A stretch of DNA of 64,000 nt from positions 1 to 64,000 of IMG/VR virus record IMGVR_UViG_3300025536_000001; one strand, 5' to 3'. This document shows positions 1 to 64,000 of the stretch, in pieces. The translations under genes were made by a program, and so were the position numbers. The stretch comes from a virus. The notes under the pieces are model-generated. The model made no database searches and was not told where the DNA came from. It saw nothing but the letters and a program-made list of their open reading frames with translations. How positions within the stretch are numbered: position 1 is the stretch's first letter; the number at the start of each line of letters is the position of its first letter.

Positions 1-108
1 GCGTTATTCTCCGAGGTCAATGCTGCCGCTGCTGATGCAGCCGCGTTGGTTTCTGCAGTCTCAGCGTTATTCTCCGAGGTCAATGCTGCCGCTGCTGATG
101 CAGCCGCG
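1..108. repeat. Tandem duplication with 63-bp period (exact 45-bp copies at 1-45 and 64-108) inside the fibre gene
   Basis: Direct reading: gcgttattctccgaggtcaatgctgccgctgctgatgcagccgcg occurs twice. It encodes the 21-aa unit ...AAASAAAALTSENNA. Confidence 0.9.
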
Positions 109-440
109 TCATCTACATACGCCTGGATAAAATCACTGTGCCCAGAGGAGAACACATGCTTTGCACCAGCAGAGAAATTAACTGGACTGTTTGAATTGCT
201 AGAAGCCACAACCGTCTGGCTTCCACCCCGGCGTAGCGTTGTAGCATCCACCATATCAGTGCTGCCGACTTCCCATTCCCCGGTGGTTTTACATTCAATC
301 ACATAGGGAAAAGTTTGACCGCCAAAACCATAGGCTGCGTTAAAACTTTGGTATGAGCTCTCAGCACCGGTCAAGGTGAAATTTCCCAACCCGGTTGTGG
401 TAGAATTCTCAAATACCCTATCCTTTAAAATATCTGGCAT
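1..440 (-). CDS. Tail fibre / host-recognition protein, N-terminal part; ORF runs off the left edge
   Basis: Own translation of the minus strand from ATG 440-438 (AAGGAGAGAAC just upstream) gives MPDILKDRVFENSTTTGLGNFTLTGAESSYQSF... The frame is open to position 1. Ala/Ser-rich repeats resemble fibre shafts, and the gene lies directly downstream of tail genes. It is absent from the ORF track because it has no stop in the window. Confidence 0.7.
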   Translation of the reverse strand, partial: MPDILKDRVFENSTTTGLGNFTLTGAESSYQSFNAAYGFGGQTFPYVIECKTTGEWEVGSTDMVDATTLRRGGSQTVVASSNSNSPVNFSAGAKHVFSSGHSDFIQAYVDDAAASAAAALTSENNAETAETNAAASAAAALTSENN

Positions 441-449
441 GTTCTCTCC

Positions 450-884
450 TTAAACCACAGGTTGATCGGTGAGAAGCCCACCCGACCCAAAAGTTATAAT
501 AGCATCCTCCCCCACAGGAAATGAGGTTGACCCTCCGAAATCTATGTAGGAAACAAGTTTATTTCCTGCTGTTACATTACGAATGACCGCCCCAGTGGTG
601 GGCCCTAAATCAATAGTATCTGGTGACCACAGTATATCGCTAGAGTCCCACACAACAATCCCATCCACCTGTTCCACAGTTTTATTGAGGAGGAGTTCCC
701 CACCCACTGTATAACCATTACCGTTAGCCAGTTCATATGAAGACGCGCTGCTCCAATCAGTATGATCAGCATCAAACACGTAATCATTAACGAGAGAGAT
801 TCTCAGCTCGTCATTCACCCCGTCGAAGTTCCCTTTTAAGGCTTCGGCCATTAGGTGGTTATATGTGTATACAGTAATAGCCAT
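450..884 (-). CDS. Distal tail / baseplate-region structural protein (function unknown)
   Basis: ORF track, 144 aa. There is a 2-nt gap to the upstream gene. It lies between the tape measure and the fibre gene. No motif recognised. Confidence 0.6.
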   Translation of the reverse strand: MAITVYTYNHLMAEALKGNFDGVNDELRISLVNDYVFDADHTDWSSASSYELANGNGYTVGGELLLNKTVEQVDGIVVWDSSDILWSPDTIDLGPTTGAVIRNVTAGNKLVSYIDFGGSTSFPVGEDAIITFGSGGLLTDQPVV

Positions 885-886
885 GA

Positions 887-1276
887 TTACTCCGGTATCT
901 CAATAAATTCTACTTCGAAAGCTTCTGTCGTACCACCCCCACCTAAGAGACTTTCTGGTTCCTCAAACGGTTTATTGAACCTGACTTCCAAAGTGCCGTA
1001 GACGGGGTGAGGATAGTGAAAACTCAAGAACAACTTATGCGCATGGTAGAAATCAATCAGGTTCTTCATATTGAAGGTGGGATTCACAGTAGCAGAAACC
1101 TCACTACCCTCAGTATAAAACCTCATCGCGGCAAAGGAAAGCTTGAAGATTCTCTGATCCGGCGCCGTAGGAGGGGCAGTAAAAATGTATGAGTTCCCGA
1201 ACTGACCCCGGATACCTGATTCTGGATTGACAGTTTTCACTTTATGAAATGGAAAATCAAAGACTTCTAAGGCCAT
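887..1276 (-). CDS. Minor tail protein, lambda gpM-like (tentative)
   Basis: ORF track, 129 aa. TAATG junction with the tape-measure stop. Size and position right after the tape measure, and the pattern FGNSY..F.LSF...F, recall gpM-type proteins (memory only). Confidence 0.5.
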   Translation of the reverse strand: MALEVFDFPFHKVKTVNPESGIRGQFGNSYIFTAPPTAPDQRIFKLSFAAMRFYTEGSEVSATVNPTFNMKNLIDFYHAHKLFLSFHYPHPVYGTLEVRFNKPFEEPESLLGGGGTTEAFEVEFIEIPE

Positions 1277-4200
1277 TACAATGCCCCCACTGAAATAGAC
1301 TTCACCAGCTTCTTGGTTGCCCCGCCGCGTATCATATCATCGGTGATAGCGGCCACCACATCATGCTTGGTCATAGAAGGTCTCTCGTTAGGAGGAACCA
1401 CATAGACGTTAAGGAACACAGGATCCGCTGGTTTTGAGTATGCTTGCGGCCTGGATTGAGACATTTTTCGATTACCATAGGCGTTGATCATATCCAGGTT
1501 TTCCTTACCGATCATCTGGACAGCAGACTGGCGCAGCATGTACTCACCCGGTTGGGCAAGGACAGGAACCGAGTCGCGGGTTGTGATACCACGACCTGTC
1601 GCGGCCCTCATCATCCCACCTTCTTTTTTACCTAAGAAGAAACCAAAAAGGTTACCTAAGAATCCACTACCCCCAGTGATGACGTTAGCTGCAGCAGCAT
1701 CTGCTACTTTCTTAATGAGGCTCTCAACTATCGTTACCCCAAGAGCCCTAGCAGCATCACCCATGGTGGCGGTGCCCTTCGCCCAGTCTTGAAGAAAAGT
1801 AGATAGAGCAGCTCTAGATGCCTCAAGAGACTCGGTTATATTCCTATTAATATTCTTCCCAAGATCAAAGTTCTTCTGCATCTGCTTATTACTAGCAGCT
1901 ACAGCCTCCTCGATGGCTTTCGACAACTCTAGATTATTCTGAGTAGAAATACCTATAGCAGCGTTATACTCCTCAGTGGCATCTGTTAACTGCTTATCCA
2001 ATTCCAGCTCTTTCTTCTTCTCCGCGTTTACCCCAGCTTGTAACCGGGCAAACGCCTCCCTATCAGAAAGACTAGCCGTATCGCTATCAGCCCCTGCAGC
2101 GGACAGAATACTTAATCGAGGAACCTGACCATTCTCTGGAGAATAAAGCCCGGTTCTCACCAGGTTTAATTCATTTCTTATGCGTTTTATTTCTATACTA
2201 AGTTTCTCCGTATCAATTTCTTTTAACTGATTATCAAATGAGGCAATAGTGGCATCAGAGAACCTTCCGTAAAGAGGACTGTTAATATCTTCATTCTCCT
2301 TTTTAAGAGCATTCAATTCTGCTGACTTTCTATCTAAAGGTAGTGTGGCGCGTTGTAATTCCAGGTTTACTTTTTCGAATACAGCCTGAGTTAATTCCAA
2401 GAAACTTGCAGCGGCCTCTCCCACACGAGAAATAGACTCAGACGTCTTCTCCCCAGTTTTTGCCAATAGGGTCTTAAGTTTTAAACTTAAATATTCGACC
2501 CCCTCTTTACCCACTTTTCCTGATTCGATTAAACCCTTTAGTTCATAAAGCTCACTATCAGGTGTGATACTTGCAGCAGCCGCAGCAAACGCAGCTTCCA
2601 TCTTCACAGAATCATTCTCAAGAAGATCGTCTAATGTTTTCTTCAGAGTATTTTGCAGTTCAGCAATATACTTCGTAATGCTCTCTTGAGCTTTAAGATT
2701 CCCTGAGGCTTCTGCTTTTGACAACTCAGATCTTTGGCTCTCTAATTCCAAAGTAATTCTGTCGATCTGATCATTAACACTCTTATATGGAAGAACTGTT
2801 TCACCAACCAGCCTGGCTTTTTCTTTTAAACTCTCCACATATGAATTATCAGCCTGGCTAGTTTTAGCTTCAGCCATTCGTACAAAATCTAATGCTTTAT
2901 TTATCTGGGATTTTAACTCTAAACCTTCTTTTAGGCGCCCCTCAGATTCTATTCTTGATTTTTCTGTGCCTTCAGCCAACCCCTGTGTCTTCTTATAAAT
3001 CCCTTGAATGATTTTCTCTATGTCAACACTGGCTTGAGTTAAGGTGGTACGAACATCAACTATGTCTTTTTTGTATATCTCTTGCTTGTTGGGATCAAGA
3101 AGATCATACCGGTTGTTGGCCATGAAGTTGAACATTGTGTCCGCACCAAGAACCCGTTCTCTAATGGGATAGAACGGAGAACTGGTTGGAGTAGTACCAG
3201 TCATCCCTTGCTGAAGAATAGAAACACTGGTAGGCGCTGGAGGAATAATATGCTTTATAGCCCCCGCTGCCTGTTGTAAAGTTAGGCTCTGTTGTGTAGA
3301 GGATATTCTTAATAGCTCTTGTAACCCCGCGTACTTCTCTGCGCTTGCTTCTAACTGGAGCTCTCTAAGTTTTTCTATTAACTCACCAACAGGGTCTATT
3401 GCCCCCTCTTTTATTGCTTTACCAAGCTCTGGAAATTTTATTTGGAGACGCAGTAACTCTGTTTCCAACGCGTTGTGATCGTCTGAAAGAAGAGCATATC
3501 GACCTACCAACCTGTCAATCTCTTCCTGATAACTATTTATTTTATCAGTTGCTGCCCCCACGTTAGATTGTTGAGTATTAAAAGCAGCGTTTGCTTTATC
3601 TAGTTGTTGATTTAGAGTAGGAAAAAACCTAGATAAGGTCTGCATTCCGACAATCAATGCTGTGATACCTACCGCCCATAGTGAGAGAGGAGATATACCT
3701 CTCCCAGCAACTCTTGCAAATGAAGAAGACAAACCGGTGGTTGCCACAGTTGCCGCTACAGAAGCTATCTCCACCCCCCTAATACTTTTTACTACGTTAC
3801 TTAGACCAGATATCATTATAGGAATGTCTGTGATTAACGTGCGTAGTCCTATTGCTCCCGCAATATCAAATATTTTCTTACCAGCGAAAGCAACGCCGAA
3901 ACCTGTAAGTAATGTGCCGAACGCAGGAAACACAACCTTCAAAGCCCTAAGAGTGTCTATGAAACTACCAGAAAGCTTTGTGATAACAATAAGAGCGTTT
4001 TTTACCGGTTCAAACCCTTGGTCTATAGCAACACCAAGTTGGCCAGAGAATTGTGAAAAAACATTTGAGAGGGAACGCATTTGTTTTGCGTTCGCCTCCG
4101 CAGCAGCATTAGTAAGAAGAATTTCTTTTTCAAGACGGGATGCCAACCCTATATTATTTGAGATAGCCAAGAACGCCGCGGCGCCTCTTACCTCAAATGC

Positions 4201-5706
4201 TTTGAACGCATTCTCAGTTCCAAAGCCTGCCTTAGTTAAATTCTGCAGTGCCCCAATAAGCCCCTGACTATTAATATCAACGTCATGCGCAGTCAAACCA
4301 ACTGCTTGGAGCTGTTCAATCAACTTCTTACTGGGGTTTTGAAGTTCAATTATTACATTACGAAGACCGGTACCAAGAGTGGAACCAGACTTAATACCAG
4401 CGTTGGCTAACGCACCAAGCACGGCAACCGTTTCTTCAAAGGTAGCTCCAGATTGTGCCGCGGCATTACCCGCGTATTGAAGACCAGTTACCAACTTATC
4501 AGTGGTCAATTTCGTCTTGTTGATCGCTCCAACTAAAACGTCTGCTACGTGAGCAGTGTCATCAACACTTAGATTAAAAATATTCAGAACTGAACTTGCT
4601 GATTCCGCGGCGGTAGTAAGATCAGTACCTACCGCGGTTGCAAAAAGACTAATGGGACCTATAGCCTTCTTGATCTGTTCAGCACCAAAACCAGCCTGCC
4701 CGAGGATCAGAGCGGCCTTAGAAATATCCACCGCAGTGAATTTGGTGGTAGATGCCACATCAATAATTGTGTCCTTCAATCCAACCATCTCAGTATCGGT
4801 AAGATCAGCAACGGCAGCGAGATCTTGAAGTGCTTTATCAAATTCTACCACGAAGCGTGAACCAAAACTGAATAGGCTAAAGATCTGAGACATGATAAGG
4901 TAGTTGCCCAGTAGACCAGCTTGAATCTTGAAAAGCTGTGGTAGATAGTTTGGGTCACCTAGACGGTTCGCTATCCCCTGCGCCGGCGTAGTCCCACGAC
5001 CAGGCAGGGCCAGCTGTGCGAAAGTCTTACCACCATTTACTGGGATTGACTCCTGACGCGAGGCAATAGCTGCTGCCTCTCCCCTCCTCTTGAGAAGAAG
5101 AATTCTAGCCTCTTCAGCACGATTTACAGCTATCAAACCTTTTTCAAGCTTGGCCAGCGCTGCTTGTTCTTTTTCAAGGATACCTAATCCAGCGGTTTGT
5201 CCCCGCGCTAATTTTGCATCAGCTTCAGCAGTGGCGGCGAATACTCTTGATCTCTGAGCAATAATCTGATCCGCAAGAATAGATTTATTCCGAGAGGCGA
5301 TCTCTTGAATTGCGTCTTTCAATTTAATCTTAGGAAGAAGATCAAGAGCCTTTGATTGAGATCGCATACCTGCATAGATAGCAGTTACGAGATCCGCCCC
5401 CATTTTCCCGTATTCGCCTTTTAGCTTTGCGATTTTTCCCTTATTATTTGTAAGGGCTAGAAGATTCTCAACCCCGCCGGCGCCAAGGTTTTTGAGAAGA
5501 TTATTAGCAGAGGTTCCTGCCCCAGCCATCGCTTTGTTGAATGCGACCGTCTCGCCGGCGATCTGCCCAACGAGCGTCCTCATGCTGTTGAAAGTTGTCT
5601 CTAGATTTCTGGCTGAGTTGTTGGATGAAAGAAGAGACTCTTGAAGCTTGGTGAGCTGATCAAGCCTCTGGATTACAATCTCTAAGGTTGGTTTATCTAC
5701 AGCCAC
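1276..5706 (-). CDS. Tail tape measure protein
   Basis: 1476 aa with long coiled-coil stretches. The block AAVADLTDTEMVGLKDTIIDVASTTKFTAVDISKAALILGQAGF matches the conserved tape-measure core (TP901 type). Hydrophobic Gly-rich segments are present. The GTG start abuts the chaperone -1 frame stop. Confidence 0.95.
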   Translation of the reverse strand: MAVDKPTLEIVIQRLDQLTKLQESLLSSNNSARNLETTFNSMRTLVGQIAGETVAFNKAMAGAGTSANNLLKNLGAGGVENLLALTNNKGKIAKLKGEYGKMGADLVTAIYAGMRSQSKALDLLPKIKLKDAIQEIASRNKSILADQIIAQRSRVFAATAEADAKLARGQTAGLGILEKEQAALAKLEKGLIAVNRAEEARILLLKRRGEAAAIASRQESIPVNGGKTFAQLALPGRGTTPAQGIANRLGDPNYLPQLFKIQAGLLGNYLIMSQIFSLFSFGSRFVVEFDKALQDLAAVADLTDTEMVGLKDTIIDVASTTKFTAVDISKAALILGQAGFGAEQIKKAIGPISLFATAVGTDLTTAAESASSVLNIFNLSVDDTAHVADVLVGAINKTKLTTDKLVTGLQYAGNAAAQSGATFEETVAVLGALANAGIKSGSTLGTGLRNVIIELQNPSKKLIEQLQAVGLTAHDVDINSQGLIGALQNLTKAGFGTENAFKAFEVRGAAAFLAISNNIGLASRLEKEILLTNAAAEANAKQMRSLSNVFSQFSGQLGVAIDQGFEPVKNALIVITKLSGSFIDTLRALKVVFPAFGTLLTGFGVAFAGKKIFDIAGAIGLRTLITDIPIMISGLSNVVKSIRGVEIASVAATVATTGLSSSFARVAGRGISPLSLWAVGITALIVGMQTLSRFFPTLNQQLDKANAAFNTQQSNVGAATDKINSYQEEIDRLVGRYALLSDDHNALETELLRLQIKFPELGKAIKEGAIDPVGELIEKLRELQLEASAEKYAGLQELLRISSTQQSLTLQQAAGAIKHIIPPAPTSVSILQQGMTGTTPTSSPFYPIRERVLGADTMFNFMANNRYDLLDPNKQEIYKKDIVDVRTTLTQASVDIEKIIQGIYKKTQGLAEGTEKSRIESEGRLKEGLELKSQINKALDFVRMAEAKTSQADNSYVESLKEKARLVGETVLPYKSVNDQIDRITLELESQRSELSKAEASGNLKAQESITKYIAELQNTLKKTLDDLLENDSVKMEAAFAAAAASITPDSELYELKGLIESGKVGKEGVEYLSLKLKTLLAKTGEKTSESISRVGEAAASFLELTQAVFEKVNLELQRATLPLDRKSAELNALKKENEDINSPLYGRFSDATIASFDNQLKEIDTEKLSIEIKRIRNELNLVRTGLYSPENGQVPRLSILSAAGADSDTASLSDREAFARLQAGVNAEKKKELELDKQLTDATEEYNAAIGISTQNNLELSKAIEEAVAASNKQMQKNFDLGKNINRNITESLEASRAALSTFLQDWAKGTATMGDAARALGVTIVESLIKKVADAAAANVITGGSGFLGNLFGFFLGKKEGGMMRAATGRGITTRDSVPVLAQPGEYMLRQSAVQMIGKENLDMINAYGNRKMSQSRPQAYSKPADPVFLNVYVVPPNERPSMTKHDVVAAITDDMIRGGATKKLVKSISVGAL

Positions 5707-6066
5707 CTAGTTCTTCCCCATCATTGCGGCGAATTGCATCTTCGCCTCTACAGCGTTTTTAGGTGCCGAAACTTCTTCCTTACCCCCGCCGAAGAGACCA
5801 GACACAACGTAGGCCAGGATTTGAAGATCCTCGGTAGACCTCGCCCGTTCGAAACCCAACTTTAGCTTCAAACGGGTTTTAATGTCCCACTCTGTATTCT
5901 GCCACAGAATTGCTTCCGTGTCACTTAACCGGCAGTCGTAGGCCCAGCAGAGGCACTCCCCTCCGGTAAGGCTTCCGTACCAGTCGGTGATCCCATTAAT
6001 TTCTGAAGCAGCGCTTCCGGGGCCGTCAGGTCTTTTTGCAGCCTCGTCGCGCTTTTCACGAAAAAA
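5707..6066 (-). CDS. Putative -1 frameshift extension of the tail assembly chaperone (GT-like product)
   Basis: Own translation: the -1 frame is open from the T_TTT_TTC heptamer (minus-strand reading of 6066-6060) to TAG at 5709-5707, which abuts the tape-measure GTG. It encodes ...DTEAILWQNTEWDIKTRLKLKLGFERARSTEDLQILAYVVSG... and has no start codon of its own. Confidence 0.5.
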   Translation of the reverse strand, partial: FFREKRDEAAKRPDGPGSAASEINGITDWYGSLTGGECLCWAYDCRLSDTEAILWQNTEWDIKTRLKLKLGFERARSTEDLQILAYVVSGLFGGGKEEVSAPKNAVEAKMQFAAMMGKN

Positions 6067-6365
6067 TAGAGGATGTGCTCCGTCACCCAGGTCGTAACGC
6101 GCTCCCCGTCTTCAATTGTCATAATGAAATCATCAAGGGAACATTCCGACTTAGGTTCCCCATGCCCAGCGCGGGGCCTGAGAGCTTCCAGCATAAGCTC
6201 TGATTGCAGGGGTACGTTGAAGTATAGCCCATGAACATCTTCACCTGAGGCCATCGTGCGCGTCACCAGGCGCCGTATTAGACCAGCCGACATGAACAGT
6301 TCGGCAGGTTTATCGTTAACCATAATGCTCAGCCGATCATTCGGCTTTTCCATAGTTTCTGACAT
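5925..6365 (-). CDS. Tail assembly chaperone (G-like)
   Basis: 146-aa ORF between the major tail gene and the tape measure, the canonical chaperone position. Confidence 0.7.
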   Translation of the reverse strand: MSETMEKPNDRLSIMVNDKPAELFMSAGLIRRLVTRTMASGEDVHGLYFNVPLQSELMLEALRPRAGHGEPKSECSLDDFIMTIEDGERVTTWVTEHILYFFVKSATRLQKDLTAPEALLQKLMGSPTGTEALPEGSASAGPTTAG

Positions 6366-6467
6366 GAGTTCTCCCTTTGTTGTGTTGTCCTAAAAGAACA
6401 ACCACCCCATGCTAACATGGGGTGGTTGACGCTGCAAGCCCGTTCGGGAGATAACGAGCGAGACGTT

Positions 6468-7241
6468 TTACTGGAGATACATCCTGGACTGATCACCACC
6501 GAACTCCGTATAGAACGGGTCAGTAGTAACCTGGCTGTAAATCGTGAACTCAAAGGGCAGATTGCCAAAGTCCTGAGACGTAAAGGCAAGGCTGAAACCT
6601 TTGATGATACGCAGTTTCGGGATCTCAATAACACAGACAGTGCCGTCTGCAAGCTTACCAGAGATCTTCGCAGCATAGTACGGCTGGTCATCTTTGGAAC
6701 CAATCGCCAGTTTGTTGACGAGCAGAACCTGTGCATTGTCGGCGATGTCAGGAAGAGCCATCGTAACGGTGATCACTTCACCAGTTGATGTAGATGCAAT
6801 CTCTCTGACAACGAAGTCATCTTCACTGTCGTTCTTGATCAGAATGAAATCCCCCGCAGAGAAAAGGGCATTGTCATCAACGACCAGATCGAACTCAGGA
6901 GGAGAGCCGGCAACGATGGCGCCATTTACTGCTGTGGTAGCCGTCAGAGCCGTAAAGCTCTCAGCATCCGCCAGGCCGAGGCCGTATGCAAGGTTACGCG
7001 CGGTATACTCATAGGTCTCCATCGTAGCACGAACAGGGTTGTTGGTAAGAACCGAGAACACGATCTCGTTCTTCACACCTTGACCAAGTTCAGTGTAAGA
7101 GGGTTCTGCCGTCAGCGTGAAGTTTTTCACGAGACCGATTGAGTGTTCTGCAGGATTGAGGTTGTGAAGATCAGCTTGTGGGCCGATCATTACAGTAGCG
7201 GTGTTCAGCATGAACTTTTGCGTTTTAGCTAAGCCGGGCAT
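6468..7241 (-). CDS. Major tail (tube) protein
   Basis: 257 aa. AAGGAG precedes the ATG. It sits immediately upstream of the chaperone/tape-measure pair. Confidence 0.7.
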   Translation of the reverse strand: MPGLAKTQKFMLNTATVMIGPQADLHNLNPAEHSIGLVKNFTLTAEPSYTELGQGVKNEIVFSVLTNNPVRATMETYEYTARNLAYGLGLADAESFTALTATTAVNGAIVAGSPPEFDLVVDDNALFSAGDFILIKNDSEDDFVVREIASTSTGEVITVTMALPDIADNAQVLLVNKLAIGSKDDQPYYAAKISGKLADGTVCVIEIPKLRIIKGFSLAFTSQDFGNLPFEFTIYSQVTTDPFYTEFGGDQSRMYLQ

Positions 7242-7264
7242 GGGAATCTCCTTTTTGCCATTGA

Positions 7265-7295
7265 TTGAAAAATGTCTTCAACAATCCAATATATC
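7265..7295 (+). promoter_or_regulatory. Candidate sigma70-like promoter for the RHH gene
   Basis: TTGAAA (7265-7270), then a 17-19 nt spacer, then the AATATATC region (7288-7295), in an 85-bp gap that no late gene covers. Confidence 0.35.
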
Positions 7296-7326
7296 ATGTT
7301 ATGTTTTAAGGAGTATAAATTAAACA

Positions 7327-7548
7327 GTGGCAAACCCTTTCATTAATATGAAAAAAGTCCCGGTGAACATCTACCTTCCTCCAGACCTAAACCAGGCCAT
7401 ACGAAACCGGGCCCGGAACAACAGCCGAAGTCTGTCTGGGGAAATTGAGAATATTTTGAAGAAGCACCTTCAGATGCAGATCAATCGAGAGATGGTGGAT
7501 TCTCTAGAGCAAGACCAAAGCGAAGAACAATCTCAATCAGAGGCCTGA
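7327..7548 (+). CDS. Ribbon-helix-helix (Arc/MetJ/CopG-type) DNA-binding protein, antisense to the late operon
   Basis: KKVPVNIYLPPDLNQAIRNRARNNSRSLSGEIENILKKHL fits the strand/helix/helix RHH pattern. It fills a 239-nt gap in minus-strand coding. The tail is acidic. The start may be GTG 7327 or ATG 7348. Confidence 0.7.
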   Translation: MANPFINMKKVPVNIYLPPDLNQAIRNRARNNSRSLSGEIENILKKHLQMQINREMVDSLEQDQSEEQSQSEA

Positions 7549-7933
7549 CCTCAGTGGTCGTAAGAGGCAATGCTGCTGTTGGTCTCATCACTATGGCTTG
7601 TCCTATTGGTTCTCCATCAACGGTTCTCACAATAGGGATTGCAAACCCAGGCTCTAATTTTGAATAGAGATAATCCACTACAGGCCGAAGCCGGCGAAGA
7701 TTGGCATCATCCGCCAAGGTGCATACAACAAAAGAACATGAACCAATATGTGTTTCTTCATCGTTCTCCAAAGAATATTCGGCTATTCCTATGAGATCCG
7801 CGTCTGGTAATTTATTCAATGTGGCGTTGCTATCGAAATCAAAAACCTGAAAATCATCCAGGGAGATGGCTTCTTTGGTTTCCTTACAAAACGCTAGTAG
7901 GGATGATTGAACATCTAGATAAATTCCACTCAT
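7481..7933 (-). CDS. Tail terminator / tail completion-like protein (by position)
   Basis: 150 aa from ATG 7933 (ATGA overlap with the upstream stop). It is the last gene before the major tail gene. Its 3' end overlaps the RHH gene convergently by 68 nt. Confidence 0.55.
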   Translation of the reverse strand: MSGIYLDVQSSLLAFCKETKEAISLDDFQVFDFDSNATLNKLPDADLIGIAEYSLENDEETHIGSCSFVVCTLADDANLRRLRPVVDYLYSKLEPGFAIPIVRTVDGEPIGQAIVMRPTAALPLTTTEVRPLIEIVLRFGLALENPPSLD

Positions 7934-8700
7934 ATTACACCACGCCTCATTGCTGATCTCATTTCCACTTTCAACCAATACTCCATATAGGCACGAAGTA
8001 CAAGACGCTTCCTACCAGATGCTGCGCCTATTTTTCCTCTGCCGGGTCCAGGGTTGGTGAGTTTTGCAGAAATATTTTGTCCAGTTTCGTGCTCGAAGAT
8101 AAACGTCTCGACCGCCATATCATCCCCGCCGGCTAATACACTCGTCGCAAATTCTCCCGTTAACACAGGGAATGGTGTGAGCTCCACAAACGCCGATAAA
8201 CTCTTCGGAAGCTTTGTCCTTTGGGATATTCTTGTTCCCTTTTTCCCGTATATAACTTTCTGGAATCCCGCCCTTCGTTGGATATATCTAACTTCTGCTC
8301 TATCCCCATGAGCAGTAGAGCCTAATTTGTACGTAAGGGTTGGCACACCAAAGATTGTCTCATAATTCAAGGAAGGAAGAGAGACACTCAAAGGAGTTCC
8401 TTTCGTTCTACCACTTTTATAAAACACATCCGATCGTATTTTATGCTGTTTATACCTACGGCTGGTATACAACTCAGTGAGCGGTGCCCAGTTTATAGGT
8501 TTCACCCCTTCAAACGAGGGGGATTTTTTCTTATTTACAATTTTATTGGTCAGAATCTTAAAGAATTTTTTATTGGTCTGATTTATATTTGTACGTATTG
8601 TCTTCATCATATTAATGATAGCAGAATCGATCTGATCCGTTAAAGAAGCGAAGATCTGATCCCCCAAAAGATTTATAGACTCTTCGTTTTTCTTACTCAT
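7930..8700 (-). CDS. Neck / head-tail joining region protein (unknown)
   Basis: ORF track, 256 aa. Overlapping stop/start junctions with both neighbours. Confidence 0.6.
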   Translation of the reverse strand: MSKKNEESINLLGDQIFASLTDQIDSAIINMMKTIRTNINQTNKKFFKILTNKIVNKKKSPSFEGVKPINWAPLTELYTSRRYKQHKIRSDVFYKSGRTKGTPLSVSLPSLNYETIFGVPTLTYKLGSTAHGDRAEVRYIQRRAGFQKVIYGKKGTRISQRTKLPKSLSAFVELTPFPVLTGEFATSVLAGGDDMAVETFIFEHETGQNISAKLTNPGPGRGKIGAASGRKRLVLRAYMEYWLKVEMRSAMRRGVI

Positions 8701-9242
8701 CGCTTCTTCAATTCCAGGACGTAGACCCCTAAGACCATATCTGATTTAACAACCACAAAGTCCCCAACACGATCATCCACCAATACCTGGCGGTCGCAAA
8801 TTGCGACATGTTGTTCTTGTGGGATGTGAAGATGATCAACCATTGATGCTTTCGGCTGAGTAGAAAGATATACCACCCCATTATCTTGATCTGTGAAAAC
8901 TTCCTTCACACCAGTCACAGCGTTCTCTTGTACAGTACTCCCATACCACGTAAGAATTTGATCAACACCAAACAGTTTGAAATGCTTGTAGATTGGGTCT
9001 ACCGAAAAACCTTCTCCATGCTCTGCAATGATATAGGTGGTGTCATGCGCAATCATTACATTCCCAGGGACCAAGAATGTGTTGGGAGCAGTTCTTAAAT
9101 ATCGACGCGCTGAGAGAAAGTTGCTAACCCGGCTAGTGTCGGGAATATCCAACATCTGCCCGAAAAATTCTCTACCATCAATGAGCTTGAACTGGCTACG
9201 AAACCGTTTTCCGACCCCAAGAAGCTTATTGAGCCCAACCAT
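8697..9242 (-). CDS. Neck / head-tail joining region protein (unknown)
   Basis: ORF track, 181 aa. Coupled to its neighbours in the late operon. Confidence 0.6.
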   Translation of the reverse strand: MVGLNKLLGVGKRFRSQFKLIDGREFFGQMLDIPDTSRVSNFLSARRYLRTAPNTFLVPGNVMIAHDTTYIIAEHGEGFSVDPIYKHFKLFGVDQILTWYGSTVQENAVTGVKEVFTDQDNGVVYLSTQPKASMVDHLHIPQEQHVAICDRQVLVDDRVGDFVVVKSDMVLGVYVLELKKR

Positions 9243-9249
9243 GGTTCAC

Positions 9250-9981
9250 CTATGTGTTTGTGACCGGATCAGTACCTACGGCCAGTGTAGAAAGAAGCGG
9301 CGCCTCGGGAGTATCAATCTCTAGAACCACGTTCAGCAGGGATGAATATTTCTTCGTGAGTTGATCTATGATCCCTGCAAAATCAATGTTCTGAAACCGG
9401 TTATATATTGTGTTATCTGCCTGCTCCATTTGAAACATCGATGTCTGGATAGAGATCATCAATGCCAAGGCTGCTTTATATTTAACAGCTTCGATGACGC
9501 TCGGTATTAAAATAGAACCCCCTGAGATGATTGTGTCAAGATTCACAGCCTCCCCAGCGTCAAGTTTTACTCCGTCATACGCCCTGAAAATATCAATGGC
9601 GTTGTCTGGCGCCTCTGATGAACTTACACCTAGAAGATCCCGCACATCCTGCTCATTTAAGGGGAAGTTAAGGCTCTCCCTAAGGATGTAGCTATCCCTT
9701 ATAAAGTAAGTCTTGTCTTGGTAGGTAAAACGGAATTCCAGATGCCTGAACTCGTAAGTCAAAGTGGAAGTGTTGTCGGCCCCGGAAAATTCCTCAACAT
9801 AGGAAGTGGCCAGTGCTGGGACCGCCAATTGAAGCTCATCATAATAATCGATTATGGTGCCGGCGTTGTTTGTAACCGTCAAATAGACGCTATCAACATC
9901 AGGAACTACAAGTTCCCCATCCACCATAAAAGAAACTTTATAGGCGTAAGCTGAGCCGTCTTTCACATACTTTGACATCAA
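9250..9981 (-). CDS. Head-tail adaptor-like protein (tentative)
   Basis: ORF track, 243 aa. It lies two genes after the capsid gene. The helical C-terminal half resembles connector/adaptor proteins (weak recall). Confidence 0.5.
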   Translation of the reverse strand: MMSKYVKDGSAYAYKVSFMVDGELVVPDVDSVYLTVTNNAGTIIDYYDELQLAVPALATSYVEEFSGADNTSTLTYEFRHLEFRFTYQDKTYFIRDSYILRESLNFPLNEQDVRDLLGVSSSEAPDNAIDIFRAYDGVKLDAGEAVNLDTIISGGSILIPSVIEAVKYKAALALMISIQTSMFQMEQADNTIYNRFQNIDFAGIIDQLTKKYSSLLNVVLEIDTPEAPLLSTLAVGTDPVTNT

Positions 9982-10352
9982 TCATTCTCTTTCGGATCAA
10001 AATGATCATCACTAAGCTGTTCCAGATCTCCCTCTTCTGGCCCTTCTTCATCCTCAAGAGTTCCTTCCATCTCAGTCAAGGGCTGACCATGAATATCTAC
10101 CCCGAGCATGGCGCAGTAAGAAGAAACCGCTAAGGTCTCATCCATCTTGCTGTCTCTCAACACCTCTAGGAATATATTTTGATTTGCGTCTTTCGATAGA
10201 TTAGAGGCATAGATTGTTAACTTACCAGCAGCAATAAGTCCCTCCAAATATGAAGTAAGGGTTACTACAGTAGGGCGGTTCGGTTTGATACTCTCCCGGT
10301 TGGGAAGAAGATATGACTCTGGTTTTTTAGGTTTTACGATGCACTTACTCAT
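9978..10352 (-). CDS. Acidic-tailed hypothetical head protein
   Basis: Start trimmed to ATG 10352 (GGGAGA SD-like upstream). The longer track ORF would run through the capsid terminator and overlap the capsid gene. Confidence 0.55.
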   Translation of the reverse strand: MSKCIVKPKKPESYLLPNRESIKPNRPTVVTLTSYLEGLIAAGKLTIYASNLSKDANQNIFLEVLRDSKMDETLAVSSYCAMLGVDIHGQPLTEMEGTLEDEEGPEEGDLEQLSDDHFDPKEND

Positions 10353-10370
10353 TTTATTCTCCCTGTTATT

Positions 10371-10405
10371 TAAAAACCCCACCCACACATTCCTGGCGGG
10401 TGGGG
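10371..10405 (-). terminator. Rho-independent terminator after the capsid gene
   Basis: 8-bp GC stem CCCCACCC/GGGTGGGG (10377-10384 and 10398-10405), 13-nt loop, and TTTTT on the minus strand (10376-10372). Confidence 0.7.
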
Positions 10406-10434
10406 TTTCTAAATTTATTGTAGTCTGGCGAATA

Positions 10435-11628
10435 TTATTCGTCAAACACAAACTGGCTTCTGGTGTCACCAAATACCAGTTTGTAACCCGTGTTCTCCGT
10501 GCGAACCATCGTGATGGTTTGCGTTTGGATTGCACGTTCCGTTTCCTGGATATTGGAACCCGACTCAACGAGTTCTTCCAGCGTATCACCTTTGCTGAAC
10601 CCGAGCAGGGTACCAGGTTCGGTAGCACTGGAAAGAACCGGCGTGATGTTCAGAGCCAGGTCGAGGCGACCAAGTTGAACACCGGCGGCATTGAGGTTGT
10701 CGATCGGACGAGCACCAAAGTTGTAGGTAGCGGCGCCAATGGTTTGCTTGCCAAACATCAGCATCCACTGCAGATACGCATCCCAGTTCATCAGGACTGT
10801 ATCAATAGGGGTGCCGGCTTGTGCGCGTGAAACCAACCAGGCCATAAGGTGAGCCCAGTTGATTTGACCGTTGGTGGCCGTGATACCAGTTGGTGTGTTG
10901 AAAGACGACTGGTTCACTGATGGAGCGGCACCATTCACACCATCACCATTCGTCAGAATGGTGGTGGCGGCGGTTACCTTGGAGATTTCCAGCTCACGAG
11001 CGATCCGGTTACCAAACGGAACCAGAAGATCCAGAGAAGCCCGGCGGCTGAACTCGTACGAAGTACGAATACCAGAACCATGCTTGAAGATCTTCACGGA
11101 CGTTTGAGAAGTCCTGATCGTACGGATCGGGATGCGGCCCATTTCAGGAACCGAGAAGGTATCGCGTTCCCCAGCGTCATCATTGATGACAGTGGAGAGC
11201 ATCTCGTTACCGGCGATGGTACGGCTATTGGCAAGCATCGGCGCCACGATTTCGAATTGATCTTGACGGGTTGCAAAACGAACCACATCATCAATCACTT
11301 CTGGGAACAGGGCACGGGTACCTGGGAAGGTTTGGAAAGTTTCCGAAGCGGCTTGCAGATAAATGCCGTTTGCGAAATCATTCCTGACGGGAAGATTCAG
11401 CTCGAACAGAGCCATCTCATAACCATCGAGACCGTCCTTTTTATCAATTTCACGACCTACCGCCAGTTGGAGGTAGTTGCGAATATTGACGCCGAAGCTG
11501 GAAGCATCCTTCGCAAGCTTGATGCCTGCGTTCTTTGATTCCTGCTCAACATCGGACTTCAGCTCTTTTACGAGCTTTGAGAGATCGATCTTTTTGATCT
11601 CACTCAGGGGGCGGGTATTGATTTGCAT
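10435..11628 (-). CDS. Major capsid protein (HK97-fold type)
   Basis: 397 aa. It follows the protease-scaffold and decoration genes and is followed by a terminator. Confidence 0.85.
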   Translation of the reverse strand: MQINTRPLSEIKKIDLSKLVKELKSDVEQESKNAGIKLAKDASSFGVNIRNYLQLAVGREIDKKDGLDGYEMALFELNLPVRNDFANGIYLQAASETFQTFPGTRALFPEVIDDVVRFATRQDQFEIVAPMLANSRTIAGNEMLSTVINDDAGERDTFSVPEMGRIPIRTIRTSQTSVKIFKHGSGIRTSYEFSRRASLDLLVPFGNRIARELEISKVTAATTILTNGDGVNGAAPSVNQSSFNTPTGITATNGQINWAHLMAWLVSRAQAGTPIDTVLMNWDAYLQWMLMFGKQTIGAATYNFGARPIDNLNAAGVQLGRLDLALNITPVLSSATEPGTLLGFSKGDTLEELVESGSNIQETERAIQTQTITMVRTENTGYKLVFGDTRSQFVFDE

Positions 11629-11639
11629 TGTGCTTCTCC

Positions 11640-12083
11640 TTAAACCCGGATGGCCACGACAGCAGCGCCGCTGTCGAGGACTTCAACAACCAACCAATCC
11701 TGAGGATCGGAAGATTGTGCTTTTTGAACATACCCCTTAATCGCTGGGGAAGAACTGTCGGTACCACCGACAAGATAATCCCCAAGAGCAGGAGTTTCAT
11801 CCGGGCTGGATGCAGTCGCATCAGGATTCACTACAAACTTGTAGCCACCTTTCAGCGCAATGGTGCCGATGCTGATGCCTTCAATGGCACGAACTTCTGC
11901 GACCATAAGGATACCGAGGATACGATCCCCGTTTCCTGCCAGCTTGACAGTATTTGCGGCACTCGAATCAAGAGTGACGGCTTTGCCTTCATCTGCCTGG
12001 GTAATACCTGACGCCAGCAAGAATGGATACTGGAACTCGTCATGAACGATACCCCGGAGAGAAGTGAGACCAATAGCAGCCAT
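11640..12083 (-). CDS. Head decoration / cement protein (DUF2190-like)
   Basis: 147 aa between scaffold and capsid. The Gly/Ala-rich beta-type sequence resembles DUF2190 decoration proteins (recall). Confidence 0.6.
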   Translation of the reverse strand: MAAIGLTSLRGIVHDEFQYPFLLASGITQADEGKAVTLDSSAANTVKLAGNGDRILGILMVAEVRAIEGISIGTIALKGGYKFVVNPDATASSPDETPALGDYLVGGTDSSSPAIKGYVQKAQSSDPQDWLVVEVLDSGAAVVAIRV

Positions 12084-12094
12084 GTTCTATCTCC

Positions 12095-13273
12095 TTATTT
12101 CTTGTTCACTCGGAAAGCTTCCTTGCGACGATCATCAGACGCATCCGTCTGCTTCACATCCTTCTTGCCCCCATCAGAGTGGGTTGCCCCAACTGCTTGA
12201 TGGAGTTTGAGCCCCTTTTCTTCAATCATGGTGAGCATAGCCACCAGATCTTCAGGAGGGGTTGCGTCAGCTGCACCGGAAGCGACCAATGCGGCTTTTG
12301 CATGCGGAAGCATCTTTGCAGTTGCTTCCGTCAATTTCGTCTCGGCCTTTTCAGCCCGAGCGTTAATCTCTTTCTCCGATTCGGTCTTTGCACCATCGAA
12401 GGTGGCGATTTTTTTCTCCGCCTCCGCGAGTTGCGCCGTCAAAGCAGTGATCTTTGCATCTTTTTCAGAGATGGAAATATCCTTCTTTGCCAAATCAGAG
12501 GAGAGGGTAGAAACCTTATCGATAAGGTCTTTATCCATTTTGTTATCTCCTTCTTTGGGTTGAGTGTCCTCGGTCAGCTTGAACGAGGCGGTTAGGACAC
12601 GACTATCAACCGGCATTGCGCCGCTAGCAGCCAACCTGTCCAGGGTTTCCTGTCCCATGCTTTGTTTTGCACGGGGCAGAATCTTTGCGTCCTTAGATGC
12701 GCCCTTACCGACCAGGCTCATCTCGGAAAAATACTCCAGACCTGTAAGTCTCACGTGAACGCCGTCTTCCCCGATCACGTGACCTTCAGCACAGGTCAAA
12801 TTGAAAAAATTCTCAAACGTAGCGTCTTTACCGAAGTAGTCAAAGTTACACTCTGAACAGAACGCATGCTTTGTAAGAACACCAACGCTTACCTCATCAA
12901 CAATGGAGTTCTCAATATCATTGACGAGCTTGGTCTCCGTATTTGAAAGAGCAAAAAGACTGTGAAGAGTTGTCTCACCATGCGTGTCGCTCATTAAGGC
13001 GCCGTTGAAAACTTTCCCCACGGGGAGCTGTCGGGTGTCGTGCATAATCTGTAGGGGGATAGCTCCACCCGCAGCGTTCAATTTCTCCTGCATCTCAATA
13101 AGTGTTGAAGCGCTCAACCGAGCTTTATTCCAAAACCCACCCTTTGAAAGGGGCGCCGTGGATACCATGTTGGCTTCAAAAATTGAAAACTTCGACGGAT
13201 CAGCGTCAGGATCGTCGAGTGCGAACCTGAGAGCAGACTTTATTTTCTCCGTAACGAGGACTTTTTTCCCCAT
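12095..13273 (-). CDS. Prohead protease - scaffolding fusion protein
   Basis: The N-terminal part has HK97-protease-like landmarks (LQIMHDTRQLPVGKV and EMSLVGKGASKDAKIL). The C-terminal 170 aa is Lys/Glu/Ala coiled coil, typical of scaffolds. Confidence 0.7.
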   Translation of the reverse strand: MGKKVLVTEKIKSALRFALDDPDADPSKFSIFEANMVSTAPLSKGGFWNKARLSASTLIEMQEKLNAAGGAIPLQIMHDTRQLPVGKVFNGALMSDTHGETTLHSLFALSNTETKLVNDIENSIVDEVSVGVLTKHAFCSECNFDYFGKDATFENFFNLTCAEGHVIGEDGVHVRLTGLEYFSEMSLVGKGASKDAKILPRAKQSMGQETLDRLAASGAMPVDSRVLTASFKLTEDTQPKEGDNKMDKDLIDKVSTLSSDLAKKDISISEKDAKITALTAQLAEAEKKIATFDGAKTESEKEINARAEKAETKLTEATAKMLPHAKAALVASGAADATPPEDLVAMLTMIEEKGLKLHQAVGATHSDGGKKDVKQTDASDDRRKEAFRVNKK

Positions 13274-13310
13274 GTAAACCCCTATCGACTTCTCTTTTAG
13301 GTATAACCTT

Positions 13311-13336
13311 ATTTGCCACTTATTACAAGATACTCG
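13311..13336. promoter_or_regulatory. Conserved late-region box, copy 1 (ATTTGCCACTTATTACAAGATACTCG)
   Basis: Near-repeat of 16958-16984. Both lie just upstream (minus-strand sense) of late genes. Read on the minus strand it gives TTGTAA, 17 nt, TATACC. Confidence 0.4.
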
Positions 13337-13367
13337 TTGCTACACAACTAATATACCATAATATTTA

Positions 13368-13676
13368 TTAATAGAAAGCAAAAATCCCTGTGGCTGTGGT
13401 GTCGGTTGCGTAGATCTGTTTAACGGCAAATGGGTAGTAAGTCTTCGCCAGCAGAGGCAAAGTCACATCCGTATCCGTTGGAGAGTTATCGTCGGCATCC
13501 GCCTCGAAAACCAGTCTGACGTTTCCCGCGACTGATACCATGATGCCGCGGGTACAATGAGGAAGCTCGTCATTATCGTCGGGAGTTACCGCGAAGCAGT
13601 GTCTCGCGGGAGCATTGAAACTATCACGATCACAATACCGGCCTTTTTCTGCCTTGGCTGAATTTGGAGAATCCAT
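13368..13676 (-). CDS. Small protein between portal and protease (unknown)
   Basis: ORF track, 102 aa. 2-nt gap to the portal stop. Confidence 0.6.
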   Translation of the reverse strand: MDSPNSAKAEKGRYCDRDSFNAPARHCFAVTPDDNDELPHCTRGIMVSVAGNVRLVFEADADDNSPTDTDVTLPLLAKTYYPFAVKQIYATDTTATGIFAFY

Positions 13677-13678
13677 GT

Positions 13679-15145
13679 TTATTTACCTCTCTTGACTGTG
13701 TTTGATTTGGCGGACTTGTTATCTGATGGGGTTATACTGCGACCCAGAGGGTCTGAGTTAGGACTTGCACTTCCAGCGTCGACACCGGCGGCGCCAGCCA
13801 TAGGCATGAAGCCCGTACCAGAAAGTGTTGGAGAACCTGTTGGTGGTGGCCGGTTGAAAATCTCGATATGATATTCAGCATCGGTAATAAGCCCAAGACT
13901 GAGGTTTTGCATCATCCTGGATTGGCGCATTGTCAGCATAGCTTCAAGCTCGGTCTTTGGACGAAGTTCTACATCATCGAACCTACAAACCACGTACCCT
14001 GAATATCCAGTGAGGCGCATCGCCAGAGTAAACGCATCAGAGAAAAGATCCGCCACCGGTGTATTGAGAGCTTGAGCGCTCAGAGAAAAAATCCTGGCCT
14101 CGACAGTAGATGTGTTTACACCACTCTCACCGCGACCGATGATAGAAGACATGGTCTTCAGCGCCGCCTGGTTCTGAGCATTTAACACATCGATGATGGA
14201 TGTAACATCCATAGCGGTGCCGGGGCCCTTCTCATTCAGGATCTTGGACTCCACCGCATCAGTATGAACATAAACTGCATCAGGGCGCATCGTAGCAACG
14301 TCTGCAGCCACGCTATTCAACCGGTCTCTCAACCAGGTTGTCATCTTTGCTTCACTGCCAGCAATCTCCGCAGGAGCATTCTTACGAAGCACATCCTCAA
14401 GCACGGTCAGCTCGATGCGCGGATATCCGGTCTTTTGCATGATCCGATAAAGATCATTGATGACCTGCTGACGCGCGGCGATCGTATTGATTGACGAAAC
14501 AAACGGGGATTGAGGATAAAGCTCTGTAGGATTCTGCCTGTGGTATTTGACAAACAGTGTTGGAATATCCAGTTGGAGTTTATCGCTGGAAGCCTTTGGT
14601 CTCTGTTCTGGCTTATACAAGCCAGGTTGTTTTTCGTACCAGTAAAGCTCCCCCGGGTCGACAATTCTGAAATCGTTAGGGATTAGAAGTTTATCGAACA
14701 GGAGCTCGGCAGCGCAAGCACCGCGCCAGAGAATACAATAACGAAGATCCTCAGAAACTTTTCCTTGAGAGTTGGTGAACTCAAAACCAGTTGAGTAGTC
14801 CGACCTTTGGAATAGCGACCGGCGTAGCGCATCGAGTTGCTCCTGTCCTGCTGGGTCAAGCTGACCGTTTTCATCATAAGCATATACCCGCAACGGCGTA
14901 TCAGAGATTGTTAAGAACGCATGCAGGGTGGCCGAGGTATCTGAGTCGAATTTCAGAAGGTCGGTGATAAGCTGACGCGCATCCTGAGATGTCCGGTCGG
15001 TGAATATATCCCTAAGATGCTGACGAAAATCTGGAGCCGCAAGCACCTGATCAGAGGAGCTGGCATTAAAGGTGGAAGTAGAAGAAGCCCCCTTTGGGTT
15101 AGCTTTTCTCTTCGGAAGTATGATTTGTGACAGGCTCAGAGCCAT
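13679..15145 (-). CDS. Portal protein
   Basis: 488 aa, immediately downstream of the large terminase. Size and order are typical. Confidence 0.85.
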   Translation of the reverse strand: MALSLSQIILPKRKANPKGASSTSTFNASSSDQVLAAPDFRQHLRDIFTDRTSQDARQLITDLLKFDSDTSATLHAFLTISDTPLRVYAYDENGQLDPAGQEQLDALRRSLFQRSDYSTGFEFTNSQGKVSEDLRYCILWRGACAAELLFDKLLIPNDFRIVDPGELYWYEKQPGLYKPEQRPKASSDKLQLDIPTLFVKYHRQNPTELYPQSPFVSSINTIAARQQVINDLYRIMQKTGYPRIELTVLEDVLRKNAPAEIAGSEAKMTTWLRDRLNSVAADVATMRPDAVYVHTDAVESKILNEKGPGTAMDVTSIIDVLNAQNQAALKTMSSIIGRGESGVNTSTVEARIFSLSAQALNTPVADLFSDAFTLAMRLTGYSGYVVCRFDDVELRPKTELEAMLTMRQSRMMQNLSLGLITDAEYHIEIFNRPPPTGSPTLSGTGFMPMAGAAGVDAGSASPNSDPLGRSITPSDNKSAKSNTVKRGK

Positions 15146-15165
15146 TATAATCCCCTCACACTACT

Positions 15166-16905
15166 TTATAGCCAGGAGTGTTTATTCGCAATAGCCTTGT
15201 TATCAGATTTCGAGACCCCGATCAAGCCGGCGCCCCCGTCTTTTATATCAACAACCTTACCAAGAACCATAGTTCTCGTCTCCAGTTTTGAAGTTAACCT
15301 AAACATTTCAAGTATATGCGGAGCAGCCAGCATGAACCCAGTTGCGTGGAAGAAGTGATCATTCTTCGTCAGCTTTCTCCATTGTGCAGGTTCACCCGGC
15401 ACTTCATCCCTTACCATGTCGCGGAGATGCTCTATGAACACGGTCTTATATTGTGAGTACCCGCTGATGCGTAATTTTCTCTTCTTAATGATTGTGGAAA
15501 CTCTATCAAGAAACGAGGTGTGATTTACTTGGACGTGGGAAAGATTTTTCTCCACATCGTAAACCATATTGATGTCTTTTTGTCCTCGATACTCCACGGC
15601 AACGATTTTACCGCCTGATACATTAAAAACATCTTGAGCAGTAGGTTCATAAGGATGCCTATCAATACAACCTCCATAAACATTTGATGTGGCACAAAGA
15701 TCTCTCACGTGTTCAACAAGTTGGTCTATATGAACCGTGTACATGTTGATGATCTCTGGGGACTCAGCGCTCCCGCGCCCGATAATGATATGGCACACCT
15801 GACCAACGTCTATACCGACCCAGATTCCTTCAGCCTTTGACGACTCCAGCGGTGCCGGGTTATCGGTCATACAGGCTATGATATCTTCTTTAGGAATTTG
15901 GATAGTTCCATCTGAATAGGGAAGGCCTAGAACTGTATTCCACCACCCGCGGGTGAACTCAAGCTTCTGATACTTCCAAAGTTCTCTGACAATATAATTG
16001 ACCGGGAGTTTGTTGGTACAGAACGGAGTAACACGATAGCCTCTCGATTCTGTCCTGCTTGGATATTTTGAAACCCATTCACCTATGTCTGACAGATCCA
16101 GCCTTGTACGACATTTGGCGCACATCACAAACGAAGCAGACAAATCAATAACATCTTGATGCTCTACACGAAGATCAGCAAGATTCTCGATATTATCCGG
16201 GAGTCCAGGAATGTTGATATACTCTCTATTGAACTCAGGAATATTCCAGTTCCCGCAACAGGTACAGCGGCGCATATAGTTGTGTTGATCGCTGGCTTGC
16301 CAGTTGAGGTCTATGCCGAATGCCGGGAATGAGGGGGTTGAAAATCTTTGACTTATCTTCCAGGTGGAGTTCTGTAGACGAGAACCGAACAGACCAAGGG
16401 TTTGTTGATTTGAAAGATCTACCTCATCATTAAAGACGGCATCAGCGCTGATGGAAGTCGCGGCGGTTTCTATCGCTGCGACCACGTAGAGAAATGATCT
16501 TCCGAACTGCATCATCCCCATCGATCGGGAGTTTCCGTCCTGCGCGGCAAATACTTTATCGGTATTGATAATGGGCTTGATACGCCCACTTGAAATCCGT
16601 TCGAACATCTCCTGGGTGGGTAAGCTGTAAATCGCAGACAAACCATCGTGGCGCCTGAGAAACGCGAGGATTTTTCTGATCATCACTTCAGTAAGACCGA
16701 CCTGAGATATTTTAATGCAATCCAGGTTGGGGTGCATGTCGTCCAGGATTTTTCTCTGGAAGTCGTATCCCTTAAACGAAAAAGGCTTTCCCAAAATTGT
16801 CGTATTTTTGCTGACCCACTCAGACATTGACATAGTGAGCGAGTCTACGGAAAACCTCTCGTCGGATTTTTTCAATAACTCTACGGCGAAACGATTTATG
16901 GACAT
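15166..16905 (-). CDS. Terminase large subunit (lambda GpA type)
   Basis: 579 aa. IKISQVGLTE resembles the gpA-type P-loop (KSARVGYS), and FNDEVDL is Walker-B-like. It is the first gene of the late operon. Confidence 0.9.
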   Translation of the reverse strand: MSINRFAVELLKKSDERFSVDSLTMSMSEWVSKNTTILGKPFSFKGYDFQRKILDDMHPNLDCIKISQVGLTEVMIRKILAFLRRHDGLSAIYSLPTQEMFERISSGRIKPIINTDKVFAAQDGNSRSMGMMQFGRSFLYVVAAIETAATSISADAVFNDEVDLSNQQTLGLFGSRLQNSTWKISQRFSTPSFPAFGIDLNWQASDQHNYMRRCTCCGNWNIPEFNREYINIPGLPDNIENLADLRVEHQDVIDLSASFVMCAKCRTRLDLSDIGEWVSKYPSRTESRGYRVTPFCTNKLPVNYIVRELWKYQKLEFTRGWWNTVLGLPYSDGTIQIPKEDIIACMTDNPAPLESSKAEGIWVGIDVGQVCHIIIGRGSAESPEIINMYTVHIDQLVEHVRDLCATSNVYGGCIDRHPYEPTAQDVFNVSGGKIVAVEYRGQKDINMVYDVEKNLSHVQVNHTSFLDRVSTIIKKRKLRISGYSQYKTVFIEHLRDMVRDEVPGEPAQWRKLTKNDHFFHATGFMLAAPHILEMFRLTSKLETRTMVLGKVVDIKDGGAGLIGVSKSDNKAIANKHSWL

Positions 16906-16957
16906 TACTTCGATCTTTTTGCAGAAATTAACGAATTTTTAATTTTTAGTTCTTGTG

Positions 16958-16984
16958 ATTTGCCACTAATTCATGGTATCACTG
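16958..16984. promoter_or_regulatory. Conserved late-region box, copy 2 (ATTTGCCACTAATTCATGGTATCACTG)
   Basis: Shares ATTTGCCACTwATT..(5-6 nt)..GrTAyC with 13311-13336. It lies in the 106-bp divergent region upstream of the terminase gene. Confidence 0.4.
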
Positions 16985-17011
16985 TTTTTATAGGAACACA
17001 CGGAGAATAAA

Positions 17012-17509
17012 ATGTCTTCAAATTTCTACCCACCCCTGCCGACCCAGCTTTTAAAGCAGGTAATGGATCTATATGAAAATAACCCAGAGTATTTCTCTGA
17101 CCCGGAATGTCCGTATGACCAGAGGGTCAAAGATCTTTTCACCTGCACCAGCCCAGTGAATGATTTTGATTCGCATGCCCACGTTTCAAAACCCATGGGA
17201 GAAAAAGACCTCCAACAAGAAATCTCCGATCTATATGAAGGACTGAAAACTTATGGAGAGACTGCGAAAACTTCCGACAATGCTGCCGACCGCAATACTT
17301 ATTTCAGGCTCTCAGTTGGGTTGCTTGAGAAGATTGTTGAACTAAAAGAAAGACTGATCTACATCCAGAACGTGAATACTTTCATTGAGACTGTCCTCGA
17401 TGCTATGGGTGACATTCTCAATCCTGACCAGAGAAACGAATTCACAGCCCGGATTTCTAAACTGACCCTCGACTTTGTACCAGCAGAGAAACAAGACTCA
17501 ATCCAATAG
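17012..17509 (+). CDS. Hypothetical protein, divergent from the terminase gene
   Basis: ORF track, 165 aa. GGAGAA SD-like upstream. No motif recognised. Confidence 0.6.
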   Translation: MSSNFYPPLPTQLLKQVMDLYENNPEYFSDPECPYDQRVKDLFTCTSPVNDFDSHAHVSKPMGEKDLQQEISDLYEGLKTYGETAKTSDNAADRNTYFRLSVGLLEKIVELKERLIYIQNVNTFIETVLDAMGDILNPDQRNEFTARISKLTLDFVPAEKQDSIQ

Positions 17510-17521
17510 GGAGCCTCACCT

Positions 17522-17692
17522 ATGCTATTCATACGCGCCTTCCTCTTTACAGCTGCCAGCTTATTGCTGATCAGCGCAGGTAAAGTGATCTACAACTTCT
17601 TTCCTCTCCCCACAGAATATTTTCCTCTCTCTATATCCATCTTCATCGGGCTCAGCCTGGCGATTGGATATAAGATTTACGAGGAGTATTGA
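17522..17692 (+). CDS. Small two-TM membrane protein (56 aa)
   Basis: Own translation: MLFIRAFLFTAASLLLISAGKVIYNFFPLPTEYFPLSISIFIGLSLAIGYKIYEEY. GGGAG upstream. Below the track length cut-off. Confidence 0.5.
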   Translation: MLFIRAFLFTAASLLLISAGKVIYNFFPLPTEYFPLSISIFIGLSLAIGYKIYEEY

Positions 17693-17694
17693 AC

Positions 17695-20124
17695 ATGATT
17701 TTCGGACAGGAAGCCCCTAAATATAACGCCCACGGCATCTCGGTTGTGCCACTTGGAGCGCATGGGAAAAAACGTAAGGCGCCCTTCTTCAATGACTGGA
17801 CGAAATGGAAAGACAAGCCCATAGATTCAGCCACCTTGGAAAACTGGTTGGCCAGGTTTGCAAACAACAACATCGGCCTGGTTTGTGGACCACAATCCCA
17901 AATCGTAGGTGTGGACTTAGATACTGAAGATCCCAAGATCGCCGCGGCGATCGAGAAACTCCTTCCTAAATCCCCGTGGCGCCGGGTGGGTCGTAAAGGG
18001 TTTGTACAAGCCTACAAGTTCAACCCAAAGTGCAACAACGGTAAGACCTTTAAGATCATAGACAAGAATGGAGCGATGCTCGTCGAGTGTCTGCAAATGG
18101 GGAACCAGTTTGTTCTTCCCCCATCCATCCACCCCGACACAGAGAAACCGTATACGTCTAACTGCAACTTGTATGATGTGCTTGATCAGCTTCTACCCCT
18201 TCCAGATGATTTCGAGGATCAGCTTCGCGCAGCGATCTCCCTTATCACACCGCTGGAGAACAAGAAGAGCTTCCGCGTTATGAACTATGTCTCCGCCGGG
18301 TCGCGCGACACAGCCATGACCCAATTCGCCGGCATGCAAGCCTACGCCATACAGCGCGGTGAAATCTCGGTCAAGACCGGCATCAACAACATGTATTCAT
18401 GGGTCACCAACCAGGTGCAGCAAGTGGCGGGTGACGCGACTGACCCCGATAAAGGTGTCAAGAGCATGCTGCAGTTTCTGATCAAGGACATTCACAGCAA
18501 AGGACACATCCTCCCTACTGGTTGGGATGAGGACATGACCGAAGAAGAGCTGAAGGGTTACGGACTGATCTTCACGGAAGATCAACAAGAATGGACACAT
18601 GATCAAATCTACGCGTACTTGAAGGGTGAGTTCGAAGCACCAGAGGGTGGCAGTTCGAGAAAATACACGGCTATAGAGCTGATGCTGAAAAAAATATCTG
18701 TCTCCCCTAAACTGTCGATCATAGAAAAGAAACGGCTGATGAAATATATCAGCGGAAATTCCCCAGAAAAAGTACCGATGGGTGTGTTCGAGGCTCGAGT
18801 CAGAGAACTACAGCGCGGCGGTATCGCCGGTGCCAACCATACCGAGATCGCCCACGAAGCGATAAAAGAGTTCGAAGATAAAATAGGCCCACTCGCCTTC
18901 GCCGAAGGTTTCTTTATGACTTGGGGCGGGTCTCACTGGAAGAAGGTTGTTGAGAAGGACATCCTGAGAATGATCGCCGTGGACTTCGGCGCCATGGATG
19001 CGGCAAGGAGGGAGAGCGATCATAAGGGAATCATGCGCACCATATCAACTCTGGTACCTCAGGAGTTGAGCAAGACCCGAGTGTTCGGGGTGAACTTCGC
19101 CAACGGGTTCCTGACCACCGATATGAGACTGGTAGAGCATCAACCCAGCTTCGGAATGACCTACACACTCCCGTTCAGGTATATGCCTAGTCAGGCTGGG
19201 AAGTGCCCAAGGTTCCTGAAGATGATGGAAGACTTCTGGGGTAATGAAAAAGATTACGCCGAGCGTCTTCATGCCCTGAAGGAAGTGATCTCCGCGACGA
19301 TCATGGGTAAGGGACCCGCATACCAACAGGCGATCCTTCTAAAAGGAAAAGGCGGAACAGGAAAATCACAGCTCCTGAATATAATCGAGACGATGATCCC
19401 TGAAGAAGCCCAGATTGCACTTCCTCCAACGGAATGGAGCGAGAAGTTTGAGTTCGCAGGCCTGGCCGGCAAGTTGTTAAACGTCTGCGGAGAGTTGCCT
19501 GAGAAAGCATATATCGATGGCGCCGCATTCAAAAGTGTTGTGGCAGGGGATAAAAAAACCTCACGTCATATTTTTGGAAGCCCGTTCAGCTTCTTCCCTG
19601 TAGCAGCGCATTGGTTTTCATCGAACCACTTTCCCAAATCGAGAGACACCAGTTTTGGTTTTAACCGCAGATGGGCGATCTTCACATTCAACAACCACAT
19701 CTACAATGAAGATAAGGTGGAATCTATCGGTAAAAGTATCGCGGAAGAAGAGATTGAAGAGATCGTGGCTTGGGCTCTCGAGATTTACCCGGAGATGAGT
19801 GGACGACCAACATATAAATTACCACCAAGCCATTTTGAAGCGCTGAAAGATCTTGAACTGACAAACTCAAGCGTCAGACAATTTCTTGTAGAACGAGTTG
19901 TGGTCGAAGAAGGCGCGACCATAGGTCTGGATGAGGCGCACCTTGCGTACTGGTCATACGCAACGGTTGCAGCCTCATCCAGTGCTGTCTCAAAACAACG
20001 GTTCAAAACCGAGATGGAAGACTACTGCAATGAAGGACGGGAGAAGGGTGAACTGAACATCACCTTCGAGCGCGGAGCCCAAGGCAAATTCGTATTTCAT
20101 AATATGAAAGTGCTGAAGAAATGA
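17695..20124 (+). CDS. Bifunctional primase-polymerase (Prim-Pol) / D5-P4-type helicase
   Basis: The N-terminus (GISVVPL...NNIGLVCGPQSQIVGVDLD) fits the Prim-Pol domain. The C-terminus has Walker A LLKGKGGTGKSQLLN, as in P4/D5 primase-helicases. ATG 17695 follows GAGGAG. Confidence 0.85.
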   Translation: MIFGQEAPKYNAHGISVVPLGAHGKKRKAPFFNDWTKWKDKPIDSATLENWLARFANNNIGLVCGPQSQIVGVDLDTEDPKIAAAIEKLLPKSPWRRVGRKGFVQAYKFNPKCNNGKTFKIIDKNGAMLVECLQMGNQFVLPPSIHPDTEKPYTSNCNLYDVLDQLLPLPDDFEDQLRAAISLITPLENKKSFRVMNYVSAGSRDTAMTQFAGMQAYAIQRGEISVKTGINNMYSWVTNQVQQVAGDATDPDKGVKSMLQFLIKDIHSKGHILPTGWDEDMTEEELKGYGLIFTEDQQEWTHDQIYAYLKGEFEAPEGGSSRKYTAIELMLKKISVSPKLSIIEKKRLMKYISGNSPEKVPMGVFEARVRELQRGGIAGANHTEIAHEAIKEFEDKIGPLAFAEGFFMTWGGSHWKKVVEKDILRMIAVDFGAMDAARRESDHKGIMRTISTLVPQELSKTRVFGVNFANGFLTTDMRLVEHQPSFGMTYTLPFRYMPSQAGKCPRFLKMMEDFWGNEKDYAERLHALKEVISATIMGKGPAYQQAILLKGKGGTGKSQLLNIIETMIPEEAQIALPPTEWSEKFEFAGLAGKLLNVCGELPEKAYIDGAAFKSVVAGDKKTSRHIFGSPFSFFPVAAHWFSSNHFPKSRDTSFGFNRRWAIFTFNNHIYNEDKVESIGKSIAEEEIEEIVAWALEIYPEMSGRPTYKLPPSHFEALKDLELTNSSVRQFLVERVVVEEGATIGLDEAHLAYWSYATVAASSSAVSKQRFKTEMEDYCNEGREKGELNITFERGAQGKFVFHNMKVLKK

Positions 20125-20558
20125 AACTCCGTGTCATAAACGCTGGCCAGCTCTTGGACAGAATGGGTAACAAGCCCTTTCCAAAAGGAATTATTAGAAA
20201 AATTTCTGTTAAAAAATTGCTGAAATTGTGGGAAAAACAGATGGAAAAACAGAAAAGTCACAAGATTTGCCTCGATTTAAGCGCAATTTCTCAGAAAAAA
20301 CCTCCTAAAATACCAAAAGTTCCTGGTTTTTGCACATTAACCACCAAAAATACCCACAGAGAGTTCGTCGTTACACCTGAACAGTTCAGAATAGCGAAGG
20401 ACACCCAATGGTTTGAGGACAGAGGCAACATCCTGTATTGCCTCGTAGGAACCCGCTTCGAAACGTATGTGGGGATGGAAATAGGCGGGGGACGGGGCCC
20501 GTTTGACTTCAGAGAGAAAGAAACCGAGGAAACCATAGAGGAGAACCATGATGCTTAA
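20121..20558 (+). CDS. Hypothetical Lys-rich protein
   Basis: ORF track, 145 aa. ATGA overlap with the primase stop. Confidence 0.55.
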   Translation: MKLRVINAGQLLDRMGNKPFPKGIIRKISVKKLLKLWEKQMEKQKSHKICLDLSAISQKKPPKIPKVPGFCTLTTKNTHREFVVTPEQFRIAKDTQWFEDRGNILYCLVGTRFETYVGMEIGGGRGPFDFREKETEETIEENHDA

Positions 20559-20961
20559 TACGATAAAAGGAATAGACGAGACGACGAAGGCTACCGTAAA
20601 ACCAACTCAGTTCATTTACCTGGCCGGCCCGTACTCACACGACCTGCCATCGATGAGGGAGAACCGATACCTGGCGCACAAGCAATGCCTGACGAAGATG
20701 ATGAACGAAGGAGACAAGGTGTTCGCCCCTATAGTGCAGGGACACCTTCTCGATCTGAACCATTGGGGCGGCGCCGAATGGCTCGGCTTCGACTTGCCGA
20801 TACTGGATCGCTGCGACCTTCTTGCCGTCCTGACGATACCGGGGTGGGATAAAAGCTGGGGAGTCGATAAGGAGATCACTCGCGCGAAAGAGACGAACAA
20901 ACCAATCGTCTATCTGGATCCGAAGGATTACGTCGACCATAAATTGTTGGAGATGCTCTAA
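20548..20961 (+). CDS. DUF1937-like protein (nucleoside 2-deoxyribosyltransferase-like fold)
   Basis: [10 protein letters not shown]...[27 protein letters not shown] matches the DUF1937 signature as I recall it. Coupled to thyA. Confidence 0.6.
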
Positions 20962-21821
20962 TGGAAACACAATACCTGAACCTGATGAAAGACATCCTCG
21001 AGAACGGCGCACAGAAGGGAGACCGCACCGGCACTGGGACGCTCTCCGTCTTTGGCCGTCAGCTTCGCTGTGACCTGACGAAAGGTTTTCCGCTCCTGAC
21101 AACCAAGAAGATGCATATGAAGTCCATCGTGCATGAGCTCCTATGGTTTATTTCTGGAAACACAAACATCAAGACCCTGCAGGAGAACGGGGTTCGGATC
21201 TGGGACGAATGGGCGGACGAGAACGGCGACCTGGGCCCCGTCTACGGAAAGCAGTGGCGCAACTTCGGCGCGATAGACTTTCCGATGAGGGAAATCAGAC
21301 AGAGGGGAGACGTGATAGTTCAAGAGGTCACCACCATAAAGATCAAAGGAGTCGACCAGCTTGCCAACGTGGTGGAGAGGATCAAGACCAACCCGGACTG
21401 CCGGCGCCTGATCGTAACCGGGTGGAACCCGATGGAGATAGGGCAGGTGAAGCTTCCCCCGTGCCATACGCTGTTCCAGTTCTATGTCGTCAACGGGAAG
21501 CTGTCCTGCCAGCTTTATCAAAGAAGCGCCGACCTGTTCCTGGGCGTCCCGTTCAACATCGCGTCCTACGCCTTGCTGACCAGCATGGTCGCGCAGGTAA
21601 CAGGCCTCGAGCTCGGGGACTTCGTGCACACCTTTGGAGATGTTCACATCTACAACAACCATATCAAGCAGGCGAAGCAGCAGCTTCAGAGAGACCTGTT
21701 CGATCCTCCAGACCTGCTGCTGAATAAAGAAATCAAAAACCTCTTTGATTTTAAATTCGATGATGTTACTCTGGGGAACTACCACTCTCATCCGCCGATC
21801 AAGGCAAGAGTATCAATCTGA
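20961..21821 (+). CDS. thyA: Thymidylate synthase ThyA
   Basis: Aligns by eye with E. coli ThyA along its whole length ([58 protein letters not shown]-terminal PIKARVSI). It has a 27-aa insertion after KQWRNF. Confidence 0.95.
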
Positions 21822-21832
21822 AGGAGATTACA

Positions 21833-21898
21833 ATGGCTGCACCAAAGAAAAAGAAGGCTTCGAAAAAACCCGGCAAGTCGAAAGCCCCTAAGTACTAG
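21833..21898 (+). CDS. Micro-ORF encoding a 21-aa Lys-rich peptide
   Basis: Own translation: MAAPKKKKASKKPGKSKAPKY. AAGGAG lies 6 nt upstream, and a terminator follows immediately. Confidence 0.4.
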   Translation: MAAPKKKKASKKPGKSKAPKY

Positions 21899-21915
21899 AC
21901 ATCCGCCAGGCCCTG

Positions 21916-21948
21916 AAAACCCGTACCGCGAGGTACGGGTTTTTATTT
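21916..21948 (+). terminator. Rho-independent terminator closing the 17.0-21.9 kb unit
   Basis: ACCCGTACC, GCGA loop, GGTACGGGT, then TTTTTATTT. Confidence 0.85.
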
Positions 21949-22078
21949 GGGACATTTTTGCGGACATTATGATCCGTTTTCTCCGCATAAACGTCTCATA
22001 TATGATCCTTTAATTGGCTACTTGGGACTTAAGGGATAACACTTAGACCTTTAATAGCGATGATAGCGACTTACGGGT

Positions 22079-22172
22079 GCCCGACACCGCCGGCGCCCGA
22101 CACCGCCGGCGCCCGACACCGCCGGCGCCCGACACCGCCGACACCGCCGGCGCCCGACACCGCCGGCGCCCG
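22079..22172. repeat. GC-rich 16-bp tandem repeat (GCCCGACACCGCCGGC), about 5.8 copies
   Basis: Direct reading: units start at 22079, 22095, 22111, 22127 (with an internal 9-bp GACACCGCC duplication) and 22152. The array lies in an otherwise AT-rich non-coding region. Confidence 0.95.
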
Positions 22173-22367
22173 TCCTATGTCCTTGACACAGGACAATTAC
22201 CATAACCTGGAGTAAACGGTCAAAAATTTTTTATAATAGACCCAACATTATAATAGCACACGCCCTAGTTGTGAAAATAAAATCATAGTACCCTTATTAT
22301 ACATATTTATTATGTAAGTCATTGATTCAATTGAATTATATTATTTATTTTAATCGTTAAAATTGTG

Positions 22368-22396
22368 TTGATTTATTTTTAACAGTAGGCTATATT
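22368..22396 (+). promoter_or_regulatory. Near-consensus sigma70-type early promoter
   Basis: TTGATT (22368-22373), 17 nt, TATATT (22391-22396), with AT-rich upstream sequence. It faces the early block. Confidence 0.65.
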
Positions 22397-22403
22397 GGGG
22401 ATA

Positions 22404-22424
22404 GTTAATTGATAGTCAATTAAC
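22404..22424. promoter_or_regulatory. 21-bp perfect palindrome (operator-like) just downstream of the -10 element
   Basis: GTTAATTGA tag TCAATTAAC: 9-bp arms and 3-nt spacer, starting 8 nt after the -10 hexamer. Confidence 0.6.
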
Positions 22425-22523
22425 GTAAATGAAAGGTTTACAATGGCCGGAGGTAGGTCTGATTTTCATAACGGGGTGCGCCCTGAACAAGGGACAACCA
22501 TGTCTAAAATCAACCTGCTGCTG

Positions 22524-22536
22524 GTTAGAGTCTAAC
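22524..22536. repeat. GTTAGAnTCTAAC palindrome, copy 1 (n=G), in the leader of the first early gene
   Basis: Exact match. Flanks extend it to GGTTAGAGTCTAACC. It closes an 11-codon leader ORF (22500-22535). Confidence 0.95.
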
Positions 22537-22557
22537 CTTTTTAATGGAGTGAAAAAC

Positions 22558-23046
22558 ATGACTGCTAAAAAAATCGACGTAAAATCTAATTTGAAAGCTA
22601 TTAATACGGCTTTTGAAAATCTAGCTTCTGCCGACTCGGTAAAAAAAGGCGCGGTTGCTATTATCGCAAACAATAGCTTTGCATTGCTTCAATCAGGCGA
22701 CTTAAATGCTCTCGCTGAATTGCAGGCCATACAAAATAACAAGGCGCTTAATTCGTCCGGCAAGTCGGCAATTTCCCAAGCAAAAAGCGTATTCAAAGCT
22801 AATCCCGATTTTACGGGAAGCATTTTGACTGAAGCAAAGCGCATGAGAGACGAAAAACGAGCTGCTGAAAAAGCGAAAGAAGCAGAAGCAGAAGCAGCGA
22901 AAAAATCCGCTCCAGTCATTCCAATGTCTGAGCAGGTAACAAAGTATCTTCTGCACATCCGGGACACAGATAAGGAGACGTTCGCTGCGATTATGGCAAG
23001 CGTCCTCCCGAAAACCGCAGCGGTCAAAACCAAAAAAGCCGCGTAA
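22558..23046 (+). CDS. First early protein, Lys/Ala-rich (162 aa)
   Basis: ATG 22558 after GGAGTG. C-terminal AEKAKEAEAEAAKK...KTAAVKTKKAA is basic and low-complexity. The longer track start lies upstream of the leader palindrome and is unlikely. Confidence 0.6.
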   Translation: MTAKKIDVKSNLKAINTAFENLASADSVKKGAVAIIANNSFALLQSGDLNALAELQAIQNNKALNSSGKSAISQAKSVFKANPDFTGSILTEAKRMRDEKRAAEKAKEAEAEAAKKSAPVIPMSEQVTKYLLHIRDTDKETFAAIMASVLPKTAAVKTKKAA

Positions 23047-23061
23047 TATCAACCACTTAGC

Positions 23062-23101
23062 AGGGCGCCGTCCTCACCGGCGGCGCCCTCGCTATCTTTT
23101 T
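23062..23101 (+). terminator. Possible terminator / attenuator
   Basis: AGGGCGCCG and CGGCGCCCT form a 9-bp stem. The T-run starts 6 nt after the stem, so the structure is imperfect. Confidence 0.45.
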
Positions 23102-23129
23102 GCTCAAACATTTTTCATGGAGAAAAATT

Positions 23130-23645
23130 ATGAATTTCCAAAAAGCCAAAATTCTCGTTGCCCAAGCGCGTACATTTTCTGACCCCTACACTTTTCTGGT
23201 CAACTCGATGGCCGGCGCTCGTAATGCCGAAGAACTCGCGTACCCGCTCTGCGCCTATCTCGAGTTAGACTCTAACGCGGTAGTGCCCCAGACTCCCATG
23301 TTCGTATCCGCCATGACCATCATTGAGAATGCGCGGTATTACGAGGCACAGGCTTTCCTGCACAAGCTTGGGGTCCTGCAGACCGGCACCGCCCGTTCTC
23401 TCCTCTCAGAACTGCCCAGAAGCGCCCTGCAGGGGCCCAGGGACACCCTTGTCTCAAAGTATGAGCCAGACATCTCACCATCTGATATGATGCGCAAAGA
23501 AGCCGCGCAGCAGCGTTCTCTGACTGGTTCTGGTGGTCATATCCTGAAATCGATCAAGAAGCGTAAGTTCGGGGCCCCGGACGACAGGGTGTTCTCCCAC
23601 TCAAAGACCGCATTCACAATCAAAACCTCAGGAGGGTTGATGTAA
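23130..23645 (+). CDS. Early hypothetical protein (171 aa)
   Basis: ATG 23130 after GGAGAA. Contains palindrome copy 2 in frame (LELDSNAV). Confidence 0.6.
   Translation: MNFQKAKILVAQARTFSDPYTFLVNSMAGARNAEELAYPLCAYLELDSNAVVPQTPMFVSAMTIIENARYYEAQAFLHKLGVLQTGTARSLLSELPRSALQGPRDTLVSKYEPDISPSDMMRKEAAQQRSLTGSGGHILKSIKKRKFGAPDDRVFSHSKTAFTIKTSGGLM
23264..23276. repeat. GTTAGAnTCTAAC palindrome, copy 2 (n=C), inside a CDS
   Basis: Exact match, read as L-D-S-N. Confidence 0.95.
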
Positions 23646-23652
23646 TCGCCAC

Positions 23653-23769
23653 GGGCACCCTCCCCGACTCCATGCGGGTCTCGAGGGTGCCCCGCTTGAC
23701 GGGCACCGTCCGTATTCTGCGCGACACGCGCCACACCCTGTGTGCGTGATGCCGTTACGGACGGTGCCC
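23653..23769 (+). other. Nested long hairpins built from GGGCACC-type motifs
   Basis: GGGCACCCTC (23653-62) pairs with GAGGGTGCCC (23683-92). GGGCACCGTCCGT (23701-13) pairs with ACGGACGGTGCCC (23757-69). The second loop holds GCGCG-aca-CGCGC and CACAC-cct-GTGTG mini-hairpins. Confidence 0.7.
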
Positions 23770-23799
23770 GGATTGCGTTGCATGCTGATATAGCAGTTT

Positions 23800-23812
23800 G
23801 TTAGAGTCTAAC
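23800..23812. repeat. GTTAGAnTCTAAC palindrome, copy 3 (n=G), intergenic
   Basis: Exact match, 17 nt upstream of the parS site. Confidence 0.95.
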
Positions 23813-23828
23813 CTAATGCCATACCCAT

Positions 23829-23844
23829 TGTTTCACGTGAAACA
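23829..23844. promoter_or_regulatory. parS: Canonical parS site TGTTTCACGTGAAACA
   Basis: Exact match to the palindromic chromosomal parS consensus (TGTTNCACGTGAAACA). Flanks extend it to the 20-bp palindrome ATTGTTTCACGTGAAACAAT (23827-23846). Confidence 0.8.
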
Positions 23845-23867
23845 ATCGTCAGAACTCGCAAACCATT

Positions 23868-23907
23868 TTAACTCGCCGAATTAACTCGCCCATCAGTTTA
23901 ACTCGCC
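23868..23907 (+). repeat. Three direct TTAACTCGCC repeats (iteron-like)
   Basis: Copies at 23868-77, 23881-90 and 23898-907, plus a degenerate AGAACTCGCA at 23851-60. An AT-rich tract of about 450 bp follows. Confidence 0.8.
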
Positions 23908-24382
23908 GGTTTAGGCTGGGGAGGGTGCCCTCACACCGTTGTGCTATCTATTTGACATAGCGAAGCAGATACAATAACTTTCCATATTTTATACTCTTTG
24001 TATTCTATTTTTTATATATAATATAGATATAGTATAAAAGAGATACCATTCAAAAAATTATGAAAATACCCTTGACCCTGGAATTGGAAAATAAAGTGTA
24101 GTACACAGTGAATCGCCTATAAGTGAGATTTCACCATTTATTTATAATACACTATTATGACTAAAAATGTTAACGATTAGGGCACCATCCCCCTGATTTC
24201 TCTCATCTATTTTTTTCACCTTTTTTTTCATTTTCCTTAAAAATGACTTCCAATAACACGAAGTTATCTTACACTTTTTGAGCCTTTTTTGAAAACTCAA
24301 AAATGAGGTACTATAGCACCACTTTTATTCTTTTCCACTAACATTATGACGGATTATCAATATTATTTAATTACAAAATTTT

Positions 24383-24395
24383 GTTAGATTCTAAC
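24383..24395. repeat. GTTAGAnTCTAAC palindrome, copy 4 (n=T), intergenic
   Basis: Exact match. Flanks TT...AA extend the symmetry to 17 bp. Confidence 0.95.
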
Positions 24396-24440
24396 AAGAC
24401 TACGAATAATATTTAATCCATAATAATCCCATTTCTCTCA

Positions 24441-24469
24441 TTGACCCTACCTAAAAAGTGTATTACACT
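24441..24469 (+). promoter_or_regulatory. Candidate promoter overlapping a GTGTAnTACAC palindrome
   Basis: TTGACC, 17 nt, TACACT. The spacer and -10 contain AGTGTAtTACACT (24458-24470). A related TTGACCCT...GTGTAgTACAC module lies at 24072-24106. Confidence 0.4.
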
Positions 24470-24509
24470 AGCCAACATATCTCCACTTACAATTCACAAA
24501 GGATTACAT

Positions 24510-25247
24510 ATGAAAAGCGAAGACGGATACTTAGGGTTCTACGGCCTGTCTCACTACAAACCAGAGAAATTCGAACCCGCAATCCCTAAGGTAATGAAGA
24601 AACACATTCTGGTTTTACCTGAATGGACGGAGCCTTCCAATTTTCGCCTAATGGAATGCGCGGAGCGCCGGGCGCTGATGGGCACCCTCCGTGATACCTC
24701 TGTCACTACCTTCGAATATAACCTCCCCTGGGTGTGGTTTGGGGGCTACACCACGAAGCGGAAGCATGCAACCTACCATGAGGGCAGCACCATCCGTCCC
24801 GTTGCGCGTAGCCTGTTCGAAATCGCATTCGGAGAGACGCCCTTCATTCAGGGGCGCCGTATGTATTCTATCCGCAAGAGGATGCCGCGTATCATGCCGG
24901 TAGAGGGATTCTATCTCAGCGATGTAAACCCGTTTCACTACATGCCGGCTGGACTCGGCCATTATCGAGAGAACGTAATAGGGTGGATGAACCGTACCTA
25001 CCTGCCGCACAGTGATGCCAGTAAAGCTGACCGCTTCAAGAAATGGGTATTCGAGAACCGCATGCGGTACTGTTTCGACGATGTGTTCGACGGGCATGTG
25101 CAGTGTGAGGATGATACTTGGGTGGACAATGTACTCGCACTCGTCGTGCGCGAAGGAAAGGACTTCAGCCGTGAAGTAATAAAAGAACTCATGGACAGGT
25201 ACAAGGCATTACCCAACAGCCGAATACTCGACCACCTGGATTTTTGA
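24510..25247 (+). CDS. Early protein with a degenerate His-Me finger / HNH_3-like region (tentative)
   Basis: 245 aa from ATG 24510. PVARSLFEIAFGE...VEGFYLSDVNPFHYMP resembles the homing-endonuclease pattern (fG.iP...H.C.N..CvNP.HL) but lacks the Cys/His ligands. Confidence 0.4.
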   Translation: MKSEDGYLGFYGLSHYKPEKFEPAIPKVMKKHILVLPEWTEPSNFRLMECAERRALMGTLRDTSVTTFEYNLPWVWFGGYTTKRKHATYHEGSTIRPVARSLFEIAFGETPFIQGRRMYSIRKRMPRIMPVEGFYLSDVNPFHYMPAGLGHYRENVIGWMNRTYLPHSDASKADRFKKWVFENRMRYCFDDVFDGHVQCEDDTWVDNVLALVVREGKDFSREVIKELMDRYKALPNSRILDHLDF

Positions 25248-25275
25248 AACACTAAGGGAATAAAGGAGGTACTAA

Positions 25276-25521
25276 ATGAGCTTAGTAATTATGATGCGTG
25301 AGCGTCATCTCGTGAATACCGACCCGCAGCGCCGTTGCTATTGGGGTGTGAATGCAAAGGAAGAATTGCAGTGGCAACCTTGGGAAGTCCTGGAATACAC
25401 GAAAGCTGAGCACTCAGAGGAGCGCCTGAAGTTCTGGCGTAATCTTAATGATTACGCTGTGAGCCAGCGTGGTAAGGGCGCTAGAACGGAGTTCAAGGTC
25501 GTGGAGGCAACAGATTGTTAG
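25276..25521 (+). CDS. Early hypothetical protein (81 aa)
   Basis: AAGGAGG SD. The stop codon TAG is supplied by palindrome copy 5. Confidence 0.65.
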   Translation: MSLVIMMRERHLVNTDPQRRCYWGVNAKEELQWQPWEVLEYTKAEHSEERLKFWRNLNDYAVSQRGKGARTEFKVVEATDC

Positions 25522-25575
25522 ATTCTAACAAGGGCACCCTCCCCATTGAGGGAATAAACAAAGGAGAACGAAATG
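25517..25575 (+). repeat. Intergenic cassette A: palindrome copy 5 (n=T) + GGGCACCCTCCCC + SD + ATG
   Basis: gttagattctaacaagggcaccctccccattgagggaataaacaaaggagaacgaaatg is nearly identical to cassette B at 25868-25928. Confidence 0.9.
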
Positions 25576-25872
25576 GCTGCAGAATTTATCTATGAAATCC
25601 TCCCAGGTATTATTACCAAGGAGAAACTTAACAGTCAGCTGAGAATGTGGCAGGACAACGACCGGGTCAGAAACGGCCATCAGGAAGGTTATTCAGGGGA
25701 TTGGCAAACTGTGAATGAAATAAAGCTTCATCCCGGAGTCGTAATGGGCAATAACGAAGCATCCAAAATAGCCCAGAACTTAGCCGAGAAATGGCAATTT
25801 GGGTATGCTGTCCATTATATGGACACAGAGAAGGGCGCCATGACTTATGTGGGCGCCTGGGCTGCGTGTTAG
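25573..25872 (+). CDS. Early hypothetical protein (99 aa)
   Basis: GGAGAA SD inside cassette A. The stop TAG is supplied by palindrome copy 6. Confidence 0.65.
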   Translation: MAAEFIYEILPGIITKEKLNSQLRMWQDNDRVRNGHQEGYSGDWQTVNEIKLHPGVVMGNNEASKIAQNLAEKWQFGYAVHYMDTEKGAMTYVGAWAAC

Positions 25873-25928
25873 ATTCTAACTGATGGGCACCCTCCCCATT
25901 GAGGGCAACAACAAAGGAGAACGAAATG
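25868..25928 (+). repeat. Intergenic cassette B: palindrome copy 6 (n=T) + GGGCACCCTCCCC + SD + ATG
   Basis: gttagattctaactgatgggcaccctccccattgagggcaacaacaaaggagaacgaaatg. Confidence 0.9.
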
Positions 25929-26312
25929 GCGACAGAAGAACAAGTTTGCTGCAGGGAAAAACTCAGCGATAAAATCGGGATGAAAGCTGCACAACAGGTG
26001 CAGGACGATTTGGATGCGCAAGCAAAAGTGGGACGAGTCTCATTTAGCACAAACTCAGCTCCGTTGGAGGCCTTGGTTTTAAATCTTGAGGAGCGCATGA
26101 GAATGTTAGAAATCCGAAGTGATGAGGTTGGGGATTCAATCACCAACCTGGACAATCGTCTCGGGTATCTTGAGGAAAAGAGGATGAAGAATGTGTCAAG
26201 CTATATCGACTGCATCAAGTTGGTTCGTTCCCTCTCAGGACTCGGCTTGAAGGCGTCAAAGGACGTGGTCGATACGCTGAAGGAGCGAGGGTACATCAAT
26301 GCGGATATCTAA
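25926..26312 (+). CDS. Early protein with a ribosomal L7/L12 C-terminal-domain-like segment
   Basis: 128 aa from ATG 25926. IDCIKLVRSLSGLGLKASKDVVDTLKERG resembles the L7/L12 segment [20 protein letters not shown] (recall). Confidence 0.5.
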   Translation: MATEEQVCCREKLSDKIGMKAAQQVQDDLDAQAKVGRVSFSTNSAPLEALVLNLEERMRMLEIRSDEVGDSITNLDNRLGYLEEKRMKNVSSYIDCIKLVRSLSGLGLKASKDVVDTLKERGYINADI

Positions 26313-26712
26313 AATCAACCCTGCGCGTAACCTCGACCCGCTTTACTCAGCCTACACCCTGGCTGTGCACACTATGGGAGCCTATCCCCATAAGTCCAAG
26401 GTCAGCGGCAAGGAGTTCATCGAGGGGCGTTATCGAAAGGCTGTGGCCATCGCCCATAAAATGGGCATGGTCACCCGAATCGGGAACGTGGAGCGTGAGC
26501 TTCCGGCGGCTGAGTTCTGCCAGGAGCTCAAGTGCCTGTTCGATTACGTGACCTCTGAGTATGACGGGGAGGCATTCGCCTATCTCCTGAGGGTACTCAA
26601 GTACCTCACCAAGAGGCGTCCGCCTCTCAAGCCAGTCTTCATGAATTGGGACTGGTGGAGGCAACTGCGTGATATCAACAAGGTGATAAGGGAGAAACAA
26701 AATGCTCAATGA
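26299..26712 (+). CDS. Early hypothetical protein (137 aa)
   Basis: ORF track. Overlaps the upstream stop by 14 nt. Confidence 0.55.
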   Translation: MRISKINPARNLDPLYSAYTLAVHTMGAYPHKSKVSGKEFIEGRYRKAVAIAHKMGMVTRIGNVERELPAAEFCQELKCLFDYVTSEYDGEAFAYLLRVLKYLTKRRPPLKPVFMNWDWWRQLRDINKVIREKQNAQ

Positions 26713-26842
26713 GTGGGAGAGAAAACTTATCGCCGATATCTTGAGGATGATATGGGCAATCCACAACAACGATGTTGACCATGCGAAGCTAGACCGCGAT
26801 ATCACCAAGTATCTTGTCCAACTTCAAGGACCACCACACTAA
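26702..26842 (+). CDS. Small early ORF (46 aa)
   Basis: Own translation: MLNEWERKLIADILRMIWAIHNNDVDHAKLDRDITKYLVQLQGPPH. GGGAGAAACAAAATG context. Confidence 0.45.
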   Translation: MLNEWERKLIADILRMIWAIHNNDVDHAKLDRDITKYLVQLQGPPH

Positions 26843-26853
26843 GGAGAAACAAA

Positions 26854-27072
26854 ATGATTGACCAACCTGCTGACTACGATGAGGCCGTGAGTGTTATCAA
26901 GATTCTCATGGAGACCATAGGTCTTAAAGACCAGACCATTAAGTCAATGCGTGAGTCGCTTGATATACATGAGCAGAACATGAAGACTTATATCTCTATC
27001 ATGAATAAGGTAGCTGATATAGGCGACAAGCTGTCCCAGCTTCGGGATATCGCAGCAAGGACAGAGAAATGA
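26854..27072 (+). CDS. Early hypothetical protein (72 aa)
   Basis: AAGGAGAAACAAAATG context. ORF track. Confidence 0.6.
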   Translation: MIDQPADYDEAVSVIKILMETIGLKDQTIKSMRESLDIHEQNMKTYISIMNKVADIGDKLSQLRDIAARTEK

Positions 27073-27320
27073 CCGACAAATTCAAACCGGTAACACCAGA
27101 AGAATTTGATAACTTCCTGCTAGCATATCCACGCCCATTAGACAGACACTTGACGGCGATTTGCGAACCACCGCAGATTTCATACAATGATTTCACTTTA
27201 GGTAATTGGCCTGATAGCGTTGTGGCGTCGTTTTGTATCGACGATTACCTGGAAACCGATGCCAAGAAATACAGGCTTGTTGATGGCAGAAAAGAGACAA
27301 GACACGTGGTGTTAAAATGA
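27069..27320 (+). CDS. Early hypothetical protein (83 aa)
   Basis: ATGA coupling to the upstream gene. ORF track. Confidence 0.6.
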   Translation: MTDKFKPVTPEEFDNFLLAYPRPLDRHLTAICEPPQISYNDFTLGNWPDSVVASFCIDDYLETDAKKYRLVDGRKETRHVVLK

Positions 27321-27448
27321 CAGATAAACTAACAGAGAGCCCGTGCCGATGGTTTAAGGCTTACAAGGCAATCAGCGCCCAGCTGTAGCTGCCTACCATA
27401 CCATCAGAAATACACAAAAGCATGGGCTTAAAAACTATGGAGAAGGAA

Positions 27449-28177
27449 ATGACCGAGTTGCAGAAGGCGATTGATTTGATAAGAGCCCACGACACGATTA
27501 TTGCCGAAGGTATCGGTGCAGATGTGTGGCAGGCAATTACAAAACTCATCGAATTGGAGGCCGTCAACAAGAAACTGAAAACTCAACTGATATTATCAGA
27601 GTATGGTGACGTTGTTGAGATGCTCCAGGGCGACATTCGAGAATTTAAGGCGCGGATTAAGGAACTGGAAGAGGAGAAACCATATGTAAATTTTGAGGAT
27701 GAGCTTAGTAGAAGGCTCCTTGCTGGGTGGGTGCGCCTTCCTACCGCGGCGGTCATAGTTGCAGCGGAGAAGATGGATGGGCTGATATCGACATTACGAT
27801 CAATTGAGGAGAACAGTCGTGATCCAGCGAGTTGTGCAATTGCTGGAGAAGCCTTAAACAGAATGGGAGAAAACAAAATGTTAGACTCTAACATAATGTG
27901 GAGGCCGGTCTTCAACTCCAAGTTTGGCCAATGGAGGATTTGTCACAACGGGGGGTGTGAGGTAGGCGAGACCAGTATCATTGCCACCGTTCACACATCT
28001 TTGGATGAGGAAACTGACGAGAAGACTGCACATCTGATAGCCTCGGCTCCCTATTTGTTGGTGGCGTTGGAGGAGGCAGTATGGAGGCACGAAGACGGTC
28101 AGCAGGGATATCAGCTTCACCCTGAAAACTATGAACGCGCGAAACAAGCAATCAAGAGATCGAAAGGAGAAATATAA
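27449..28177 (+). CDS. Early hypothetical coiled-coil protein; possible in-frame internal start at 27878
   Basis: Track ORF trimmed to ATG 27449 (GGAGAAGG SD). An internal GGGAGAAAACAAAATG at 27864-27880 duplicates the SD/spacer used by neighbouring genes. Confidence 0.55.
   Translation: MTELQKAIDLIRAHDTIIAEGIGADVWQAITKLIELEAVNKKLKTQLILSEYGDVVEMLQGDIREFKARIKELEEEKPYVNFEDELSRRLLAGWVRLPTAAVIVAAEKMDGLISTLRSIEENSRDPASCAIAGEALNRMGENKMLDSNIMWRPVFNSKFGQWRICHNGGCEVGETSIIATVHTSLDEETDEKTAHLIASAPYLLVALEEAVWRHEDGQQGYQLHPENYERAKQAIKRSKGEI
27880..27892. repeat. GTTAGAnTCTAAC palindrome, copy 7 (n=C), inside a CDS and overlapping an internal ATG
   Basis: Exact match. Flanks give the 17-bp palindrome ATGTTAGACTCTAACAT (27878-27894). 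Read as M-L-D-S-N. Confidence 0.95.
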
Positions 28178-28389
28178 TGCAAACTTATCTCGTAATGATC
28201 TGGTTATCCGCCACACCTGCAATATGGTCTGGTGGATACATGGAAGTCTCAAGCATGAGCGCGTGTCATACCGTCGCCCGTCACATGGCTGAAGACCCTC
28301 TGAACGATATCATTCCTACTACATACTTCTGTAGCCAGGATATCATCGACCCGAGGATGCTGCACCCCAAACAAGAAGGAGAGAAATAA
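28177..28389 (+). CDS. Early hypothetical protein (70 aa)
   Basis: AAAGGAGAA SD. ORF track. Confidence 0.55.
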   Translation: MQTYLVMIWLSATPAIWSGGYMEVSSMSACHTVARHMAEDPLNDIIPTTYFCSQDIIDPRMLHPKQEGEK

Positions 28390-28390
28390 G

Positions 28391-28639
28391 ATGTTGAAAC
28401 GTGAAGAGATTGAACCACACTGGACTGACGCATGTGCGAAGCTGCTGGTCGGCAAGACCGTCAAGCGCGTTTATTATATGGGTAAGAAGGATGCCGATGA
28501 ACTGGGTTGGTCAGGACGCTCACTCATTATTCAGTTCACTGATGGGACTGAGATTCAGGCCATGTCTGATGATGAGGGCAATGATGGCGGCGCCTATGCC
28601 ACCAACGACGATAAGCTGCCCACCATTCCGGTGATATGA
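28391..28639 (+). CDS. Early hypothetical protein (82 aa)
   Basis: AAGGAGAGAA SD. ORF track. Confidence 0.6.
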   Translation: MLKREEIEPHWTDACAKLLVGKTVKRVYYMGKKDADELGWSGRSLIIQFTDGTEIQAMSDDEGNDGGAYATNDDKLPTIPVI

Positions 28640-28758
28640 TGGGCTCGATAAAGAGGCGCATATTCAAATTGCTTGATGTGTGCTCAATAGCCATCATAAT
28701 CTATGGGCCGTTCTTACTAGCCTATTTGGTCAAACTATTATGGGAGTGGATGAGATGA
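28636..28758 (+). CDS. Tiny membrane peptide (40 aa)
   Basis: Own translation: MMGSIKRRIFKLLDVCSIAIIIYGPFLLAYLVKLLWEWMR. ATGA coupling at both ends. Confidence 0.45.
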   Translation: MMGSIKRRIFKLLDVCSIAIIIYGPFLLAYLVKLLWEWMR

Positions 28759-28994
28759 GCAACGCAGTCGAGTCCATCGAGCAGGTGCTTCAGGAGCATG
28801 CTGAGCGAGGACTGGAGATACGTGAACTCCAGCGAACAATCAGGAACCAGGACACCCGCATTGTCATGCTCGGTCAACTCCTGACTACCTGCATCGGTTT
28901 GTTAGACTCTAACAAAATCAGCTTGGATGAGCAGTCAAAGCTTGATAGGGTGGGGCTGACTGCGTTAGGTCTAATTTGCAAAAAGGAGAAATGA
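28755..28994 (+). CDS. Early hypothetical protein (79 aa)
   Basis: Track ORF trimmed to ATG 28755. Contains palindrome copy 8 in frame (GLLDSNKI). Confidence 0.55.
   Translation: MSNAVESIEQVLQEHAERGLEIRELQRTIRNQDTRIVMLGQLLTTCIGLLDSNKISLDEQSKLDRVGLTALGLICKKEK
28901..28913. repeat. GTTAGAnTCTAAC palindrome, copy 8 (n=C), inside a CDS
   Basis: Exact match. TT...AA flanks extend the symmetry. Confidence 0.95.
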
Positions 28995-28995
28995 G

Positions 28996-29184
28996 ATGAA
29001 AATAGGAACAGGGTTTAGCCCAGAGGAAGTATTTGTACAGATTGTTGTCAACAAGGATGAATTGTTTGCTCTGACTTCACGTGGAAGAGTATTAGCAAAA
29101 GCTGCCTACGGTGATTGGGTAGAGGTTGATATGCCTGAGATTGACGAGCAGGGATACTTCATCACAGGAGTGCCTAAATCATGA
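28996..29184 (+). CDS. Early hypothetical protein (62 aa)
   Basis: AAGGAGAA SD. ORF track. Confidence 0.6.
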   Translation: MKIGTGFSPEEVFVQIVVNKDELFALTSRGRVLAKAAYGDWVEVDMPEIDEQGYFITGVPKS

Positions 29185-29327
29185 CCGCACTGCTGTTTTG
29201 CATCAATATTCTTATCTGGTCTATTGGCTGGAAATCCAATCATGAGAAGGTCACCATGATTATATCGACCTTCATGGTTCTTATGGTTCTTATGAACCTT
29301 GCTGGTCTGCTCCTGGTGCTGCAATGA
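29181..29327 (+). CDS. Tiny two-TM membrane peptide (48 aa)
   Basis: Own translation: MTALLFCINILIWSIGWKSNHEKVTMIISTFMVLMVLMNLAGLLLVLQ. ATGA coupling at both ends. Confidence 0.45.
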   Translation: MTALLFCINILIWSIGWKSNHEKVTMIISTFMVLMVLMNLAGLLLVLQ

Positions 29328-29812
29328 AACTGCTTTTTCAGGATAAGCTCACTGAACTGTGGTCGGGTGATTCCACAAAATACACAAACATCGGGGCTAA
29401 CTTCGTGCTTACCAATCCATATGCGGTGATACCTCACCACCTTCGGTCATGTCCAATGCTGGTATGTGACTTCGTAGAGAGAGAAGCTCTCGCAGAGCAA
29501 CGGTGCGGTTCCAAGCTCGAACTGGTTAGCAAATGGCATCTGGGCAAGGCGGCTATCTGGGTTGGCAATGCCCCGAATATGAAGGTCGATCTATCTGACC
29601 TTGTGTCAGAGGGCATCTTCTTTCCTGAAGCGCTCCCCGCGCGGCTTCTGGCAGCCTACATCAAAATCTTCCCGAAGATGGTTGTGTGGGATGGGTTCAT
29701 GGGGCGCGGTACGGTCGGTAGGGTATGCCGGCGCAGAAATATACCATTTATTGGTATAGAGAAGGATGGGCTTCTCGCAAATCAAGCCTATCAATACGTG
29801 TTAGGAGAGTGA
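29324..29812 (+). CDS. Miniature beta-class (motif IV before motif I, CcrM/HinfI order) DNA methyltransferase-like protein
   Basis: 162 aa. The C-terminus FFPEALPARLLAAYIKIFPKMVVWDGFMGRGTVGRVCRRRNIPFIGIEKD fits the N4/N6-MTase AdoMet region (FP..L...VlDPF.GSGT...gR.fiGiE). N-terminal NFVLTNPYA occupies the DPPY position but is degenerate. Confidence 0.55.
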   Translation: MKLLFQDKLTELWSGDSTKYTNIGANFVLTNPYAVIPHHLRSCPMLVCDFVEREALAEQRCGSKLELVSKWHLGKAAIWVGNAPNMKVDLSDLVSEGIFFPEALPARLLAAYIKIFPKMVVWDGFMGRGTVGRVCRRRNIPFIGIEKDGLLANQAYQYVLGE

Positions 29813-29813
29813 C

Positions 29814-29918
29814 ATGAAGGTTCTCGCTGAATTGATGGAGATGATAGCCATCATGATTGTTGTGATGTGTGTGATTGCTACGATAGGATTTCCTATTATC
29901 ATGGTTTTAGCACCATGA
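29814..29918 (+). CDS. Tiny membrane peptide (34 aa)
   Basis: Own translation: MKVLAELMEMIAIMIVVMCVIATIGFPIIMVLAP. Starts 2 nt after the upstream stop. Confidence 0.35.
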   Translation: MKVLAELMEMIAIMIVVMCVIATIGFPIIMVLAP

Positions 29919-30028
29919 AAAAGAAATTCAACAAGGCAGCAAAGTGCATCTACTGCCTGAAGAAGGTTCGCAAGAACCACAATAAGAAGCGATGCGCGGA
30001 GAAAACGTGGAACGAGAAGGATTTATGA
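29915..30028 (+). CDS. Tiny basic Cys-containing peptide (37 aa)
   Basis: Own translation: MKKKFNKAAKCIYCLKKVRKNHNKKRCAEKTWNEKDL. ATGA coupling. Confidence 0.35.
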   Translation: MKKKFNKAAKCIYCLKKVRKNHNKKRCAEKTWNEKDL

Positions 30029-30198
30029 GTTCACAGTGGATTTCAATCAATCCGTTTATACAAGACGGGCAAGTGTGGTATGGAGTTCTCAGAAACACGG
30101 GGGGTAGTGGCTGCTTGACTTCTGTCCGTATTGATATTTTTCTGAGAGAAGTAAGGCGATTGCGGTGGCAAAAGGAATTGCCTTCCGCCGTAAGATAG
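30025..30198 (+). CDS. Small early ORF (57 aa)
   Basis: Track ORF trimmed to ATG 30025 (ATGA coupling). Confidence 0.4.
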   Translation: MSSQWISINPFIQDGQVWYGVLRNTGGSGCLTSVRIDIFLREVRRLRWQKELPSAVR

Positions 30199-30235
30199 CC
30201 TGGGTTGATGAATATATGAATGAAGGGAGCTAATC

Positions 30236-30661
30236 ATGACCAGCAACAGCGCACAAATGTCTCTCGAAGAGAAACTCGTCCAGCATATTAAGACGACGAG
30301 CTTCATGCTCCTCATCGACGATGAGGACGCAATCACCGAGCTTACACGCCGGGCTTTGACGGAGGCTCTGGTTCAAAAGAGGAGAGTGAGCACCAATTCA
30401 TATGGTGGATACACCGAGCATGACTCTCCTGTGGTTGAGGCTGCACGGAACGTGGCGACCAAGGCTCTCGAGAAGCTTATGCAGGATGAGATTGATAAAC
30501 TTCTGGCAACCCCTGATACGCTGATTCAGCTGCGCAAAGCGATGATGATGATGCTACCAAAAATTCTTGAGGAGAAGATTGGTGCAGTCTATCAAGGTAT
30601 CGTCCAGCACTCCTCAAATGAGGCGCTTGAAATTCTTAGAAATGGAGGGTTCATAAAATGA
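30236..30661 (+). CDS. Early hypothetical protein (141 aa)
   Basis: GGGAG SD. ORF track. Confidence 0.6.
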   Translation: MTSNSAQMSLEEKLVQHIKTTSFMLLIDDEDAITELTRRALTEALVQKRRVSTNSYGGYTEHDSPVVEAARNVATKALEKLMQDEIDKLLATPDTLIQLRKAMMMMLPKILEEKIGAVYQGIVQHSSNEALEILRNGGFIK

Positions 30662-30912
30662 CGTTGTATCCAAAAAGATATCGAAAGACTGACCAAAACA
30701 TTCTACGTGCTAAACGTGCGAAGTCTGCTCTCAACCTTTACTCGGGTGGTCTGTACGGAAAGCCGGCTCCGATCACTGAGGAGAATATCGCAGATTTGGT
30801 CTGTGACCTTCAGCATCTCGCGCGTCAACATCAGATTAATTGGCAGGATGTACAGGCTACTGCCATAGTTCATTTTGAGACTGAGGCACAAGACCAGTCA
30901 GGTCTACGTTAG
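30658..30912 (+). CDS. Early hypothetical protein (84 aa)
   Basis: ATGA coupling. The stop TAG is supplied by palindrome copy 9. Confidence 0.6.
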   Translation: MTLYPKRYRKTDQNILRAKRAKSALNLYSGGLYGKPAPITEENIADLVCDLQHLARQHQINWQDVQATAIVHFETEAQDQSGLR

Positions 30913-30920
30913 AGTCTAAC
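30908..30920. repeat. GTTAGAnTCTAAC palindrome, copy 9 (n=G), at a gene end
   Basis: Exact match. GGGCACCCTCC follows 5 nt later. Confidence 0.95.
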
Positions 30921-31123
30921 AACTAGGGCACCCTCCTTGCCCAGACACGTAAGTGTCTCAACCTTCGGCTGCGTAACGAGGTCCATTCCTCGTATGGCAC
31001 GTCTCTGTTGATGGGGTGGACGAGTAAATCCATTAAAACTCATTGTGTGGGCACCCTCCCCGCTGACCTTCCCTTGGCCGGGAATAAAGTGGGGAGGAGG
31101 CTCCTTAACCTAGGAGAACGACG
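30921..31123 (+). other. Structured 200-bp intergenic region with two GGGCACCCTCC motifs
   Basis: Motifs at 30926-36 and 31049-61. Hairpins AGACAC-gtaa-GTGTCT and ACGAGG-tccatt-CCTCGT. No ORF. Ends in a GGAGAA SD. Confidence 0.5.
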
Positions 31124-31306
31124 ATGAAATATCTACCACTGATTCCAATCATCTACTTACTAATGGCCATCTTCACCTTCGGGCATGCTGCTTCACACTG
31201 TGAGAAGCAGACCTATCATGTGTGTGATAGTGGAGACCGCAGCTTCCGCGGAATGGCGTCGGCAATGGTTTGGCCGATGTATTGGTCATGGGAGTTGCAG
31301 GAATGA
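31124..31306 (+). CDS. Small secreted/membrane protein (60 aa)
   Basis: N-terminus MKYLPLIPIIYLLMAIFTFGHAAS looks like a signal or TM segment. ORF track. Confidence 0.55.
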   Translation: MKYLPLIPIIYLLMAIFTFGHAASHCEKQTYHVCDSGDRSFRGMASAMVWPMYWSWELQE

Positions 31307-31476
31307 GAAAGTTCATTTGGGAGACCCGATGGAGGTTTGGCCTCTGGTTGTTCAGGAGAGCGTTTGATGTATGCCCTAAAGACGCCGCGCGATACAATCT
31401 ATTGTTGGCTCATCTTGTTTGGAGCAGGAGTGGGCAGCTTGAGGCAGACGAGGAGAGAAGGTATGGAAAAACCTGA
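31303..31476 (+). CDS. Small early ORF (57 aa)
   Basis: Track ORF trimmed to ATG 31303 (ATGA coupling). Confidence 0.45.
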   Translation: MRKFIWETRWRFGLWLFRRAFDVCPKDAARYNLLLAHLVWSRSGQLEADEERRYGKT

Positions 31477-31678
31477 GCCTACCTTTCGGATGCGAGGCGA
31501 TGCAGTTCTGTCATTCTGGACAGCAGACCCAGCACCTTGGGGAGACGAGATTGTCCATCGACGATGGAGGCATGCCACTCCGTTGGAGTGGGAAGAGGCT
31601 GGAAAGAAGCCTAGGCGCCCTACGCCGAGGCGGATACTTCAGAAGGACGGAAAGAGGTACTACGTTGTTAGATTCTAA
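31463..31678 (+). CDS. Small basic early protein (71 aa)
   Basis: Track ORF trimmed to ATG 31463 (AGGAGAGAAGG upstream). The stop TAA is supplied by palindrome copy 10. Confidence 0.5.
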   Translation: MEKPEPTFRMRGDAVLSFWTADPAPWGDEIVHRRWRHATPLEWEEAGKKPRRPTPRRILQKDGKRYYVVRF

Positions 31679-31679
31679 C
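31667..31679. repeat. GTTAGAnTCTAAC palindrome, copy 10 (n=T), at a gene end and 4 nt before the next SD
   Basis: Exact match. TT...AA flanks. GAAGGAGAGAAACATG follows. Confidence 0.95.
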
Positions 31680-31695
31680 AAAGAAGGAGAGAAAC

Positions 31696-31866
31696 ATGAA
31701 GCAACATCATTTCGTAGCCAGACCCGCTGTTATTATTGAAGAGCGGATTGAAGACGGTCTGACTTTTTATGAGGCTCACCAGCTTGTAAACGGGAAGATA
31801 ACGATTACTGGTGTCGGGCTAACCAGAAACGAAGCGAGGATGAAACTGGAGGAGAAATTGAAATGA
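31696..31866 (+). CDS. Small early ORF (56 aa)
   Basis: Own translation: MKQHHFVARPAVIIEERIEDGLTFYEAHQLVNGKITITGVGLTRNEARMKLEEKLK. Strong SD. Confidence 0.5.
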   Translation: MKQHHFVARPAVIIEERIEDGLTFYEAHQLVNGKITITGVGLTRNEARMKLEEKLK

Positions 31867-32042
31867 ATTCATTCAGGGAGCCTAACGAAGTGGCTAGAGA
31901 GTTCAATACCGAACCTGACCCACAGGGATACAAGAACTCTGCATGGAAGCATGCAACCAAGCAAGAGTGGGATAGTGCTAGTGAGCATCGTCGAGAGATT
32001 CTTATGAAACCCAACGGCATCATCTTTGTGGTGGCAGCATGA
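31863..32042 (+). CDS. Small early ORF (59 aa)
   Basis: Own translation: MNSFREPNEVAREFNTEPDPQGYKNSAWKHATKQEWDSASEHRREILMKPNGIIFVVAA. ATGA coupling at both ends. Confidence 0.5.
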   Translation: MNSFREPNEVAREFNTEPDPQGYKNSAWKHATKQEWDSASEHRREILMKPNGIIFVVAA

Positions 32043-32245
32043 CCGAAGAGAAATACCATGTGATGGTTCACATTGAGGTAAAGCCCGGTAAGTGGGAGTG
32101 GAGGCCTATGAGACCAACTGGTGGTAGGCCTTATGAGTTCGATAAGGCGACTGCAGAGTCGTGGGCTCATACATACAACCTTGAGAATGGTTTCAAGGGT
32201 CAACACAAAATCCAGAAAGTGGAAGTAGCGAGGATATATGACTAA
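32039..32245 (+). CDS. Early hypothetical protein (68 aa)
   Basis: ORF track. ATGA coupling. Confidence 0.55.
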   Translation: MTEEKYHVMVHIEVKPGKWEWRPMRPTGGRPYEFDKATAESWAHTYNLENGFKGQHKIQKVEVARIYD

Positions 32246-32288
32246 ACAAAGAACCAGAACCATGAAAGAGGCAAAGCTTTGCGCCTTG

Positions 32289-32459
32289 TGATTGCCCAGC
32301 ACGATTTACTTGGTGAACTCCGTCAGATAGTGCGCTACTATCACGAGCACGAAGGGTGCTGCGGTACTCAGCAGGCGATGAGCACCCTGCTGCGCAGGGC
32401 TGCAGCCGTAATAGAAAAGGAGACAGAAGATGAGGAAACAGTTCCAACAGGCATCTGAA
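32289..32459 (+). CDS. Small early ORF (56 aa, GTG start)
   Basis: Own translation: MIAQHDLLGELRQIVRYYHEHEGCCGTQQAMSTLLRRAAAVIEKETEDEETVPTGI. The start is uncertain. Confidence 0.3.
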
Positions 32460-32582
32460 CTGCCGAGGCAGGTTAGCTGTGATGTTCAGGGCTTATGTCC
32501 CAAATGCCTGCGACCTGTAGGCAAGTGGCATTCATGCAAGAGATTCCTGCGGGAGTGGAATTGGGTGAAACGTGCCGCTTGA
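32430..32582 (+). CDS. Small Cys-rich early ORF (50 aa)
   Basis: Own translation: MRKQFQQASELPRQVSCDVQGLCPKCLRPVGKWHSCKRFLREWNWVKRAA. AAAGGAGA SD. Confidence 0.4.
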   Translation: MRKQFQQASELPRQVSCDVQGLCPKCLRPVGKWHSCKRFLREWNWVKRAA

Positions 32583-32683
32583 GTTCAAGGACGCATCACC
32601 GATAATCCTGTGCAAGGTTCATGGGGTTGTTATGTCTGATAGGGACAATCGTTGTCCTCAATGTCTGAAGGAGGCTAAGAAAA

Positions 32684-32992
32684 ATGACGCTAACAAAGAG
32701 GATTCTGGGCACCCTCCGTAAGGCAAGAAACGGACTGAACGGCCTTCAGGTTGATGAACTCATCAACGAAAACCCTGATGATTTCTATGCTGATACACAT
32801 GTTGTGCTCACAACGCTTGTCCGATGTGTTAAGCGAGGGTTTGTCCTCAACGAGGGAAAAACTAAATGTAACCACTGCCTGGCGGTTCTCAACAACTATA
32901 GGATTACTGAGGAGGGGATAATTTTTCATGAAAAAGGATGCAGCGTTAGAAAAGAAGTTCAACGAGAAAGCAAAGAAGACCAAACACTGTAA
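32684..32992 (+). CDS. Winged-helix-like putative DNA-binding protein
   Basis: 102 aa, AAGGAGG SD. LRKARNGLNGLQVDELI...VLTTLVRCVKRGFVLNEGK looks like a MarR/wHTH-type recognition unit (weak). Contains GGGCACCCTCC in frame (LGTLR). Confidence 0.45.
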   Translation: MTLTKRILGTLRKARNGLNGLQVDELINENPDDFYADTHVVLTTLVRCVKRGFVLNEGKTKCNHCLAVLNNYRITEEGIIFHEKGCSVRKEVQRESKEDQTL

Positions 32993-33068
32993 CCATTGTG
33001 GTAAGACAGTGCCTAAGAGCCACGTTACAAAGTGGTGCAAATACGCTCAACATGTGAAAGGGAATTGA
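32928..33068 (+). CDS. Small basic Cys/His ORF (46 aa), overlaps the previous gene by 65 nt
   Basis: Own translation: MKKDAALEKKFNEKAKKTKHCNHCGKTVPKSHVTKWCKYAQHVKGN. GAGGAGGGG upstream. Confidence 0.3.
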   Translation: MKKDAALEKKFNEKAKKTKHCNHCGKTVPKSHVTKWCKYAQHVKGN

Positions 33069-33069
33069 T

Positions 33070-33309
33070 ATGGCTGAAGACCAGAGACCTGTGCTTGAAG
33101 ACAAACACAATGAGGCTATACGTGCCGGCTTGGCCGTTGTCGCCAAGAACAACAACATGAACCAGAAGGCCAAGATGTATATGCAGTTTGGCGTCATTGT
33201 GGCGCTTGAGGGCATGGGCATCCAAATCCCGCCAGTCTGGTACATCATGACGATGGCTGGCCGTGAAATCTTCACGGTAGAGAAACCGAAGAAGGAGAAA
33301 CGCGCATGA
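33070..33309 (+). CDS. Early hypothetical protein (79 aa)
   Basis: ORF track. Confidence 0.5.
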   Translation: MAEDQRPVLEDKHNEAIRAGLAVVAKNNNMNQKAKMYMQFGVIVALEGMGIQIPPVWYIMTMAGREIFTVEKPKKEKRA

Positions 33310-33785
33310 CTTACGAAGTACAGCACCTTGTATCTGGGTGTTGGTTCAACAATTGGGTGGTGTATGACAGCGCTATGACCCCTCATCCACAGGAGTTCCC
33401 CACAGTCACTGAGGCGCAGGCCGCGTTGGACGAGTTCTTTGAGGATATTGCCGAGTATATCCGCGAAGAGACCCGCAACCCAGATGAAGGTTACTCACGA
33501 AGCGAGTTCAGGATTGTACCTGTTGGTACAGGCAGCGATACTGACGTGGATGATTTAAGCAGACAGGAGGAAACAGTGGCTAAATCAGCGAAAGAACTTT
33601 GGGATGAAATCTATGCTTATCTCCAGGAGACGGAACAGGAGTCGTTCGACGTATTTATTGATGATGAGGGCGGCGACCCAGACAACCACATCCTGGGGAA
33701 GGCGCATGAATTCAATGCCCTCTTCAACCACAAGTTAGATTCTAACAAAACGGAGGAAGAGGATGACAATAATCGTTGCTCTTAA
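33306..33785 (+). CDS. Acidic early protein (159 aa)
   Basis: ORF track. ATGA coupling. Contains palindrome copy 11 in frame (HKLDSNKT). Confidence 0.6.
   Translation: MTYEVQHLVSGCWFNNWVVYDSAMTPHPQEFPTVTEAQAALDEFFEDIAEYIREETRNPDEGYSRSEFRIVPVGTGSDTDVDDLSRQEETVAKSAKELWDEIYAYLQETEQESFDVFIDDEGGDPDNHILGKAHEFNALFNHKLDSNKTEEEDDNNRCS
33734..33746. repeat. GTTAGAnTCTAAC palindrome, copy 11 (n=T), inside a CDS and 5 nt before the SD of the next gene
   Basis: Exact match. CGGAGGAAGAGGATG (start 33763) follows. Confidence 0.95.
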
Positions 33786-33984
33786 TTCAGTTGGAACTGA
33801 ACCGAACACGTTGGTATTGGCTATGTGGTCTGAAGATTTCAAGAAGAGCACCGATATTCAGGTCACTAAGGGGAAACTTGCGGCCATGAAACAAAAGAAG
33901 AAATACAAGTTCGTTGAGTGGACTGAGCTGCCACCATCGGCCTTGACCGCGGAGATCATGCAGAAAGAGGAGGATTTGGAATGA
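33763..33984 (+). CDS. Early hypothetical protein (73 aa)
   Basis: ORF track. GGAGGAAGAGG SD. Confidence 0.55.
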   Translation: MTIIVALNSVGTEPNTLVLAMWSEDFKKSTDIQVTKGKLAAMKQKKKYKFVEWTELPPSALTAEIMQKEEDLE

Positions 33985-34226
33985 AGATGCTTATAATCGT
34001 AGAGGGCGGAGTGGTGCAGGAGATTGTCACCGATGGTGCGCCAGAAATCTACCTGCTCGATCGAGACGACATGATGGCCAATGCTGAAATCGCCTTGAAA
34101 AGATTCAACAGTGGTTACCCAGCCATGATAAAAGACAAAAGAATTGGAGATCGCATCACCATGGCCCGGATGGAGATCGAGCAAGAACAGGGCATTCAAA
34201 ACCTTCAGATAGGAGCATCAGCATGA
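33981..34226 (+). CDS. Early hypothetical protein (81 aa)
   Basis: ORF track. ATGA coupling. Confidence 0.55.
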   Translation: MKMLIIVEGGVVQEIVTDGAPEIYLLDRDDMMANAEIALKRFNSGYPAMIKDKRIGDRITMARMEIEQEQGIQNLQIGASA

Positions 34227-34660
34227 CAGCAGAGTTCACCGGCGATCAGATCAACGAGATGATTTCTAAAATCCAGAAATATGAAGCAGAGCGTTCTCTG
34301 CTCATTCAACAACTCAAGGAACAGACAGAGTTAATTCGCAAGCCTATTCCGCTCCGCATGCTTCTCCTCCATGGCCGGGTAGACCCAGAGGCATCTCCTG
34401 GGGATGATTGGGGTTTCGATGGGCCGACTATCGAGGGAATTGTCTATGTGCATGCGGTGTATCGAAATCAGGAAACCGTTGGTTTCATTACACAAGCCCA
34501 GGCGGAATACGCTCATCGTCAGACAGGGTGGGATTTTTTCGATGAAAAAACCTTGGAAATAAGGTACTATGACGATCTGGTCGTGATTGACCCACCAGGT
34601 CAACCCTCATCGAAAAAATTCTTTGGGGACAAAGAACTCCAGATCATATCTAAGGAGTAA
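34223..34660 (+). CDS. Early hypothetical protein (145 aa)
   Basis: ORF track. Overlapping start. Confidence 0.6.
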   Translation: MTAEFTGDQINEMISKIQKYEAERSLLIQQLKEQTELIRKPIPLRMLLLHGRVDPEASPGDDWGFDGPTIEGIVYVHAVYRNQETVGFITQAQAEYAHRQTGWDFFDEKTLEIRYYDDLVVIDPPGQPSSKKFFGDKELQIISKE

Positions 34661-34661
34661 C

Positions 34662-34874
34662 ATGGATACCGAACTCTCAATACTCCTTCCCCTCGCGAAG
34701 GAGAGAAAGCCTTTTGACCCTCTGGAGTTCATTGCGACTCTTGACAGGTACACTGATGCTAAATTCCAGTATTTGAGGTATCAAGCTGATGGGCAGCGTT
34801 CCATGCTTGAGCATTTCAAAGACCAATCAGACCTAGAGCTGGGGCGTCTGATTGAAATCATATCCCGGCGTTAA
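34662..34874 (+). CDS. Early hypothetical protein (70 aa)
   Basis: Track ORF trimmed to ATG 34662 after TAAGGAG. Confidence 0.55.
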   Translation: MDTELSILLPLAKERKPFDPLEFIATLDRYTDAKFQYLRYQADGQRSMLEHFKDQSDLELGRLIEIISRR

Positions 34875-34890
34875 CAAAGGAGAACTGAAT

Positions 34891-35295
34891 ATGGGAGACA
34901 GAGCACTCGTTATTTTCGTCAGCAAAGACCGTTCCGAGGTATCACCGGTGGTGTATTCTCACTGGCAAGGTGAAAGCATTCCTCAGTTTATTGAGGATCT
35001 GAAAGTTTACATGGGGGAGAGAAAGGATGATGTGCAGTATGCGACTGCAAGATTCATCGGTTTGCTCCACGCATCAGTCGACGACTCACCGCTCGGCCTG
35101 GGTGTCTGGAATACTCCAGATAACATCAAGGAAGCAGCAAAAAACCTGGAGTTGATATCCTCAATCAACACGCTGGAAGAATATTCCCACGGCGATGCCG
35201 GTGTTATCATCGTCAAAGCTTTCGACTTCTCGTGGAGGGCATTTGGCGGGTATCTAAAGGACGTTGCAAATGATGATGGGGGTAAAGCTGCTTGA
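34891..35295 (+). CDS. Early hypothetical protein (134 aa)
   Basis: Track ORF trimmed to ATG 34891 after AAAGGAGAA. Confidence 0.6.
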   Translation: MGDRALVIFVSKDRSEVSPVVYSHWQGESIPQFIEDLKVYMGERKDDVQYATARFIGLLHASVDDSPLGLGVWNTPDNIKEAAKNLELISSINTLEEYSHGDAGVIIVKAFDFSWRAFGGYLKDVANDDGGKAA

Positions 35296-35756
35296 AGATA
35301 GCAGCCCTCATAATCCTGTTCCTGTTGTTAGACTCTAACACGGCTAATCCCGCGTTGGACGTCCAGCAACGGGAACTGGATTGCCTGGCGACCGCGATCT
35401 ACCATGAGGCGAGGGGAGAACCTACTCGTGGTCAGGTCGCGGTGGCTGCGGTTATTGAGAACCGCAGGCGCTCTGGGTTATATCCGGGTACCTATTGTGG
35501 GGTCGTCTATCAGAAAGCGCAGTTCACTGGTATCAAGCATGCACGTCCCAGATTTGGATCGAGAGCTTGGGCCCAGGCCATGGACATTGCCTCAAAAACA
35601 TTCAAGAAGAAACTGTCTGATCCCACGAAAGGTGCGCTCTGGTATTTTGCACACGACAAAATTCCGATGCCTGTGTGGGTCTCGGGAAAGGTATTGACGG
35701 TGCGTATCAACAATCACTCGTTCTACAAAACAGGAGGGAAATATGGGACGACCTAA
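35292..35756 (+). CDS. Secreted SleB-type cell-wall hydrolase (Hydrolase_2 family)
   Basis: CLATAIYHEARGEPTRGQVAVAAVIENRRRSGLYPGTYCGVVYQKAQFTG fits the SleB signature. The N-terminus MKIAALIILFLLL is signal-like. TTG start overlaps the upstream stop. Confidence 0.75.
   Translation: MKIAALIILFLLLDSNTANPALDVQQRELDCLATAIYHEARGEPTRGQVAVAAVIENRRRSGLYPGTYCGVVYQKAQFTGIKHARPRFGSRAWAQAMDIASKTFKKKLSDPTKGALWYFAHDKIPMPVWVSGKVLTVRINNHSFYKTGGKYGTT
35327..35339. repeat. GTTAGAnTCTAAC palindrome, copy 12 (n=C), inside the signal-peptide coding region
   Basis: Exact match, read as L-D-S-N. Confidence 0.95.
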
Positions 35757-35874
35757 GAAGGTGAAAGACCAAGGGCGCCTGGCGCCTTTGGGGGACAAGA
35801 GAGACTGGGCTCTTATCCAGAAGGAGCCTGGATACTGGAAAGGTTTCTGGAACACCAGAAATCCAAAGAAGTAA
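35743..35874 (+). CDS. Small basic ORF (43 aa)
   Basis: Own translation: MGRPKKVKDQGRLAPLGDKRDWALIQKEPGYWKGFWNTRNPKK. AGGAGGGAA SD. Confidence 0.4.
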   Translation: MGRPKKVKDQGRLAPLGDKRDWALIQKEPGYWKGFWNTRNPKK

Positions 35875-35902
35875 CTTAACCACTAACAAATGGAGAACTG
35901 AT

Positions 35903-38257
35903 ATGATAATCAATGAAGCAAAGCGTTTTCTTCAAACGGACGGGCTTGACAACGTCCCCCGTCAATTTTCTATCCAACAAGGCTCAAAGGCTTTCGAAAT
36001 CTTGAGTTCGAACATCTATTCGGACAAACCACTCGCCGTGGTTCGTGAGTATGCTTGCAACGCCTGGGACAGCCATGTTGAGGCAGGCAAAACTGATGTA
36101 CCTATTGAGGTACACATCCCGAACACCCTTGAGCCATATTTCTACATTAGGGATTTTGGGGTCGGCATCTCTGAGGACAATATCTATTCCATCTATACGG
36201 TCTACTTCAATTCCACGAAGGGCAGCAACAACCAACTCATTGGGGCGCTCGGATTGGGATGCAAAAGCGCCTTCGCCTATGTAGATCAGTTCATGATCGA
36301 GTCTATCCACGGAGGAAGAAAGAAGTCCTATGCCGCATTCATCGGGCCTGATGGAACACCGACAGTCACAAAGGTGAACGATGAAGTTTCGTTAGAGTCT
36401 AACGGAGTAAAGATCCAGGTACCGGTGAAACCTTCCGACTTCGGCGTCTTTCTTGAGAAGACCAGGGATATCTTCAAGCGGTTCCCTGTTATGCCGGTGT
36501 TGGTGGGCACTGATGAGAAGATCGAGCCTATAGATTATGTGTTCAAGTCGGTAAACTTTGCTATGAAGGAAACCGGCGGTAGCTACTATTACTCATACCG
36601 GGGGCAGGGTGCAGTTGCCGTTCAGGGCAACGTCCCATACCCCATCAAGCTCGATGTAGTAAGTGATCAGCTTGATGATCTTGAGAGGAAAATCCTCGAA
36701 AGCTCTGCGTTTGATCTCTTCTTCCCGCTTGGGAGTCTCAATATCTCAGCCTCGCGCGAGGCTCTGCACTATGATGAGAACACGAAGAAGTCTATCGTGG
36801 CAGTTGTGAAGGAGATCAAATCCAAGATCAAGGAGGAGTTCGAAAAGCAGATTGCAGAGGCGCCAACCCTCTGGAAGGCAAAGCAGATTGCTCTCTATAC
36901 TCAACCTGGAGAGAACAACGGCGGATTGACTTCCTTTGCTGGTTTCATCCGCGGTCAGACGTTCCTCTATCAAGGACAGGAAATCACACCTGATAAAATC
37001 CAAATATCCGTGAAGGATTTCGGTGTAGATACAGAGGAGCTGTTATCCGGTCAGTACTACATAGATCGGATGGATGATTATCGCCATCTGCAAAAGAGAA
37101 TCTGCAGGTATAAACGCCACGATATGATCGGTGTTTATCCAAAGGAGAATACCTTTATCGTCTTCGACGATAAGAAGGTTCCCTCGTTCAAGAGGACAGT
37201 GATATATTACTTCGCAGACCTTCTGGACTCGAAGAAGATCGAGAGAGACTTCAACATCTACATGGTCAAGGTTCCTGTCGGGCAAGAAGCGGCAGTCCTT
37301 GAAGCGTTGGGGAACCCGCCGGCTTCCCAGGTTTACTATACCTCGAATATGCCGGAACCACCGAAGAAAGTGAACAAGAAGGGAGACCCTTCCACCTACA
37401 AAGCCATTCGTCAGGATAAGATGAACGCAGTAATAGAACTGCGCCAAATGGTTCACAATAACAACTGGCGATTTGATGACTGGACGGCGCCGGGGATGAG
37501 AAAGTCTGTCAAGTTCGGTGATGGGGGCTTCTACATGAAGGTCAATAATCACCTGTTCCTGACCGACACGGTTATGTTTGATGAAAACAAAAAACCGAGA
37601 GCATCTTATGGTGACGACCTTATTGTTCAAGGTATGAGGGCTGCTATCAATATGGGTCTTGTTCCTAAAAACCTATATGCTGTGAACAATACTGAGGAGG
37701 CTGCTCTCAAAGAATCTGGGGCTGATTGGAAGAACTTTCTTGATGTGCTGCCAGGGCTTGTTGAGCAGCATCTTCTTGTACCAGAGAACATGAGGAAGGT
37801 CTCACTTTATAAGTCTACCGACCAGTTGCAGAAATCATTCGGCTCAATGGAAAGGTTGATCAGAACTATTTTCAAGAATGACCTCTCCAAAGGTAAACTT
37901 AAACCTGCTTTGGAAAGTTTATGGTCGGCCTATCAAAATTCTTTTCCTACTTTGGGTAAAGATAAAATGTTCACGTTCCCAGAACGGGAACGATGGGATC
38001 AAATCGAAAGCCTTGAACTGCTGGTTCAAGGTAAGACCAAGAAACCTCTAAGAATAAAATCCTCCGAGGAGGGTGATAAGGTGCTTTATATTCTGGATAA
38101 CTATTATCCCCAGCTGATTCCTCTGGCATATAACTGCAGCTTTCACTACTATTCTGAAACTTCAGAGAAGGTGACTCTGTTAAAAGAGTTCATCGAGCTC
38201 TGTGAGAGTGTCTACAAACGTCCTAAACCACAACCAAAGAAGGAGGCTACAATATGA
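35903..38257 (+). CDS. rIIA: rIIA-like protein (N-terminal GHKL/HATPase_c fold)
   Basis: 784 aa. It has an N-box-like REYACNAWDS, a G1-like IRDFGVGIS and a G2-like GALGLGCKSAF, as in T4 rIIA. An rIIB-like gene follows. Confidence 0.7.
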   Translation: MIINEAKRFLQTDGLDNVPRQFSIQQGSKAFEILSSNIYSDKPLAVVREYACNAWDSHVEAGKTDVPIEVHIPNTLEPYFYIRDFGVGISEDNIYSIYTVYFNSTKGSNNQLIGALGLGCKSAFAYVDQFMIESIHGGRKKSYAAFIGPDGTPTVTKVNDEVSLESNGVKIQVPVKPSDFGVFLEKTRDIFKRFPVMPVLVGTDEKIEPIDYVFKSVNFAMKETGGSYYYSYRGQGAVAVQGNVPYPIKLDVVSDQLDDLERKILESSAFDLFFPLGSLNISASREALHYDENTKKSIVAVVKEIKSKIKEEFEKQIAEAPTLWKAKQIALYTQPGENNGGLTSFAGFIRGQTFLYQGQEITPDKIQISVKDFGVDTEELLSGQYYIDRMDDYRHLQKRICRYKRHDMIGVYPKENTFIVFDDKKVPSFKRTVIYYFADLLDSKKIERDFNIYMVKVPVGQEAAVLEALGNPPASQVYYTSNMPEPPKKVNKKGDPSTYKAIRQDKMNAVIELRQMVHNNNWRFDDWTAPGMRKSVKFGDGGFYMKVNNHLFLTDTVMFDENKKPRASYGDDLIVQGMRAAINMGLVPKNLYAVNNTEEAALKESGADWKNFLDVLPGLVEQHLLVPENMRKVSLYKSTDQLQKSFGSMERLIRTIFKNDLSKGKLKPALESLWSAYQNSFPTLGKDKMFTFPERERWDQIESLELLVQGKTKKPLRIKSSEEGDKVLYILDNYYPQLIPLAYNCSFHYYSETSEKVTLLKEFIELCESVYKRPKPQPKKEATI
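36391..36403. repeat. GTTAGAnTCTAAC palindrome, copy 13 (n=G), inside rIIA-like CDS
   Basis: Exact match, read as L-E-S-N. C...G flanks extend the symmetry to 15 bp. Confidence 0.95.
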
Positions 38258-39072
38258 TCCCGTATATTTTTACATCCGATGCTATCTCCCTGTTCCTTCC
38301 CGATAACAAGTCGTTTTCGATCAGGAAAGACCACAAGTATTTCAAGGCGCTTGTGGAGGCTATCAATGCGTCAGACGATACCGCTGTTCTGAATGTCGTC
38401 GACATGGCGCAGAAGATCGCAAACTTCGTCGAGGGAAAGGTGGTTGTCCAGAATGGGCAACTCTTCTATGGAGATGAGCTTCTCAGCGGGGCGATCGTTG
38501 ATCGTATCCTGCAGGGTATCTCGATGGGGTTGGAGTCGAAGTCCTATATCCTGTTCCTTGAGAACCTGATGAAGAATCCTTCCTTTCAATCTCGGAAGGA
38601 ACTTTATCTCTTCCTGGAGGCATGTGATCTACCAATCACTGAGGATGGTAGGTTCATCGCCTACAAGTCAGTGAGGGATAACTACTATGACGCGCACAGC
38701 GGCAAGTACCTCAATAAGGTTGGCGCCATCATCGAGATGCCCCGGCATCTCGTCAATGATGATCGTCAGCAGACATGCTCCGCCGGCCTTCACGTGTGCT
38801 CCAGGGCCTACGGGAAGTTCTCCCAGCGGCTCCTGCTTGTGGCAGTCAATCCCGCGGACGTTGTGTCAGTTCCCTATGACTACAACAACGCGAAGATGAG
38901 GGTCTGCAAGTATGAGGTCTTGAAGGAGATCGAAGAGTTCCAATCCTTCTCAGAAGACCCGGTCTGGGGCGATGATGAGGAAGAAGAAGGCGAGATCGAT
39001 ACCTGCCCGGAGTGCGGGTCGTCCCCAGAAACCGGAGCGTATTGCTCAAGCTGCGGGGCGTCATTGTCATAA
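38254..39072 (+). CDS. rIIB: rIIB-like protein with C-terminal zinc ribbon
   Basis: 272 aa. FLENLMKNPS, ITEDGRFIAYKSV, MPRHLVNDDRQQTCSAGLHVCS and DVVSVPYDYNNAKMRVCKYEV match T4 rIIB blocks as I recall them. It also has CPECG...CSSCG. Confidence 0.7.
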   Translation: MIPYIFTSDAISLFLPDNKSFSIRKDHKYFKALVEAINASDDTAVLNVVDMAQKIANFVEGKVVVQNGQLFYGDELLSGAIVDRILQGISMGLESKSYILFLENLMKNPSFQSRKELYLFLEACDLPITEDGRFIAYKSVRDNYYDAHSGKYLNKVGAIIEMPRHLVNDDRQQTCSAGLHVCSRAYGKFSQRLLLVAVNPADVVSVPYDYNNAKMRVCKYEVLKEIEEFQSFSEDPVWGDDEEEEGEIDTCPECGSSPETGAYCSSCGASLS

Positions 39073-39111
39073 TACTAACTAATCTCAGAAAATTTTTCAA
39101 AAATTTCTGGT

Positions 39112-39124
39112 GTTAGAGTCTAAC
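39112..39124. repeat. GTTAGAnTCTAAC palindrome, copy 14 (n=G), intergenic, last copy
   Basis: Exact match, immediately before a terminator-like hairpin. Confidence 0.95.
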
Positions 39125-39154
39125 CGGTGGGGGCAATAGGGCTCCCGCCGTTTT
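39125..39154 (+). terminator. Terminator-like hairpin closing the early block
   Basis: CGGTGGGGG pairs with CTCCCGCCG (9 bp, two G-U pairs), 8-nt loop, then TTTT. Confidence 0.5.
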
Positions 39155-39169
39155 AACAAGGAGGATAAA

Positions 39170-39550
39170 ATGGGCTTAGATATGTACTTAACTGGCCGGC
39201 GGTCGCTGCGAAACAATTCTCGTCCAGAGATTGACGGACATCCTGTTTCTGCCGAAGAAGTTGATTTGGGTTATTGGAGAAAACACCCAAATCTCCACGG
39301 CTTCATCGTCAGAGAATTTGCCGAGGGAAGAGATGAGTGTCAGCAGATAGTTCTTTCTGAAGAGAATATCGGTGCTATCATTGCTGCAGTAGACGGCAAT
39401 ACTCTTCCACCCACATCAGGTTTCTTCTTTGGAACCAGTGATGGTTCGGAGAAGGAAGAGGATTTGAAAATCCTGAACTCAGCGTTAAAGTGGTTGGCCA
39501 ATGAGCAAGACGGTGAATATCGTTCGGTCAACTATCAAGCATCATGGTAA
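39170..39550 (+). CDS. Hypothetical protein (126 aa)
   Basis: AAGGAGGATAAAATG. ORF track. Confidence 0.65.
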   Translation: MGLDMYLTGRRSLRNNSRPEIDGHPVSAEEVDLGYWRKHPNLHGFIVREFAEGRDECQQIVLSEENIGAIIAAVDGNTLPPTSGFFFGTSDGSEKEEDLKILNSALKWLANEQDGEYRSVNYQASW

Positions 39551-39560
39551 GGAGAGAGAC

Positions 39561-39953
39561 ATGACAACAAACAAAGCACAACTGCTCGTCGATGATAAGA
39601 AACTTGTCGGCGATGATATCCTTCTGTGGGCACCGATGGTGCCTGTAGCCTCAAGAACACTCAGAACCTTCCAGAAGTATAAAGAGCTGGAAGAAAAGCT
39701 GAACACCGATAAGGCATTCCTGCGTGAGCAGGCTCTGGGCAGGAAAGTCTCGATCGTAATCGAGAACACCGGCACAGTGCAGATCAAGACTCCCCCTGAA
39801 TCAAAACCAACGAAGAGTTGGGTGGTTAATGGTGATGCTCTTGGGGCGCTGCCTATTTCCATCAAGAAGATGCTGATCAAGAAGGGTGTGATCAGGGTCG
39901 AGAAGAAACCCGCCAGAATATCCACAGCATCTGTGGATATCAGGCCAGTCTAA
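39561..39953 (+). CDS. Hypothetical protein (130 aa)
   Basis: Track ORF trimmed to ATG 39561 after AAGGAGAGAGAC. Confidence 0.6.
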   Translation: MTTNKAQLLVDDKKLVGDDILLWAPMVPVASRTLRTFQKYKELEEKLNTDKAFLREQALGRKVSIVIENTGTVQIKTPPESKPTKSWVVNGDALGALPISIKKMLIKKGVIRVEKKPARISTASVDIRPV

Positions 39954-39958
39954 ACTGT

Positions 39959-39995
39959 GTGAGCTATAGAAATAATTCTATAGCTCACCTTTTAT
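39959..39995 (+). terminator. Rho-independent terminator
   Basis: 13-bp stem GTGAGCTATAGAA/TTCTATAGCTCAC, ATAA loop, then CTTTTAT. Confidence 0.75.
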
Positions 39996-40010
39996 AAGGA
40001 GGTTGCAAAT

Positions 40011-40682
40011 ATGACGCTCACCTTTAGGGATGCAATGATACTCATCGGCGGGGTTTCTACCCCGTCGAAGATGCCGGGCTACTCTTGGAGCACATCGGCT
40101 CTTGATTGCCAAACCGGTACCCAGCTGCGCGAGAAGGAAGGCTCTGTATGCTCGGGCTGCTACGCGATGAAGGGGAACTACAGGTTCAAGAACGTCAAGG
40201 AGGCTCACAATAGGCGGCTTGAAGCCATAAAGAACCCGCGCTTTGTCGAAGCATTCTGTATAGTATTGAACTCCCTCTACTCAAAAACCAGGAAGGTTTA
40301 TGAGAAAGATGGTGTTGAGATACGAGAGAACAGGTTCCGCTGGCATGACTCGGGCGATATCCAATCGGTAGATCACTTGAAGATGATCGATGAGATAGCC
40401 CTGGAATGTCCTCATCTAGACTTCTGGTTACCAACGAAAGAATCCGGTATGTTAAATGAATTCATGAAGAAACATGAGTTTGCACCGAACCTAAATGTTC
40501 GCTTGTCTCACCCGATGATCGGTGGTACATTTAAGGTGAAGCCTAACGGGTTGAATTTTTCTACCGTTGGGGTGAAGGAGGCACCGAACCACTGCCCTGC
40601 ATACAATCAAGGTGGAAAGTGCTTGAGCTGCAACAACTGCTGGAACAGGGAGATCGTCAGTGTCAACTATCCAAAACACTAG
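40011..40682 (+). CDS. Cys-rich protein, possibly Gp88-family (uncertain)
   Basis: 223 aa. CQTG...CSGCYAMKGNYRF and C-terminal CPAYNQGGKCLSCNNCW suggest metal or Fe-S binding. The family name is from memory only. Confidence 0.4.
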   Translation: MTLTFRDAMILIGGVSTPSKMPGYSWSTSALDCQTGTQLREKEGSVCSGCYAMKGNYRFKNVKEAHNRRLEAIKNPRFVEAFCIVLNSLYSKTRKVYEKDGVEIRENRFRWHDSGDIQSVDHLKMIDEIALECPHLDFWLPTKESGMLNEFMKKHEFAPNLNVRLSHPMIGGTFKVKPNGLNFSTVGVKEAPNHCPAYNQGGKCLSCNNCWNREIVSVNYPKH

Positions 40683-40698
40683 AGAAGTGAGAAGAAGG

Positions 40699-40887
40699 AT
40701 GATTAGAATAGGGGATATCGTTACGGCGCCGGGTGGTGAGGGTGTAGGCCGGGTGAAGGCAATCCAAGGGGCTGCTGTCACTGTCATGCTCGACACTCAA
40801 ACCAACCTGGTGAAAAAATACTTCCTCGCAGCAGTAAAGAAGGCGCCGCTGTCGGAAGCAGCACAATGGGAGGAACTCAATGGCTAA
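40699..40887 (+). CDS. Hypothetical protein (62 aa)
   Basis: Track ORF trimmed to ATG 40699. Confidence 0.5.
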   Translation: MIRIGDIVTAPGGEGVGRVKAIQGAAVTVMLDTQTNLVKKYFLAAVKKAPLSEAAQWEELNG

Positions 40888-41092
40888 AAAGAAAAGGGAA
40901 ATCGTAAAGCATTCAGAAGCTGATGTTGTTATCGTCCAACTTATCGGTGGGAATAAGAAGGGAAAGAAAATCCTCTTTGAAGATATCCTTGCCGCCGCTC
41001 AGAAGAGAGACATCAACGTGATTGTTAGGCAGGTCGGAGAGGCCAGCCTGATCTATAACTTTGACCCGATGGAAGAAGCGTTTAAGAGATAG
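40880..41092 (+). CDS. Hypothetical protein (70 aa)
   Basis: ORF track. GGGAGGAA SD. Confidence 0.55.
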   Translation: MAKKKREIVKHSEADVVIVQLIGGNKKGKKILFEDILAAAQKRDINVIVRQVGEASLIYNFDPMEEAFKR

Positions 41093-41230
41093 GCCCCTGT
41101 CCACTCCAGGGCGGGTGTGCTTACCCGCGGCAAACAAAGTCCTATCGATGGTGTCGTCAGGGGTTTTGGGGAGGTTGCGTGATTATCCTCACCCACTTCA
41201 TATCAAAGCCGTGTAATAGGATAGAAGCAG

Positions 41231-41650
41231 GTGTGGCCTACCAGGGAGCAATCCCATACAGGGCCAACTTTTCAGGAGGAAGCTATTTCTAAGAAGAACA
41301 AAAAGAAGCGCATCATACCAAAAGGCGCCTGTTATTATTGCGAGAAGCCAATCTTCAAACGCACTGGCGGAGATTGGGAGAGGACGCTTAAGCATGATGA
41401 GGCGACTGAGGATCATATTCATCCCCTCTCTAGGGGCGGGAGAGACATACCTGAGAACAGGGTCATGTGTTGCCATGAGTGCAACCAGATAAAGGCTGAC
41501 CTTTCTCTTGAAGAATTCAAGCTTGTTTTACAGAGGAGAAAAGAAAATGACGGACGTGTTTTTGGAGCTGTCCCAGGGAAAGAGAAAAGTCCTCCAGAAG
41601 GTGGAGGAAATATCACAGGTCCACGAACAGAAGTGGGTCGAAAAAATTAA
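41231..41650 (+). CDS. HNH endonuclease
   Basis: CYYCEKP...EDHIHPLSRGGRDIPENRVMCCHECNQIK is a classical HNH motif. The start is uncertain (GTG 41231). Confidence 0.8.
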   Translation: MWPTREQSHTGPTFQEEAISKKNKKKRIIPKGACYYCEKPIFKRTGGDWERTLKHDEATEDHIHPLSRGGRDIPENRVMCCHECNQIKADLSLEEFKLVLQRRKENDGRVFGAVPGKEKSPPEGGGNITGPRTEVGRKN

Positions 41651-41867
41651 GGGGGAGAGGGCTCCTAAGGGCCCCAAGGGTGCGTTCATTGTGTCGAGCG
41701 TCAATGAGTGCAACCTGGCGGTAGAGGAAACTTACGGGGAAGTAGTATCAATGATGGTTCGCGCGGGAACCCTCATCATTTCCCTTGAGGGAGAGAAGTC
41801 TGAAGCCGCGCTTAAACTTGTAACAGAGGAGGAAGAACCTGATGAACCCGTTGCTGCAAAATCTTAA
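41547..41867 (+). CDS. Hypothetical acidic protein (106 aa), overlaps the HNH gene by 104 nt
   Basis: Track ORF trimmed to ATG 41547 after GAGGAGAAAAG. Confidence 0.5.
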   Translation: MTDVFLELSQGKRKVLQKVEEISQVHEQKWVEKIKGERAPKGPKGAFIVSSVNECNLAVEETYGEVVSMMVRAGTLIISLEGEKSEAALKLVTEEEEPDEPVAAKS

Positions 41868-42264
41868 GAAAGAACTGCCAGTCGTGCTGGTACCTGTCAA
41901 GGTTGAAGTGTCGGCACAGAAGATCTGTGATCAGTTGTGCGCTGCGTTTGAAGGAGGCAGCAATTACTGGTTACGAGCAGCCGCACTGATTGACTCCTTG
42001 GTTCCACCTAAGAAAGGTAACATCTGGTACGGACAAGAGAAAATTTACACCCCCGGTTTTAGATGTGAGTTGGGGTATGATGATCCAGAAGGTCCAGGTG
42101 AGACGGTGAAAATTATTACCTGGGATGATCTTGCGAAAGGTCTCCAGATTATGGCAGAGAAATATCCTCGGCATTTTGCAGACGTAATAGATGAGACCGG
42201 GGATGCCATCACTGGTGATGTCTACATTCAATGTGTTATCTTCGGAGAAATAGTATACGGATGA
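41842..42264 (+). CDS. Hypothetical protein (140 aa)
   Basis: ORF track. GAGGAGGAAG SD. Confidence 0.6.
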   Translation: MNPLLQNLKKELPVVLVPVKVEVSAQKICDQLCAAFEGGSNYWLRAAALIDSLVPPKKGNIWYGQEKIYTPGFRCELGYDDPEGPGETVKIITWDDLAKGLQIMAEKYPRHFADVIDETGDAITGDVYIQCVIFGEIVYG

Positions 42265-42275
42265 TCAAGTTTTAG

Positions 42276-42329
42276 TTGACACCTGAAATGGTTTCAGGCT
42301 ACGACTAGAAGACGCCACAATCATGTGGC
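42276..42329 (+). promoter_or_regulatory. TTGACA element followed by two short perfect hairpins
   Basis: TTGACA 42276-81. CCTGAAA-tgg-TTTCAGG at 42282-98. GCCACA-atca-TGTGGC at 42314-29. The -10 element is weak (TACGAC). Confidence 0.3.
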
Positions 42330-42348
42330 TTAAGTGAAGGAAGAAAAG

Positions 42349-42600
42349 ATGAAAACGAAAGTCAAAAAACAAGAAGTGATCAAGAACCTGAAGACAACCG
42401 GTTTTGGTACGATTGAACTCAAAGGTTTCGGGCGCCGTAAGCTTGAGAAGCTGATCGACGCAGCAAACCTGGGAAGCACTGATAAGTTCCAACCGGTGAA
42501 GATTACCATTGAAGCTGAGATCGTCGACATCTCGAACTCTTTCGATGGTAAGGGTCAAGAGTTCCAGCTGAGCGTCAAGAAGCTCAAGCAGGTCGCTTGA
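42349..42600 (+). CDS. Hypothetical protein (83 aa)
   Basis: Track ORF trimmed to ATG 42349 after GAAGGAAGAAAAG. Confidence 0.55.
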   Translation: MKTKVKKQEVIKNLKTTGFGTIELKGFGRRKLEKLIDAANLGSTDKFQPVKITIEAEIVDISNSFDGKGQEFQLSVKKLKQVA

Positions 42601-42791
42601 CATCCGACTCTGAAAAGAAGGTTGAGGAGACGGGGTTAACTCCCGTCTCCCATCTTCGTCTTCTGCAAGAGAAACGCGCAGAGGCACAAGCTTCTATCTA
42701 CGCACAGCTCACACGGTCGGGCATGTCCAGGAAAGAACGGCGAAGGATCAAGAGCCAAGTGAAGAAGGCCATCGTGAAGGGTATAAAATGA
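42597..42791 (+). CDS. Hypothetical basic protein (64 aa, TTG start)
   Basis: ORF track. TTGA overlap with the upstream stop. Confidence 0.45.
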   Translation: MTSDSEKKVEETGLTPVSHLRLLQEKRAEAQASIYAQLTRSGMSRKERRRIKSQVKKAIVKGIK

Positions 42792-43432
42792 AGATCATTC
42801 TTGTCTGCCGTTCAGGTGGAGACTACAGACCACAGCATGCCAACTGGTTGATGCAGCAGCTTCCTCAGGGGGCTAGGGTCTCTATCATTACGGATTTTAT
42901 ACACGCGAACTTCATCAGGAATGCCCACGTAATTCCGCTTGAGAACTCACACTGGCTTGGTTGGTGGAGCAAGATGGAATTGTTCAGACCGGGGGTTATT
43001 GTGGAGCCAACGCTTTATCTAGACCTGGATACGGTGATTAAAGAACTCCCCGGCAAATACTTCTTCAACAAGCGGAGCGTGGTGCTCTCTGATTTTTATA
43101 AGCCAGAGAGACCTGCATCAGGAATGATGCTCATTCGTCCGCAGGACTGCGCTTCTGTGTGGGATAAGTGGATCAAGTCTCCAGAACAATGGATGAGGGA
43201 GTGCGGCTCTCATGGTGATCAGGCATTCATCGGTCCTAATTTAAAGGCGGATAGATGGCAGACGCTATACCCAAAAGAGATCATCTCATACAAAGCACAG
43301 TGTGTGAAGGGGAACAGGTTCTATAGCCCAGACGCGGGAACCTTTGAGACCGCGAAGATCATTTGCTTTCATGGCAAACCCAGGCCCTGGGAATCAAAAC
43401 AGGATTGGATACCAACCTATGCAGGAGTATAA
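42788..43432 (+). CDS. Putative GT-A-fold glycosyltransferase
   Basis: 214 aa. N-terminal MKIILVCRSGGDY and a DxD-like YLDLDTVI resemble small phage nucleotide-sugar transferases (recall). Confidence 0.5.
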   Translation: MKIILVCRSGGDYRPQHANWLMQQLPQGARVSIITDFIHANFIRNAHVIPLENSHWLGWWSKMELFRPGVIVEPTLYLDLDTVIKELPGKYFFNKRSVVLSDFYKPERPASGMMLIRPQDCASVWDKWIKSPEQWMRECGSHGDQAFIGPNLKADRWQTLYPKEIISYKAQCVKGNRFYSPDAGTFETAKIICFHGKPRPWESKQDWIPTYAGV

Positions 43433-44093
43433 GGTAACGAAGCGTTGCCACAAGGTAGCTATCATAGCCAGTGGATTGAGCCTGGTTGGGGTGGACTTCT
43501 CCAACCATGGTTTTAGAAACGATGGGTATATAATCTGCGTGAATGATTCATGGAGGAATCCTCTTGCGCCAGACCCAGATTGTGTGGTGACGATTGACAC
43601 AGTGAAACTCACCGAGAGATTCAGAGGCTGTCCTCACAAGGTGATCGCAGGTGTTCCTGATAATTTCGGTACCCACAAAGCAAAAGAACCCATAGATAGG
43701 ATTCCTCCTAAAAGATCTCTGTTGACGATGAGACGGTTAGGGTTGCTTGGTTTTTCGGAAGACGAGGGCGCCATCCATAGCGGGGAGAATAGCGGGTACG
43801 CTGCCTTCAACCTGGCATACCTTATGAGACCAGAACATATATTCCTATTTGGGATAGACCTGACGAATATGGGACAGCATTGTCACCAACATACTGATCC
43901 TAGAAAGAGACTGCCTGTGACAGAGGACAGACTACCCGGTAATTTCTTCTCTGTAGTCCCTCAAGTAGAGAGTAAAGGCATCAAGGTGATAAACGGTTCC
44001 CTTATTAGTAAGGTGCCTCATTTCAGGCAGGTCTCCCCGCACGAAGCTATCCGCGCGTGGAACTTTATAGGGAGTGAAAATGATAGAGTTTAA
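43419..44093 (+). CDS. DUF115 (MptE/Maf-like) putative glycosyltransferase
   Basis: Track ORF trimmed to ATG 43419. VAIIASGLSL...GYIICVNDS and SGENSGYAAFNLAYLMRPEHIFLFGIDL fit the DUF115 pattern (G.GPSL ... N ... G.D). Confidence 0.5.
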   Translation: MQEYKVTKRCHKVAIIASGLSLVGVDFSNHGFRNDGYIICVNDSWRNPLAPDPDCVVTIDTVKLTERFRGCPHKVIAGVPDNFGTHKAKEPIDRIPPKRSLLTMRRLGLLGFSEDEGAIHSGENSGYAAFNLAYLMRPEHIFLFGIDLTNMGQHCHQHTDPRKRLPVTEDRLPGNFFSVVPQVESKGIKVINGSLISKVPHFRQVSPHEAIRAWNFIGSENDRV

Positions 44094-44556
44094 AGAGCTT
44101 CCAGTCCTGACTAAGAGGAGTCTTCTCCATGTATTCTTTTCGGGGAAGCAAGGAGACTATAGCACAAATCATTTCCATTTCCAGGGAAAGGACTATGACG
44201 CTGGGTATAGCCGGCTCTTCGTAAGAGACACCACAAACCAATGGTACAACACTGAGGATTATAGTAACGCGGTGTTGCGCATAAGGGAACGCTGTTCAAT
44301 GTTTGAAGATGTGATCTTCATAGGGTCAAGTATGGGTGGGTACGGGGCTCTTAAGTTTGCCCTCGACTTCAGACCAAGAAAGGTGTTGGCATTCTCTCCT
44401 CAAGTAGAGACGCCATTTGGTCCTGATCTTTCTTACTTGTATTCCAATGTGATGGAGAGGCCTGAGATTGAGATACATCTGTGTAGGACCTCGAAGAATA
44501 AAAACTGGGATGATCTGGGGGCAGCACAAAAATGTCCTTCTGTTCTAAAATTATAA
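44080..44556 (+). CDS. Alpha/beta-hydrolase-like protein, possibly truncated by a frame change
   Basis: GSSMGG is a nucleophile elbow. No catalytic His follows in this frame, but an overlapping frame (44514-44636) encodes ...KHDCDDHNCAEIL... Confidence 0.5.
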   Translation: MIEFKELPVLTKRSLLHVFFSGKQGDYSTNHFHFQGKDYDAGYSRLFVRDTTNQWYNTEDYSNAVLRIRERCSMFEDVIFIGSSMGGYGALKFALDFRPRKVLAFSPQVETPFGPDLSYLYSNVMERPEIEIHLCRTSKNKNWDDLGAAQKCPSVLKL

Positions 44557-44628
44557 AGCACGACTGCGATGATCATAACTGTGCAGAGATCCTAAAGAAT
44601 AAAGGAAAACTGCGGGAGATTATCCTCA

Positions 44629-45182
44629 ATGCGTAAGCGTGTGATGGTGGTTGCTCACCCAGATGATGAGACTATATGGGCGGGTGGACTTGTCCTCCTC
44701 AACCCAGGAGACTGGACTATTATCTCCTGCCAGATTCCTAAAATAGATCCTGTCAGGTCAGATAGTTTCCTACAAGCATGCCGGTTGTTGGGCGCAAAGG
44801 GTGTAAACAGGCCCCAGGCGTTAGACCCAGACTTCCACTTTAAGTTGGGGGATATGGATTTATCTGGATACGATCACATCGTTACACACGGGCAAAGGGA
44901 GAGTATGGTCACCCAGACCATATCAATCTTCATAACTTCGTCATTAAAAACTGGGCAAATAAACCTATCACCACTTTCGGGTATTTGTCCGGGAAGTATG
45001 TGTTGAGGTTAGACGCGCTGACAACTAATAAGAAGTTGGACGCGCTTAAAAAATACGACTACCTACGCTCCATGTATGAGAGCGGAAAGAACATTCCCAT
45101 GTGGAAATCTATAGTAAATAATAGATATAAAGGAGGTATAAGAATGGATGTGGAAACTTATGATGGAGCGTGGCCAATATGA
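44629..45182 (+). pseudogene. PIG-L/LmbE-family deacetylase split by a 1-nt frame change near 44894-44899
   Basis: Frame 1 gives MVVAHPDDETIWAGG...YDHIVTHGQR. The second family motif GEYGHPDHINLH continues only in the -1 frame, which then runs to 45182. The junction is at the homopolymer AAAGGG. Confidence 0.75.
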
Positions 45183-45829
45183 CGCACCCAAAAGCACCAG
45201 ACGAGTGGTTCAACCAGAGGATCATAGAAGGAAACGGTATCTTTGATCGTGATTCCTACGAGCTGATGATGTCAGCTGTGAAAAGTTTCAGGACAGCTAT
45301 CGATATTGGGGCGCACGTGGGAACCTGGTCTATCCCTATGGCGTCTCACTTCAAACAAGTCATGTCTTTTGAACCTGACTGGGTGAATTTCAAATACCTC
45401 CTGGCTAATACGTCTGGGATTAATAACATCATCAAGCACAACATAGCTCTTGGTGCTGCTAATGAGTGGGTAGGAATGGAGAAGGGGTCAGAGAATAGTG
45501 GTCAGAGTTTCATATCGACCAACACAAAAAATCTATCCCAACCAATTCTCATGGCAGCTTTGGACGATTACGATCTTTCAGGAGTAGATCTAATCAAAAT
45601 AGATACTGAGGGATTTGAGTTGAATGTATTGAGAGGGGCAGCGTTTACGATAGCAAAGTGCTCACCAGTTATAATGGTGGAGCTAAATGGTTTGGGTAAA
45701 CGCTACGGAATCATGGACTCGCAGGTGAAAGAGTTCCTGGAGAGCTTGAGCTATAAACTATTTGGAAAACAAAATAAGGATTATGTGTATGTCAGAAAAT
45801 ACGATGGACAGACCTATCCCCTGTCCTAA
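45179..45829 (+). CDS. FkbM-family methyltransferase
   Basis: AIDIGAHVGTWSI...FEPD...IKIDTEGFELNVLRGA matches the FkbM signature. ATGA coupling to the deacetylase C-terminal frame. Confidence 0.75.
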   Translation: MTHPKAPDEWFNQRIIEGNGIFDRDSYELMMSAVKSFRTAIDIGAHVGTWSIPMASHFKQVMSFEPDWVNFKYLLANTSGINNIIKHNIALGAANEWVGMEKGSENSGQSFISTNTKNLSQPILMAALDDYDLSGVDLIKIDTEGFELNVLRGAAFTIAKCSPVIMVELNGLGKRYGIMDSQVKEFLESLSYKLFGKQNKDYVYVRKYDGQTYPLS

Positions 45830-46130
45830 CTGCGGGAAGAACCTTCTGCTAGATGTGACTACAGAGGCTTATCGTTGTTCCTGTAAGGCCAAACTTGTTG
45901 AACGCTCGATGGATCTAATAGGGCTCTGCTGTCCAAGATGCAACTCTAGTGCTCCGCACTTCATGCCGTTCTTCAGTGAGCAGGGAGCAGTCTGCGCTAT
46001 CGCATGCTTCTCATATGCATGCCAGGGGACGACGATGATCTTCATCAAGAACGGAGTATTGGAATCTGTTGAGGTTGGACATATAAAAAGGTACGAAGAC
46101 GATGATCCGAATTTTAAAGAACCAGCTTGA
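45789..46130 (+). CDS. Zinc-ribbon protein (113 aa)
   Basis: CPNCG...CSC and CCPRC motifs. ATG 45789 lies 8 nt after TAAGGA. Confidence 0.5.
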   Translation: MSENTMDRPIPCPNCGKNLLLDVTTEAYRCSCKAKLVERSMDLIGLCCPRCNSSAPHFMPFFSEQGAVCAIACFSYACQGTTMIFIKNGVLESVEVGHIKRYEDDDPNFKEPA

Positions 46131-46596
46131 CCAGGAGGAATTTAAATCGTATCTAGAGAAATTGGGCGCAGACTTCTCTAAGGAGTCTCCGTTCTTTTCG
46201 TTCAGGGTATCTGAACGATGCTACACTCGGTTCTACGACAAGGTGTATGTAGACGGGTGGGATCTAATAGGGCCAGAAGAAAACCTGGTTCTAAATTTTA
46301 TCGAAAGGAAGACTGAGATGGAAACAAGCGCAGTAAAGAAAGAGATCGAAGACAACGGCATTGAGCAGCAGGCGCTTTCAACAGCAGAGTTTATTCCTGT
46401 TGAGAGTTCCAACCTGGAAGCTGTAGCCTATGTCGCGGAGCAAAGCCTGCTCTTCATTCGCTTCAAAAGCACCGGGACCTATGCGTTCTATAGCGTATCC
46501 CCCGACACTTTCAAGACGCTTCTGGGCGCCGAGAGCAAGGGCACGTTCTTCAACGATACCATCAAGGGAAAGTACAGCTACGCAAAGGTGGCCTGA
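46102..46596 (+). CDS. KTSC-domain protein
   Basis: C-terminus VESSNLEAVAYVAEQSLLFIRFKSTGTYAFYSVSPDTFKTLLGAESKGTFFNDTIKGKY fits the KTSC domain. Confidence 0.7.
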   Translation: MIRILKNQLDQEEFKSYLEKLGADFSKESPFFSFRVSERCYTRFYDKVYVDGWDLIGPEENLVLNFIERKTEMETSAVKKEIEDNGIEQQALSTAEFIPVESSNLEAVAYVAEQSLLFIRFKSTGTYAFYSVSPDTFKTLLGAESKGTFFNDTIKGKYSYAKVA

Positions 46597-46778
46597 TGGA
46601 TAGACAAGAACTATCGATCTACTGGAACTACTCAATGGCAGTCTACAGAAATACGGTCGACGCAGAGACGCTCGATGGTCGTATTGATGTGATGCTACAA
46701 TATACGGAGATCAGCCCGTGGCTAAGAACAAAACTCACCGGTCTCCAGACCGTAAACAAGAGGAAGTTAGCCGCTTAA
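46596..46778 (+). CDS. Hypothetical protein (60 aa)
   Basis: ORF track. TGATG and TAATG coupling at its ends. Confidence 0.5.
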   Translation: MDRQELSIYWNYSMAVYRNTVDAETLDGRIDVMLQYTEISPWLRTKLTGLQTVNKRKLAA

Positions 46779-47458
46779 TGACTGCGTATCCGTTTGGACT
46801 CCACCAAGACCCCGAAAACGGGGCTTGGTGGATGCTCCAAAAGAACGCAGCGCATAACGCGATCGGACTTCCTGAAACCACCTGCCCATTTGTAGTCCCT
46901 ACCAGAGGGGAATGCCCTCACCAGGTAAGACTTACTGGTGAATATCCAGAGAGCAACATATTATCAGACTTTGCAGAACTGCTGGACAACCCAGGTATTC
47001 TAAATCACTTCCTACCTATGGTGTCTCTACCCACAAAGATCATGGTGATCAGGGCGCGTCCTAACCATCACAGGTTGGTGGCGAACCTTCATAAGCTGTC
47101 TTGCCCAACAGCAAACATGTGTGTTGTACTGACGGGGCCTGTCTCGCCCATCATAAAGAAAGCAGCCGTGGCTTCTCTTTCTAATATGGGGCACCTTCTT
47201 ATCATAGGTGCTACCGACTTCGCCTCATATAAGCTCAGAGAGATAGTGAACCAATGCCTGGTGACCAATACTAAGCTGACGATCATCTCTGAGGACGATC
47301 TTACGCTATCAAGCCGTGGTGGTCAGTACGCCAAAGTGACTCTCGAACAGGAGTCAAAGATATTCGATTTCCTTTCTGTTTGGGGGGAGGAGGATGAACA
47401 GTTCCCAACCTTGGGGGCTTATTATCTATACAACAAGATGCGTGGAAATAGTATTTAG
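46778..47458 (+). CDS. Hypothetical protein (226 aa)
   Basis: Track ORF trimmed to ATG 46778. Confidence 0.55.
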   Translation: MTAYPFGLHQDPENGAWWMLQKNAAHNAIGLPETTCPFVVPTRGECPHQVRLTGEYPESNILSDFAELLDNPGILNHFLPMVSLPTKIMVIRARPNHHRLVANLHKLSCPTANMCVVLTGPVSPIIKKAAVASLSNMGHLLIIGATDFASYKLREIVNQCLVTNTKLTIISEDDLTLSSRGGQYAKVTLEQESKIFDFLSVWGEEDEQFPTLGAYYLYNKMRGNSI

Positions 47459-47469
47459 AGGAGGGAAGA

Positions 47470-48882
47470 ATGCCAGAACCTTTATTCGATTGGCAGATAG
47501 ATGATCTCGCGTTCTATATGAAGAACGAACGATGCGTAAATCTCAGCGACCCAGGCAGCGCCAAGACTCCTACGGTTTGCGTCTACTTGGAGTGGCTTTG
47601 GAACAAGAAGAAATGCAAGTCCATTTGGACTATGCCTAAATCGCTCATGCGCAAGAATAGGGATGAGCTTCTTCGCTTCACCAACTTTACGAAGGCGGAC
47701 ATTGCGATAGTGGATGGAACCCCTGCTGTTCGTGAGGAGATAATGAATAGGCCGGCAAAAGTGTTCATCATGGGCTTCAAGAGATTCTCCGATGATTGGA
47801 AGAAGATCAGGACTCTTCACCCAGAGATAGATATGGTGGCTATCGATGAGGTTCATATGGGCTTCAAGTCACACAATAGTCAGAGAACTAAAGAGCTCTT
47901 CGTGGCGATGAGAAGCATCAAGCACTTCCTTCCCATGTCTGGGTCTCTTATCGACGGGCGCCTGGATAGCGCATATCCAACCATCCATATCATAGAGCCT
48001 AGATATTACACTAATCATTGGTCGTTCATGGCACAGCATGCAATCTCTGACGAATACGGCAGAGTTATAATGTGGAGCAACCATGAGAAGCTTGGGAGAA
48101 TATTCAAGAGGCATGGCATTCGTCGTACATTCGAATCGGTTTGGAAGGACGCGCAGAAGCCAGTCATTATCACTGAGAGGGTGGAAATGTCTGAGAAGCA
48201 GCGTAAAATCTATAACGAGTTCGAAGAGAAAGCCATCCTCGAATTGGAGGACGGTTACCTGGAAGGCTTCAATCCCGCTGTGAATGCCATACGCTGCCGC
48301 CAAATTATGGCTCACCCTGAGACCTTCAAGCTTCTTAAGGAGGGGGAGATCACTGGTAAGGATGAAGCTCTGCAGGTTCACCTTGAAGATCACATCAACA
48401 AGAAAGAGCCTATTCTTATCTATGCTGCCTTGGTTCCAGAGCAGGAACGTATTGCAAAGATATGTACGGACGCTGGTTTCAAGGTTGGGCTTATGAATGG
48501 GGCTACGTCCGCTCCTGATCGGTCAGACATAGACGAGAAGTTTCGTTCAGGTGAAATTGATTGCATCGTAGGATCACCACAGGTCGCAGCGGTTGGTTTC
48601 AACTGGGGTCATATCGACCACGTGGTATTCACCAGTCTCAACTATCAGAATGTGGACTTCGTACAAGCATACCGCCGGGCGATCCGCGGGGCGCGTAAGA
48701 AGCCGCTGCGCGTAACGGTGCTTGAATACGCAGACTCAATAGACCAGAGGATATTTCAGATCGTCAATAAGAAGTCCTTGGACTTGGCCAAGGTGGATTC
48801 CAGCTACGATGTTCTCACTCTGGGTTCCCAGAAAGAAGATAGTATTCTGGATAAGGTAATTGATGCAAGAAAAGCAAAATAG
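47470..48882 (+). CDS. SNF2-family helicase/ATPase
   Basis: 470 aa with DPGSAKT (motif I-like), AIDEVHMGF (DEVH box) and a C-terminal helicase domain ending ...QAYRRAIRGARKKP. Confidence 0.85.
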   Translation: MPEPLFDWQIDDLAFYMKNERCVNLSDPGSAKTPTVCVYLEWLWNKKKCKSIWTMPKSLMRKNRDELLRFTNFTKADIAIVDGTPAVREEIMNRPAKVFIMGFKRFSDDWKKIRTLHPEIDMVAIDEVHMGFKSHNSQRTKELFVAMRSIKHFLPMSGSLIDGRLDSAYPTIHIIEPRYYTNHWSFMAQHAISDEYGRVIMWSNHEKLGRIFKRHGIRRTFESVWKDAQKPVIITERVEMSEKQRKIYNEFEEKAILELEDGYLEGFNPAVNAIRCRQIMAHPETFKLLKEGEITGKDEALQVHLEDHINKKEPILIYAALVPEQERIAKICTDAGFKVGLMNGATSAPDRSDIDEKFRSGEIDCIVGSPQVAAVGFNWGHIDHVVFTSLNYQNVDFVQAYRRAIRGARKKPLRVTVLEYADSIDQRIFQIVNKKSLDLAKVDSSYDVLTLGSQKEDSILDKVIDARKAK

Positions 48883-48885
48883 TTG

Positions 48886-48945
48886 TTGACCGGGTTTCCC
48901 CAAACTGGCATAAATGGGTTGTCCTTCAGAAATTGTTTCTGAAGG
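48886..48945 (+). promoter_or_regulatory. Promoter-like element plus 23-bp perfect palindrome in the leader
   Basis: TTGACC (48886-91), 18 nt, ATAAAT. Then CCTTCAGAAA-ttg-TTTCTGAAGG at 48923-48945. Confidence 0.5.
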
Positions 48946-48971
48946 TTACAACGAAGAAGGAGACCTATCTT

Positions 48972-49646
48972 ATGTCGCAACCAAATCCTGTTGACGCTGC
49001 CATTGCAAAAGCTGAAGCGCAAGCCGCAGCAAATGCTCCATCCAATCTGCCCCAACAAGGGCAGGTGGTAGATATGGTACCGGCCAACGGTACGTACTCT
49101 GCACCAGCCCCGGTTAGCCTGGGAGACCTGAAGAAAGGAATGAACGTAGATTCATTCCTGAAGCTCAGCTTCTATGGGATGGCTATCGGGAATCCTGAAC
49201 CTCTCTTCCAAGGCCCAATCAAAGCCAAGATCGATATGGCTGAGTTCCAGGCTTTTGAAGGGTTGGTTTACGGTAAGCCTCCAGTTTACATCAAGACGTT
49301 CGACCGTATCACGGAAGAAAATGGTGGAAGCTGGGCTGATGCAATGAACAAAGCTCGTCGCGCAGACCCTTCTGCTCGTTCTTACACTGGTGTCAACATC
49401 TCTGCTACGCTGCTGGAGAATGTCGCTGCTGATGGTAAGACGATTGCAGAAGCCGGCCTCCGCATCGGCTATTCGACGCCTCAGTCGGCTCGTGCGAACA
49501 TGTCGAAGTTCGTTGAAGAGGTCACAAAACTTGGCCTGATCAACAGCTGCGTCGATGTTCTCATCGGCTACGAGAAGCGTACGAATAAAGACGGTCAGAA
49601 GTGGGGTGGTATCACTCTCGAACTGATCGGCGAACACAAGTCTTAA
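48972..49646 (+). CDS. Abundant-looking replication/recombination accessory protein, possibly ssDNA-binding (function not established)
   Basis: 224 aa from ATG 48972 (AAGGAG). It has its own promoter-like element and a strong terminator. No motif recognised. Confidence 0.35.
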   Translation: MSQPNPVDAAIAKAEAQAAANAPSNLPQQGQVVDMVPANGTYSAPAPVSLGDLKKGMNVDSFLKLSFYGMAIGNPEPLFQGPIKAKIDMAEFQAFEGLVYGKPPVYIKTFDRITEENGGSWADAMNKARRADPSARSYTGVNISATLLENVAADGKTIAEAGLRIGYSTPQSARANMSKFVEEVTKLGLINSCVDVLIGYEKRTNKDGQKWGGITLELIGEHKS

Positions 49647-49664
49647 GAGTCTACCTAGGACTGC

Positions 49665-49701
49665 GGGGCACCGTCCTTAAAACGGGCGGTGCCTCTTTTT
49701 T
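49665..49701 (+). terminator. Rho-independent terminator
   Basis: GGCACCGTCC pairs with GGGCGGTGCC (10 bp with one G-U), 7-nt loop, then TCTTTTTT. Confidence 0.8.
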
Positions 49702-49716
49702 AGAGGAGGGAGTTTG

Positions 49717-50499
49717 ATGATAAATCTCACCATCGTTGATGGAAATAATTGGTTCAGGCGCCGGGCTGAGACCGACATAATGGGTCTCCCTGTTAGGAAA
49801 TGCTTCCAGGAAATTCAGGGGAATAGTGAACACGTCATCGTCGTGTGGGACGGCATGAACGCCAACGCGCGGCGCCGTGCTATCTATCCAGATTACAAAG
49901 TGAAACGGATTACTCCTGGAGAGGACATATTCAAGAGCCAGGATTTACTGAAGAGACTTTTGGTTCTTGGTAAGGCATCACAAGTCCAGGTGGATGGTTA
50001 CGAGGGAGATGATGTGGTTGCTGCCTTGGCTCTCTACTACAAAGACAAGGTGGACAATATCTTCATCGAGTCAAATGACGCTGACTTGGGGCAGCTTGGC
50101 TTTCCTATGTCCCGCGCGACACCCCTACCGGAGAAGCCTGAGTTCATTGCCATCTACAAAGCGATAGTGGGAGACGCTTCAGACAACATCCCTGGCGCTA
50201 AAGGTTTCGGTAAGGGCTCGTGGGAGAAACTCACTGACGCACAGAAGCGCATGCTGCACCACGTTGTGGCAAACTGTATCAACGAAACTGAAACCGTGAT
50301 TAAGGCTAAGGTGGAAGCTTTCTTTCCGCCGAAGGCGCTCACCTGGTTTGTAAAGAAGGAGAACAGGATGCAGGTTCTGGACTTCTACCGTATCGTGAAC
50401 TTCCTACCGATCCCAATGAGCGTGATACAAAGTAATACGCGGGTGGGATTGAACGTGCCGGGTGAGGCTCTTCAGATTCTGGAGGAATATTTTATATGA
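49717..50499 (+). CDS. 5'-3' exonuclease / flap endonuclease
   Basis: IVDGNNWFRR, GYEGDDVVAALA, SNDADLGQL and GDASDNIPGAKGFG are the FEN / Pol I 5'-exonuclease motifs. Confidence 0.9.
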   Translation: MINLTIVDGNNWFRRRAETDIMGLPVRKCFQEIQGNSEHVIVVWDGMNANARRRAIYPDYKVKRITPGEDIFKSQDLLKRLLVLGKASQVQVDGYEGDDVVAALALYYKDKVDNIFIESNDADLGQLGFPMSRATPLPEKPEFIAIYKAIVGDASDNIPGAKGFGKGSWEKLTDAQKRMLHHVVANCINETETVIKAKVEAFFPPKALTWFVKKENRMQVLDFYRIVNFLPIPMSVIQSNTRVGLNVPGEALQILEEYFI

Positions 50500-50636
50500 G
50501 ACCCTACAAGATCGTGAAATGGAGAGGAACCTATTTCATGGTGGCTAGATGGTTTACTGAAGACGACATGATAAGAACTGACCAACTTATAAAGGAGTAC
50601 AACAATGACCAAGTTCAAACCACAACTGGCAGCTAA
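50496..50636 (+). CDS. Small ORF (46 aa) bridging the FEN and ligase genes
   Basis: Own translation: MRPYKIVKWRGTYFMVARWFTEDDMIRTDQLIKEYNNDQVQTTTGS. GGAGGA SD. ATGA coupling. Confidence 0.35.
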   Translation: MRPYKIVKWRGTYFMVARWFTEDDMIRTDQLIKEYNNDQVQTTTGS

Positions 50637-51585
50637 AGTTAAAGCAGACGAGAAGAAGGGTGAGACGTTCATTCAGAAAATGACTGACTTCATTATTTCC
50701 GAAGTCAAGTATCCAGTCCTTGCTTCCCCAAAGCTTGATGGTATCCGCGCCATCGTTATTGATGGGGAGGTAAAGAGTCGGAAGCTTATTAACATTCCTA
50801 ACAAACATGTTCAGGCTTTACTGGGGCAGCAAGCTCTGCAGGGGCTCGATGGAGAACTGATCGTAGGTAATCCCTGCGATCCAGATGCCTACACGAACAG
50901 CTACTCTGGCGTCATGTCAGAGGATAAAATCCCTGAGTTCAAGTTCTATGTATTCGACATGGTTCCAGAGTTGTTGGGTTTCGAACCTCCTAACAGGGAA
51001 TTTAATACCCGCCTTAATTGGGTAAGACAGTGGATGCTGGACCATTCCACCTACGGACATTTGGTGGAGGTAGTTCCTCACGTACTAATCTACTCCGCAG
51101 AAGAACTGATCGCCTATGAAGAGAAGATGGTTGCTCTTGGTTATGAGGGAGTGATGATCCGCGACCCGAAGGGCTCGTACAAATATGGACGATCTACCCT
51201 AAAGGAACAAGGTCTCGTTAAGGTCATTCGCGTTGAGGATGGCGAGTACGAGATCGTCGGGTTCAAGGAGAGGATGGAGAATAATAATGAGAAGACTACC
51301 GACAACCTTGGACGCAGCAAGCGCTCTTCCCACGCAGAAAATAAAACTGGCCGAGGAGACCTTGGGTCTTTCATCTGCAAGATGCCTAATGGTGAGACGT
51401 TTGACGCAAGCGGGAAGATGGACGACCCAACTCGAAAAGAAATATGGGATAACAAATCTAAGTATCTGGGAATGATGGCCAAGATACAACATCGCCCTTA
51501 TGGGGGCTATGATAAGCCCAGGTTCCCTGTGTTCCTGGGATTCCGTCACGAAATGGACATGGATAAAGAAGGAGAAGCAGCATGA
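50605..51585 (+). CDS. ATP-dependent DNA ligase
   Basis: 326 aa with the adenylation motif SPKLDGIRAIV (KxDG). Size is typical of phage ligases. Confidence 0.9.
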   Translation: MTKFKPQLAAKVKADEKKGETFIQKMTDFIISEVKYPVLASPKLDGIRAIVIDGEVKSRKLINIPNKHVQALLGQQALQGLDGELIVGNPCDPDAYTNSYSGVMSEDKIPEFKFYVFDMVPELLGFEPPNREFNTRLNWVRQWMLDHSTYGHLVEVVPHVLIYSAEELIAYEEKMVALGYEGVMIRDPKGSYKYGRSTLKEQGLVKVIRVEDGEYEIVGFKERMENNNEKTTDNLGRSKRSSHAENKTGRGDLGSFICKMPNGETFDASGKMDDPTRKEIWDNKSKYLGMMAKIQHRPYGGYDKPRFPVFLGFRHEMDMDKEGEAA

Positions 51586-51764
51586 AAGAATCAGTGATAC
51601 ATGGGGTTAAGAACTATGTCTTTGAGATCAGAGATCCTCAGGATCAGCAAGGTGCATCCACACTGGTGAAAGTAACCCAAGCAGTTAATCTTATAAATGC
51701 AGTGGGGGCAGTCATGGGGGCGCATGATAATAAAGTCATCCTCAGTGTCTATCAGGAGGTTTGA
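51582..51764 (+). CDS. Hypothetical protein (60 aa)
   Basis: ORF track. ATGA coupling. Confidence 0.5.
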   Translation: MKESVIHGVKNYVFEIRDPQDQQGASTLVKVTQAVNLINAVGAVMGAHDNKVILSVYQEV

Positions 51765-52117
51765 TGGAACATACTGAAGCAGAGAAAACTGCGCTAATGA
51801 AAACCTGGGCTTCTCATCATGGTTTGAAGCTCCATAAAGGAAATAGAAACTGGGCGGCGCTTGTTAAGCCTCCCTATAAAAAACCAAAGACTCCTATGCA
51901 GGATCACTATGGACCTGGAGACGATCACTGTTCATTATGGTACAAAGATGGAAAACCATACTGTTGGGTCTCTCAACCGTATGGTCTAAGACCTAATGAT
52001 TTGTTAAGGATGATGGCTCATGCAAACTTATATGGGCTTGACTTCACAATAGGGTCGTGGCCAGCTTGGTACTATCCAGGGCGTGTCCTGTTTGTTGTTT
52101 GGAAAAGGAAAGACTGA
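51761..52117 (+). CDS. Hypothetical protein (118 aa)
   Basis: ORF track. CAGGAGG SD. Confidence 0.55.
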   Translation: MMEHTEAEKTALMKTWASHHGLKLHKGNRNWAALVKPPYKKPKTPMQDHYGPGDDHCSLWYKDGKPYCWVSQPYGLRPNDLLRMMAHANLYGLDFTIGSWPAWYYPGRVLFVVWKRKD

Positions 52118-54801
52118 TGGAACAGATCCCCACAGTACTGATCGACAGGAGAAACATATCAGAACAGATGCCCATATTGTTAGAGAAGATGAAGTCTTCT
52201 ACTCTTGTGGGGTTTGATACTGAGACCCAGGACGTTGACTTCGCACACGATGGCCTGAAAAAGTTTCGGGGTAAAGATGCCTCGCCATTTGATTGGCGCC
52301 GTATGAAGATCACCGGGTTCTCTTTATATTTCGACGAGGATACAGTGGCCTATTACTTCAACATCCTTCATAAGGATGTTGAGAACAGGATTGTGTGGCC
52401 TGAGGTCAGACAGTTGTTTGAGCTTAAGCCGGCTGGTTGCACCATGGTTTGTCACAACGCACCGTTTGAGTTAACGGTGATGGGAAACGATCCAGACATA
52501 AATCTGCCCGATGTGGTTTGCACTATGCAGATGGCGGTTTCAGCTTGGGGGCCTGATGAGTATGACCATAATGATTATATCAATGCCCAGTTCGGGGAGA
52601 TCAAGAACCTGTTCCCTGATATCGAGATGGCTTTCAGGAATCATCGTTCGAACGACAAGGATGAAGAAGGGAGAGATAAATTGTCGCCTCTCCAGGCAGA
52701 GCTGATCTCAAAAATTCTCGGGAAGAGTTCTGATGCCACGCATTCCTACGCCGGCTTCACAAAGAGCCTCTCTTTCGGTTACGGCCTCAAAGGTCTTGTG
52801 AAGAAATTCTTCGAATACCAGATGGCTACTTTCGAGGAGACCTTGGCTGCGGGGGGCGCCACTCACATGGGTGAGTTGACGGGAGAGCAGGTAGCTGATT
52901 ACGGTGCTGACGATGCTTATTGGACAGTGAAGTTGTTCTATCGCATCTACCAGTACATGAAGGAGAATTGTCCAGAGACGATTCCCACATTCTTCTCCCA
53001 AGAGAACCCGATGATTTATATCTTTTCTGATATAAGACGTCAGGGGTTGAAAGTGAACCCAAAGGGGATAGCAGATCGTACCGCCCTGGAACGCGCTGAG
53101 TTCGCAAAGGTATTGCGCGAGGTCAAGGCAGCGATCAACGCGCTGCTGCCGTTCAAACCAGAGTTGGATGAGAAGTTACTGAAGTACGAGAAATGGTATC
53201 AGACGAAGGGTCAGTATTACAGACAACGCCTGTCTAACTGGGCGGCGTTACCCGACAGCAACGATGATAAGATTCAGGCTGCACAGGTCAGCAGCGCGGT
53301 CTCCAACGCCTGGCTCGGCGAGAAGAACACTGGGGATATAAATCTCACTCACTACTTCCAGAGCCGGCTTCTCATGTACGACCTGACAGGTTTGCCCCCC
53401 ATCCTCTACAAGGGAAAGGTTCAGTCGGACGCGGAGACGCGCGGGGAAGTTAAGGACAAGCTGCAGAAGATGCTCAAGGCCCTTGAAGCTGAGCCTGAAG
53501 GCACCCAGCCAGCCCAGACCAACAAGGCTGAAAATCTTAAACTTTGCATAACTATGGTCACCAAGTTGGGGGAACTGGCCAGTATAGAGCAGCGCATGAA
53601 GCTGTATCTGACGCCCTACAGCTTGCTTACAGACCCTGAGACTGGGCGGATGTACCCAGAAGTGTCCAGCATGCTTGCAACCCGCAGGATGGCCTGTTCT
53701 AACCCCAATGGTATGCAGCTGGCGAAGCGAGGGGAGAGCACTTACGTCCGAGGGTTCTTCCTGCCAGACAAAGACGACCACGTGTTACTTTCCATAGACT
53801 GGTCACAGATCGAACTGGTCTTGATCGGGGAAGAGAGCGGAGACCCAGAGTTCAAGAAGGCTTTTGGCCAGACACCCTATAAGGATTTACATATTGGGGC
53901 GGCAGCAGACGTCTTGAAAGTGATGATCCCCGAAGTCACTGAAGAGATGCTCAAGAACATGAACAAGATGAAGCCAGAAGACCTGCCCCCACAACTGCTG
54001 GTAAAACCAAATGGGGAGCCGCTCGACCCCGCCAAGGCAAAGAAGTTTTGGAGAACAGAAATCGGTAAAGGTTCCAACTTCAATTACTGGTATAGCGGAG
54101 CGCTGTCAACTGTGGGGGAGAAACTCGGATGGACGTCAGAGCAGATGTGGAAAGCCACCGAAAAATATCGTGAGAGATTCGCGGTGGCTGAAGCCTGGAG
54201 AAAGAAGGTGATCGAAGATGCCACATGGACTGGCTACACGATGCTCCCTGACGGGCACCGCCGGTCTCGGTGGGAGATTACTTATGACTGGACGAACATC
54301 ACGCACAGAATGCTTGAGGCTTACAACGCGCCTGGGCTGAAGAACTTTGCTCCGACTCTCATCAAGAACCTGAAATCCCGAGCTGGGAACCAACTGGTGA
54401 ACGCAAAGATTCAGGGCTCATGCGCCACGCTGGCGAAGAGATCCAGCATCTCTATCAACAAGGAGATCAAGTCTGCCGGATATGACGCATTGTTTAAGAT
54501 GCCAATCCACGATGAGTTGCTCTTCTCTGTCAATCGTAGGGAAGTAAAAGACTTCCTACCTATGGCTAAGAAGATCATGTGCACTCACCCTGAGATTGTC
54601 AAAGACCTGGTGATCGACGCATCAGCATCAATAGGTTTGACCTTCGAGCCATTCGATCCAAGGAAGGCGCCTGTAGGACAGATCGAGATTGATGAGGCTC
54701 CTGACATGTTGGGATGGAAAGAAGGTTCAAAGCTTAACCTGACAGAGATTGAACAGGCGATGGATTATTTATTCGATAAAAGAAAGGAGATCGGGATATG
54801 A
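52117..54801 (+). CDS. Family A DNA polymerase with 3'-5' exonuclease domain
   Basis: ExoI VGFDTET, motif A IDWSQIELVLIG, motif B RTEIGKGSNFNYWYSG, motif C MPIHDELLF. ATG 52117 chosen (TGATG junction). Confidence 0.95.
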   Translation: MEQIPTVLIDRRNISEQMPILLEKMKSSTLVGFDTETQDVDFAHDGLKKFRGKDASPFDWRRMKITGFSLYFDEDTVAYYFNILHKDVENRIVWPEVRQLFELKPAGCTMVCHNAPFELTVMGNDPDINLPDVVCTMQMAVSAWGPDEYDHNDYINAQFGEIKNLFPDIEMAFRNHRSNDKDEEGRDKLSPLQAELISKILGKSSDATHSYAGFTKSLSFGYGLKGLVKKFFEYQMATFEETLAAGGATHMGELTGEQVADYGADDAYWTVKLFYRIYQYMKENCPETIPTFFSQENPMIYIFSDIRRQGLKVNPKGIADRTALERAEFAKVLREVKAAINALLPFKPELDEKLLKYEKWYQTKGQYYRQRLSNWAALPDSNDDKIQAAQVSSAVSNAWLGEKNTGDINLTHYFQSRLLMYDLTGLPPILYKGKVQSDAETRGEVKDKLQKMLKALEAEPEGTQPAQTNKAENLKLCITMVTKLGELASIEQRMKLYLTPYSLLTDPETGRMYPEVSSMLATRRMACSNPNGMQLAKRGESTYVRGFFLPDKDDHVLLSIDWSQIELVLIGEESGDPEFKKAFGQTPYKDLHIGAAADVLKVMIPEVTEEMLKNMNKMKPEDLPPQLLVKPNGEPLDPAKAKKFWRTEIGKGSNFNYWYSGALSTVGEKLGWTSEQMWKATEKYRERFAVAEAWRKKVIEDATWTGYTMLPDGHRRSRWEITYDWTNITHRMLEAYNAPGLKNFAPTLIKNLKSRAGNQLVNAKIQGSCATLAKRSSISINKEIKSAGYDALFKMPIHDELLFSVNRREVKDFLPMAKKIMCTHPEIVKDLVIDASASIGLTFEPFDPRKAPVGQIEIDEAPDMLGWKEGSKLNLTEIEQAMDYLFDKRKEIGI

Positions 54802-55208
54802 AGAATGACGGTACTGCAGCCCAGGATGATTTCGTATCTATGATGGAGGAGAGATACGGGAAGAATGTTTACATTTACCGCCTCACCGACACGAAAGAAA
54901 TCAAGGGAGCCTTGAAGCAGGGCTTTGTTAAGAAGACTCCATCGGACTATATCGTCACTGCAAACGGTAAGATGATCTACGCCGAAGTGAAGTCCACTAT
55001 CGACCCTAAGAAGTTTTCCTTCAAGTTCCAAAAGGGGCAGCATATAGCCATGCTTCGGCAGACAAACGCCGGTGGTGATTATATGGTGTTCATCAACTCT
55101 CTGCACCATAAGTGTTGGTATATGGTTCCAGCAGAATTCTTTTTAGCCAACGAGAAAAAATCAGCAACGTGGAAGGAATTAGAATGCTTTATACTGACGT
55201 CATGGTAG
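54798..55208 (+). CDS. PD-(D/E)xK nuclease, Hjc/resolvase-like (tentative)
   Basis: 136 aa. SDYIVTANGKMIYAEVKS gives a D...E.K arrangement. Confidence 0.45.
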   Translation: MKNDGTAAQDDFVSMMEERYGKNVYIYRLTDTKEIKGALKQGFVKKTPSDYIVTANGKMIYAEVKSTIDPKKFSFKFQKGQHIAMLRQTNAGGDYMVFINSLHHKCWYMVPAEFFLANEKKSATWKELECFILTSW

Positions 55209-55735
55209 ACATAGAGACTACGGGAACAATGCCCGATCGACACGGCATCCTGCAGATCTCGGCGGTTAAATTCAATCTTGAGGAAATGACGGTAGACCCC
55301 GAGTTCTTCAACGTATGTATGTTCAACGCACCCCATCGGTCATGGGATCAAGGAACAGTAGCGTGGTGGAACAGGAAGCCTGATGTTCTCAAGAGCATCA
55401 TGCAGAGGGCTCAACCGTATCAGAAAGCGATAGGAGACTTCGCGGATTGGAGCTATCCGGCAGGGCATCTGCGGTTCTGGTCAAAGCCGTCCCACTTCGA
55501 CTTCATGTTCCTCTCATCATACTTCAACGATGCGGGGCTGGGAAACCCGTTCCATTACAGGGAAGCGTACGATATGCACAGCTATCTGCGAGGCTTATGG
55601 TTTCCAGAGGTTCCCCCAAATCTTGAAGTGAGGGTCGCGGGGCCGGCGCACGATGCATTAAACGACACGCTGTGGCAGCTGAAGACACTGTTTGCCCACA
55701 TTCAAGCTAGGAAGGAGAAGCTCAGTGGAAGTTAA
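55184..55735 (+). CDS. DnaQ-like (DEDD) 3'-5' exonuclease
   Basis: VDIETTG (ExoI) and PAHDALNDT (ExoIII with His). Track ORF trimmed to ATG 55184. Confidence 0.75.
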   Translation: MLYTDVMVDIETTGTMPDRHGILQISAVKFNLEEMTVDPEFFNVCMFNAPHRSWDQGTVAWWNRKPDVLKSIMQRAQPYQKAIGDFADWSYPAGHLRFWSKPSHFDFMFLSSYFNDAGLGNPFHYREAYDMHSYLRGLWFPEVPPNLEVRVAGPAHDALNDTLWQLKTLFAHIQARKEKLSGS

Positions 55736-56762
55736 ACCATCCTACTCAATCATCTTCACAGGGGGACCCGCCGTTATCGGCGACCCCCACCTGGGGAAGA
55801 AGTTCACAAACGGGGTTCCCCTCGATCGCCGAGGGGAGCGTGAGGCTCATCAGTATGAGACCTTCAGGGTAAGCCTTCATGCTGCAGCAGAAGAATCATC
55901 CCTGGTGGTTATGATGGGAGACCTGTTCGACCAATACATGGTTGAAGGTTCTGACCTTTATGAGACCTACTTGATCTATAAGGAGGTAGCGGAGGCACAC
56001 CCGGCGGTTCGTTTCGTTCTTATAAGGGGCAACCATGATGTGTCGAGGTATATTGCCAGAAGGAGTTCTTTTGATATCCTGGCAGCGATGCTGGAGAAGT
56101 TCAACAACATCATCGTAGTCTTACAACCAATCCTCCTGAAAGAAAACTCAGACGTATATCTTTTCTTTCCCTATGACGCGTTCCAAAGTACCCGAGAACT
56201 ACTGACTGGGATTATGCGGCAGTTTACTACGCCGGGGGAGAAATACACCGCAATCTTCGGCCACTGGGATATAGAAAGTTTCGGAGGCAGCGATTACAAT
56301 TTATGCCCATTCGACCTACTGGCTCCAACACTGGTAGATGGTGGGAAGATTATCACTGGTCACGTCCACGAGGCTCAGATTTTTACCATCCCTGATGAAA
56401 CCTTCCAGGTTATAGTCACAGGCTCTATGCTCCCATACTCACATGGTGAAGATTCCAATGGTAACATATATGTTACTATGACCCTCGCCGAGTTCGAGGC
56501 TGCGCCCATCTCATTCAGGGATAAGTCGGTTCGTCTCCTGCTCCGTCCGGGGCAGGTTCCCCCTGACAACATCGATGCCCTGCAGATTTCCCACAAGTAT
56601 GTGGACGACAATAAAGTCGAAGAGACAGAGGTAAGAATGACAAACTTCTCGTTTAAGGAGTTGTTCGAAAAGGTTTTTTCAGAGCACGGGCTGGACGAGG
56701 AAGTGACAAACGCCTATTGGGAAAAGTACAAGGAGAAGAATACAGATGATCATACAGCTTAA
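55725..56762 (+). CDS. sbcD: SbcD/Mre11-type nuclease
   Basis: Calcineurin-fold motifs GDPHLG, GDLFD, GNHD, GHWD and GHVH. GTG 55725 lies 7 nt after GAAGGAG. Confidence 0.85.
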   Translation: MEVKPSYSIIFTGGPAVIGDPHLGKKFTNGVPLDRRGEREAHQYETFRVSLHAAAEESSLVVMMGDLFDQYMVEGSDLYETYLIYKEVAEAHPAVRFVLIRGNHDVSRYIARRSSFDILAAMLEKFNNIIVVLQPILLKENSDVYLFFPYDAFQSTRELLTGIMRQFTTPGEKYTAIFGHWDIESFGGSDYNLCPFDLLAPTLVDGGKIITGHVHEAQIFTIPDETFQVIVTGSMLPYSHGEDSNGNIYVTMTLAEFEAAPISFRDKSVRLLLRPGQVPPDNIDALQISHKYVDDNKVEETEVRMTNFSFKELFEKVFSEHGLDEEVTNAYWEKYKEKNTDDHTA

Positions 56763-58821
56763 TTTTGAAGTAGAGTTTGCCTCCACGGGGAAGAAGTTAC
56801 AAGGTTGTCACGAGTTCAAACCTGGCATGACTGCAATCACTGGCCCCAATGAGAGTGGTAAGTCGATGCGCCTGGAGATGATTCGTTACGCCCTGTTTGG
56901 TACCAAGGCCTTGAGGGCCCCGTCCTCATCGTATAAAACACTTAACGTATCGATGTGGTTCACCGTGAATGGAAAGAGTTATTCCGTTGTACGTAGTACA
57001 TCTCACGCGTCTCTGAAGCAGGATGGGAACATGGTGGCCAACGGAACCAAGGCCACCAACGCGGCGATGATTGATATCTTTGGATACAATCTTGATGTGT
57101 TTGATACGGCCAATGCTATCTGCCAGAAGGAAGCAGAGTCCTTAACGCGAAAGGCGCCGGCTGATCGGAAGAAGATGGTGGATAAGGTTATCGGCTTGGA
57201 GACTATAGATGATCTAGTGAACGAGGTCTCTGAACAAATCACACTCACAAACGCGGAGATCAACGTGGCCGGTAAGATGTTGGGTGAGGCTCCCCAACCA
57301 CCAGAGGTACCCAATGGGTACCAACCATCAGAGACCTTGAAGTCTCTTCTGATCGTCCACGACAAGCGGCGGGAAAGGGAAATTCAATACAAAGCACAGT
57401 TGGACGCGGCTCGGGTAGATGAACCAACTCCCCCAGGAGGAGAGCCATTACCAGCTGAGTATGTTCAATCTCTCATAAATCAGAAGGTGGAGTATGACAC
57501 ACTACAACAGTGGGTAAAAGACTCTACGCAGATTTGCAACGAAGTGGAGAAGGACTGGGCTAAAAATAATGTACGCTGGTTAGCGTACTTGGAAACAGCA
57601 TCAATGGAATATATGCAAGAGTACGTTTCCAATGGATACGGAGCCTTGTTTGAGAAGTTCCATGATTGGAAAGCCAGACAGGCAAAGATTGAGGAACCGA
57701 AGATCTCGCTGGCCGAGTTGGCTTTGGTGAACAAATACATTCAGAACTACATGATCAACATCGATCTTCGTCAGTACGAGAATGATGGGGTTGAATGCCC
57801 ACACTGCCACGTATCGTTTAACCTTGATCAGTCAAAGATTGATGCACTCAAGGCACAACTTCATAATATAGATGAGGGAGCAGCGAAAGAACTTGTTACA
57901 AAACATAACATATCTTCTCTGAAAGATTGTGTAAAACATGCCCAAGCCTGGGATCAATACGAAGGAATCTTGAGCATACCAGAGCCACCTATACCCGCGG
58001 GTAAATTCTTGGGATCGGATAGATATGTCCTGGGGGTAATAGAGGATTTGAGCAAAAGAGATTCTGATGAAACTACGTTGGCTGTAAGACAAGCCAATAG
58101 GGATAAGGCCATCGAGTCTGTGAAGGGTAAAGAAGATCCTACTGATAGGCTTCGCATAGCTACGGAAGATTTAGGAGAGTGGAATAAATACCGAGATTTA
58201 AAAGAGAGATGGGATAAGTATGAGGCACTACGCGCGGAGTTGGAACCCTCCCTCGGTATCCTCGCGGACTCCGCACAGGAAAGAGCATCCTGTTCCTACG
58301 CCCTTAACCTCTCTCTTCAGTATGAGAGAGATCTCAAATCTTTTGACGAAAGAGTGTCAGCAAGGGCAACAGCGGAGCAGATGGTTAAGGAAACAGAGGC
58401 AAAGTTGCTGCAGCTTACCACTGTGAAGAAGGCTCTTGCTGCTTTAAAGCCGCGTGTCAAGTCATATTTGATGCCAAGTCTTAACCGCGTGTCCTCAAAT
58501 CTTTTGTCACAAATGACAAACGGAGCGCGAAATAGAATTGAAATCAACGACCAGTTTGATATACTGGTGGACGGTCAGTCTGTTTCAGAGATGTCTGGAT
58601 CTGGAGAGGCCATCGTAAACTTGGCTATCCGGCTGGCGCTGGGCACCGTCCTCACTAACAAGGTGTTCAGTGTTCTTCTGGCAGATGAAATTGATGCTTC
58701 GATGGATAAGGAACGGGCGGCGTATACGGCAGAGTGTTTGAGAAACCTGAAGCAGACCATTTCTCAGATCATCATTGTCAGCCACCAGAAACCAGAAGCG
58801 GATTTTCAAATAGAACTCTGA
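56746..58821 (+). CDS. sbcC: SbcC/Rad50-type ATPase
   Basis: Walker A GPNESGKS, long coiled coil with CPHC zinc hook, and C-terminal LLADEIDASMD. Confidence 0.85.
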   Translation: MIIQLNFEVEFASTGKKLQGCHEFKPGMTAITGPNESGKSMRLEMIRYALFGTKALRAPSSSYKTLNVSMWFTVNGKSYSVVRSTSHASLKQDGNMVANGTKATNAAMIDIFGYNLDVFDTANAICQKEAESLTRKAPADRKKMVDKVIGLETIDDLVNEVSEQITLTNAEINVAGKMLGEAPQPPEVPNGYQPSETLKSLLIVHDKRREREIQYKAQLDAARVDEPTPPGGEPLPAEYVQSLINQKVEYDTLQQWVKDSTQICNEVEKDWAKNNVRWLAYLETASMEYMQEYVSNGYGALFEKFHDWKARQAKIEEPKISLAELALVNKYIQNYMINIDLRQYENDGVECPHCHVSFNLDQSKIDALKAQLHNIDEGAAKELVTKHNISSLKDCVKHAQAWDQYEGILSIPEPPIPAGKFLGSDRYVLGVIEDLSKRDSDETTLAVRQANRDKAIESVKGKEDPTDRLRIATEDLGEWNKYRDLKERWDKYEALRAELEPSLGILADSAQERASCSYALNLSLQYERDLKSFDERVSARATAEQMVKETEAKLLQLTTVKKALAALKPRVKSYLMPSLNRVSSNLLSQMTNGARNRIEINDQFDILVDGQSVSEMSGSGEAIVNLAIRLALGTVLTNKVFSVLLADEIDASMDKERAAYTAECLRNLKQTISQIIIVSHQKPEADFQIEL

Positions 58822-58828
58822 GGATGGT

Positions 58829-59200
58829 ATGTACGTACCAAGAGAAGAAAGGAAACAAATTGTGAGTGCGCTTCTAGCAGCGAAAGGAGACCTGACCGCC
58901 GTATCACAGCGGTTGAAGATCCCTCTTGCGAGGGTGAAGTGGGTTGACGTTGTGGAGAACAACCGGTTTGGTATTAAGATCGAAGCGCTTCCGCGCCCTG
59001 AATTGTATCCATACATCATAGCTGTCAGGGATAATGAGTCATGCCGTGGGTGGGGAGCTAAAGACCCAGTGATAATGGAAGCCCGTAGGCTTTACAACGA
59101 GGGTCTGGTAGAGATCACGTCAATGACCCATGAGAACATCGTGGTCTTGTATGCTATCCCCAGACGAGAGAAAAGAATCCGCCAGGATTATTTCAAGTAG
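58829..59200 (+). CDS. Putative HTH DNA-binding protein (123 aa)
   Basis: N-terminus IVSALLAAKGDLTAVSQRLKIPLARVKW looks like a helix-turn-helix. Function unknown. Confidence 0.45.
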   Translation: MYVPREERKQIVSALLAAKGDLTAVSQRLKIPLARVKWVDVVENNRFGIKIEALPRPELYPYIIAVRDNESCRGWGAKDPVIMEARRLYNEGLVEITSMTHENIVVLYAIPRREKRIRQDYFK

Positions 59201-59266
59201 GAGAAGATAGATGAGAAGAACATTTTGGATGAAACTACGGAGCTTCATACTGGGTTATGGGTGGGC

Positions 59267-59707
59267 ATGATGAACACGAAAGACACCAATCCCAAGGATG
59301 CCATAGGAATAAAGAAGGCTCCTCTTTCCACAGTGCCCTGCGCGGTACTTATGGAGCTAGGTGTGGGTATGTTGGAGGGAGCATGCAAATACTCTCGGCA
59401 TAATTACCGGGTCGCCGGCGTTCGCGGGTCTGTCTATTATGACGCAACAATGCGGCATCTCATGTCGTGGTGGGAAGGTGAAGATCTAGATCCTGACAGC
59501 GGCCTGTCCCATATCACCAAAGCTATTGCTTCTCTTGTCGTCTTGAGAGACGCGATGATCAACAACAAAATGACTGACGACCGTCCTCCCAAGCTGCCGG
59601 AAGGATGGTTGAATGATCTGAATGCTAAGGCAGCAGCACTACTGGAAAAATACCCAGAACCAAAACCCGCCTACATAGAAGGCGATCAACACAAAGGAGA
59701 AGTCTAA
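59267..59707 (+). CDS. DUF5664-like (dATP/dGTP diphosphohydrolase N-terminal-type) protein
   Basis: NPKDAIGIKKAPLSTVP...GACKYSRHNYR...YYDATMRHLMSWWEGEDLDPDSGLSHITKAI fits that family as I recall it. Confidence 0.5.
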   Translation: MMNTKDTNPKDAIGIKKAPLSTVPCAVLMELGVGMLEGACKYSRHNYRVAGVRGSVYYDATMRHLMSWWEGEDLDPDSGLSHITKAIASLVVLRDAMINNKMTDDRPPKLPEGWLNDLNAKAAALLEKYPEPKPAYIEGDQHKGEV

Positions 59708-59961
59708 TGTCGACGATGAGAGCAAAACTGAGGGTGAGCTACATTAAAGAGCACGAATATGACGGCAAAAAGCAGGGTGAGAAACTCAGCTTCCACGCTG
59801 TTTGTGCCAGCAAGTATCCTGAAGATGGTTCCGACGAGAACAATACCTACGCAAAGTTCTCTCCGAGCGCCAACTTTGAGATCCACGTTGCCAATCCTGC
59901 CTTGTTCGACAAGTTTAAGGTCGGTGAAGAGTACTACGTGGACTTCACGAAAGCTGAATAA
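59707..59961 (+). CDS. Hypothetical protein (84 aa)
   Basis: ORF track. AAAGGAGAAG SD. Confidence 0.55.
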   Translation: MSTMRAKLRVSYIKEHEYDGKKQGEKLSFHAVCASKYPEDGSDENNTYAKFSPSANFEIHVANPALFDKFKVGEEYYVDFTKAE

Positions 59962-59985
59962 CCCTCAACATAAAGGAATACAACC

Positions 59986-60552
59986 ATGCAAATGAGAGAT
60001 TACCTGGAGCAGAGCTCCAGAACGGCTGACGCTGAGCCGCGTATCGACCTGACCATTATTGAGACAGAGCATAAACTTCTCCATGAAATGACCAACATGG
60101 CCATCATGGGTCTGACGGGGGATTTTATGAAGCGTACCCTATTCTATCGGGTGCATAAAGGTCTCGACGATTACTACTCAAAAGAGCTTGACCGGGTTAA
60201 TGAGTTGTCAAAGGCGATTGACACCACAGGCGAGATCAACTTCATCTCCGATGAGATCAATATGATCCACGCCATTCTCGGCATCCAGAGTGAGCTGTCA
60301 GAGCTTACGGAAGCACTGGTAGGCGCTGTTACCTCTGGGAAACGCATTGACGTTGTTAATGTGAAGGAAGAGGCTGGTGATATTCTATGGTACACAGCCA
60401 TGCTGCTCCGTGCGATCGGCAGCAGCTTTGAGGAAGCTGCCCAGAGCAATATCGATAAGCTGAAGGTTCGCTATCCTGAGAAGTTTGAGACGCATCAGGC
60501 CGTGAACCGTGACCGCGCCGCCGAGAGAGCAGCCCTTGAAGGGAACGCATAA
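59986..60552 (+). CDS. mazG: MazG-like nucleoside triphosphate pyrophosphohydrolase
   Basis: SELSELTEAL...KEEAGDILWY carries the EExxE/D metal-binding pattern of MazG. Confidence 0.8.
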   Translation: MQMRDYLEQSSRTADAEPRIDLTIIETEHKLLHEMTNMAIMGLTGDFMKRTLFYRVHKGLDDYYSKELDRVNELSKAIDTTGEINFISDEINMIHAILGIQSELSELTEALVGAVTSGKRIDVVNVKEEAGDILWYTAMLLRAIGSSFEEAAQSNIDKLKVRYPEKFETHQAVNRDRAAERAALEGNA

Positions 60553-60553
60553 A

Positions 60554-60787
60554 ATGAACATCAAAGAATTGCTGACGTTGTCACATGAAGCGATCAGGGA
60601 TAAGGGAAAGGATGCCAGGGTGGTTGTGGCAATGCCATATAAAATGAGCGGGTCATCCCTCCCCTACGGGGTGAATGGACCGGTTTGCCACATCATAAAG
60701 AGCAGTGAGCAGATGACGGTGCTGGAGTTCAAGGCCCAGGAAGTCCTGGATTTTGTAGCTGGCGATAAGACGGTCGCTGCCATTTAG
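60554..60787 (+). CDS. Hypothetical protein (77 aa), last plus-strand gene
   Basis: Track ORF trimmed to ATG 60554. Its stop lies 3 nt from the convergent spanin stop. Confidence 0.5.
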   Translation: MNIKELLTLSHEAIRDKGKDARVVVAMPYKMSGSSLPYGVNGPVCHIIKSSEQMTVLEFKAQEVLDFVAGDKTVAAI

Positions 60788-60789
60788 TC

Positions 60790-60951
60790 TTAGCACTTCT
60801 CATAAACGGCATTGTTCTTTTGAATTTGATCGACGGTCTTTTTAGTGTCACGTTTTGAAAACGAAACTGGGTCATAGGTGAGACAGAAACTCCCTGGTAA
60901 GTGTTGACACCCAGAGAGAAGAGCGATCAGGATAATCCACCTTAAATCCAT
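60790..60951 (-). CDS. o-spanin (outer-membrane lipoprotein, Rz1-like)
   Basis: Own translation: MDLRWIILIALLSGCQHLPGSFCLTYDPVSFSKRDTKKTVDQIQKNNAVYEKC, with lipobox LLSGC. ATGA overlap with the i-spanin stop. Confidence 0.7.
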   Translation of the reverse strand: MDLRWIILIALLSGCQHLPGSFCLTYDPVSFSKRDTKKTVDQIQKNNAVYEKC

Positions 60952-61166
60952 CAATCCCTCTGGTACTTTTTATCGAGCTCGGCGCGGAACTCTGGGTCAT
61001 TATCCAGGCGTTCACGTATCTTCTTGGCCTCTGCTACAGCCTCAAGGGTACGAGCCGCCTGGCGCCCACGCTCCTCGGCTTTTGCCCTACCCCCGGCAAG
61101 GTGAATGATGGCCCCAATAAGGAGGCTAACAATCGCCAGGCCGAGGATGTAGGGCAGCAGCGTCAT
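60951..61166 (-). CDS. i-spanin (Rz-like)
   Basis: 71 aa with an N-terminal TM (LLPYILGLAIVSLLIGAII) followed by a charged helical region. Sits in the lysis cassette. Confidence 0.6.
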   Translation of the reverse strand: MTLLPYILGLAIVSLLIGAIIHLAGGRAKAEERGRQAARTLEAVAEAKKIRERLDNDPEFRAELDKKYQRD

Positions 61167-61351
61167 TTCTCGATGTTCCGATCAGTGATGAAGATCTGGA
61201 TCAGGCCAACAAGAGACATACCAGCGGTCATAATGGCTGCAGCCTGCTCTGGCTTGAAGGCCAGACCGGCGGCAGTGAGGATAGAAAAGATACCCTTCCA
61301 GGTGCTGTCGTGCTTTAGGTATTCGAAGATGTTATCAAGAAAGCTGTTCAT
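61163..61351 (-). CDS. Holin (two TM segments)
   Basis: 62 aa with GIFSILTAAGLAF and AAAIMTAGMSLVGLIQIFI. Immediately downstream of the endolysin. Confidence 0.6.
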   Translation of the reverse strand: MNSFLDNIFEYLKHDSTWKGIFSILTAAGLAFKPEQAAAIMTAGMSLVGLIQIFITDRNIEK

Positions 61352-62007
61352 TTTGATTCTCCCTTTTGCTTGGTGAATAACCTGGCAAAAAATCCAGGCC
61401 TATTCTTAGTCTCAACCGGGGGTGGTTTTTTGTCAACCTCTTTAGGAATAAGAAGTTCCATATTACTTAAGAACCAGTTGGCTCTGTTTATCCAACCATC
61501 GTGGTTGACCACCTGCGCGGGATCCAAATGGATAATATTTTCATAAAAATCTTTACGTTGAGTAACGATCTCTGTCAGGACGGCCTTCGCCCCATATTTC
61601 TCCACCGCGGCTCGGGCCCAGGTTAGGGTATAAGGGCCTATCAGACCATCAGGGCGGGGCGCGAAGCACTGCATGTTCTTCAGGCCCCATTGCAGGATGC
61701 GCCCAGCATTGCCGGCGCCGTGGTTAACCGCCATGTCGAATACTAGGCAACGAAGACATTCAGGAAGCTTATTGCAGCTTACATCGTTCCAATAAACTTC
61801 AGTATAGATCTTAACCGCGGTCTCACGTGTAAGGTTCTGCACATCCTTATCGGTAACAGCCTTGGTGAGATAGGATTGAAGAGTCCTCTTAGTGATGCCG
61901 AATTTGGTGGCGCCCCCACGGTCGCTCTTTCGGTTAGTGTACTTCGCCCCACCCTCAAACCGGTCGATTGTGTGGTTGATTATGTCGTCTCTTTCAATAA
62001 GCATCAC
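61348..62007 (-). CDS. Endolysin, glycoside hydrolase family 108 with C-terminal peptidoglycan-binding domain
   Basis: IDRFEGGAKYTNRKSDRGGATKFGIT is the GH108 signature. Confidence 0.85.
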   Translation of the reverse strand: MMLIERDDIINHTIDRFEGGAKYTNRKSDRGGATKFGITKRTLQSYLTKAVTDKDVQNLTRETAVKIYTEVYWNDVSCNKLPECLRCLVFDMAVNHGAGNAGRILQWGLKNMQCFAPRPDGLIGPYTLTWARAAVEKYGAKAVLTEIVTQRKDFYENIIHLDPAQVVNHDGWINRANWFLSNMELLIPKEVDKKPPPVETKNRPGFFARLFTKQKGESK

Positions 62008-62255
62008 TTATCCCCCAACCCTATATGTGAGATGATAAAGTTTGAGAACAGCGCCCAGATAGTACTGACGAGGATGCTGACACCAGTAATGAGGCGCATG
62101 TTGAACTTATCTGTAGTTTTTTCCTCAACGTCAGCAGCTATTTTGTGAGCTTCAAGAGTGCTCACCTTGGTAGTGAGATTATTGAGGGTTGTATCTACCC
62201 GGTCAAACCGGCTCTCCATGCTCTTGAAGTACTGTACGATCAGATCTTCATTCAT
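62004..62255 (-). CDS. Membrane-anchored lysis-associated protein (second holin/antiholin candidate)
   Basis: 83 aa from ATG 62255. Helical N-terminus and a single C-terminal TM (LITGVSILVSTIWALFSNFIISHI). Confidence 0.45.
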   Translation of the reverse strand: MNEDLIVQYFKSMESRFDRVDTTLNNLTTKVSTLEAHKIAADVEEKTTDKFNMRLITGVSILVSTIWALFSNFIISHIGLGDK

Positions 62256-62262
62256 CTGGCAC

Positions 62263-62616
62263 CTATGCGGTTGGCTCGTTAGTATTGCTATCGTCAAGCT
62301 GGAACTTCCCAGTCATTACTACAACCTCGGTCTCCGTACCATCCATGAGTCGGAACTCATGATAGTACAGACCGGAGGTCTCTTCATCAGTATCGTTGTG
62401 GTCAAAAGGAATCTCGACGGTGCCCTCGCCGGTGATCTCGCAGTCCGTTTCATCTTTCTCGATGATATAGGTGGTTGACTTCGAGTTCTTTGAAACACGA
62501 TAAAGCATGGTCTTACTGTCGAGAGGGACGAGAGCCCCGTCCTCATCCTTGATAGTGAGAACAATCTTCTTGACCTCACCCTTATAAATCTGAAAATTCT
62601 GGTTTATCTTAGCCAT
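62263..62616 (-). CDS. Hypothetical tail-associated protein (117 aa)
   Basis: ORF track. Beta-rich and acidic. Lies between fibre-region genes and the lysis cassette. Confidence 0.5.
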   Translation of the reverse strand: MAKINQNFQIYKGEVKKIVLTIKDEDGALVPLDSKTMLYRVSKNSKSTTYIIEKDETDCEITGEGTVEIPFDHNDTDEETSGLYYHEFRLMDGTETEVVVMTGKFQLDDSNTNEPTA

Positions 62617-62618
62617 CT

Positions 62619-62873
62619 TTATTCCTTAATCGAGCCCTGAAGGGCAACGTCCGTATGATATTTTCCTTCGAGAGATTCAAGAACATTGGTAGAACCGGTT
62701 AGGGGTATCTCTGGGCTATATATTCCATCCAAATTGTTGGTTTTATCAGAGGAACCAAGGAGAGCAAGCGTCGATCTATAAAGCCCAACAAGATAGGTGA
62801 CGCCCACCTTGACAAAGTTTAAAAACCCTGTCCCCCCTATACTCTTTCCACCTATTGAACCTAGACCTGGCAT
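62619..62873 (-). CDS. Hypothetical Gly-rich protein (84 aa)
   Basis: Track ORF trimmed to ATG 62873 (GAGG upstream). Confidence 0.4.
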   Translation of the reverse strand: MPGLGSIGGKSIGGTGFLNFVKVGVTYLVGLYRSTLALLGSSDKTNNLDGIYSPEIPLTGSTNVLESLEGKYHTDVALQGSIKE

Positions 62874-62934
62874 TTGACCTCGTAAGATTATTATACTAGA
62901 AAGAAAACCTTCTGACAAAGGCTTATCTTGTATC

Positions 62935-63114
62935 CTATTCTATATAAACAGATATAGGCTTCTGCACCCACTCGCTACCACTATACCATTTTACGGTCTT
63001 TAGCACAAAATCCCCTGAGTAATGTACATCTATTTTATCATCGGAAATCTGTTCGAAATCCGATGGTTTCGTGAAGGCCACACCAAGAGCACTTAATCTT
63101 GTTAATGAGATCAT
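62935..63114 (-). CDS. Small ORF (59 aa) downstream of the fibre gene
   Basis: Own translation: MISLTRLSALGVAFTKPSDFEQISDDKIDVHYSGDFVLKTVKWYSGSEWVQKPISVYIE. Just below the track cut-off. Confidence 0.4.
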   Translation of the reverse strand: MISLTRLSALGVAFTKPSDFEQISDDKIDVHYSGDFVLKTVKWYSGSEWVQKPISVYIE

Positions 63115-63119
63115 AATCC

Positions 63120-64000
63120 CTACACTATTATGAATGGGTCAGTGTTTGCTGGTGCTGCAGTGAACGCAGGATTTACTGTGATTAATTTAGTAGTCCCGTT
63201 GTAAGCAGTAATCGTCCTAGCCTCACCTGAAATCCCACCACCCGTGAAAACAATAACCCTTTTTTTATAAACGTCATCCACAGAACTTGTAAGGTCGGTT
63301 GTCATCTGGGTGGTAGTCAATGTACCCGTTATTGCAGTTCCAGGTTTCATAGAGGCGGCAGACAGAGCAAGATTTGCTGCTGCTGTTGCTGATCCATTTA
63401 TATACCTGGCATTAGCATTAATTTCATTCGCAACAGTAAAGGTCAGCTTGTCAGTCTGAGTTTTAATAGCCCCTACCTCAGTGTCAACATAATCGTCGAG
63501 GGTATCAAGACTCGTTTGACTTGCCCTGCTCGAAATGGTTGCATCAAGATTTGATGCAGTTAAACCTGTGACTGAACCAACACTACCTGACAGATTACCG
63601 GTAATATCACCAGTGATGTTCATCGTCTGGTCTGGAAGATTTATCGCGGTAAGACCAGCGCCTGCAACACCGATCTCGGCTGTATCTACCAATATGGCCG
63701 CGGTATCTACCTTCATGGCTATAATATCAGCAGCTACATTTGTCCCTGTAGCGTCTGTGACCACCGATTGATAAATAGTCGTCGCGTCTGCTGCAGGATC
63801 ACCTATTGCTTGGCCGAATGTTCCTTGTGTTTGGTGACCAGTGGCGTCCTCATCCCACACAGCATCCGCAATAACCGCAGCGGTTGGAATATCACCTACC
63901 GCAGCAGGAGAGGCAGGGATTAGATCGGTCTTCGCCTTGATAGCAGCAACTTCAGTATCCACAAAGTCATCGACGGTGGTAATCATCGCAGGGATATCCC
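63120..64000 (-). CDS. Tail fibre protein, C-terminal part; frame open to the right edge
   Basis: Thr/Ala/Asp-rich sequence with an internal repeat (DDFVDTEVAAIKAKTD and DDYVDTEVGAIKTQTD). The frame upstream of ATG 63986 has no stop before position 64000. Confidence 0.7.
   Translation of the reverse strand, partial: DIPAMITTVDDFVDTEVAAIKAKTDLIPASPAAVGDIPTAAVIADAVWDEDATGHQTQGTFGQAIGDPAADATTIYQSVVTDATGTNVAADIIAMKVDTAAILVDTAEIGVAGAGLTAINLPDQTMNITGDITGNLSGSVGSVTGLTASNLDATISSRASQTSLDTLDDYVDTEVGAIKTQTDKLTFTVANEINANARYINGSATAAANLALSAASMKPGTAITGTLTTTQMTTDLTSSVDDVYKKRVIVFTGGGISGEARTITAYNGTTKLITVNPAFTAAPANTDPFIIV

Follow-up and report, generated by a model that had tools for sequence, protein, structure and literature searches.

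Setting of the palindromes

The window, by which is meant the whole 64-kb stretch of viral DNA analysed here, belongs to ENA contig k141_298295 (81,140 bp) and includes a block of genes, presumably early ones, among which are a cell-wall hydrolase, rIIA and rIIB. At the head of the block is a candidate sigma70-like promoter on the plus strand (TTGATT-17-TATATT, 22368-22396), a consensus match only; a sequence-only reading of this DNA had ranked it best, and it is present with 9 of 12 matches but is not the top-scoring site. At the other end a GC-rich plus-strand hairpin followed by UUUU (39125-39154) has a strong predicted fold, in keeping with the terminator-like role suggested for it. Between 22524 and 39124 are 14 exact copies of a 13-base palindrome, GTTAGAnTCTAAC, about one per 1.3 kb across the block. 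An exact scan placed every copy where that reading had put it. Four copies are intergenic, four are at gene ends, where the preceding ORF takes its stop codon from them, and six are inside ORFs.

Copy 1 (GTTAGAGTCTAAC, 22524-22536) is in the leader, some 130 nt past the promoter candidate and 21 nt 5' of the ATG at 22558; with its flanks it reads GGTTAGAGTCTAACC, after which comes TTTTT. The other intergenic copies are copy 3 (23800-23812), in an 865-bp non-coding region and 17 nt 5' of a perfect parS, copy 4 (24383-24395), in AT-rich non-coding DNA ahead of the gene that begins at 24510, and copy 14 (39112-39124), which is 3' of rIIB and adjoins the terminal hairpin. Copies 5 (25517-25529) and 6 (25868-25880) supply TAG as the stop of ORFs 25276-25521 and 25573-25872, respectively, each being followed by GGGCACCCTCC, a Shine-Dalgarno (SD) sequence and ATG; copy 9 (30908-30920) does the same for ORF 30658-30912, again with GGGCACCCTCC following. 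Copy 10 (31667-31679) supplies TAA, and the next ATG is 16 nt past its end with GGAG in between. With 8 of the 14 sites intergenic or on a stop codon there is a preference for gene boundaries, though several are nevertheless far within ORFs. All six internal copies are in frame (xxG-TTA-GAN-TCT-AAC): copy 2 (23264-23276; L-D-S-N) in ORF 23130-23645, copy 7 (27880-27892) in ORF 27422-28177, copy 8 (28901-28913) in ORF 28680-28994, copy 11 (33734-33746) at the 3' end of ORF 33306-33785, where it ends 16 nt 5' of an overlapping start at 33763, copy 12 (35327-35339), 35 nt into the cell-wall hydrolase ORF (35292-35756), and copy 13 (36391-36403) in rIIA (35903-38257).

Strictness and confinement

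Exact copies of GTTAGAnTCTAAC have a chance expectation of 0.00 (100 dinucleotide shuffles). The motif is all-or-none, because allowing one or two mismatches yields no extra site in the window where 2.15 would be expected. Isolated half-sites are also rarer than expected (11 against 27.3 +/- 5.4). The near-misses pointed out earlier are real, with positions slightly shifted: the GTTAGA half-sites are at 32945, 44820 and 45008, and a degenerate copy lacking the centre base, GTTAGGTCTAAT, is at 28964-28975 rather than from 28966, directly 5' of the SD and start codon (ATG, 28996) of the gene that follows. Confinement to the block, claimed earlier for the window, extends beyond it. Another 13.4 kb of the contig, with tail genes, is free of copies even when one mismatch is allowed, which brings the sequence over which the confinement holds to at least 77.4 of the 81.1 kb. 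The central base is G five times, C four times, T five times and never A, just as counted before.

A family of lineage-specific palindromes

The motif had been treated as a one-off; it is instead the local version of a trait common to the ~80-kb JWF/Seuss-like siphoviruses. In Achromobacter phage JWF the palindrome is GTTCGTnACGAAC, whose 12 copies are all within the early block or terminal repeat; in Caulobacter phage Seuss it is TTTACCTnAGGTAAA, found at five unique sites of the early region. Among 31 metagenomic relatives, taken as primase-centred loci with 8 kb scored on each side of the primase, 27 carry an exact lineage-specific palindrome of 12-15 bases at least three times on the early side. 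On the structural side not one of the 31 loci has a palindrome repeated that often, and shuffled controls of these loci gave no repeated palindromes. More than 20 different palindromes occur across the relatives, with central spacers of 0-3 nt. A literature search found no entry on the palindromes of these phages. One relative carries the motif of the window itself, with A as centre base in two of its three copies, so that the absence of A is no rule.

This diversity disposes of the proposal that GANTC, the core of the window motif, makes the sites a methylation-sensitive switch of the CcrM/HinfI type. The cores of relatives that share the architecture are devoid of GANTC (GTnAC, CAAnTTG, AGnnCT and others), and on that ground the proposal was rejected. 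Within the window there are 164 GANTC sites, of which the 150 outside the palindromes are evenly spread. The sole methylase-like ORF (29324-29812) gives a weak match to PF01555, but the match of this 162-residue fragment is limited to the ~48 positions at the C-terminal end of the profile. Such a switch is now hardly credible. Nicking or cleavage at the sites, another earlier suggestion, found no support.

Could the palindromes be cassettes for recombination and gene shuffling, as with T4-type PeSL, or mobile REP/MITE-like repeats, with no trans-acting reader? They do flank small accessory ORFan genes of a hypervariable region, and copies 5 and 6 have a longer duplicated intergenic module in common. 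Outside that pair, however, similarity ends at 13-15 bp and the flanks are unrelated, the elements are shorter than homologous recombination requires, there are no copies beyond the block, and all copies switch together between lineages. This origin is accordingly very unlikely.

The switching is seen between two groups of relatives whose primases are 82% and major capsid proteins 84% identical: they share an orthologous gene junction, where GTTCAACTTGAAC stands in one group and GTGCAGCTCTGCAC in the other. That such close phages differ at the same junction speaks against a reader commandeered from the host, such as a transcription factor or nucleoid protein, in place of a phage protein, as does the occurrence of one motif in two phages of 48% and 39% G+C; moreover, over 20 specificities in a single phage family fit phage immunity rather than host regulons. 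The perfect host-type parS beside copy 3 means that the phage uses at least one host DNA-binding system, and the searches described below yielded no phage reader. A host reader is nonetheless improbable.

Duplex DNA or RNA

Every version of the palindrome is symmetric right through its centre and in its flanks, with free central bases, a pattern typical of a dimer on duplex DNA. The alternative is an RNA element: a short hairpin at cistron boundaries, bound by a phage RNA-binding protein or endoribonuclease, that would act on early mRNAs, through their translation, processing or stability, in the style of RegA/RegB. Placement gives it some encouragement. Of 124 sites in 20 loci, 39% have their end within the 50 nt before a start that has an SD, compared with 15% of random positions; the enrichment is at 10-50 nt, and the palindromes of Seuss and of the relative L068 overlap the SD itself. 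Flank-extended stems often reach -5 to -7 kcal/mol, some flank pairs vary yet remain complementary (L056, L072 and, as R..Y, JWF), which would suit a hairpin also, and a CsrA homologue is encoded in the early region of one relative. However, the core hairpin of the window is worth merely -2.6 kcal/mol, with 2 of the 14 contexts folding otherwise, and an invariant stem with a free loop base is the opposite of usual RNA-protein recognition. The bases beside the centre are complementary in every case though unable to pair in a triloop hairpin, spacerless motifs exist (GTTTGTACAAAC, TCCCCGGCCGGGGA), and the free central bases are found in both orientations. The flanks mostly keep the same bases symmetrically rather than covarying (T..A in the window; AAA..TTT, GG..CC and TT..AA in relatives), and the six copies within ORFs include several distant from any start. 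RNA operators, which the sequence-only reading had also entertained, thus come out as disfavoured and rather doubtful, while the sites just 5' of ribosome-binding sites and some of the complementary flanks still fit them.

A proposed operator array

Lineage-own palindromes in the same place suggest a phage protein governing the whole early block. The reading we prefer, with a probability of about one half, is that the palindromes are an operator array on double-stranded DNA, read by a single phage-encoded, sequence-specific symmetric dimer that most likely represses the block. The array would span the entire early block, that of host takeover, beginning in its first leader and ending at the terminator past rIIB. 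Promoter-proximal sites would act as operators and those inside operons as roadblocks against elongating host RNA polymerase, and the binding of the dimer would most likely shut the block down, either on the change from early to middle expression or while the phage persists as a prophage or in a carrier state. Reader and sites would co-evolve fast, giving each lineage its own palindrome in a manner resembling immunity specificities. That the reader is a protein, and one of the phage, and that occupancy represses, we infer; whether the control is repression or activation, and when it acts, is conjecture.

In some relatives the non-coding DNA that heads the early region contains tandem copies spaced 25-63 bp apart. 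JWF plaques are turbid and UV can re-induce the phage (PMC3899368), and some relatives are located in isolate-genome contigs bigger than the phage itself; a silencing repressor in these phages is therefore plausible.

Positive control, with the sites as activator-binding sites or middle-class promoter marks inside the early block, akin to T4 MotA boxes or P2 Ogr sites, is unlikely. Many sites do precede genes, a copy in the relative L085 occupies the spacer of a good promoter (TTGACG-18-TATAAC), and copy 4 overlaps the -35-like hexamer and spacer of a sigma70-like sequence (TTGTTA-18-AATAAT, 24381-24410). Such context is only sporadic, however, and the 10-45 nt from site to ATG, SD included, have no space for a -10 element and leader; nor was a phage RNA polymerase or sigma factor found in 77 kb.

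As for the reader of the operator array, the dimeric DNA-binding protein of the sequence-only reading, acting over one transcription block, is favoured by the comparative evidence, but the searches have found no protein to fill the role. No recurrent DNA-binding family emerged when 82 ORFs of the window and 129 early ORFs of relatives were scanned against Pfam and PHROG, and no early protein common to all the relatives was found. Within the 10 kb available, the same-motif relative has no early protein in common with the window except the cell-wall hydrolase.

Known systems

The array resembles the stoperators of mycobacteriophages and the KorA/KorB operators of RK2, and is a member of neither. 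Cluster A mycobacteriophages (L5 gp71, the TipsytheTRex repressor) have operator/stoperator arrays in which, as here, a strictly conserved 13-mer recurs in many copies at promoters and in short intergenic gaps, often on stop or start codons, its sequence varies between related phages as immunity specificities do, and a block of both initiation and elongation has been proposed (PMC9283540). L5 sites, in contrast, are asymmetric, monomer-bound and oriented with transcription, and number over 20 genome-wide, whereas those of the window are perfect palindromes in a single block; the hosts of the JWF/Seuss-like phages are Gram-negative, and no HTH/stoperator-domain repressor is present in the phage.

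The global operators of the IncP plasmid RK2, KorA GTTTAGCTAAAC and KorB TTTAGCSGCTAAA, are perfect palindromes of 12-13 bp, one with a free central base, and occur as 7 and 12 identical copies, both at promoters and at a distance from them, in a mobile element of ~60 kb. They resemble the window motif even in sequence (GTT.AG..CT.AAC), a likeness that is probably coincidental because the motifs of the relatives do not have it; unlike RK2, the phage has no detected ParB-family or KorA-like HTH protein. The phiC31 repressor binds conserved inverted repeats (CIRs), and the plasmid-prophage P1 has some 17-20 scattered, asymmetric C1 operators. In both, as is proposed for the array here, one repressor has many dispersed, highly conserved sites, mostly in early or lytic regions, and the phiC31 sites are inverted repeats as well, though P1 operators lack the palindromic form and the repressors are unrelated.

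The short palindromic sites of ribbon-helix-helix proteins (Arc, Mnt, MetJ, CopG) are about the size of the window motif, and the only recognisable DNA-binding protein with family-wide synteny is encoded by an Arc/TraY-like gene of this class (7327-7548, plus strand). It is a weak candidate for the reader. Covariation of its beta-strand with the motif is not convincing: the contact residues are the same in JWF and the GTTCAA group and one differs (N versus T) between the window and its same-motif relative. Its own promoter region, too, is usually without the motif, with a cognate half-site in only 2 of 11 phages. Arc operator half-sites contain TAGA/TCTA, as does the window motif.

A strict palindrome confined to the early block

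The 13-bp palindrome GTTAGANTCTAAC is present in 14 exact copies, starting at 22524, 23264, 23800, 24383, 25517, 25868, 27880, 28901, 30908, 31667, 33734, 35327, 36391 and 39112, just where the sequence-only reading had placed them by eye, against 0.00 expected in an exact scan of the window. That reading saw no further copy and there is none: allowing up to two mismatches in the window scan adds 0 sites where chance would supply 2.15, and because of this absence of sites at one or two mismatches the motif is to be regarded as all-or-none. Lone GTTAGA half-sites outside the full sites are rarer than expected (11 versus 27.3 +/- 5.4), and a degenerate copy without the centre base lies at 28964. 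The contig of origin, k141_298295, is 81,140 bp long, and in 13.4 kb of it outside the window, which were scanned as well and carry tail-protein genes, the palindrome is absent even at one mismatch. A generic REP-like repeat, raised earlier as what the motif might turn out to be, is made less likely by the motif's absence outside the early block in the window and these 13.4 kb; within the viral sequence, this confinement speaks against REP- and MITE-like elements, as do the flanks of the window copies, which are unrelated to each other.

Successive copies are 351-2721 bp apart (mean 1.28 kb). Four of the 14 are intergenic, four contain the stop of the ORF before them and six lie inside ORFs, four of these six being far from any start. 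Two frames of the motif contain TAG and TAA, and the third, that of the six in-ORF copies, encodes L-D/E-S-N. The block was said to be bracketed by the best sigma70-like promoter and a terminator-like hairpin; a sigma70-like site 5′ of copy 1 and a hairpin with a U-run 3′ of copy 14 are indeed present, but the region's best match (11/12) is elsewhere, TTCACA-17-TATAAT at 22247-22275 on the minus strand. That promoter-like site reads to the left, with the early block behind it and the tandem repeat at 22070-22180 ahead.

Gene content and nearest phages

On the minus strand, PHROG and Pfam matches identify tape-measure protein, large terminase and portal genes. The other gene calls from these matches are a P4-type primase, thymidylate synthase, SNF2 helicase, DNA polymerase A, SbcCD, MazG/MazZ-like, methyltransferase and glycosyltransferase-like genes, and a series of ~40 small ORFan genes of which the last are rIIA and rIIB. 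By terminase the nearest named phage is Achromobacter phage JWF (42% identity), others that are near being Pseudoalteromonas KB12-38, Caulobacter Seuss, Xylophilus Lumi and Acinetobacter EAb13/Mystique, all of them ~80-kb siphoviruses. Among 50,697 phage records, megablast finds none that matches the early block, and the best identity of rIIA among 5.8 billion proteins, identical contigs aside, is 38%. The small-gene block of JWF and of Seuss starts inside the direct terminal repeat and is therefore the leading, early genome end; that the corresponding block of the window would also be 'early' rests on its likeness to these two phages.

There is a hint of a DNA base-modification module in a MazZ-like dATP/dGTP diphosphohydrolase, MazG, thymidylate-synthase-like and MptE-like proteins, an FkbM methyltransferase and a glycosyltransferase PHROG match (jointly at 59225-59707, 59986-60552, 20961-21821, 43344-44093 and 45170-45829); no PurZ was seen.

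A different palindrome in each lineage

Relatives were screened by de novo search for repeated palindromes. JWF has GTTCGTnACGAAC 12 times, 10 sites being unique and two belonging to the terminal repeat's second copy, and none lies outside its early block. A start codon follows nine of the 10 unique sites at a distance of 14-26 nt, with a Shine Dalgarno (SD) sequence between, and the central TAA of some sites serves as the upstream stop. Seuss has TTTACCTnAGGTAAA at five unique early positions, overlapping ribosome-binding sites, that of rIIA among them. A primase-profile scan of IMG/VR yielded 80 related loci, and nearly all those with enough DNA downstream of primase have their own exact palindrome there in 3-12 copies, examples being GTTCAAnTTGAAC, GTGCAGnnCTGCAC, GTGCGACnGTCGCAC, CTGCCAAnTTGGCAG, CCATATnnATATGG, TTTAACnGTTAAA, TCCCCGGCCGGGGA, TGGGGAnnTCCCCA, GTTTGTACAAAC and AGTGCAnnTGCACT. 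For 31 loci, 8 kb or more is available on each side of primase; a controlled count over these found a repeated palindrome on the early side in 27/31, on the structural side in 0/31 and in none of the shuffled early sides.

The very motif of the window, TGTTAGAnTCTAACA, recurs in IMGVR_UViG_3300000970_000001 (39% G+C), and since two of its three copies there have A at the centre, the statement that the central base is never A does not amount to a rule. Two groups of relatives, one including a Burkholderia paludis element, have primases that are 82% and capsid proteins that are 84% identical: an orthologous gene junction carries GTTCAACTTGAAC in one group and GTGCAGCTCTGCAC in the other, and therefore all copies in one genome change together. 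Such joint change is what the palindromes would show if they co-evolve with a single trans-acting reader, by which we mean the protein postulated to bind the palindrome.

The same comparisons bear on the idea, prompted by the GANTC core of the window's motif, of a methylation switch of the CcrM kind. It might have found its enzyme in a methylase-like ORF of 162 residues (29324-29812), which matches only the C-terminal, AdoMet-binding portion of the N6/N4 DNA methylases (PF01555, profile positions 166-213 of 221) and is a fragment or stand-alone domain; beyond this partial match no cognate N6-adenine methyltransferase was detected in the window. The switch fails as an explanation because the homologous arrays of relatives are without GANTC and the methylase-like ORF is a C-terminal fragment.

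An IMG/VR scan for TGTTAGAnTCTAACA gave nearly always single, chance-like matches, and a helicase-centred scan did not recover IMGVR_UViG_3300000970_000001, the contig with the window's motif. An unrelated 13-kb viral contig (L142, IMGVR_UViG_3300012667_000971) has the 13-mer five times within dense direct repeats TCTAACAG; with its copies embedded in direct repeats it was rejected as a palindrome system and resembles an iteron array instead. These palindromes are not described in the searchable literature (the JWF genome paper is outside that scope and an earlier description is possible), where the motif strings turn up in primers and unrelated sequences and nowhere else; the papers on JWF, Lumi and TCUP2199 within that scope make no mention of palindromes.

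Is the palindrome read in duplex DNA or in the transcript?

Several traits of the palindrome suggest that a two-fold symmetric protein recognises it as duplex DNA. The symmetry extends to the centre, complementarity in every version reaching the bases beside it, which would be unpairable in a minimal-loop hairpin; spacerless versions of the palindrome occur; the arms are invariant and the central 1-3 bases free, with both orientations found; and the flanking bases are not just complementary, particular ones being kept symmetrically, T..A in the window and AAA..TTT, GG..CC or TT..AA in relatives. It may nonetheless be that the palindrome acts as RNA, as its placement would suit: among 124 sites, 39% are upstream-adjacent (<=50 nt) to SD-preceded starts as against 15% for random positions (2.6-fold), palindrome and SD sequence overlap in some relatives, and a few flank positions vary yet stay complementary. 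However, an RNA partner should have left a conserved loop with a covarying stem, and what is seen is an invariant stem with a free loop base; the RNA fold of the window core is worth only -2.6 kcal/mol (-5 to -7 with flanks, two contexts favouring another fold). Enrichment at gene boundaries is also expected if a strict 13-15-mer fits most cheaply in the few intergenic bases, and L5 stoperators are placed at gene boundaries in the same way (PMC9283540). The sense-strand bias of the flanks, G-U versus A-C, is 10 versus 4 and not significant, and the 25-109 bp spacings of tandem sites have no consistent helical phase. Hairpin promoters of the N4 virion RNA polymerase type fail because no phage RNA polymerase was found in 77 kb of the genome; RNA hairpin operators of the boxB and coat-protein kind fit poorly.

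In search of the reader

If a dimeric protein reads the palindrome as DNA, which is it? No ParB, ParBc or HTH regulator was detected among the 82 window ORFs, nor is a ParB-family or HTH protein on record for the tail regions beyond the window. With Pfam and PHROG no DNA-binding family recurs in the 82 window ORFs and 129 early ORFs of eight relatives, and clustering of 2,281 early ORFs revealed no universal early protein. Single members of the relatives' 129 are a CsrA homologue (E = 2e-23), a RadC-like JAB protein and a trypsin-like protease.

The sole conserved recognisable DNA-binding protein of the family is an Arc/TraY-like ribbon-helix-helix protein, encoded in the window at 7327-7548 on the plus strand, divergently from a major-tail-like gene and with an 86-bp spacer to 7241. 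Its gene position is kept in JWF (gp017), in ~30 metagenomic relatives and in an unannotated Seuss ORF (record ~15240-15630, minus strand). The classes of its beta-strand track the motif classes loosely, in a manner confounded by phylogeny, and there are two counter-examples: JWF and the GTTCAA group (group 4) have identical contact residues, and the window and the related locus L091 share a motif with differing contact residues. A cognate half-site at the gene's own promoter is found in 2/11 phages, and as the reader this protein is a weak candidate. The spacer in the window has an imperfect inverted repeat of its own, TTGATTGAA-N7-TTCAACAAT. Two other candidates were rejected, namely the first early gene (the family of JWF gp069 is in 12 loci only and hhalign finds no homology to the window's first early gene) and a 165-residue protein encoded upstream of primase, family-conserved but without a DNA-binding signature.

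Comparison with known systems

By analogy the array may work like the stoperators of L5, the conserved inverted repeats of phiC31, the C1 operators of P1 and the KorA/KorB operators of RK2. It belongs to none of these since it is block-confined, lacks the defining proteins and is palindromic, unlike the L5 and P1 sites. With the stoperators of cluster A mycobacteriophages it shares many copies of one strict ~13-bp site per genome and a promoter and short-intergenic placement, eight of 14 here being intergenic or stop-overlapping, yet six of 14 lie in ORFs. Cluster A stoperators are asymmetric, oriented with transcription and monomer-bound, whereas the window site is a perfect palindrome, and their immunity repressor combines an HTH with a stoperator domain, a kind of protein that Pfam and PHROG do not detect among the window ORFs or the relatives' early ORFs. 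RK2, too, is a single element with several identical palindromic operators of 12-13 bp, but it encodes the ParB-family KorB and HTH KorA, families without a detected member among the 82 window ORFs; since the motifs of relatives differ, the resemblance in sequence to KorA/KorB sites is judged to be coincidental.

A proposed operator array and phage lifestyle

The reading that we favour, at a probability of about one half, is that the palindromes form an array of operators at which a dimeric DNA-binding protein, encoded by the phage, silences the early block. The operators proper would be those copies that lie at or near promoters. In the window these are copy 1, which is in the first leader, and copies 3 and 4 of an 865-bp non-coding hub; in relatives they are the tandem copies, spaced 25-63 bp, with which the early region begins. 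Dispersed copies would be roadblocks. An activator or promoter role is unlikely because of the site-to-ATG distance of 10-45 nt.

A repressed state in cells is plausible, since JWF forms turbid plaques and is re-induced by UV from survivors (PMC3899368), neither integrase nor CI-type repressor is annotated in JWF, and relatives are found in isolate contigs larger than the phage. The latter (loci L241, L242 and L245) are in contigs of Inquilinus limosus MP06 (119.9 kb), Burkholderia paludis MSh1 (290 kb) and Sphingopyxis flava R11H (124.8 kb). In IMG/VR, isolate genomes are the source of many relatives, as contigs of ~80 kb, and the family can evidently persist in cultured cells.

Wider in reach, and held only tentatively, is the proposal that JWF/Seuss-like siphoviruses possess an undescribed code in which a fast-evolving lineage palindrome, in 5-14 copies over the host-takeover block, would be paired with a reader that is either of no known DNA-binding family or the small syntenic ribbon-helix-helix protein, working at multiple sites in an unusual manner, the pair silencing the whole block and defining immunity groups in temperate or carrier-state phages without integrase and CI-type repressor. 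If true, one short sequence and one protein govern the whole early programme of a widespread, barely studied family that infects, among others, Achromobacter, Burkholderia, Caulobacter, Acinetobacter, Methylobacterium and Sphingopyxis. The palindromes would be ready bait for a regulator hunt, early regions could be delimited and immunity groups predicted from sequence, orthogonal operator/reader pairs might be of use in synthetic control, and there is a bearing on whether these phages, some of which are proposed for therapy, persist repressed in cells.

Neighbouring elements of the early region

The palindrome has company. A canonical 16-bp parS, TGTTTCACGTGAAACA, is matched perfectly in non-coding DNA at 23829-23844, 17 nt past palindrome copy 3, with a chance expectation of ~1e-5 per window; 1.7 Mb of related loci contain no copy even at <=2 mismatches. 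Its presence suggests that host ParB is recruited, for instance for segregation of an episomal phage genome. Close by are three direct repeats TAACTCGCC at 23869, 23882 and 23899 (23869-23907) and, downstream of them, a ~480-bp AT-rich stretch with several sigma70-like matches (23960-24440), the whole, parS included, looking like an origin or regulatory hub.

A second strict motif restricted to the same block is the asymmetric 11-mer GGGCACCCTCC, on the plus strand at 23653, 24680, 25532, 25885, 30926, 31049 and 32707 and on the minus strand at 23682-23692 and 23920-23930. Three of the seven plus-strand copies begin 2-5 nt past a palindrome copy and two are within ORFs; the orientation bias recalls that of the asymmetric stoperators. 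Several relatives also have a second repeated motif. Just upstream of the early promoters, at 22070-22180, is a 16-bp tandem repeat CGCCCGACACCGCCGG of ~6 copies, and a comparable one, CCGCTCGCGGGTC, adjoins the boundary of the terminal repeat in Seuss in five copies; the repeat may thus indicate that the physical end of the genome is near.

Follow-up and report, generated by a model that had tools for sequence, protein, structure and literature searches.

A perfect chromosomal-type parS site without a detected ParB gene in a siphovirus genome

Most bacteria rely on ParB-parS as their main system for chromosome partition and SMC loading, and the established biology of this system comprises nucleation of ParB at parS, CTP binding, clamp closure and spreading. 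Among mobile replicons, the plasmid prophages P1 and N15 carry self-contained ParABS or SopABC cassettes, and plasmids bearing a cloned chromosomal parS were reportedly found by Lin and Grossman in 1998 to be stabilised with host Spo0J/Soj. Mycobacteriophages such as RedRock also possess a self-contained partition cassette (PMC7157519), and SGI1 uses the ParABS of its IncC helper plasmid (PMC10954446). The ParB-parS system is essential in Caulobacter and Hyphomonas (PMC7022226). A different kind of host-protein site is described for phage T5, in which eight DnaA boxes, kept in 25 T5-like phages, occupy the untranslated part of the terminal repeat; here it has been proposed that binding of membrane-associated DnaA halts DNA entry (Davison 2020, bioRxiv 10.1101/866236). 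A search of the full-text literature returned no published precedent for a chromosomal-type parS on a phage genome or for host ParB on phage DNA, the nearest known concepts being centromere-only hijackers such as SGI1 (PMC10954446) and the T5 DnaA-box proposal.

The phage and its parS site

The window, i.e. the whole stretch of 64,000 nucleotides that was analysed, belongs to the ~81-kb genome of a siphovirus, and is 99.8-100% identical to ENA contig ERZ27300258:k141_298295 (81,140 bp) and to JGI and Logan assembly fragments. The minus strand from 1 to 17 kb encodes the tape-measure protein, portal, large terminase (TerL) and major capsid protein, and the plus strand from 17 to 61 kb carries genes for a Prim-Pol/D5-type primase-helicase and thymidylate synthase, a long block of small early ORFs, and genes for rIIA, a helicase, a family-A DNA polymerase (PolA) and SbcCD. 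TerL is 35-42% identical to that of Achromobacter phage JWF, Pseudoalteromonas phage KB12-38, Caulobacter phage Seuss, Xylophilus phage Lumi and some Acinetobacter phages, and the parS region has no DNA-level match to GenBank phages in near or distant search modes. Pfam scans of the ~110 ORFs identified no integrase or CI-type repressor families, and the phage looks like a virulent type, although its lifestyle should not be assumed. Relatives with the same order of TerL, portal and capsid genes occur in assemblies of Kiloniella and Inquilinus (TerL ~50% identical to that of the window in both), Mesorhizobium, Azospirillum, Devosia, Sphingopyxis, Methylorubrum and Burkholderia; as several of these copies lie in contigs far longer than a phage genome, some family members may be prophages. 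Because such relatives sit in these assemblies, an alphaproteobacterial host is plausible and would fit the parS variant, with chromosomal ParABS systems that use this type of parS being described for Caulobacter, Hyphomonas and Burkholderia cenocepacia (PMC7022226); the host itself is unidentified.

The 16-mer TGTTTCACGTGAAACA at 23829-23844 (context cccATTGTTTCACGTGAAACAATcgt) agrees at 16 of 16 positions with the pre-specified, functionally defined parS motif tGTTNCACGTGAAACa (consensus per PMC7022226). This is the parS tabulated for Hyphomonas, and it also fits the consensus for Caulobacter, Vibrio chromosome I and Burkholderia chromosome I; the parS of P. putida and P. aeruginosa is TGTTCCACGTGGAACA (PMC7022226). 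The site is present as a single copy in the window even when up to three mismatches are permitted, a loose search for which 0.25 chance matches are expected, and by our own arithmetic (64000/4^16) the expectation for the exact 16-mer is ~1.5e-5 per window. A half-site search revealed no clustering of GTTTCAC.

A preliminary description of this DNA had reported a perfect parS at these positions, extended to a 20-bp palindrome and set in non-coding DNA of about 860 bp, shortly after a copy of another sequence and just before direct repeats. All of this stands: the letters and the uniqueness search agree and documented chromosomal sites are identical (PMC7022226), the longer palindrome is perfect, the gap between ORFs measures 864 bp, the neighbouring palindrome GTTAGAGTCTAAC ends 16 nt before the 16-mer, and four AACTCG(C) repeats follow from 23853. 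The features of the region are as follows.

17689-20124, plus strand: Prim-Pol/D5-type primase-helicase (P4 family), 3.7 kb upstream of parS; anchor for finding relatives
22079-22172, plus strand: GC-rich 16-bp tandem array GCCCGACACCGCCGGC, about six units, on the primase side of the putative terminal repeat
22276-22297, plus strand: promoter-like island AATAAAATCATAGTACCCTTAT, the only DNA other than parS conserved with the relative L208; L210 has a similar sequence
22429-23046, plus strand: ORFan, 205 aa as an ORF but 162 aa in the gene call of the source contig
23130-23645, plus strand: ORFan of 171 aa, directly upstream of the non-coding region
23653-23665 and 23918-23930: perfect 13-bp inverted repeat, GGGCACCCTCCCC and GGGGAGGGTGCCC respectively
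23700-23714 and 23756-23770: GC-rich hairpin with 15-bp arms
23800-23812: GTTAGAGTCTAAC, one of 14 copies of the phage's own palindrome GTTAGANTCTAAC; a separate element from parS
23827-23846, no strand given: perfect 20-bp palindrome ATTGTTTCACGTGAAACAAT, extending parS on both sides
23853-23909, plus strand: four direct repeats with core AACTCG(C), starting at 23853, 23870, 23883 and 23900 (spacing 17/13/17)
23950-24509, plus strand: AT-rich DNA of 22-34% GC that contains sigma-70-like promoter matches and precedes the first gene of a long rightward early block
24510-25247, plus strand: first early ORF, an ORFan of 245 aa, downstream of the non-coding region

Within the gap, which separates the ORFs at 23130-23645 and 24510-25247, the order of elements is GC-rich hairpins (23650-23780), GTTAGAGTCTAAC, parS, the AACTCG repeats, the second inverted-repeat arm and ~550 bp of AT-rich DNA, with the 13-bp inverted repeat enclosing the hairpin, the GTTAGA palindrome, parS and the direct repeats. 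Three of the four direct repeats contain the full TTAACTCGCC, of which the window holds no other exact copies; these repeats could be iterons or repeats that flank a terminal repeat, and the AT-rich stretch could be a DNA-unwinding region. A terminator-like hairpin (23062-23089) lies just after the ORFan at 22429-23046. The phage's own palindrome GTTAGANTCTAAC occurs 14 times between 22524 and 39124 (0.13 copies expected); membership of parS in this multi-copy family was considered and ruled out, the family motif being GTTAGANTCTAAC, and the absence of any multi-copy palindrome from the L208 and L179 loci described below also counts against parS belonging to such a family.

The RNA fold of 23640-23950 is unusually stable (z = -5.05) and includes the palindrome as an 8-bp stem in the minimum-energy structure, which might point to a function in the transcript of the 171-aa gene, with the site serving in its 3' UTR as a terminator or a stabilising hairpin. 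We find this hard to credit: the palindrome is not followed by a T-run and a terminator scan does not call an intrinsic terminator, there is no Rfam match, the folding energy derives mostly from the GC-rich repeats rather than from the palindrome, and the compensatory changes that an RNA hairpin would tolerate are not seen on comparing the window with L208.

No gene that might encode a partner protein was detected. Pfam searches of the ~110 ORFs of the window gave no match at E<=0.01 to ParBc, KorB or any ParA-type family, and jackhmmer searches of its six-frame translation, seeded with B. subtilis Spo0J (residues 21-218 of which were verified as 100% identical to PDB 6SDK) and M. xanthus ParB, returned no ParB homologue. 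With these seeds, no homologue emerged from the other sampled parts of the source contig (L003, L007) or from the loci of the parS-bearing relatives L208 and L179. The genes outside the window are tail genes, with precomputed Pfam lists that contain no ParB or ParA family, and the negative result covers ~77 of the 81 kb of the genome, some 2.4 kb at 1-2383 of the k141_298295 record, flanked by tail genes, having remained outside the search. There is no parA-parB operon beside parS, where the flanking ORFs are ORFans without Pfam matches. Accordingly the earlier statement that the window lacks ParA and ParB is supported by both methods, and its extension to the rest of the genome, which had been left to be searched, holds for the parts sampled. 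As the sampled genome encodes no cognate ParB or ParA, this parS is an orphan.

Relatives, other viral contigs and the putative terminal repeat

Since both proteins flanking the site are ORFans, the primase was chosen as the anchor with which to find relatives. Its nearest homologues are only 45% identical, and as a single query it had no matches in IMG/VR; an alignment of 32 primases was used as the query instead, and gave 79 IMG/VR, 79 metagenome and 78 genome-assembly loci, each with up to 10 kb of flank. These, together with contigs fetched for three of the closest primase homologues, were all scanned for parS with up to two mismatches.

The closest relative found, L208 (primase 45% identical), contains the identical TGTTTCACGTGAAACA at 14490-14505, in non-coding DNA 2.1 kb downstream of its primase. 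Sensitive short-word comparison over ~4 kb identified only two islands of DNA shared by L208 and the window, namely the 18-mer ATTGTTTCACGTGAAACA, which contains parS, and the promoter-like 22-mer AATAAAATYATAGTACCCTTAT ~1.5 kb upstream, and homology between their flanking ORFs was not detectable. L208 also has a similar four-copy AACTCG cluster (15198-15276, same orientation) at a position equivalent to that in the window, ~700 bp from its parS and across a 173-aa ORF, such that parS lies downstream of the ~172-aa ORF in the window and upstream of it in L208. The more distant relative L179 (primase 33% identical, 41% GC) carries TGTTCCACGTGGAACA between genes at the syntenic position (15138-15153), 2.7 kb past its primase; compared to the parS of the window this carries a symmetric T-to-C / A-to-G change in both half-sites that yields the exact Pseudomonas form. 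Of the 20-bp palindrome, the 'AT' that flanks parS on one side is common to the window, L208 and L179. In L179 a run of five perfect DnaA boxes (TTATCCACA) follows parS, starting within 9 bp of it, and is succeeded by an alternating purine-pyrimidine tract; 3.3 Mb of relatives contain no other DnaA-box cluster. This position has thus acquired sites for host origin-region proteins on at least one further occasion. Overall, ~3.2 Mb of relatives yielded two exact matches to either variant, against ~1.5e-3 expected by our own arithmetic, and both are non-coding and located 2-3 kb downstream of the primase.

At up to two mismatches parS is missing from the loci of ~240 other relatives, and neither Caulobacter phage Seuss (54 of 85 kb sampled) nor Achromobacter phage JWF (43.5 of 81.5 kb sampled) shows it, indicating that it is dispensable for this type of phage. 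A two-mismatch match in L184 (TTATTCACGTGAAACA), inside an ORF and 9 kb from the primase, was judged to be chance, and a degenerate sequence in L210, of the same clade (CATTTCATGTGAAACA; three mismatches, not palindromic), was not counted. The host groups of Seuss and JWF use ParABS. The preliminary description would have been refuted by a site not conserved in related phages; this is not the outcome, given the identical copy in L208 and the syntenic Pseudomonas variant in L179, but its implied scope needs correction in that parS, on the loci sampled, is a lineage-specific accessory feature and not a family-wide one. With the 16-mer identical in L208 amid flanks that cannot be aligned, and a natural variant in L179, parS appears to be under selection.

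The exact 16-mer is not confined to this family, and was found in at least 120 IMG/VR contigs. Among the matches listed, crude ORF calling puts 98 of 166 sites between genes, 27 contigs have two to five perfect copies, and ParB is encoded within the fetched flanks in only one contig. Those multi-copy contigs that were sampled from the matches listed encode terminase, portal and tape-measure proteins and are thus clearly tailed phages; two (L029 and L069) each have five perfect sites with unrelated spacers beside terminase genes. For complete contigs among the matches listed, parS is within 300 bp of an end in 13 of 59 cases, compared to 6.2 expected. Since many other viral contigs have a perfect parS without a nearby ParB, the orphan-parS phenomenon may be general.

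These data also bear on the possibility that the site arose by chance, or is a neutral relic of captured host DNA, and has no function. It is a single copy, most relatives lack it, and in L210 it is degenerate, as might be anticipated for such a sequence; nevertheless we regard this explanation as very improbable in view of the minute number of exact matches expected per window, the preservation of the 16-mer between the window and L208, the second natural variant at the syntenic position in L179, and the mostly intergenic and often multi-copy disposition of perfect parS in other viral contigs among the matches listed.

The position of parS can be related to the genome ends of described phages. 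Records of GenBank relatives all begin or end 1-3.4 kb downstream of the primase. Seuss has annotated direct terminal repeats of 1,748 bp that span three small genes after the primase module and end 95 nt beyond the last gene, in an AT-rich stretch, with GC-rich tandem repeats on the primase side; the ends of the JWF record are 100% identical over 1,466 bp, covering two small genes and 61 nt. The window is laid out in a similar manner, with a primase module, terminator, tandem array (22079-22172), promoter and AT-rich stretch, the two ORFans (22429-23046 and 23130-23645), the non-coding region and then early genes. By analogy, its terminal repeat would measure 1.5-2 kb and end at ~23.70-23.75 kb, an inference that the contig, which cannot show termini, does not itself establish. 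The first gene of this putative repeat is probably the ORFan at 22429-23046, and its last probably that at 23130-23645 (compare JWF gp001/gp070 and Seuss gp001), with parS and the AACTCG repeats probably placed just past the inner edge and parS ~100 bp beyond it. As the setting is probably the inner boundary of a terminal repeat, roles in anchoring or in stopping injection join the functions put forward in the preliminary description. The copy number of the tandem array GCCCGACACCGCCGGC varies between samples, the ENA contig having a 32-bp (two-unit) deletion that is its only difference from the window in 20.5 kb; because this contig is identical across the parS region, and differs only in tandem-repeat copy number elsewhere, between-sample micro-diversity is uninformative.

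A boundary in this position might also suggest a structural or cis-acting element in genome-end processing or replication (a cruciform or hairpin, a terminase site or an origin) with no role for ParB. The distance of ~100 bp between parS and the boundary predicted from JWF and Seuss is consistent with this idea, as are the repeat arrays on both sides of the putative terminal repeat, the parS arrays beside terminase genes in L029 and L069, and the excess of sites near the ends of complete viral contigs among the matches listed. A palindrome serving such a purpose need not keep its exact letters, yet all 16 are identical in L208 and the variant in L179 is again a natural parS; moreover the L208 site is ~600 bp from its predicted boundary, across an ORF. 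A purely structural element consequently seems to us quite improbable.

Features of an iteron-type origin are likewise present, in the form of the four AACTCG(C) repeats (23853-23909), ~550 bp of DNA at 22-34% GC and a primase-helicase 3.7 kb upstream. We infer only that these are permissive for such an origin; they are not proof of one, and are compatible with the terminal-repeat reading. The window contains no DnaA box (TTATNCACA). Cumulative GC skew has its minimum at ~24-25 kb but was discarded as evidence for an origin, since the local base composition of this non-coding stretch is a confounder.

Candidate binders of the palindrome and possible functions

Identity of the 16-mer to chromosomal parS, the lack of a phage ParB in the sequence sampled and the pattern of conservation in relatives are direct observations, and the presence of a real, selected, orphan parS is well supported; its function is unproven. 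We consider it probable that the palindrome functions in ParB loading and is matched to the host, the phage itself having no ParB; it would then be an orphan centromere-type site. As the site is kept in the nearest relative while its surroundings have diverged, and no ParB gene accompanies it, the phage most likely borrows the ParB of its host. Weighing against this reading are the absence of the site from most relatives, among them two phages whose host groups use ParABS, the degenerate copy in L210, the switched side of the ~172-aa ORF in L208, and a terminal-repeat placement that rests on analogy alone.

The principal competing proposal is that the palindrome is an operator or origin site for a phage-encoded protein and merely resembles parS, candidate binders being the DNA-binding domain of the P4-family primase-helicase and the ORFan early proteins. 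The alpha primase of P4 recognises iterons of the TGTTCACC type at the P4 origin, and the direct repeats and AT-rich stretch that adjoin parS are typical of an origin. Other relatives carry phage-specific multi-copy palindromes of their own (L129, TGTTTGTACAAACA; L139, TGTTTCGTACGAAACA; L140, TGTTCCAACGTTGGAACA), some with parS-like TGTT(T/C)C half-sites, from which it follows that phage-encoded palindrome binders exist in this family, and the 14 copies of GTTAGANTCTAAC in the window imply a phage-encoded dimeric binder here too. For parS itself, however, a binder of this kind would have to account for a 16-of-16 match to the host motif in two phages with primases only 45% identical, and for the exact Pseudomonas variant in a third that is 33% identical. 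In addition, parS is a single copy with unclustered GTTTCAC half-sites, L208 and L179 are without any multi-copy palindromes, and the sampled 22-kb loci contain no protein specific to parS-bearing phages. The repeats that neighbour parS in L179 are, furthermore, host DnaA boxes, and it is this that provides the strongest argument for host ParB, rather than a phage protein, as the binder, in the absence of binding data. On balance we consider a phage-encoded binder unlikely.

A sequence of events for host ParB can be inferred from ParB biology. After entry of the phage DNA, dimers of host ParB would nucleate on the 16-bp site, bind CTP, close as clamps and slide onto adjoining phage DNA, such that a ParB complex would form over the non-coding control region beside the direct repeats and AT-rich early promoters. 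The benefit to the phage is a matter of speculation. In descending order of preference, the complex may tether or position the incoming or replicating genome, which would include a T5-like pause in DNA entry at the repeat boundary; it may enable distribution by host ParAB and SMC loading on phage episomes during slow or carrier-state infection; many phage copies may titrate host ParB and so disturb host segregation and division; or ParB may damp the adjacent early promoters.

A more far-reaching conjecture can be framed, in which several unrelated tailed-phage lineages carry orphan, host-matched parS, singly or as arrays of up to five sites near terminase genes, and thereby commandeer host ParB-CTP clamps. 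In the family of the present phage the site, at the inner edge of the terminal repeat (and accompanied by DnaA boxes in L179), would provide a signal, dependent on a host protein, for docking or for halting injection, with ParB in the part that DnaA plays in the T5 model, and many copies would also sequester ParB from the host chromosome. We advance this tentatively, and doubt that it will prove correct as a whole.

With only the cis site, and no protein encoded for the purpose, a phage would use or sabotage the partition machinery of its host, a form of host takeover that is invisible to gene-centred annotation. The site has a bearing on the intracellular location of the phage genome, on the control of DNA entry and early transcription at terminal repeats, and on whether titration of ParB contributes to host shut-down. 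The parS variant may also predict the host (TTTC/GAAA in the window, as against TTCC/GGAA with E. coli-type DnaA boxes in L179), and parS may serve as a natural tag with which to image phage DNA using ParB fusions.

Comparison with known systems

The phage site resembles those of chromosomal parS/ParB(Spo0J)-CTP complexes in its identical 16 bp, in being palindromic, and in the repeat and AT-rich DNA that adjoins it, as near replication origins. Unlike chromosomal parS, it is carried on a tailed-phage genome without ParB or ParA, and as a single site that is probably at a terminal-repeat boundary and not in a chromosomal origin domain. With the ParABS and SopABC cassettes of P1, N15 and RedRock it shares the presence of a centromere-like site on a phage genome; those phages, however, encode their own ParA and ParB, with their own non-chromosomal parS beside the genes, whereas the present genome, as sampled, yielded no par genes and its site is of the type borne by host chromosomes.

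SGI1 and plasmids with a cloned parS provide a closer parallel in one respect, as replicons that have only the cis site and obtain ParAB from another replicon. These are plasmid-like or integrative elements maintained over generations, whereas the carrier in the present case is a virulent-type-looking phage, for which the ParB donor would be the host chromosome.

In comparison with T5, the window contains parS in place of DnaA boxes, and its putative repeat of ~1.5-2 kb is considerably shorter than the ~10 kb of T5; two-step transfer has not been shown for the family to which this phage belongs, and for T5 the DnaA model is no more than a proposal. Nevertheless, if the terminal repeat inferred by analogy for the window is real, both phages place binding sites for a host protein of the origin region in long, repeat-rich untranslated DNA towards the inner end of a direct terminal repeat with a few first-expressed genes; the five DnaA boxes beside parS in L179 fit the T5 picture.

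parS sites in other phage contigs

Perfect parS sites also occur in other viral contigs and, in the distant relative L179 (L179:15112-15408), a Pseudomonas-type parS lies within a longer palindrome, TCCGGATTGTTCCACGTGGAACAGTCCGGA, with five perfect DnaA boxes after it and, beyond these, a tract of approximately 100 bp in which purines and pyrimidines alternate (GC/GT); the whole arrangement is a mimic of an oriC-proximal region carried on a phage. Two IMG/VR contigs, both tailed phages and related to each other, each hold an array of TGTTTCACGTGAAACA (L029:2657-3444 and L069:10535-11462) whose five perfect copies are separated by unrelated spacers; the arrays directly adjoin the TerS/TerL genes, and no ParB was found within the fetched flanks of either array. 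Among the matches listed, a further three viral contigs (L014, L028 and L114) carry four TGTTTCACGTGAAACA copies apiece. The 11,725-bp IMG/VR contig L108 has perfect parS sites at 132-147 and 11579-11594, i.e. in mirror image and 131 bp from each contig end, an arrangement that suggests either a palindromic artefact of assembly or inverted terminal repeats with a parS in each.

Multi-copy palindromes of the early region

A second palindrome, GTTAGANTCTAAC, is present in 14 copies in the window (0.13 expected), all of them in the early region between 22524 and 39124 and distributed over both coding and non-coding DNA:

Copies of GTTAGANTCTAAC in the window (14 in total), for example
22524
23264
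23800
24383
25517
25868

After several of the non-coding copies come GGGCACCCTCC(CC) and a small hairpin, with a ribosome-binding site downstream of them, and GTTAGANTCTAAC looks like an operator or promoter site for a regulator that the phage itself encodes. The early regions of many relatives (L140, L141, L171, L155, L188, L144, L145, L129, L148 and L189, all loci fetched via the primase) contain a different multi-copy palindrome of their own, examples being TTGTTCCAACGTTGGAACAA, GAAAAGTGCAATTGCACTTTTC, TTTCCCCGGCCGGGGAAA and AGTCCTAGCTAGGACT; this suggests a regulator and site pair co-evolving across the phage family.

Relatives in bacterial contigs, genome ends and the putative terminal repeat

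In genome assemblies, relatives that share the capsid-portal-TerL / primase gene order were found within bacterial contigs of 216-665 kb (L291, L294, L296, L299, L301 and L312; Kiloniella, Mesorhizobium, Azospirillum, Devosia and Burkholderia paludis). Integration or stable carriage is therefore possible for some phages of this family, which supposedly looks virulent.

The window's first 36 bases (1-36) have no continuation into the near-identical ENA contig, and in the JGI fragment L005 (L005:1678-1774) window positions 13-109 are repeated after position 1723. The probable cause is an assembly-end artefact among the tail genes, with no bearing on the parS finding. For the Achromobacter phage JWF (NC_029075.1), the record ends 1-1466 and 80076-81541 (L371 and L373) match at 100% identity along 1,466 bp, with gp001/gp070 and gp002/gp069 as duplicated genes. 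This identity indicates direct terminal repeats; the annotation retrieved for the two ends contains no repeat_region feature.

Two elements lie near the putative terminal repeat of the window:

22079-22172, GC-rich 16-bp tandem array GCCCGACACCGCCGGC, about six units
22276-22297, promoter-like island AATAAAATYATAGTACCCTTAT (also L208:13361-13382 and L210:~12709-12735)

The island is kept in the three closest phages (window, L208 and L210), the flanking DNA not being conserved, and probably serves as promoter for the genes of the putative terminal repeat. The window and the ENA contig, otherwise identical, differ in the GCCCGACACCGCCGGC array, with about six units in the former and four in the latter. 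In the Caulobacter phage Seuss, GC-rich tandem repeats occupy the corresponding position next to the terminal repeat.
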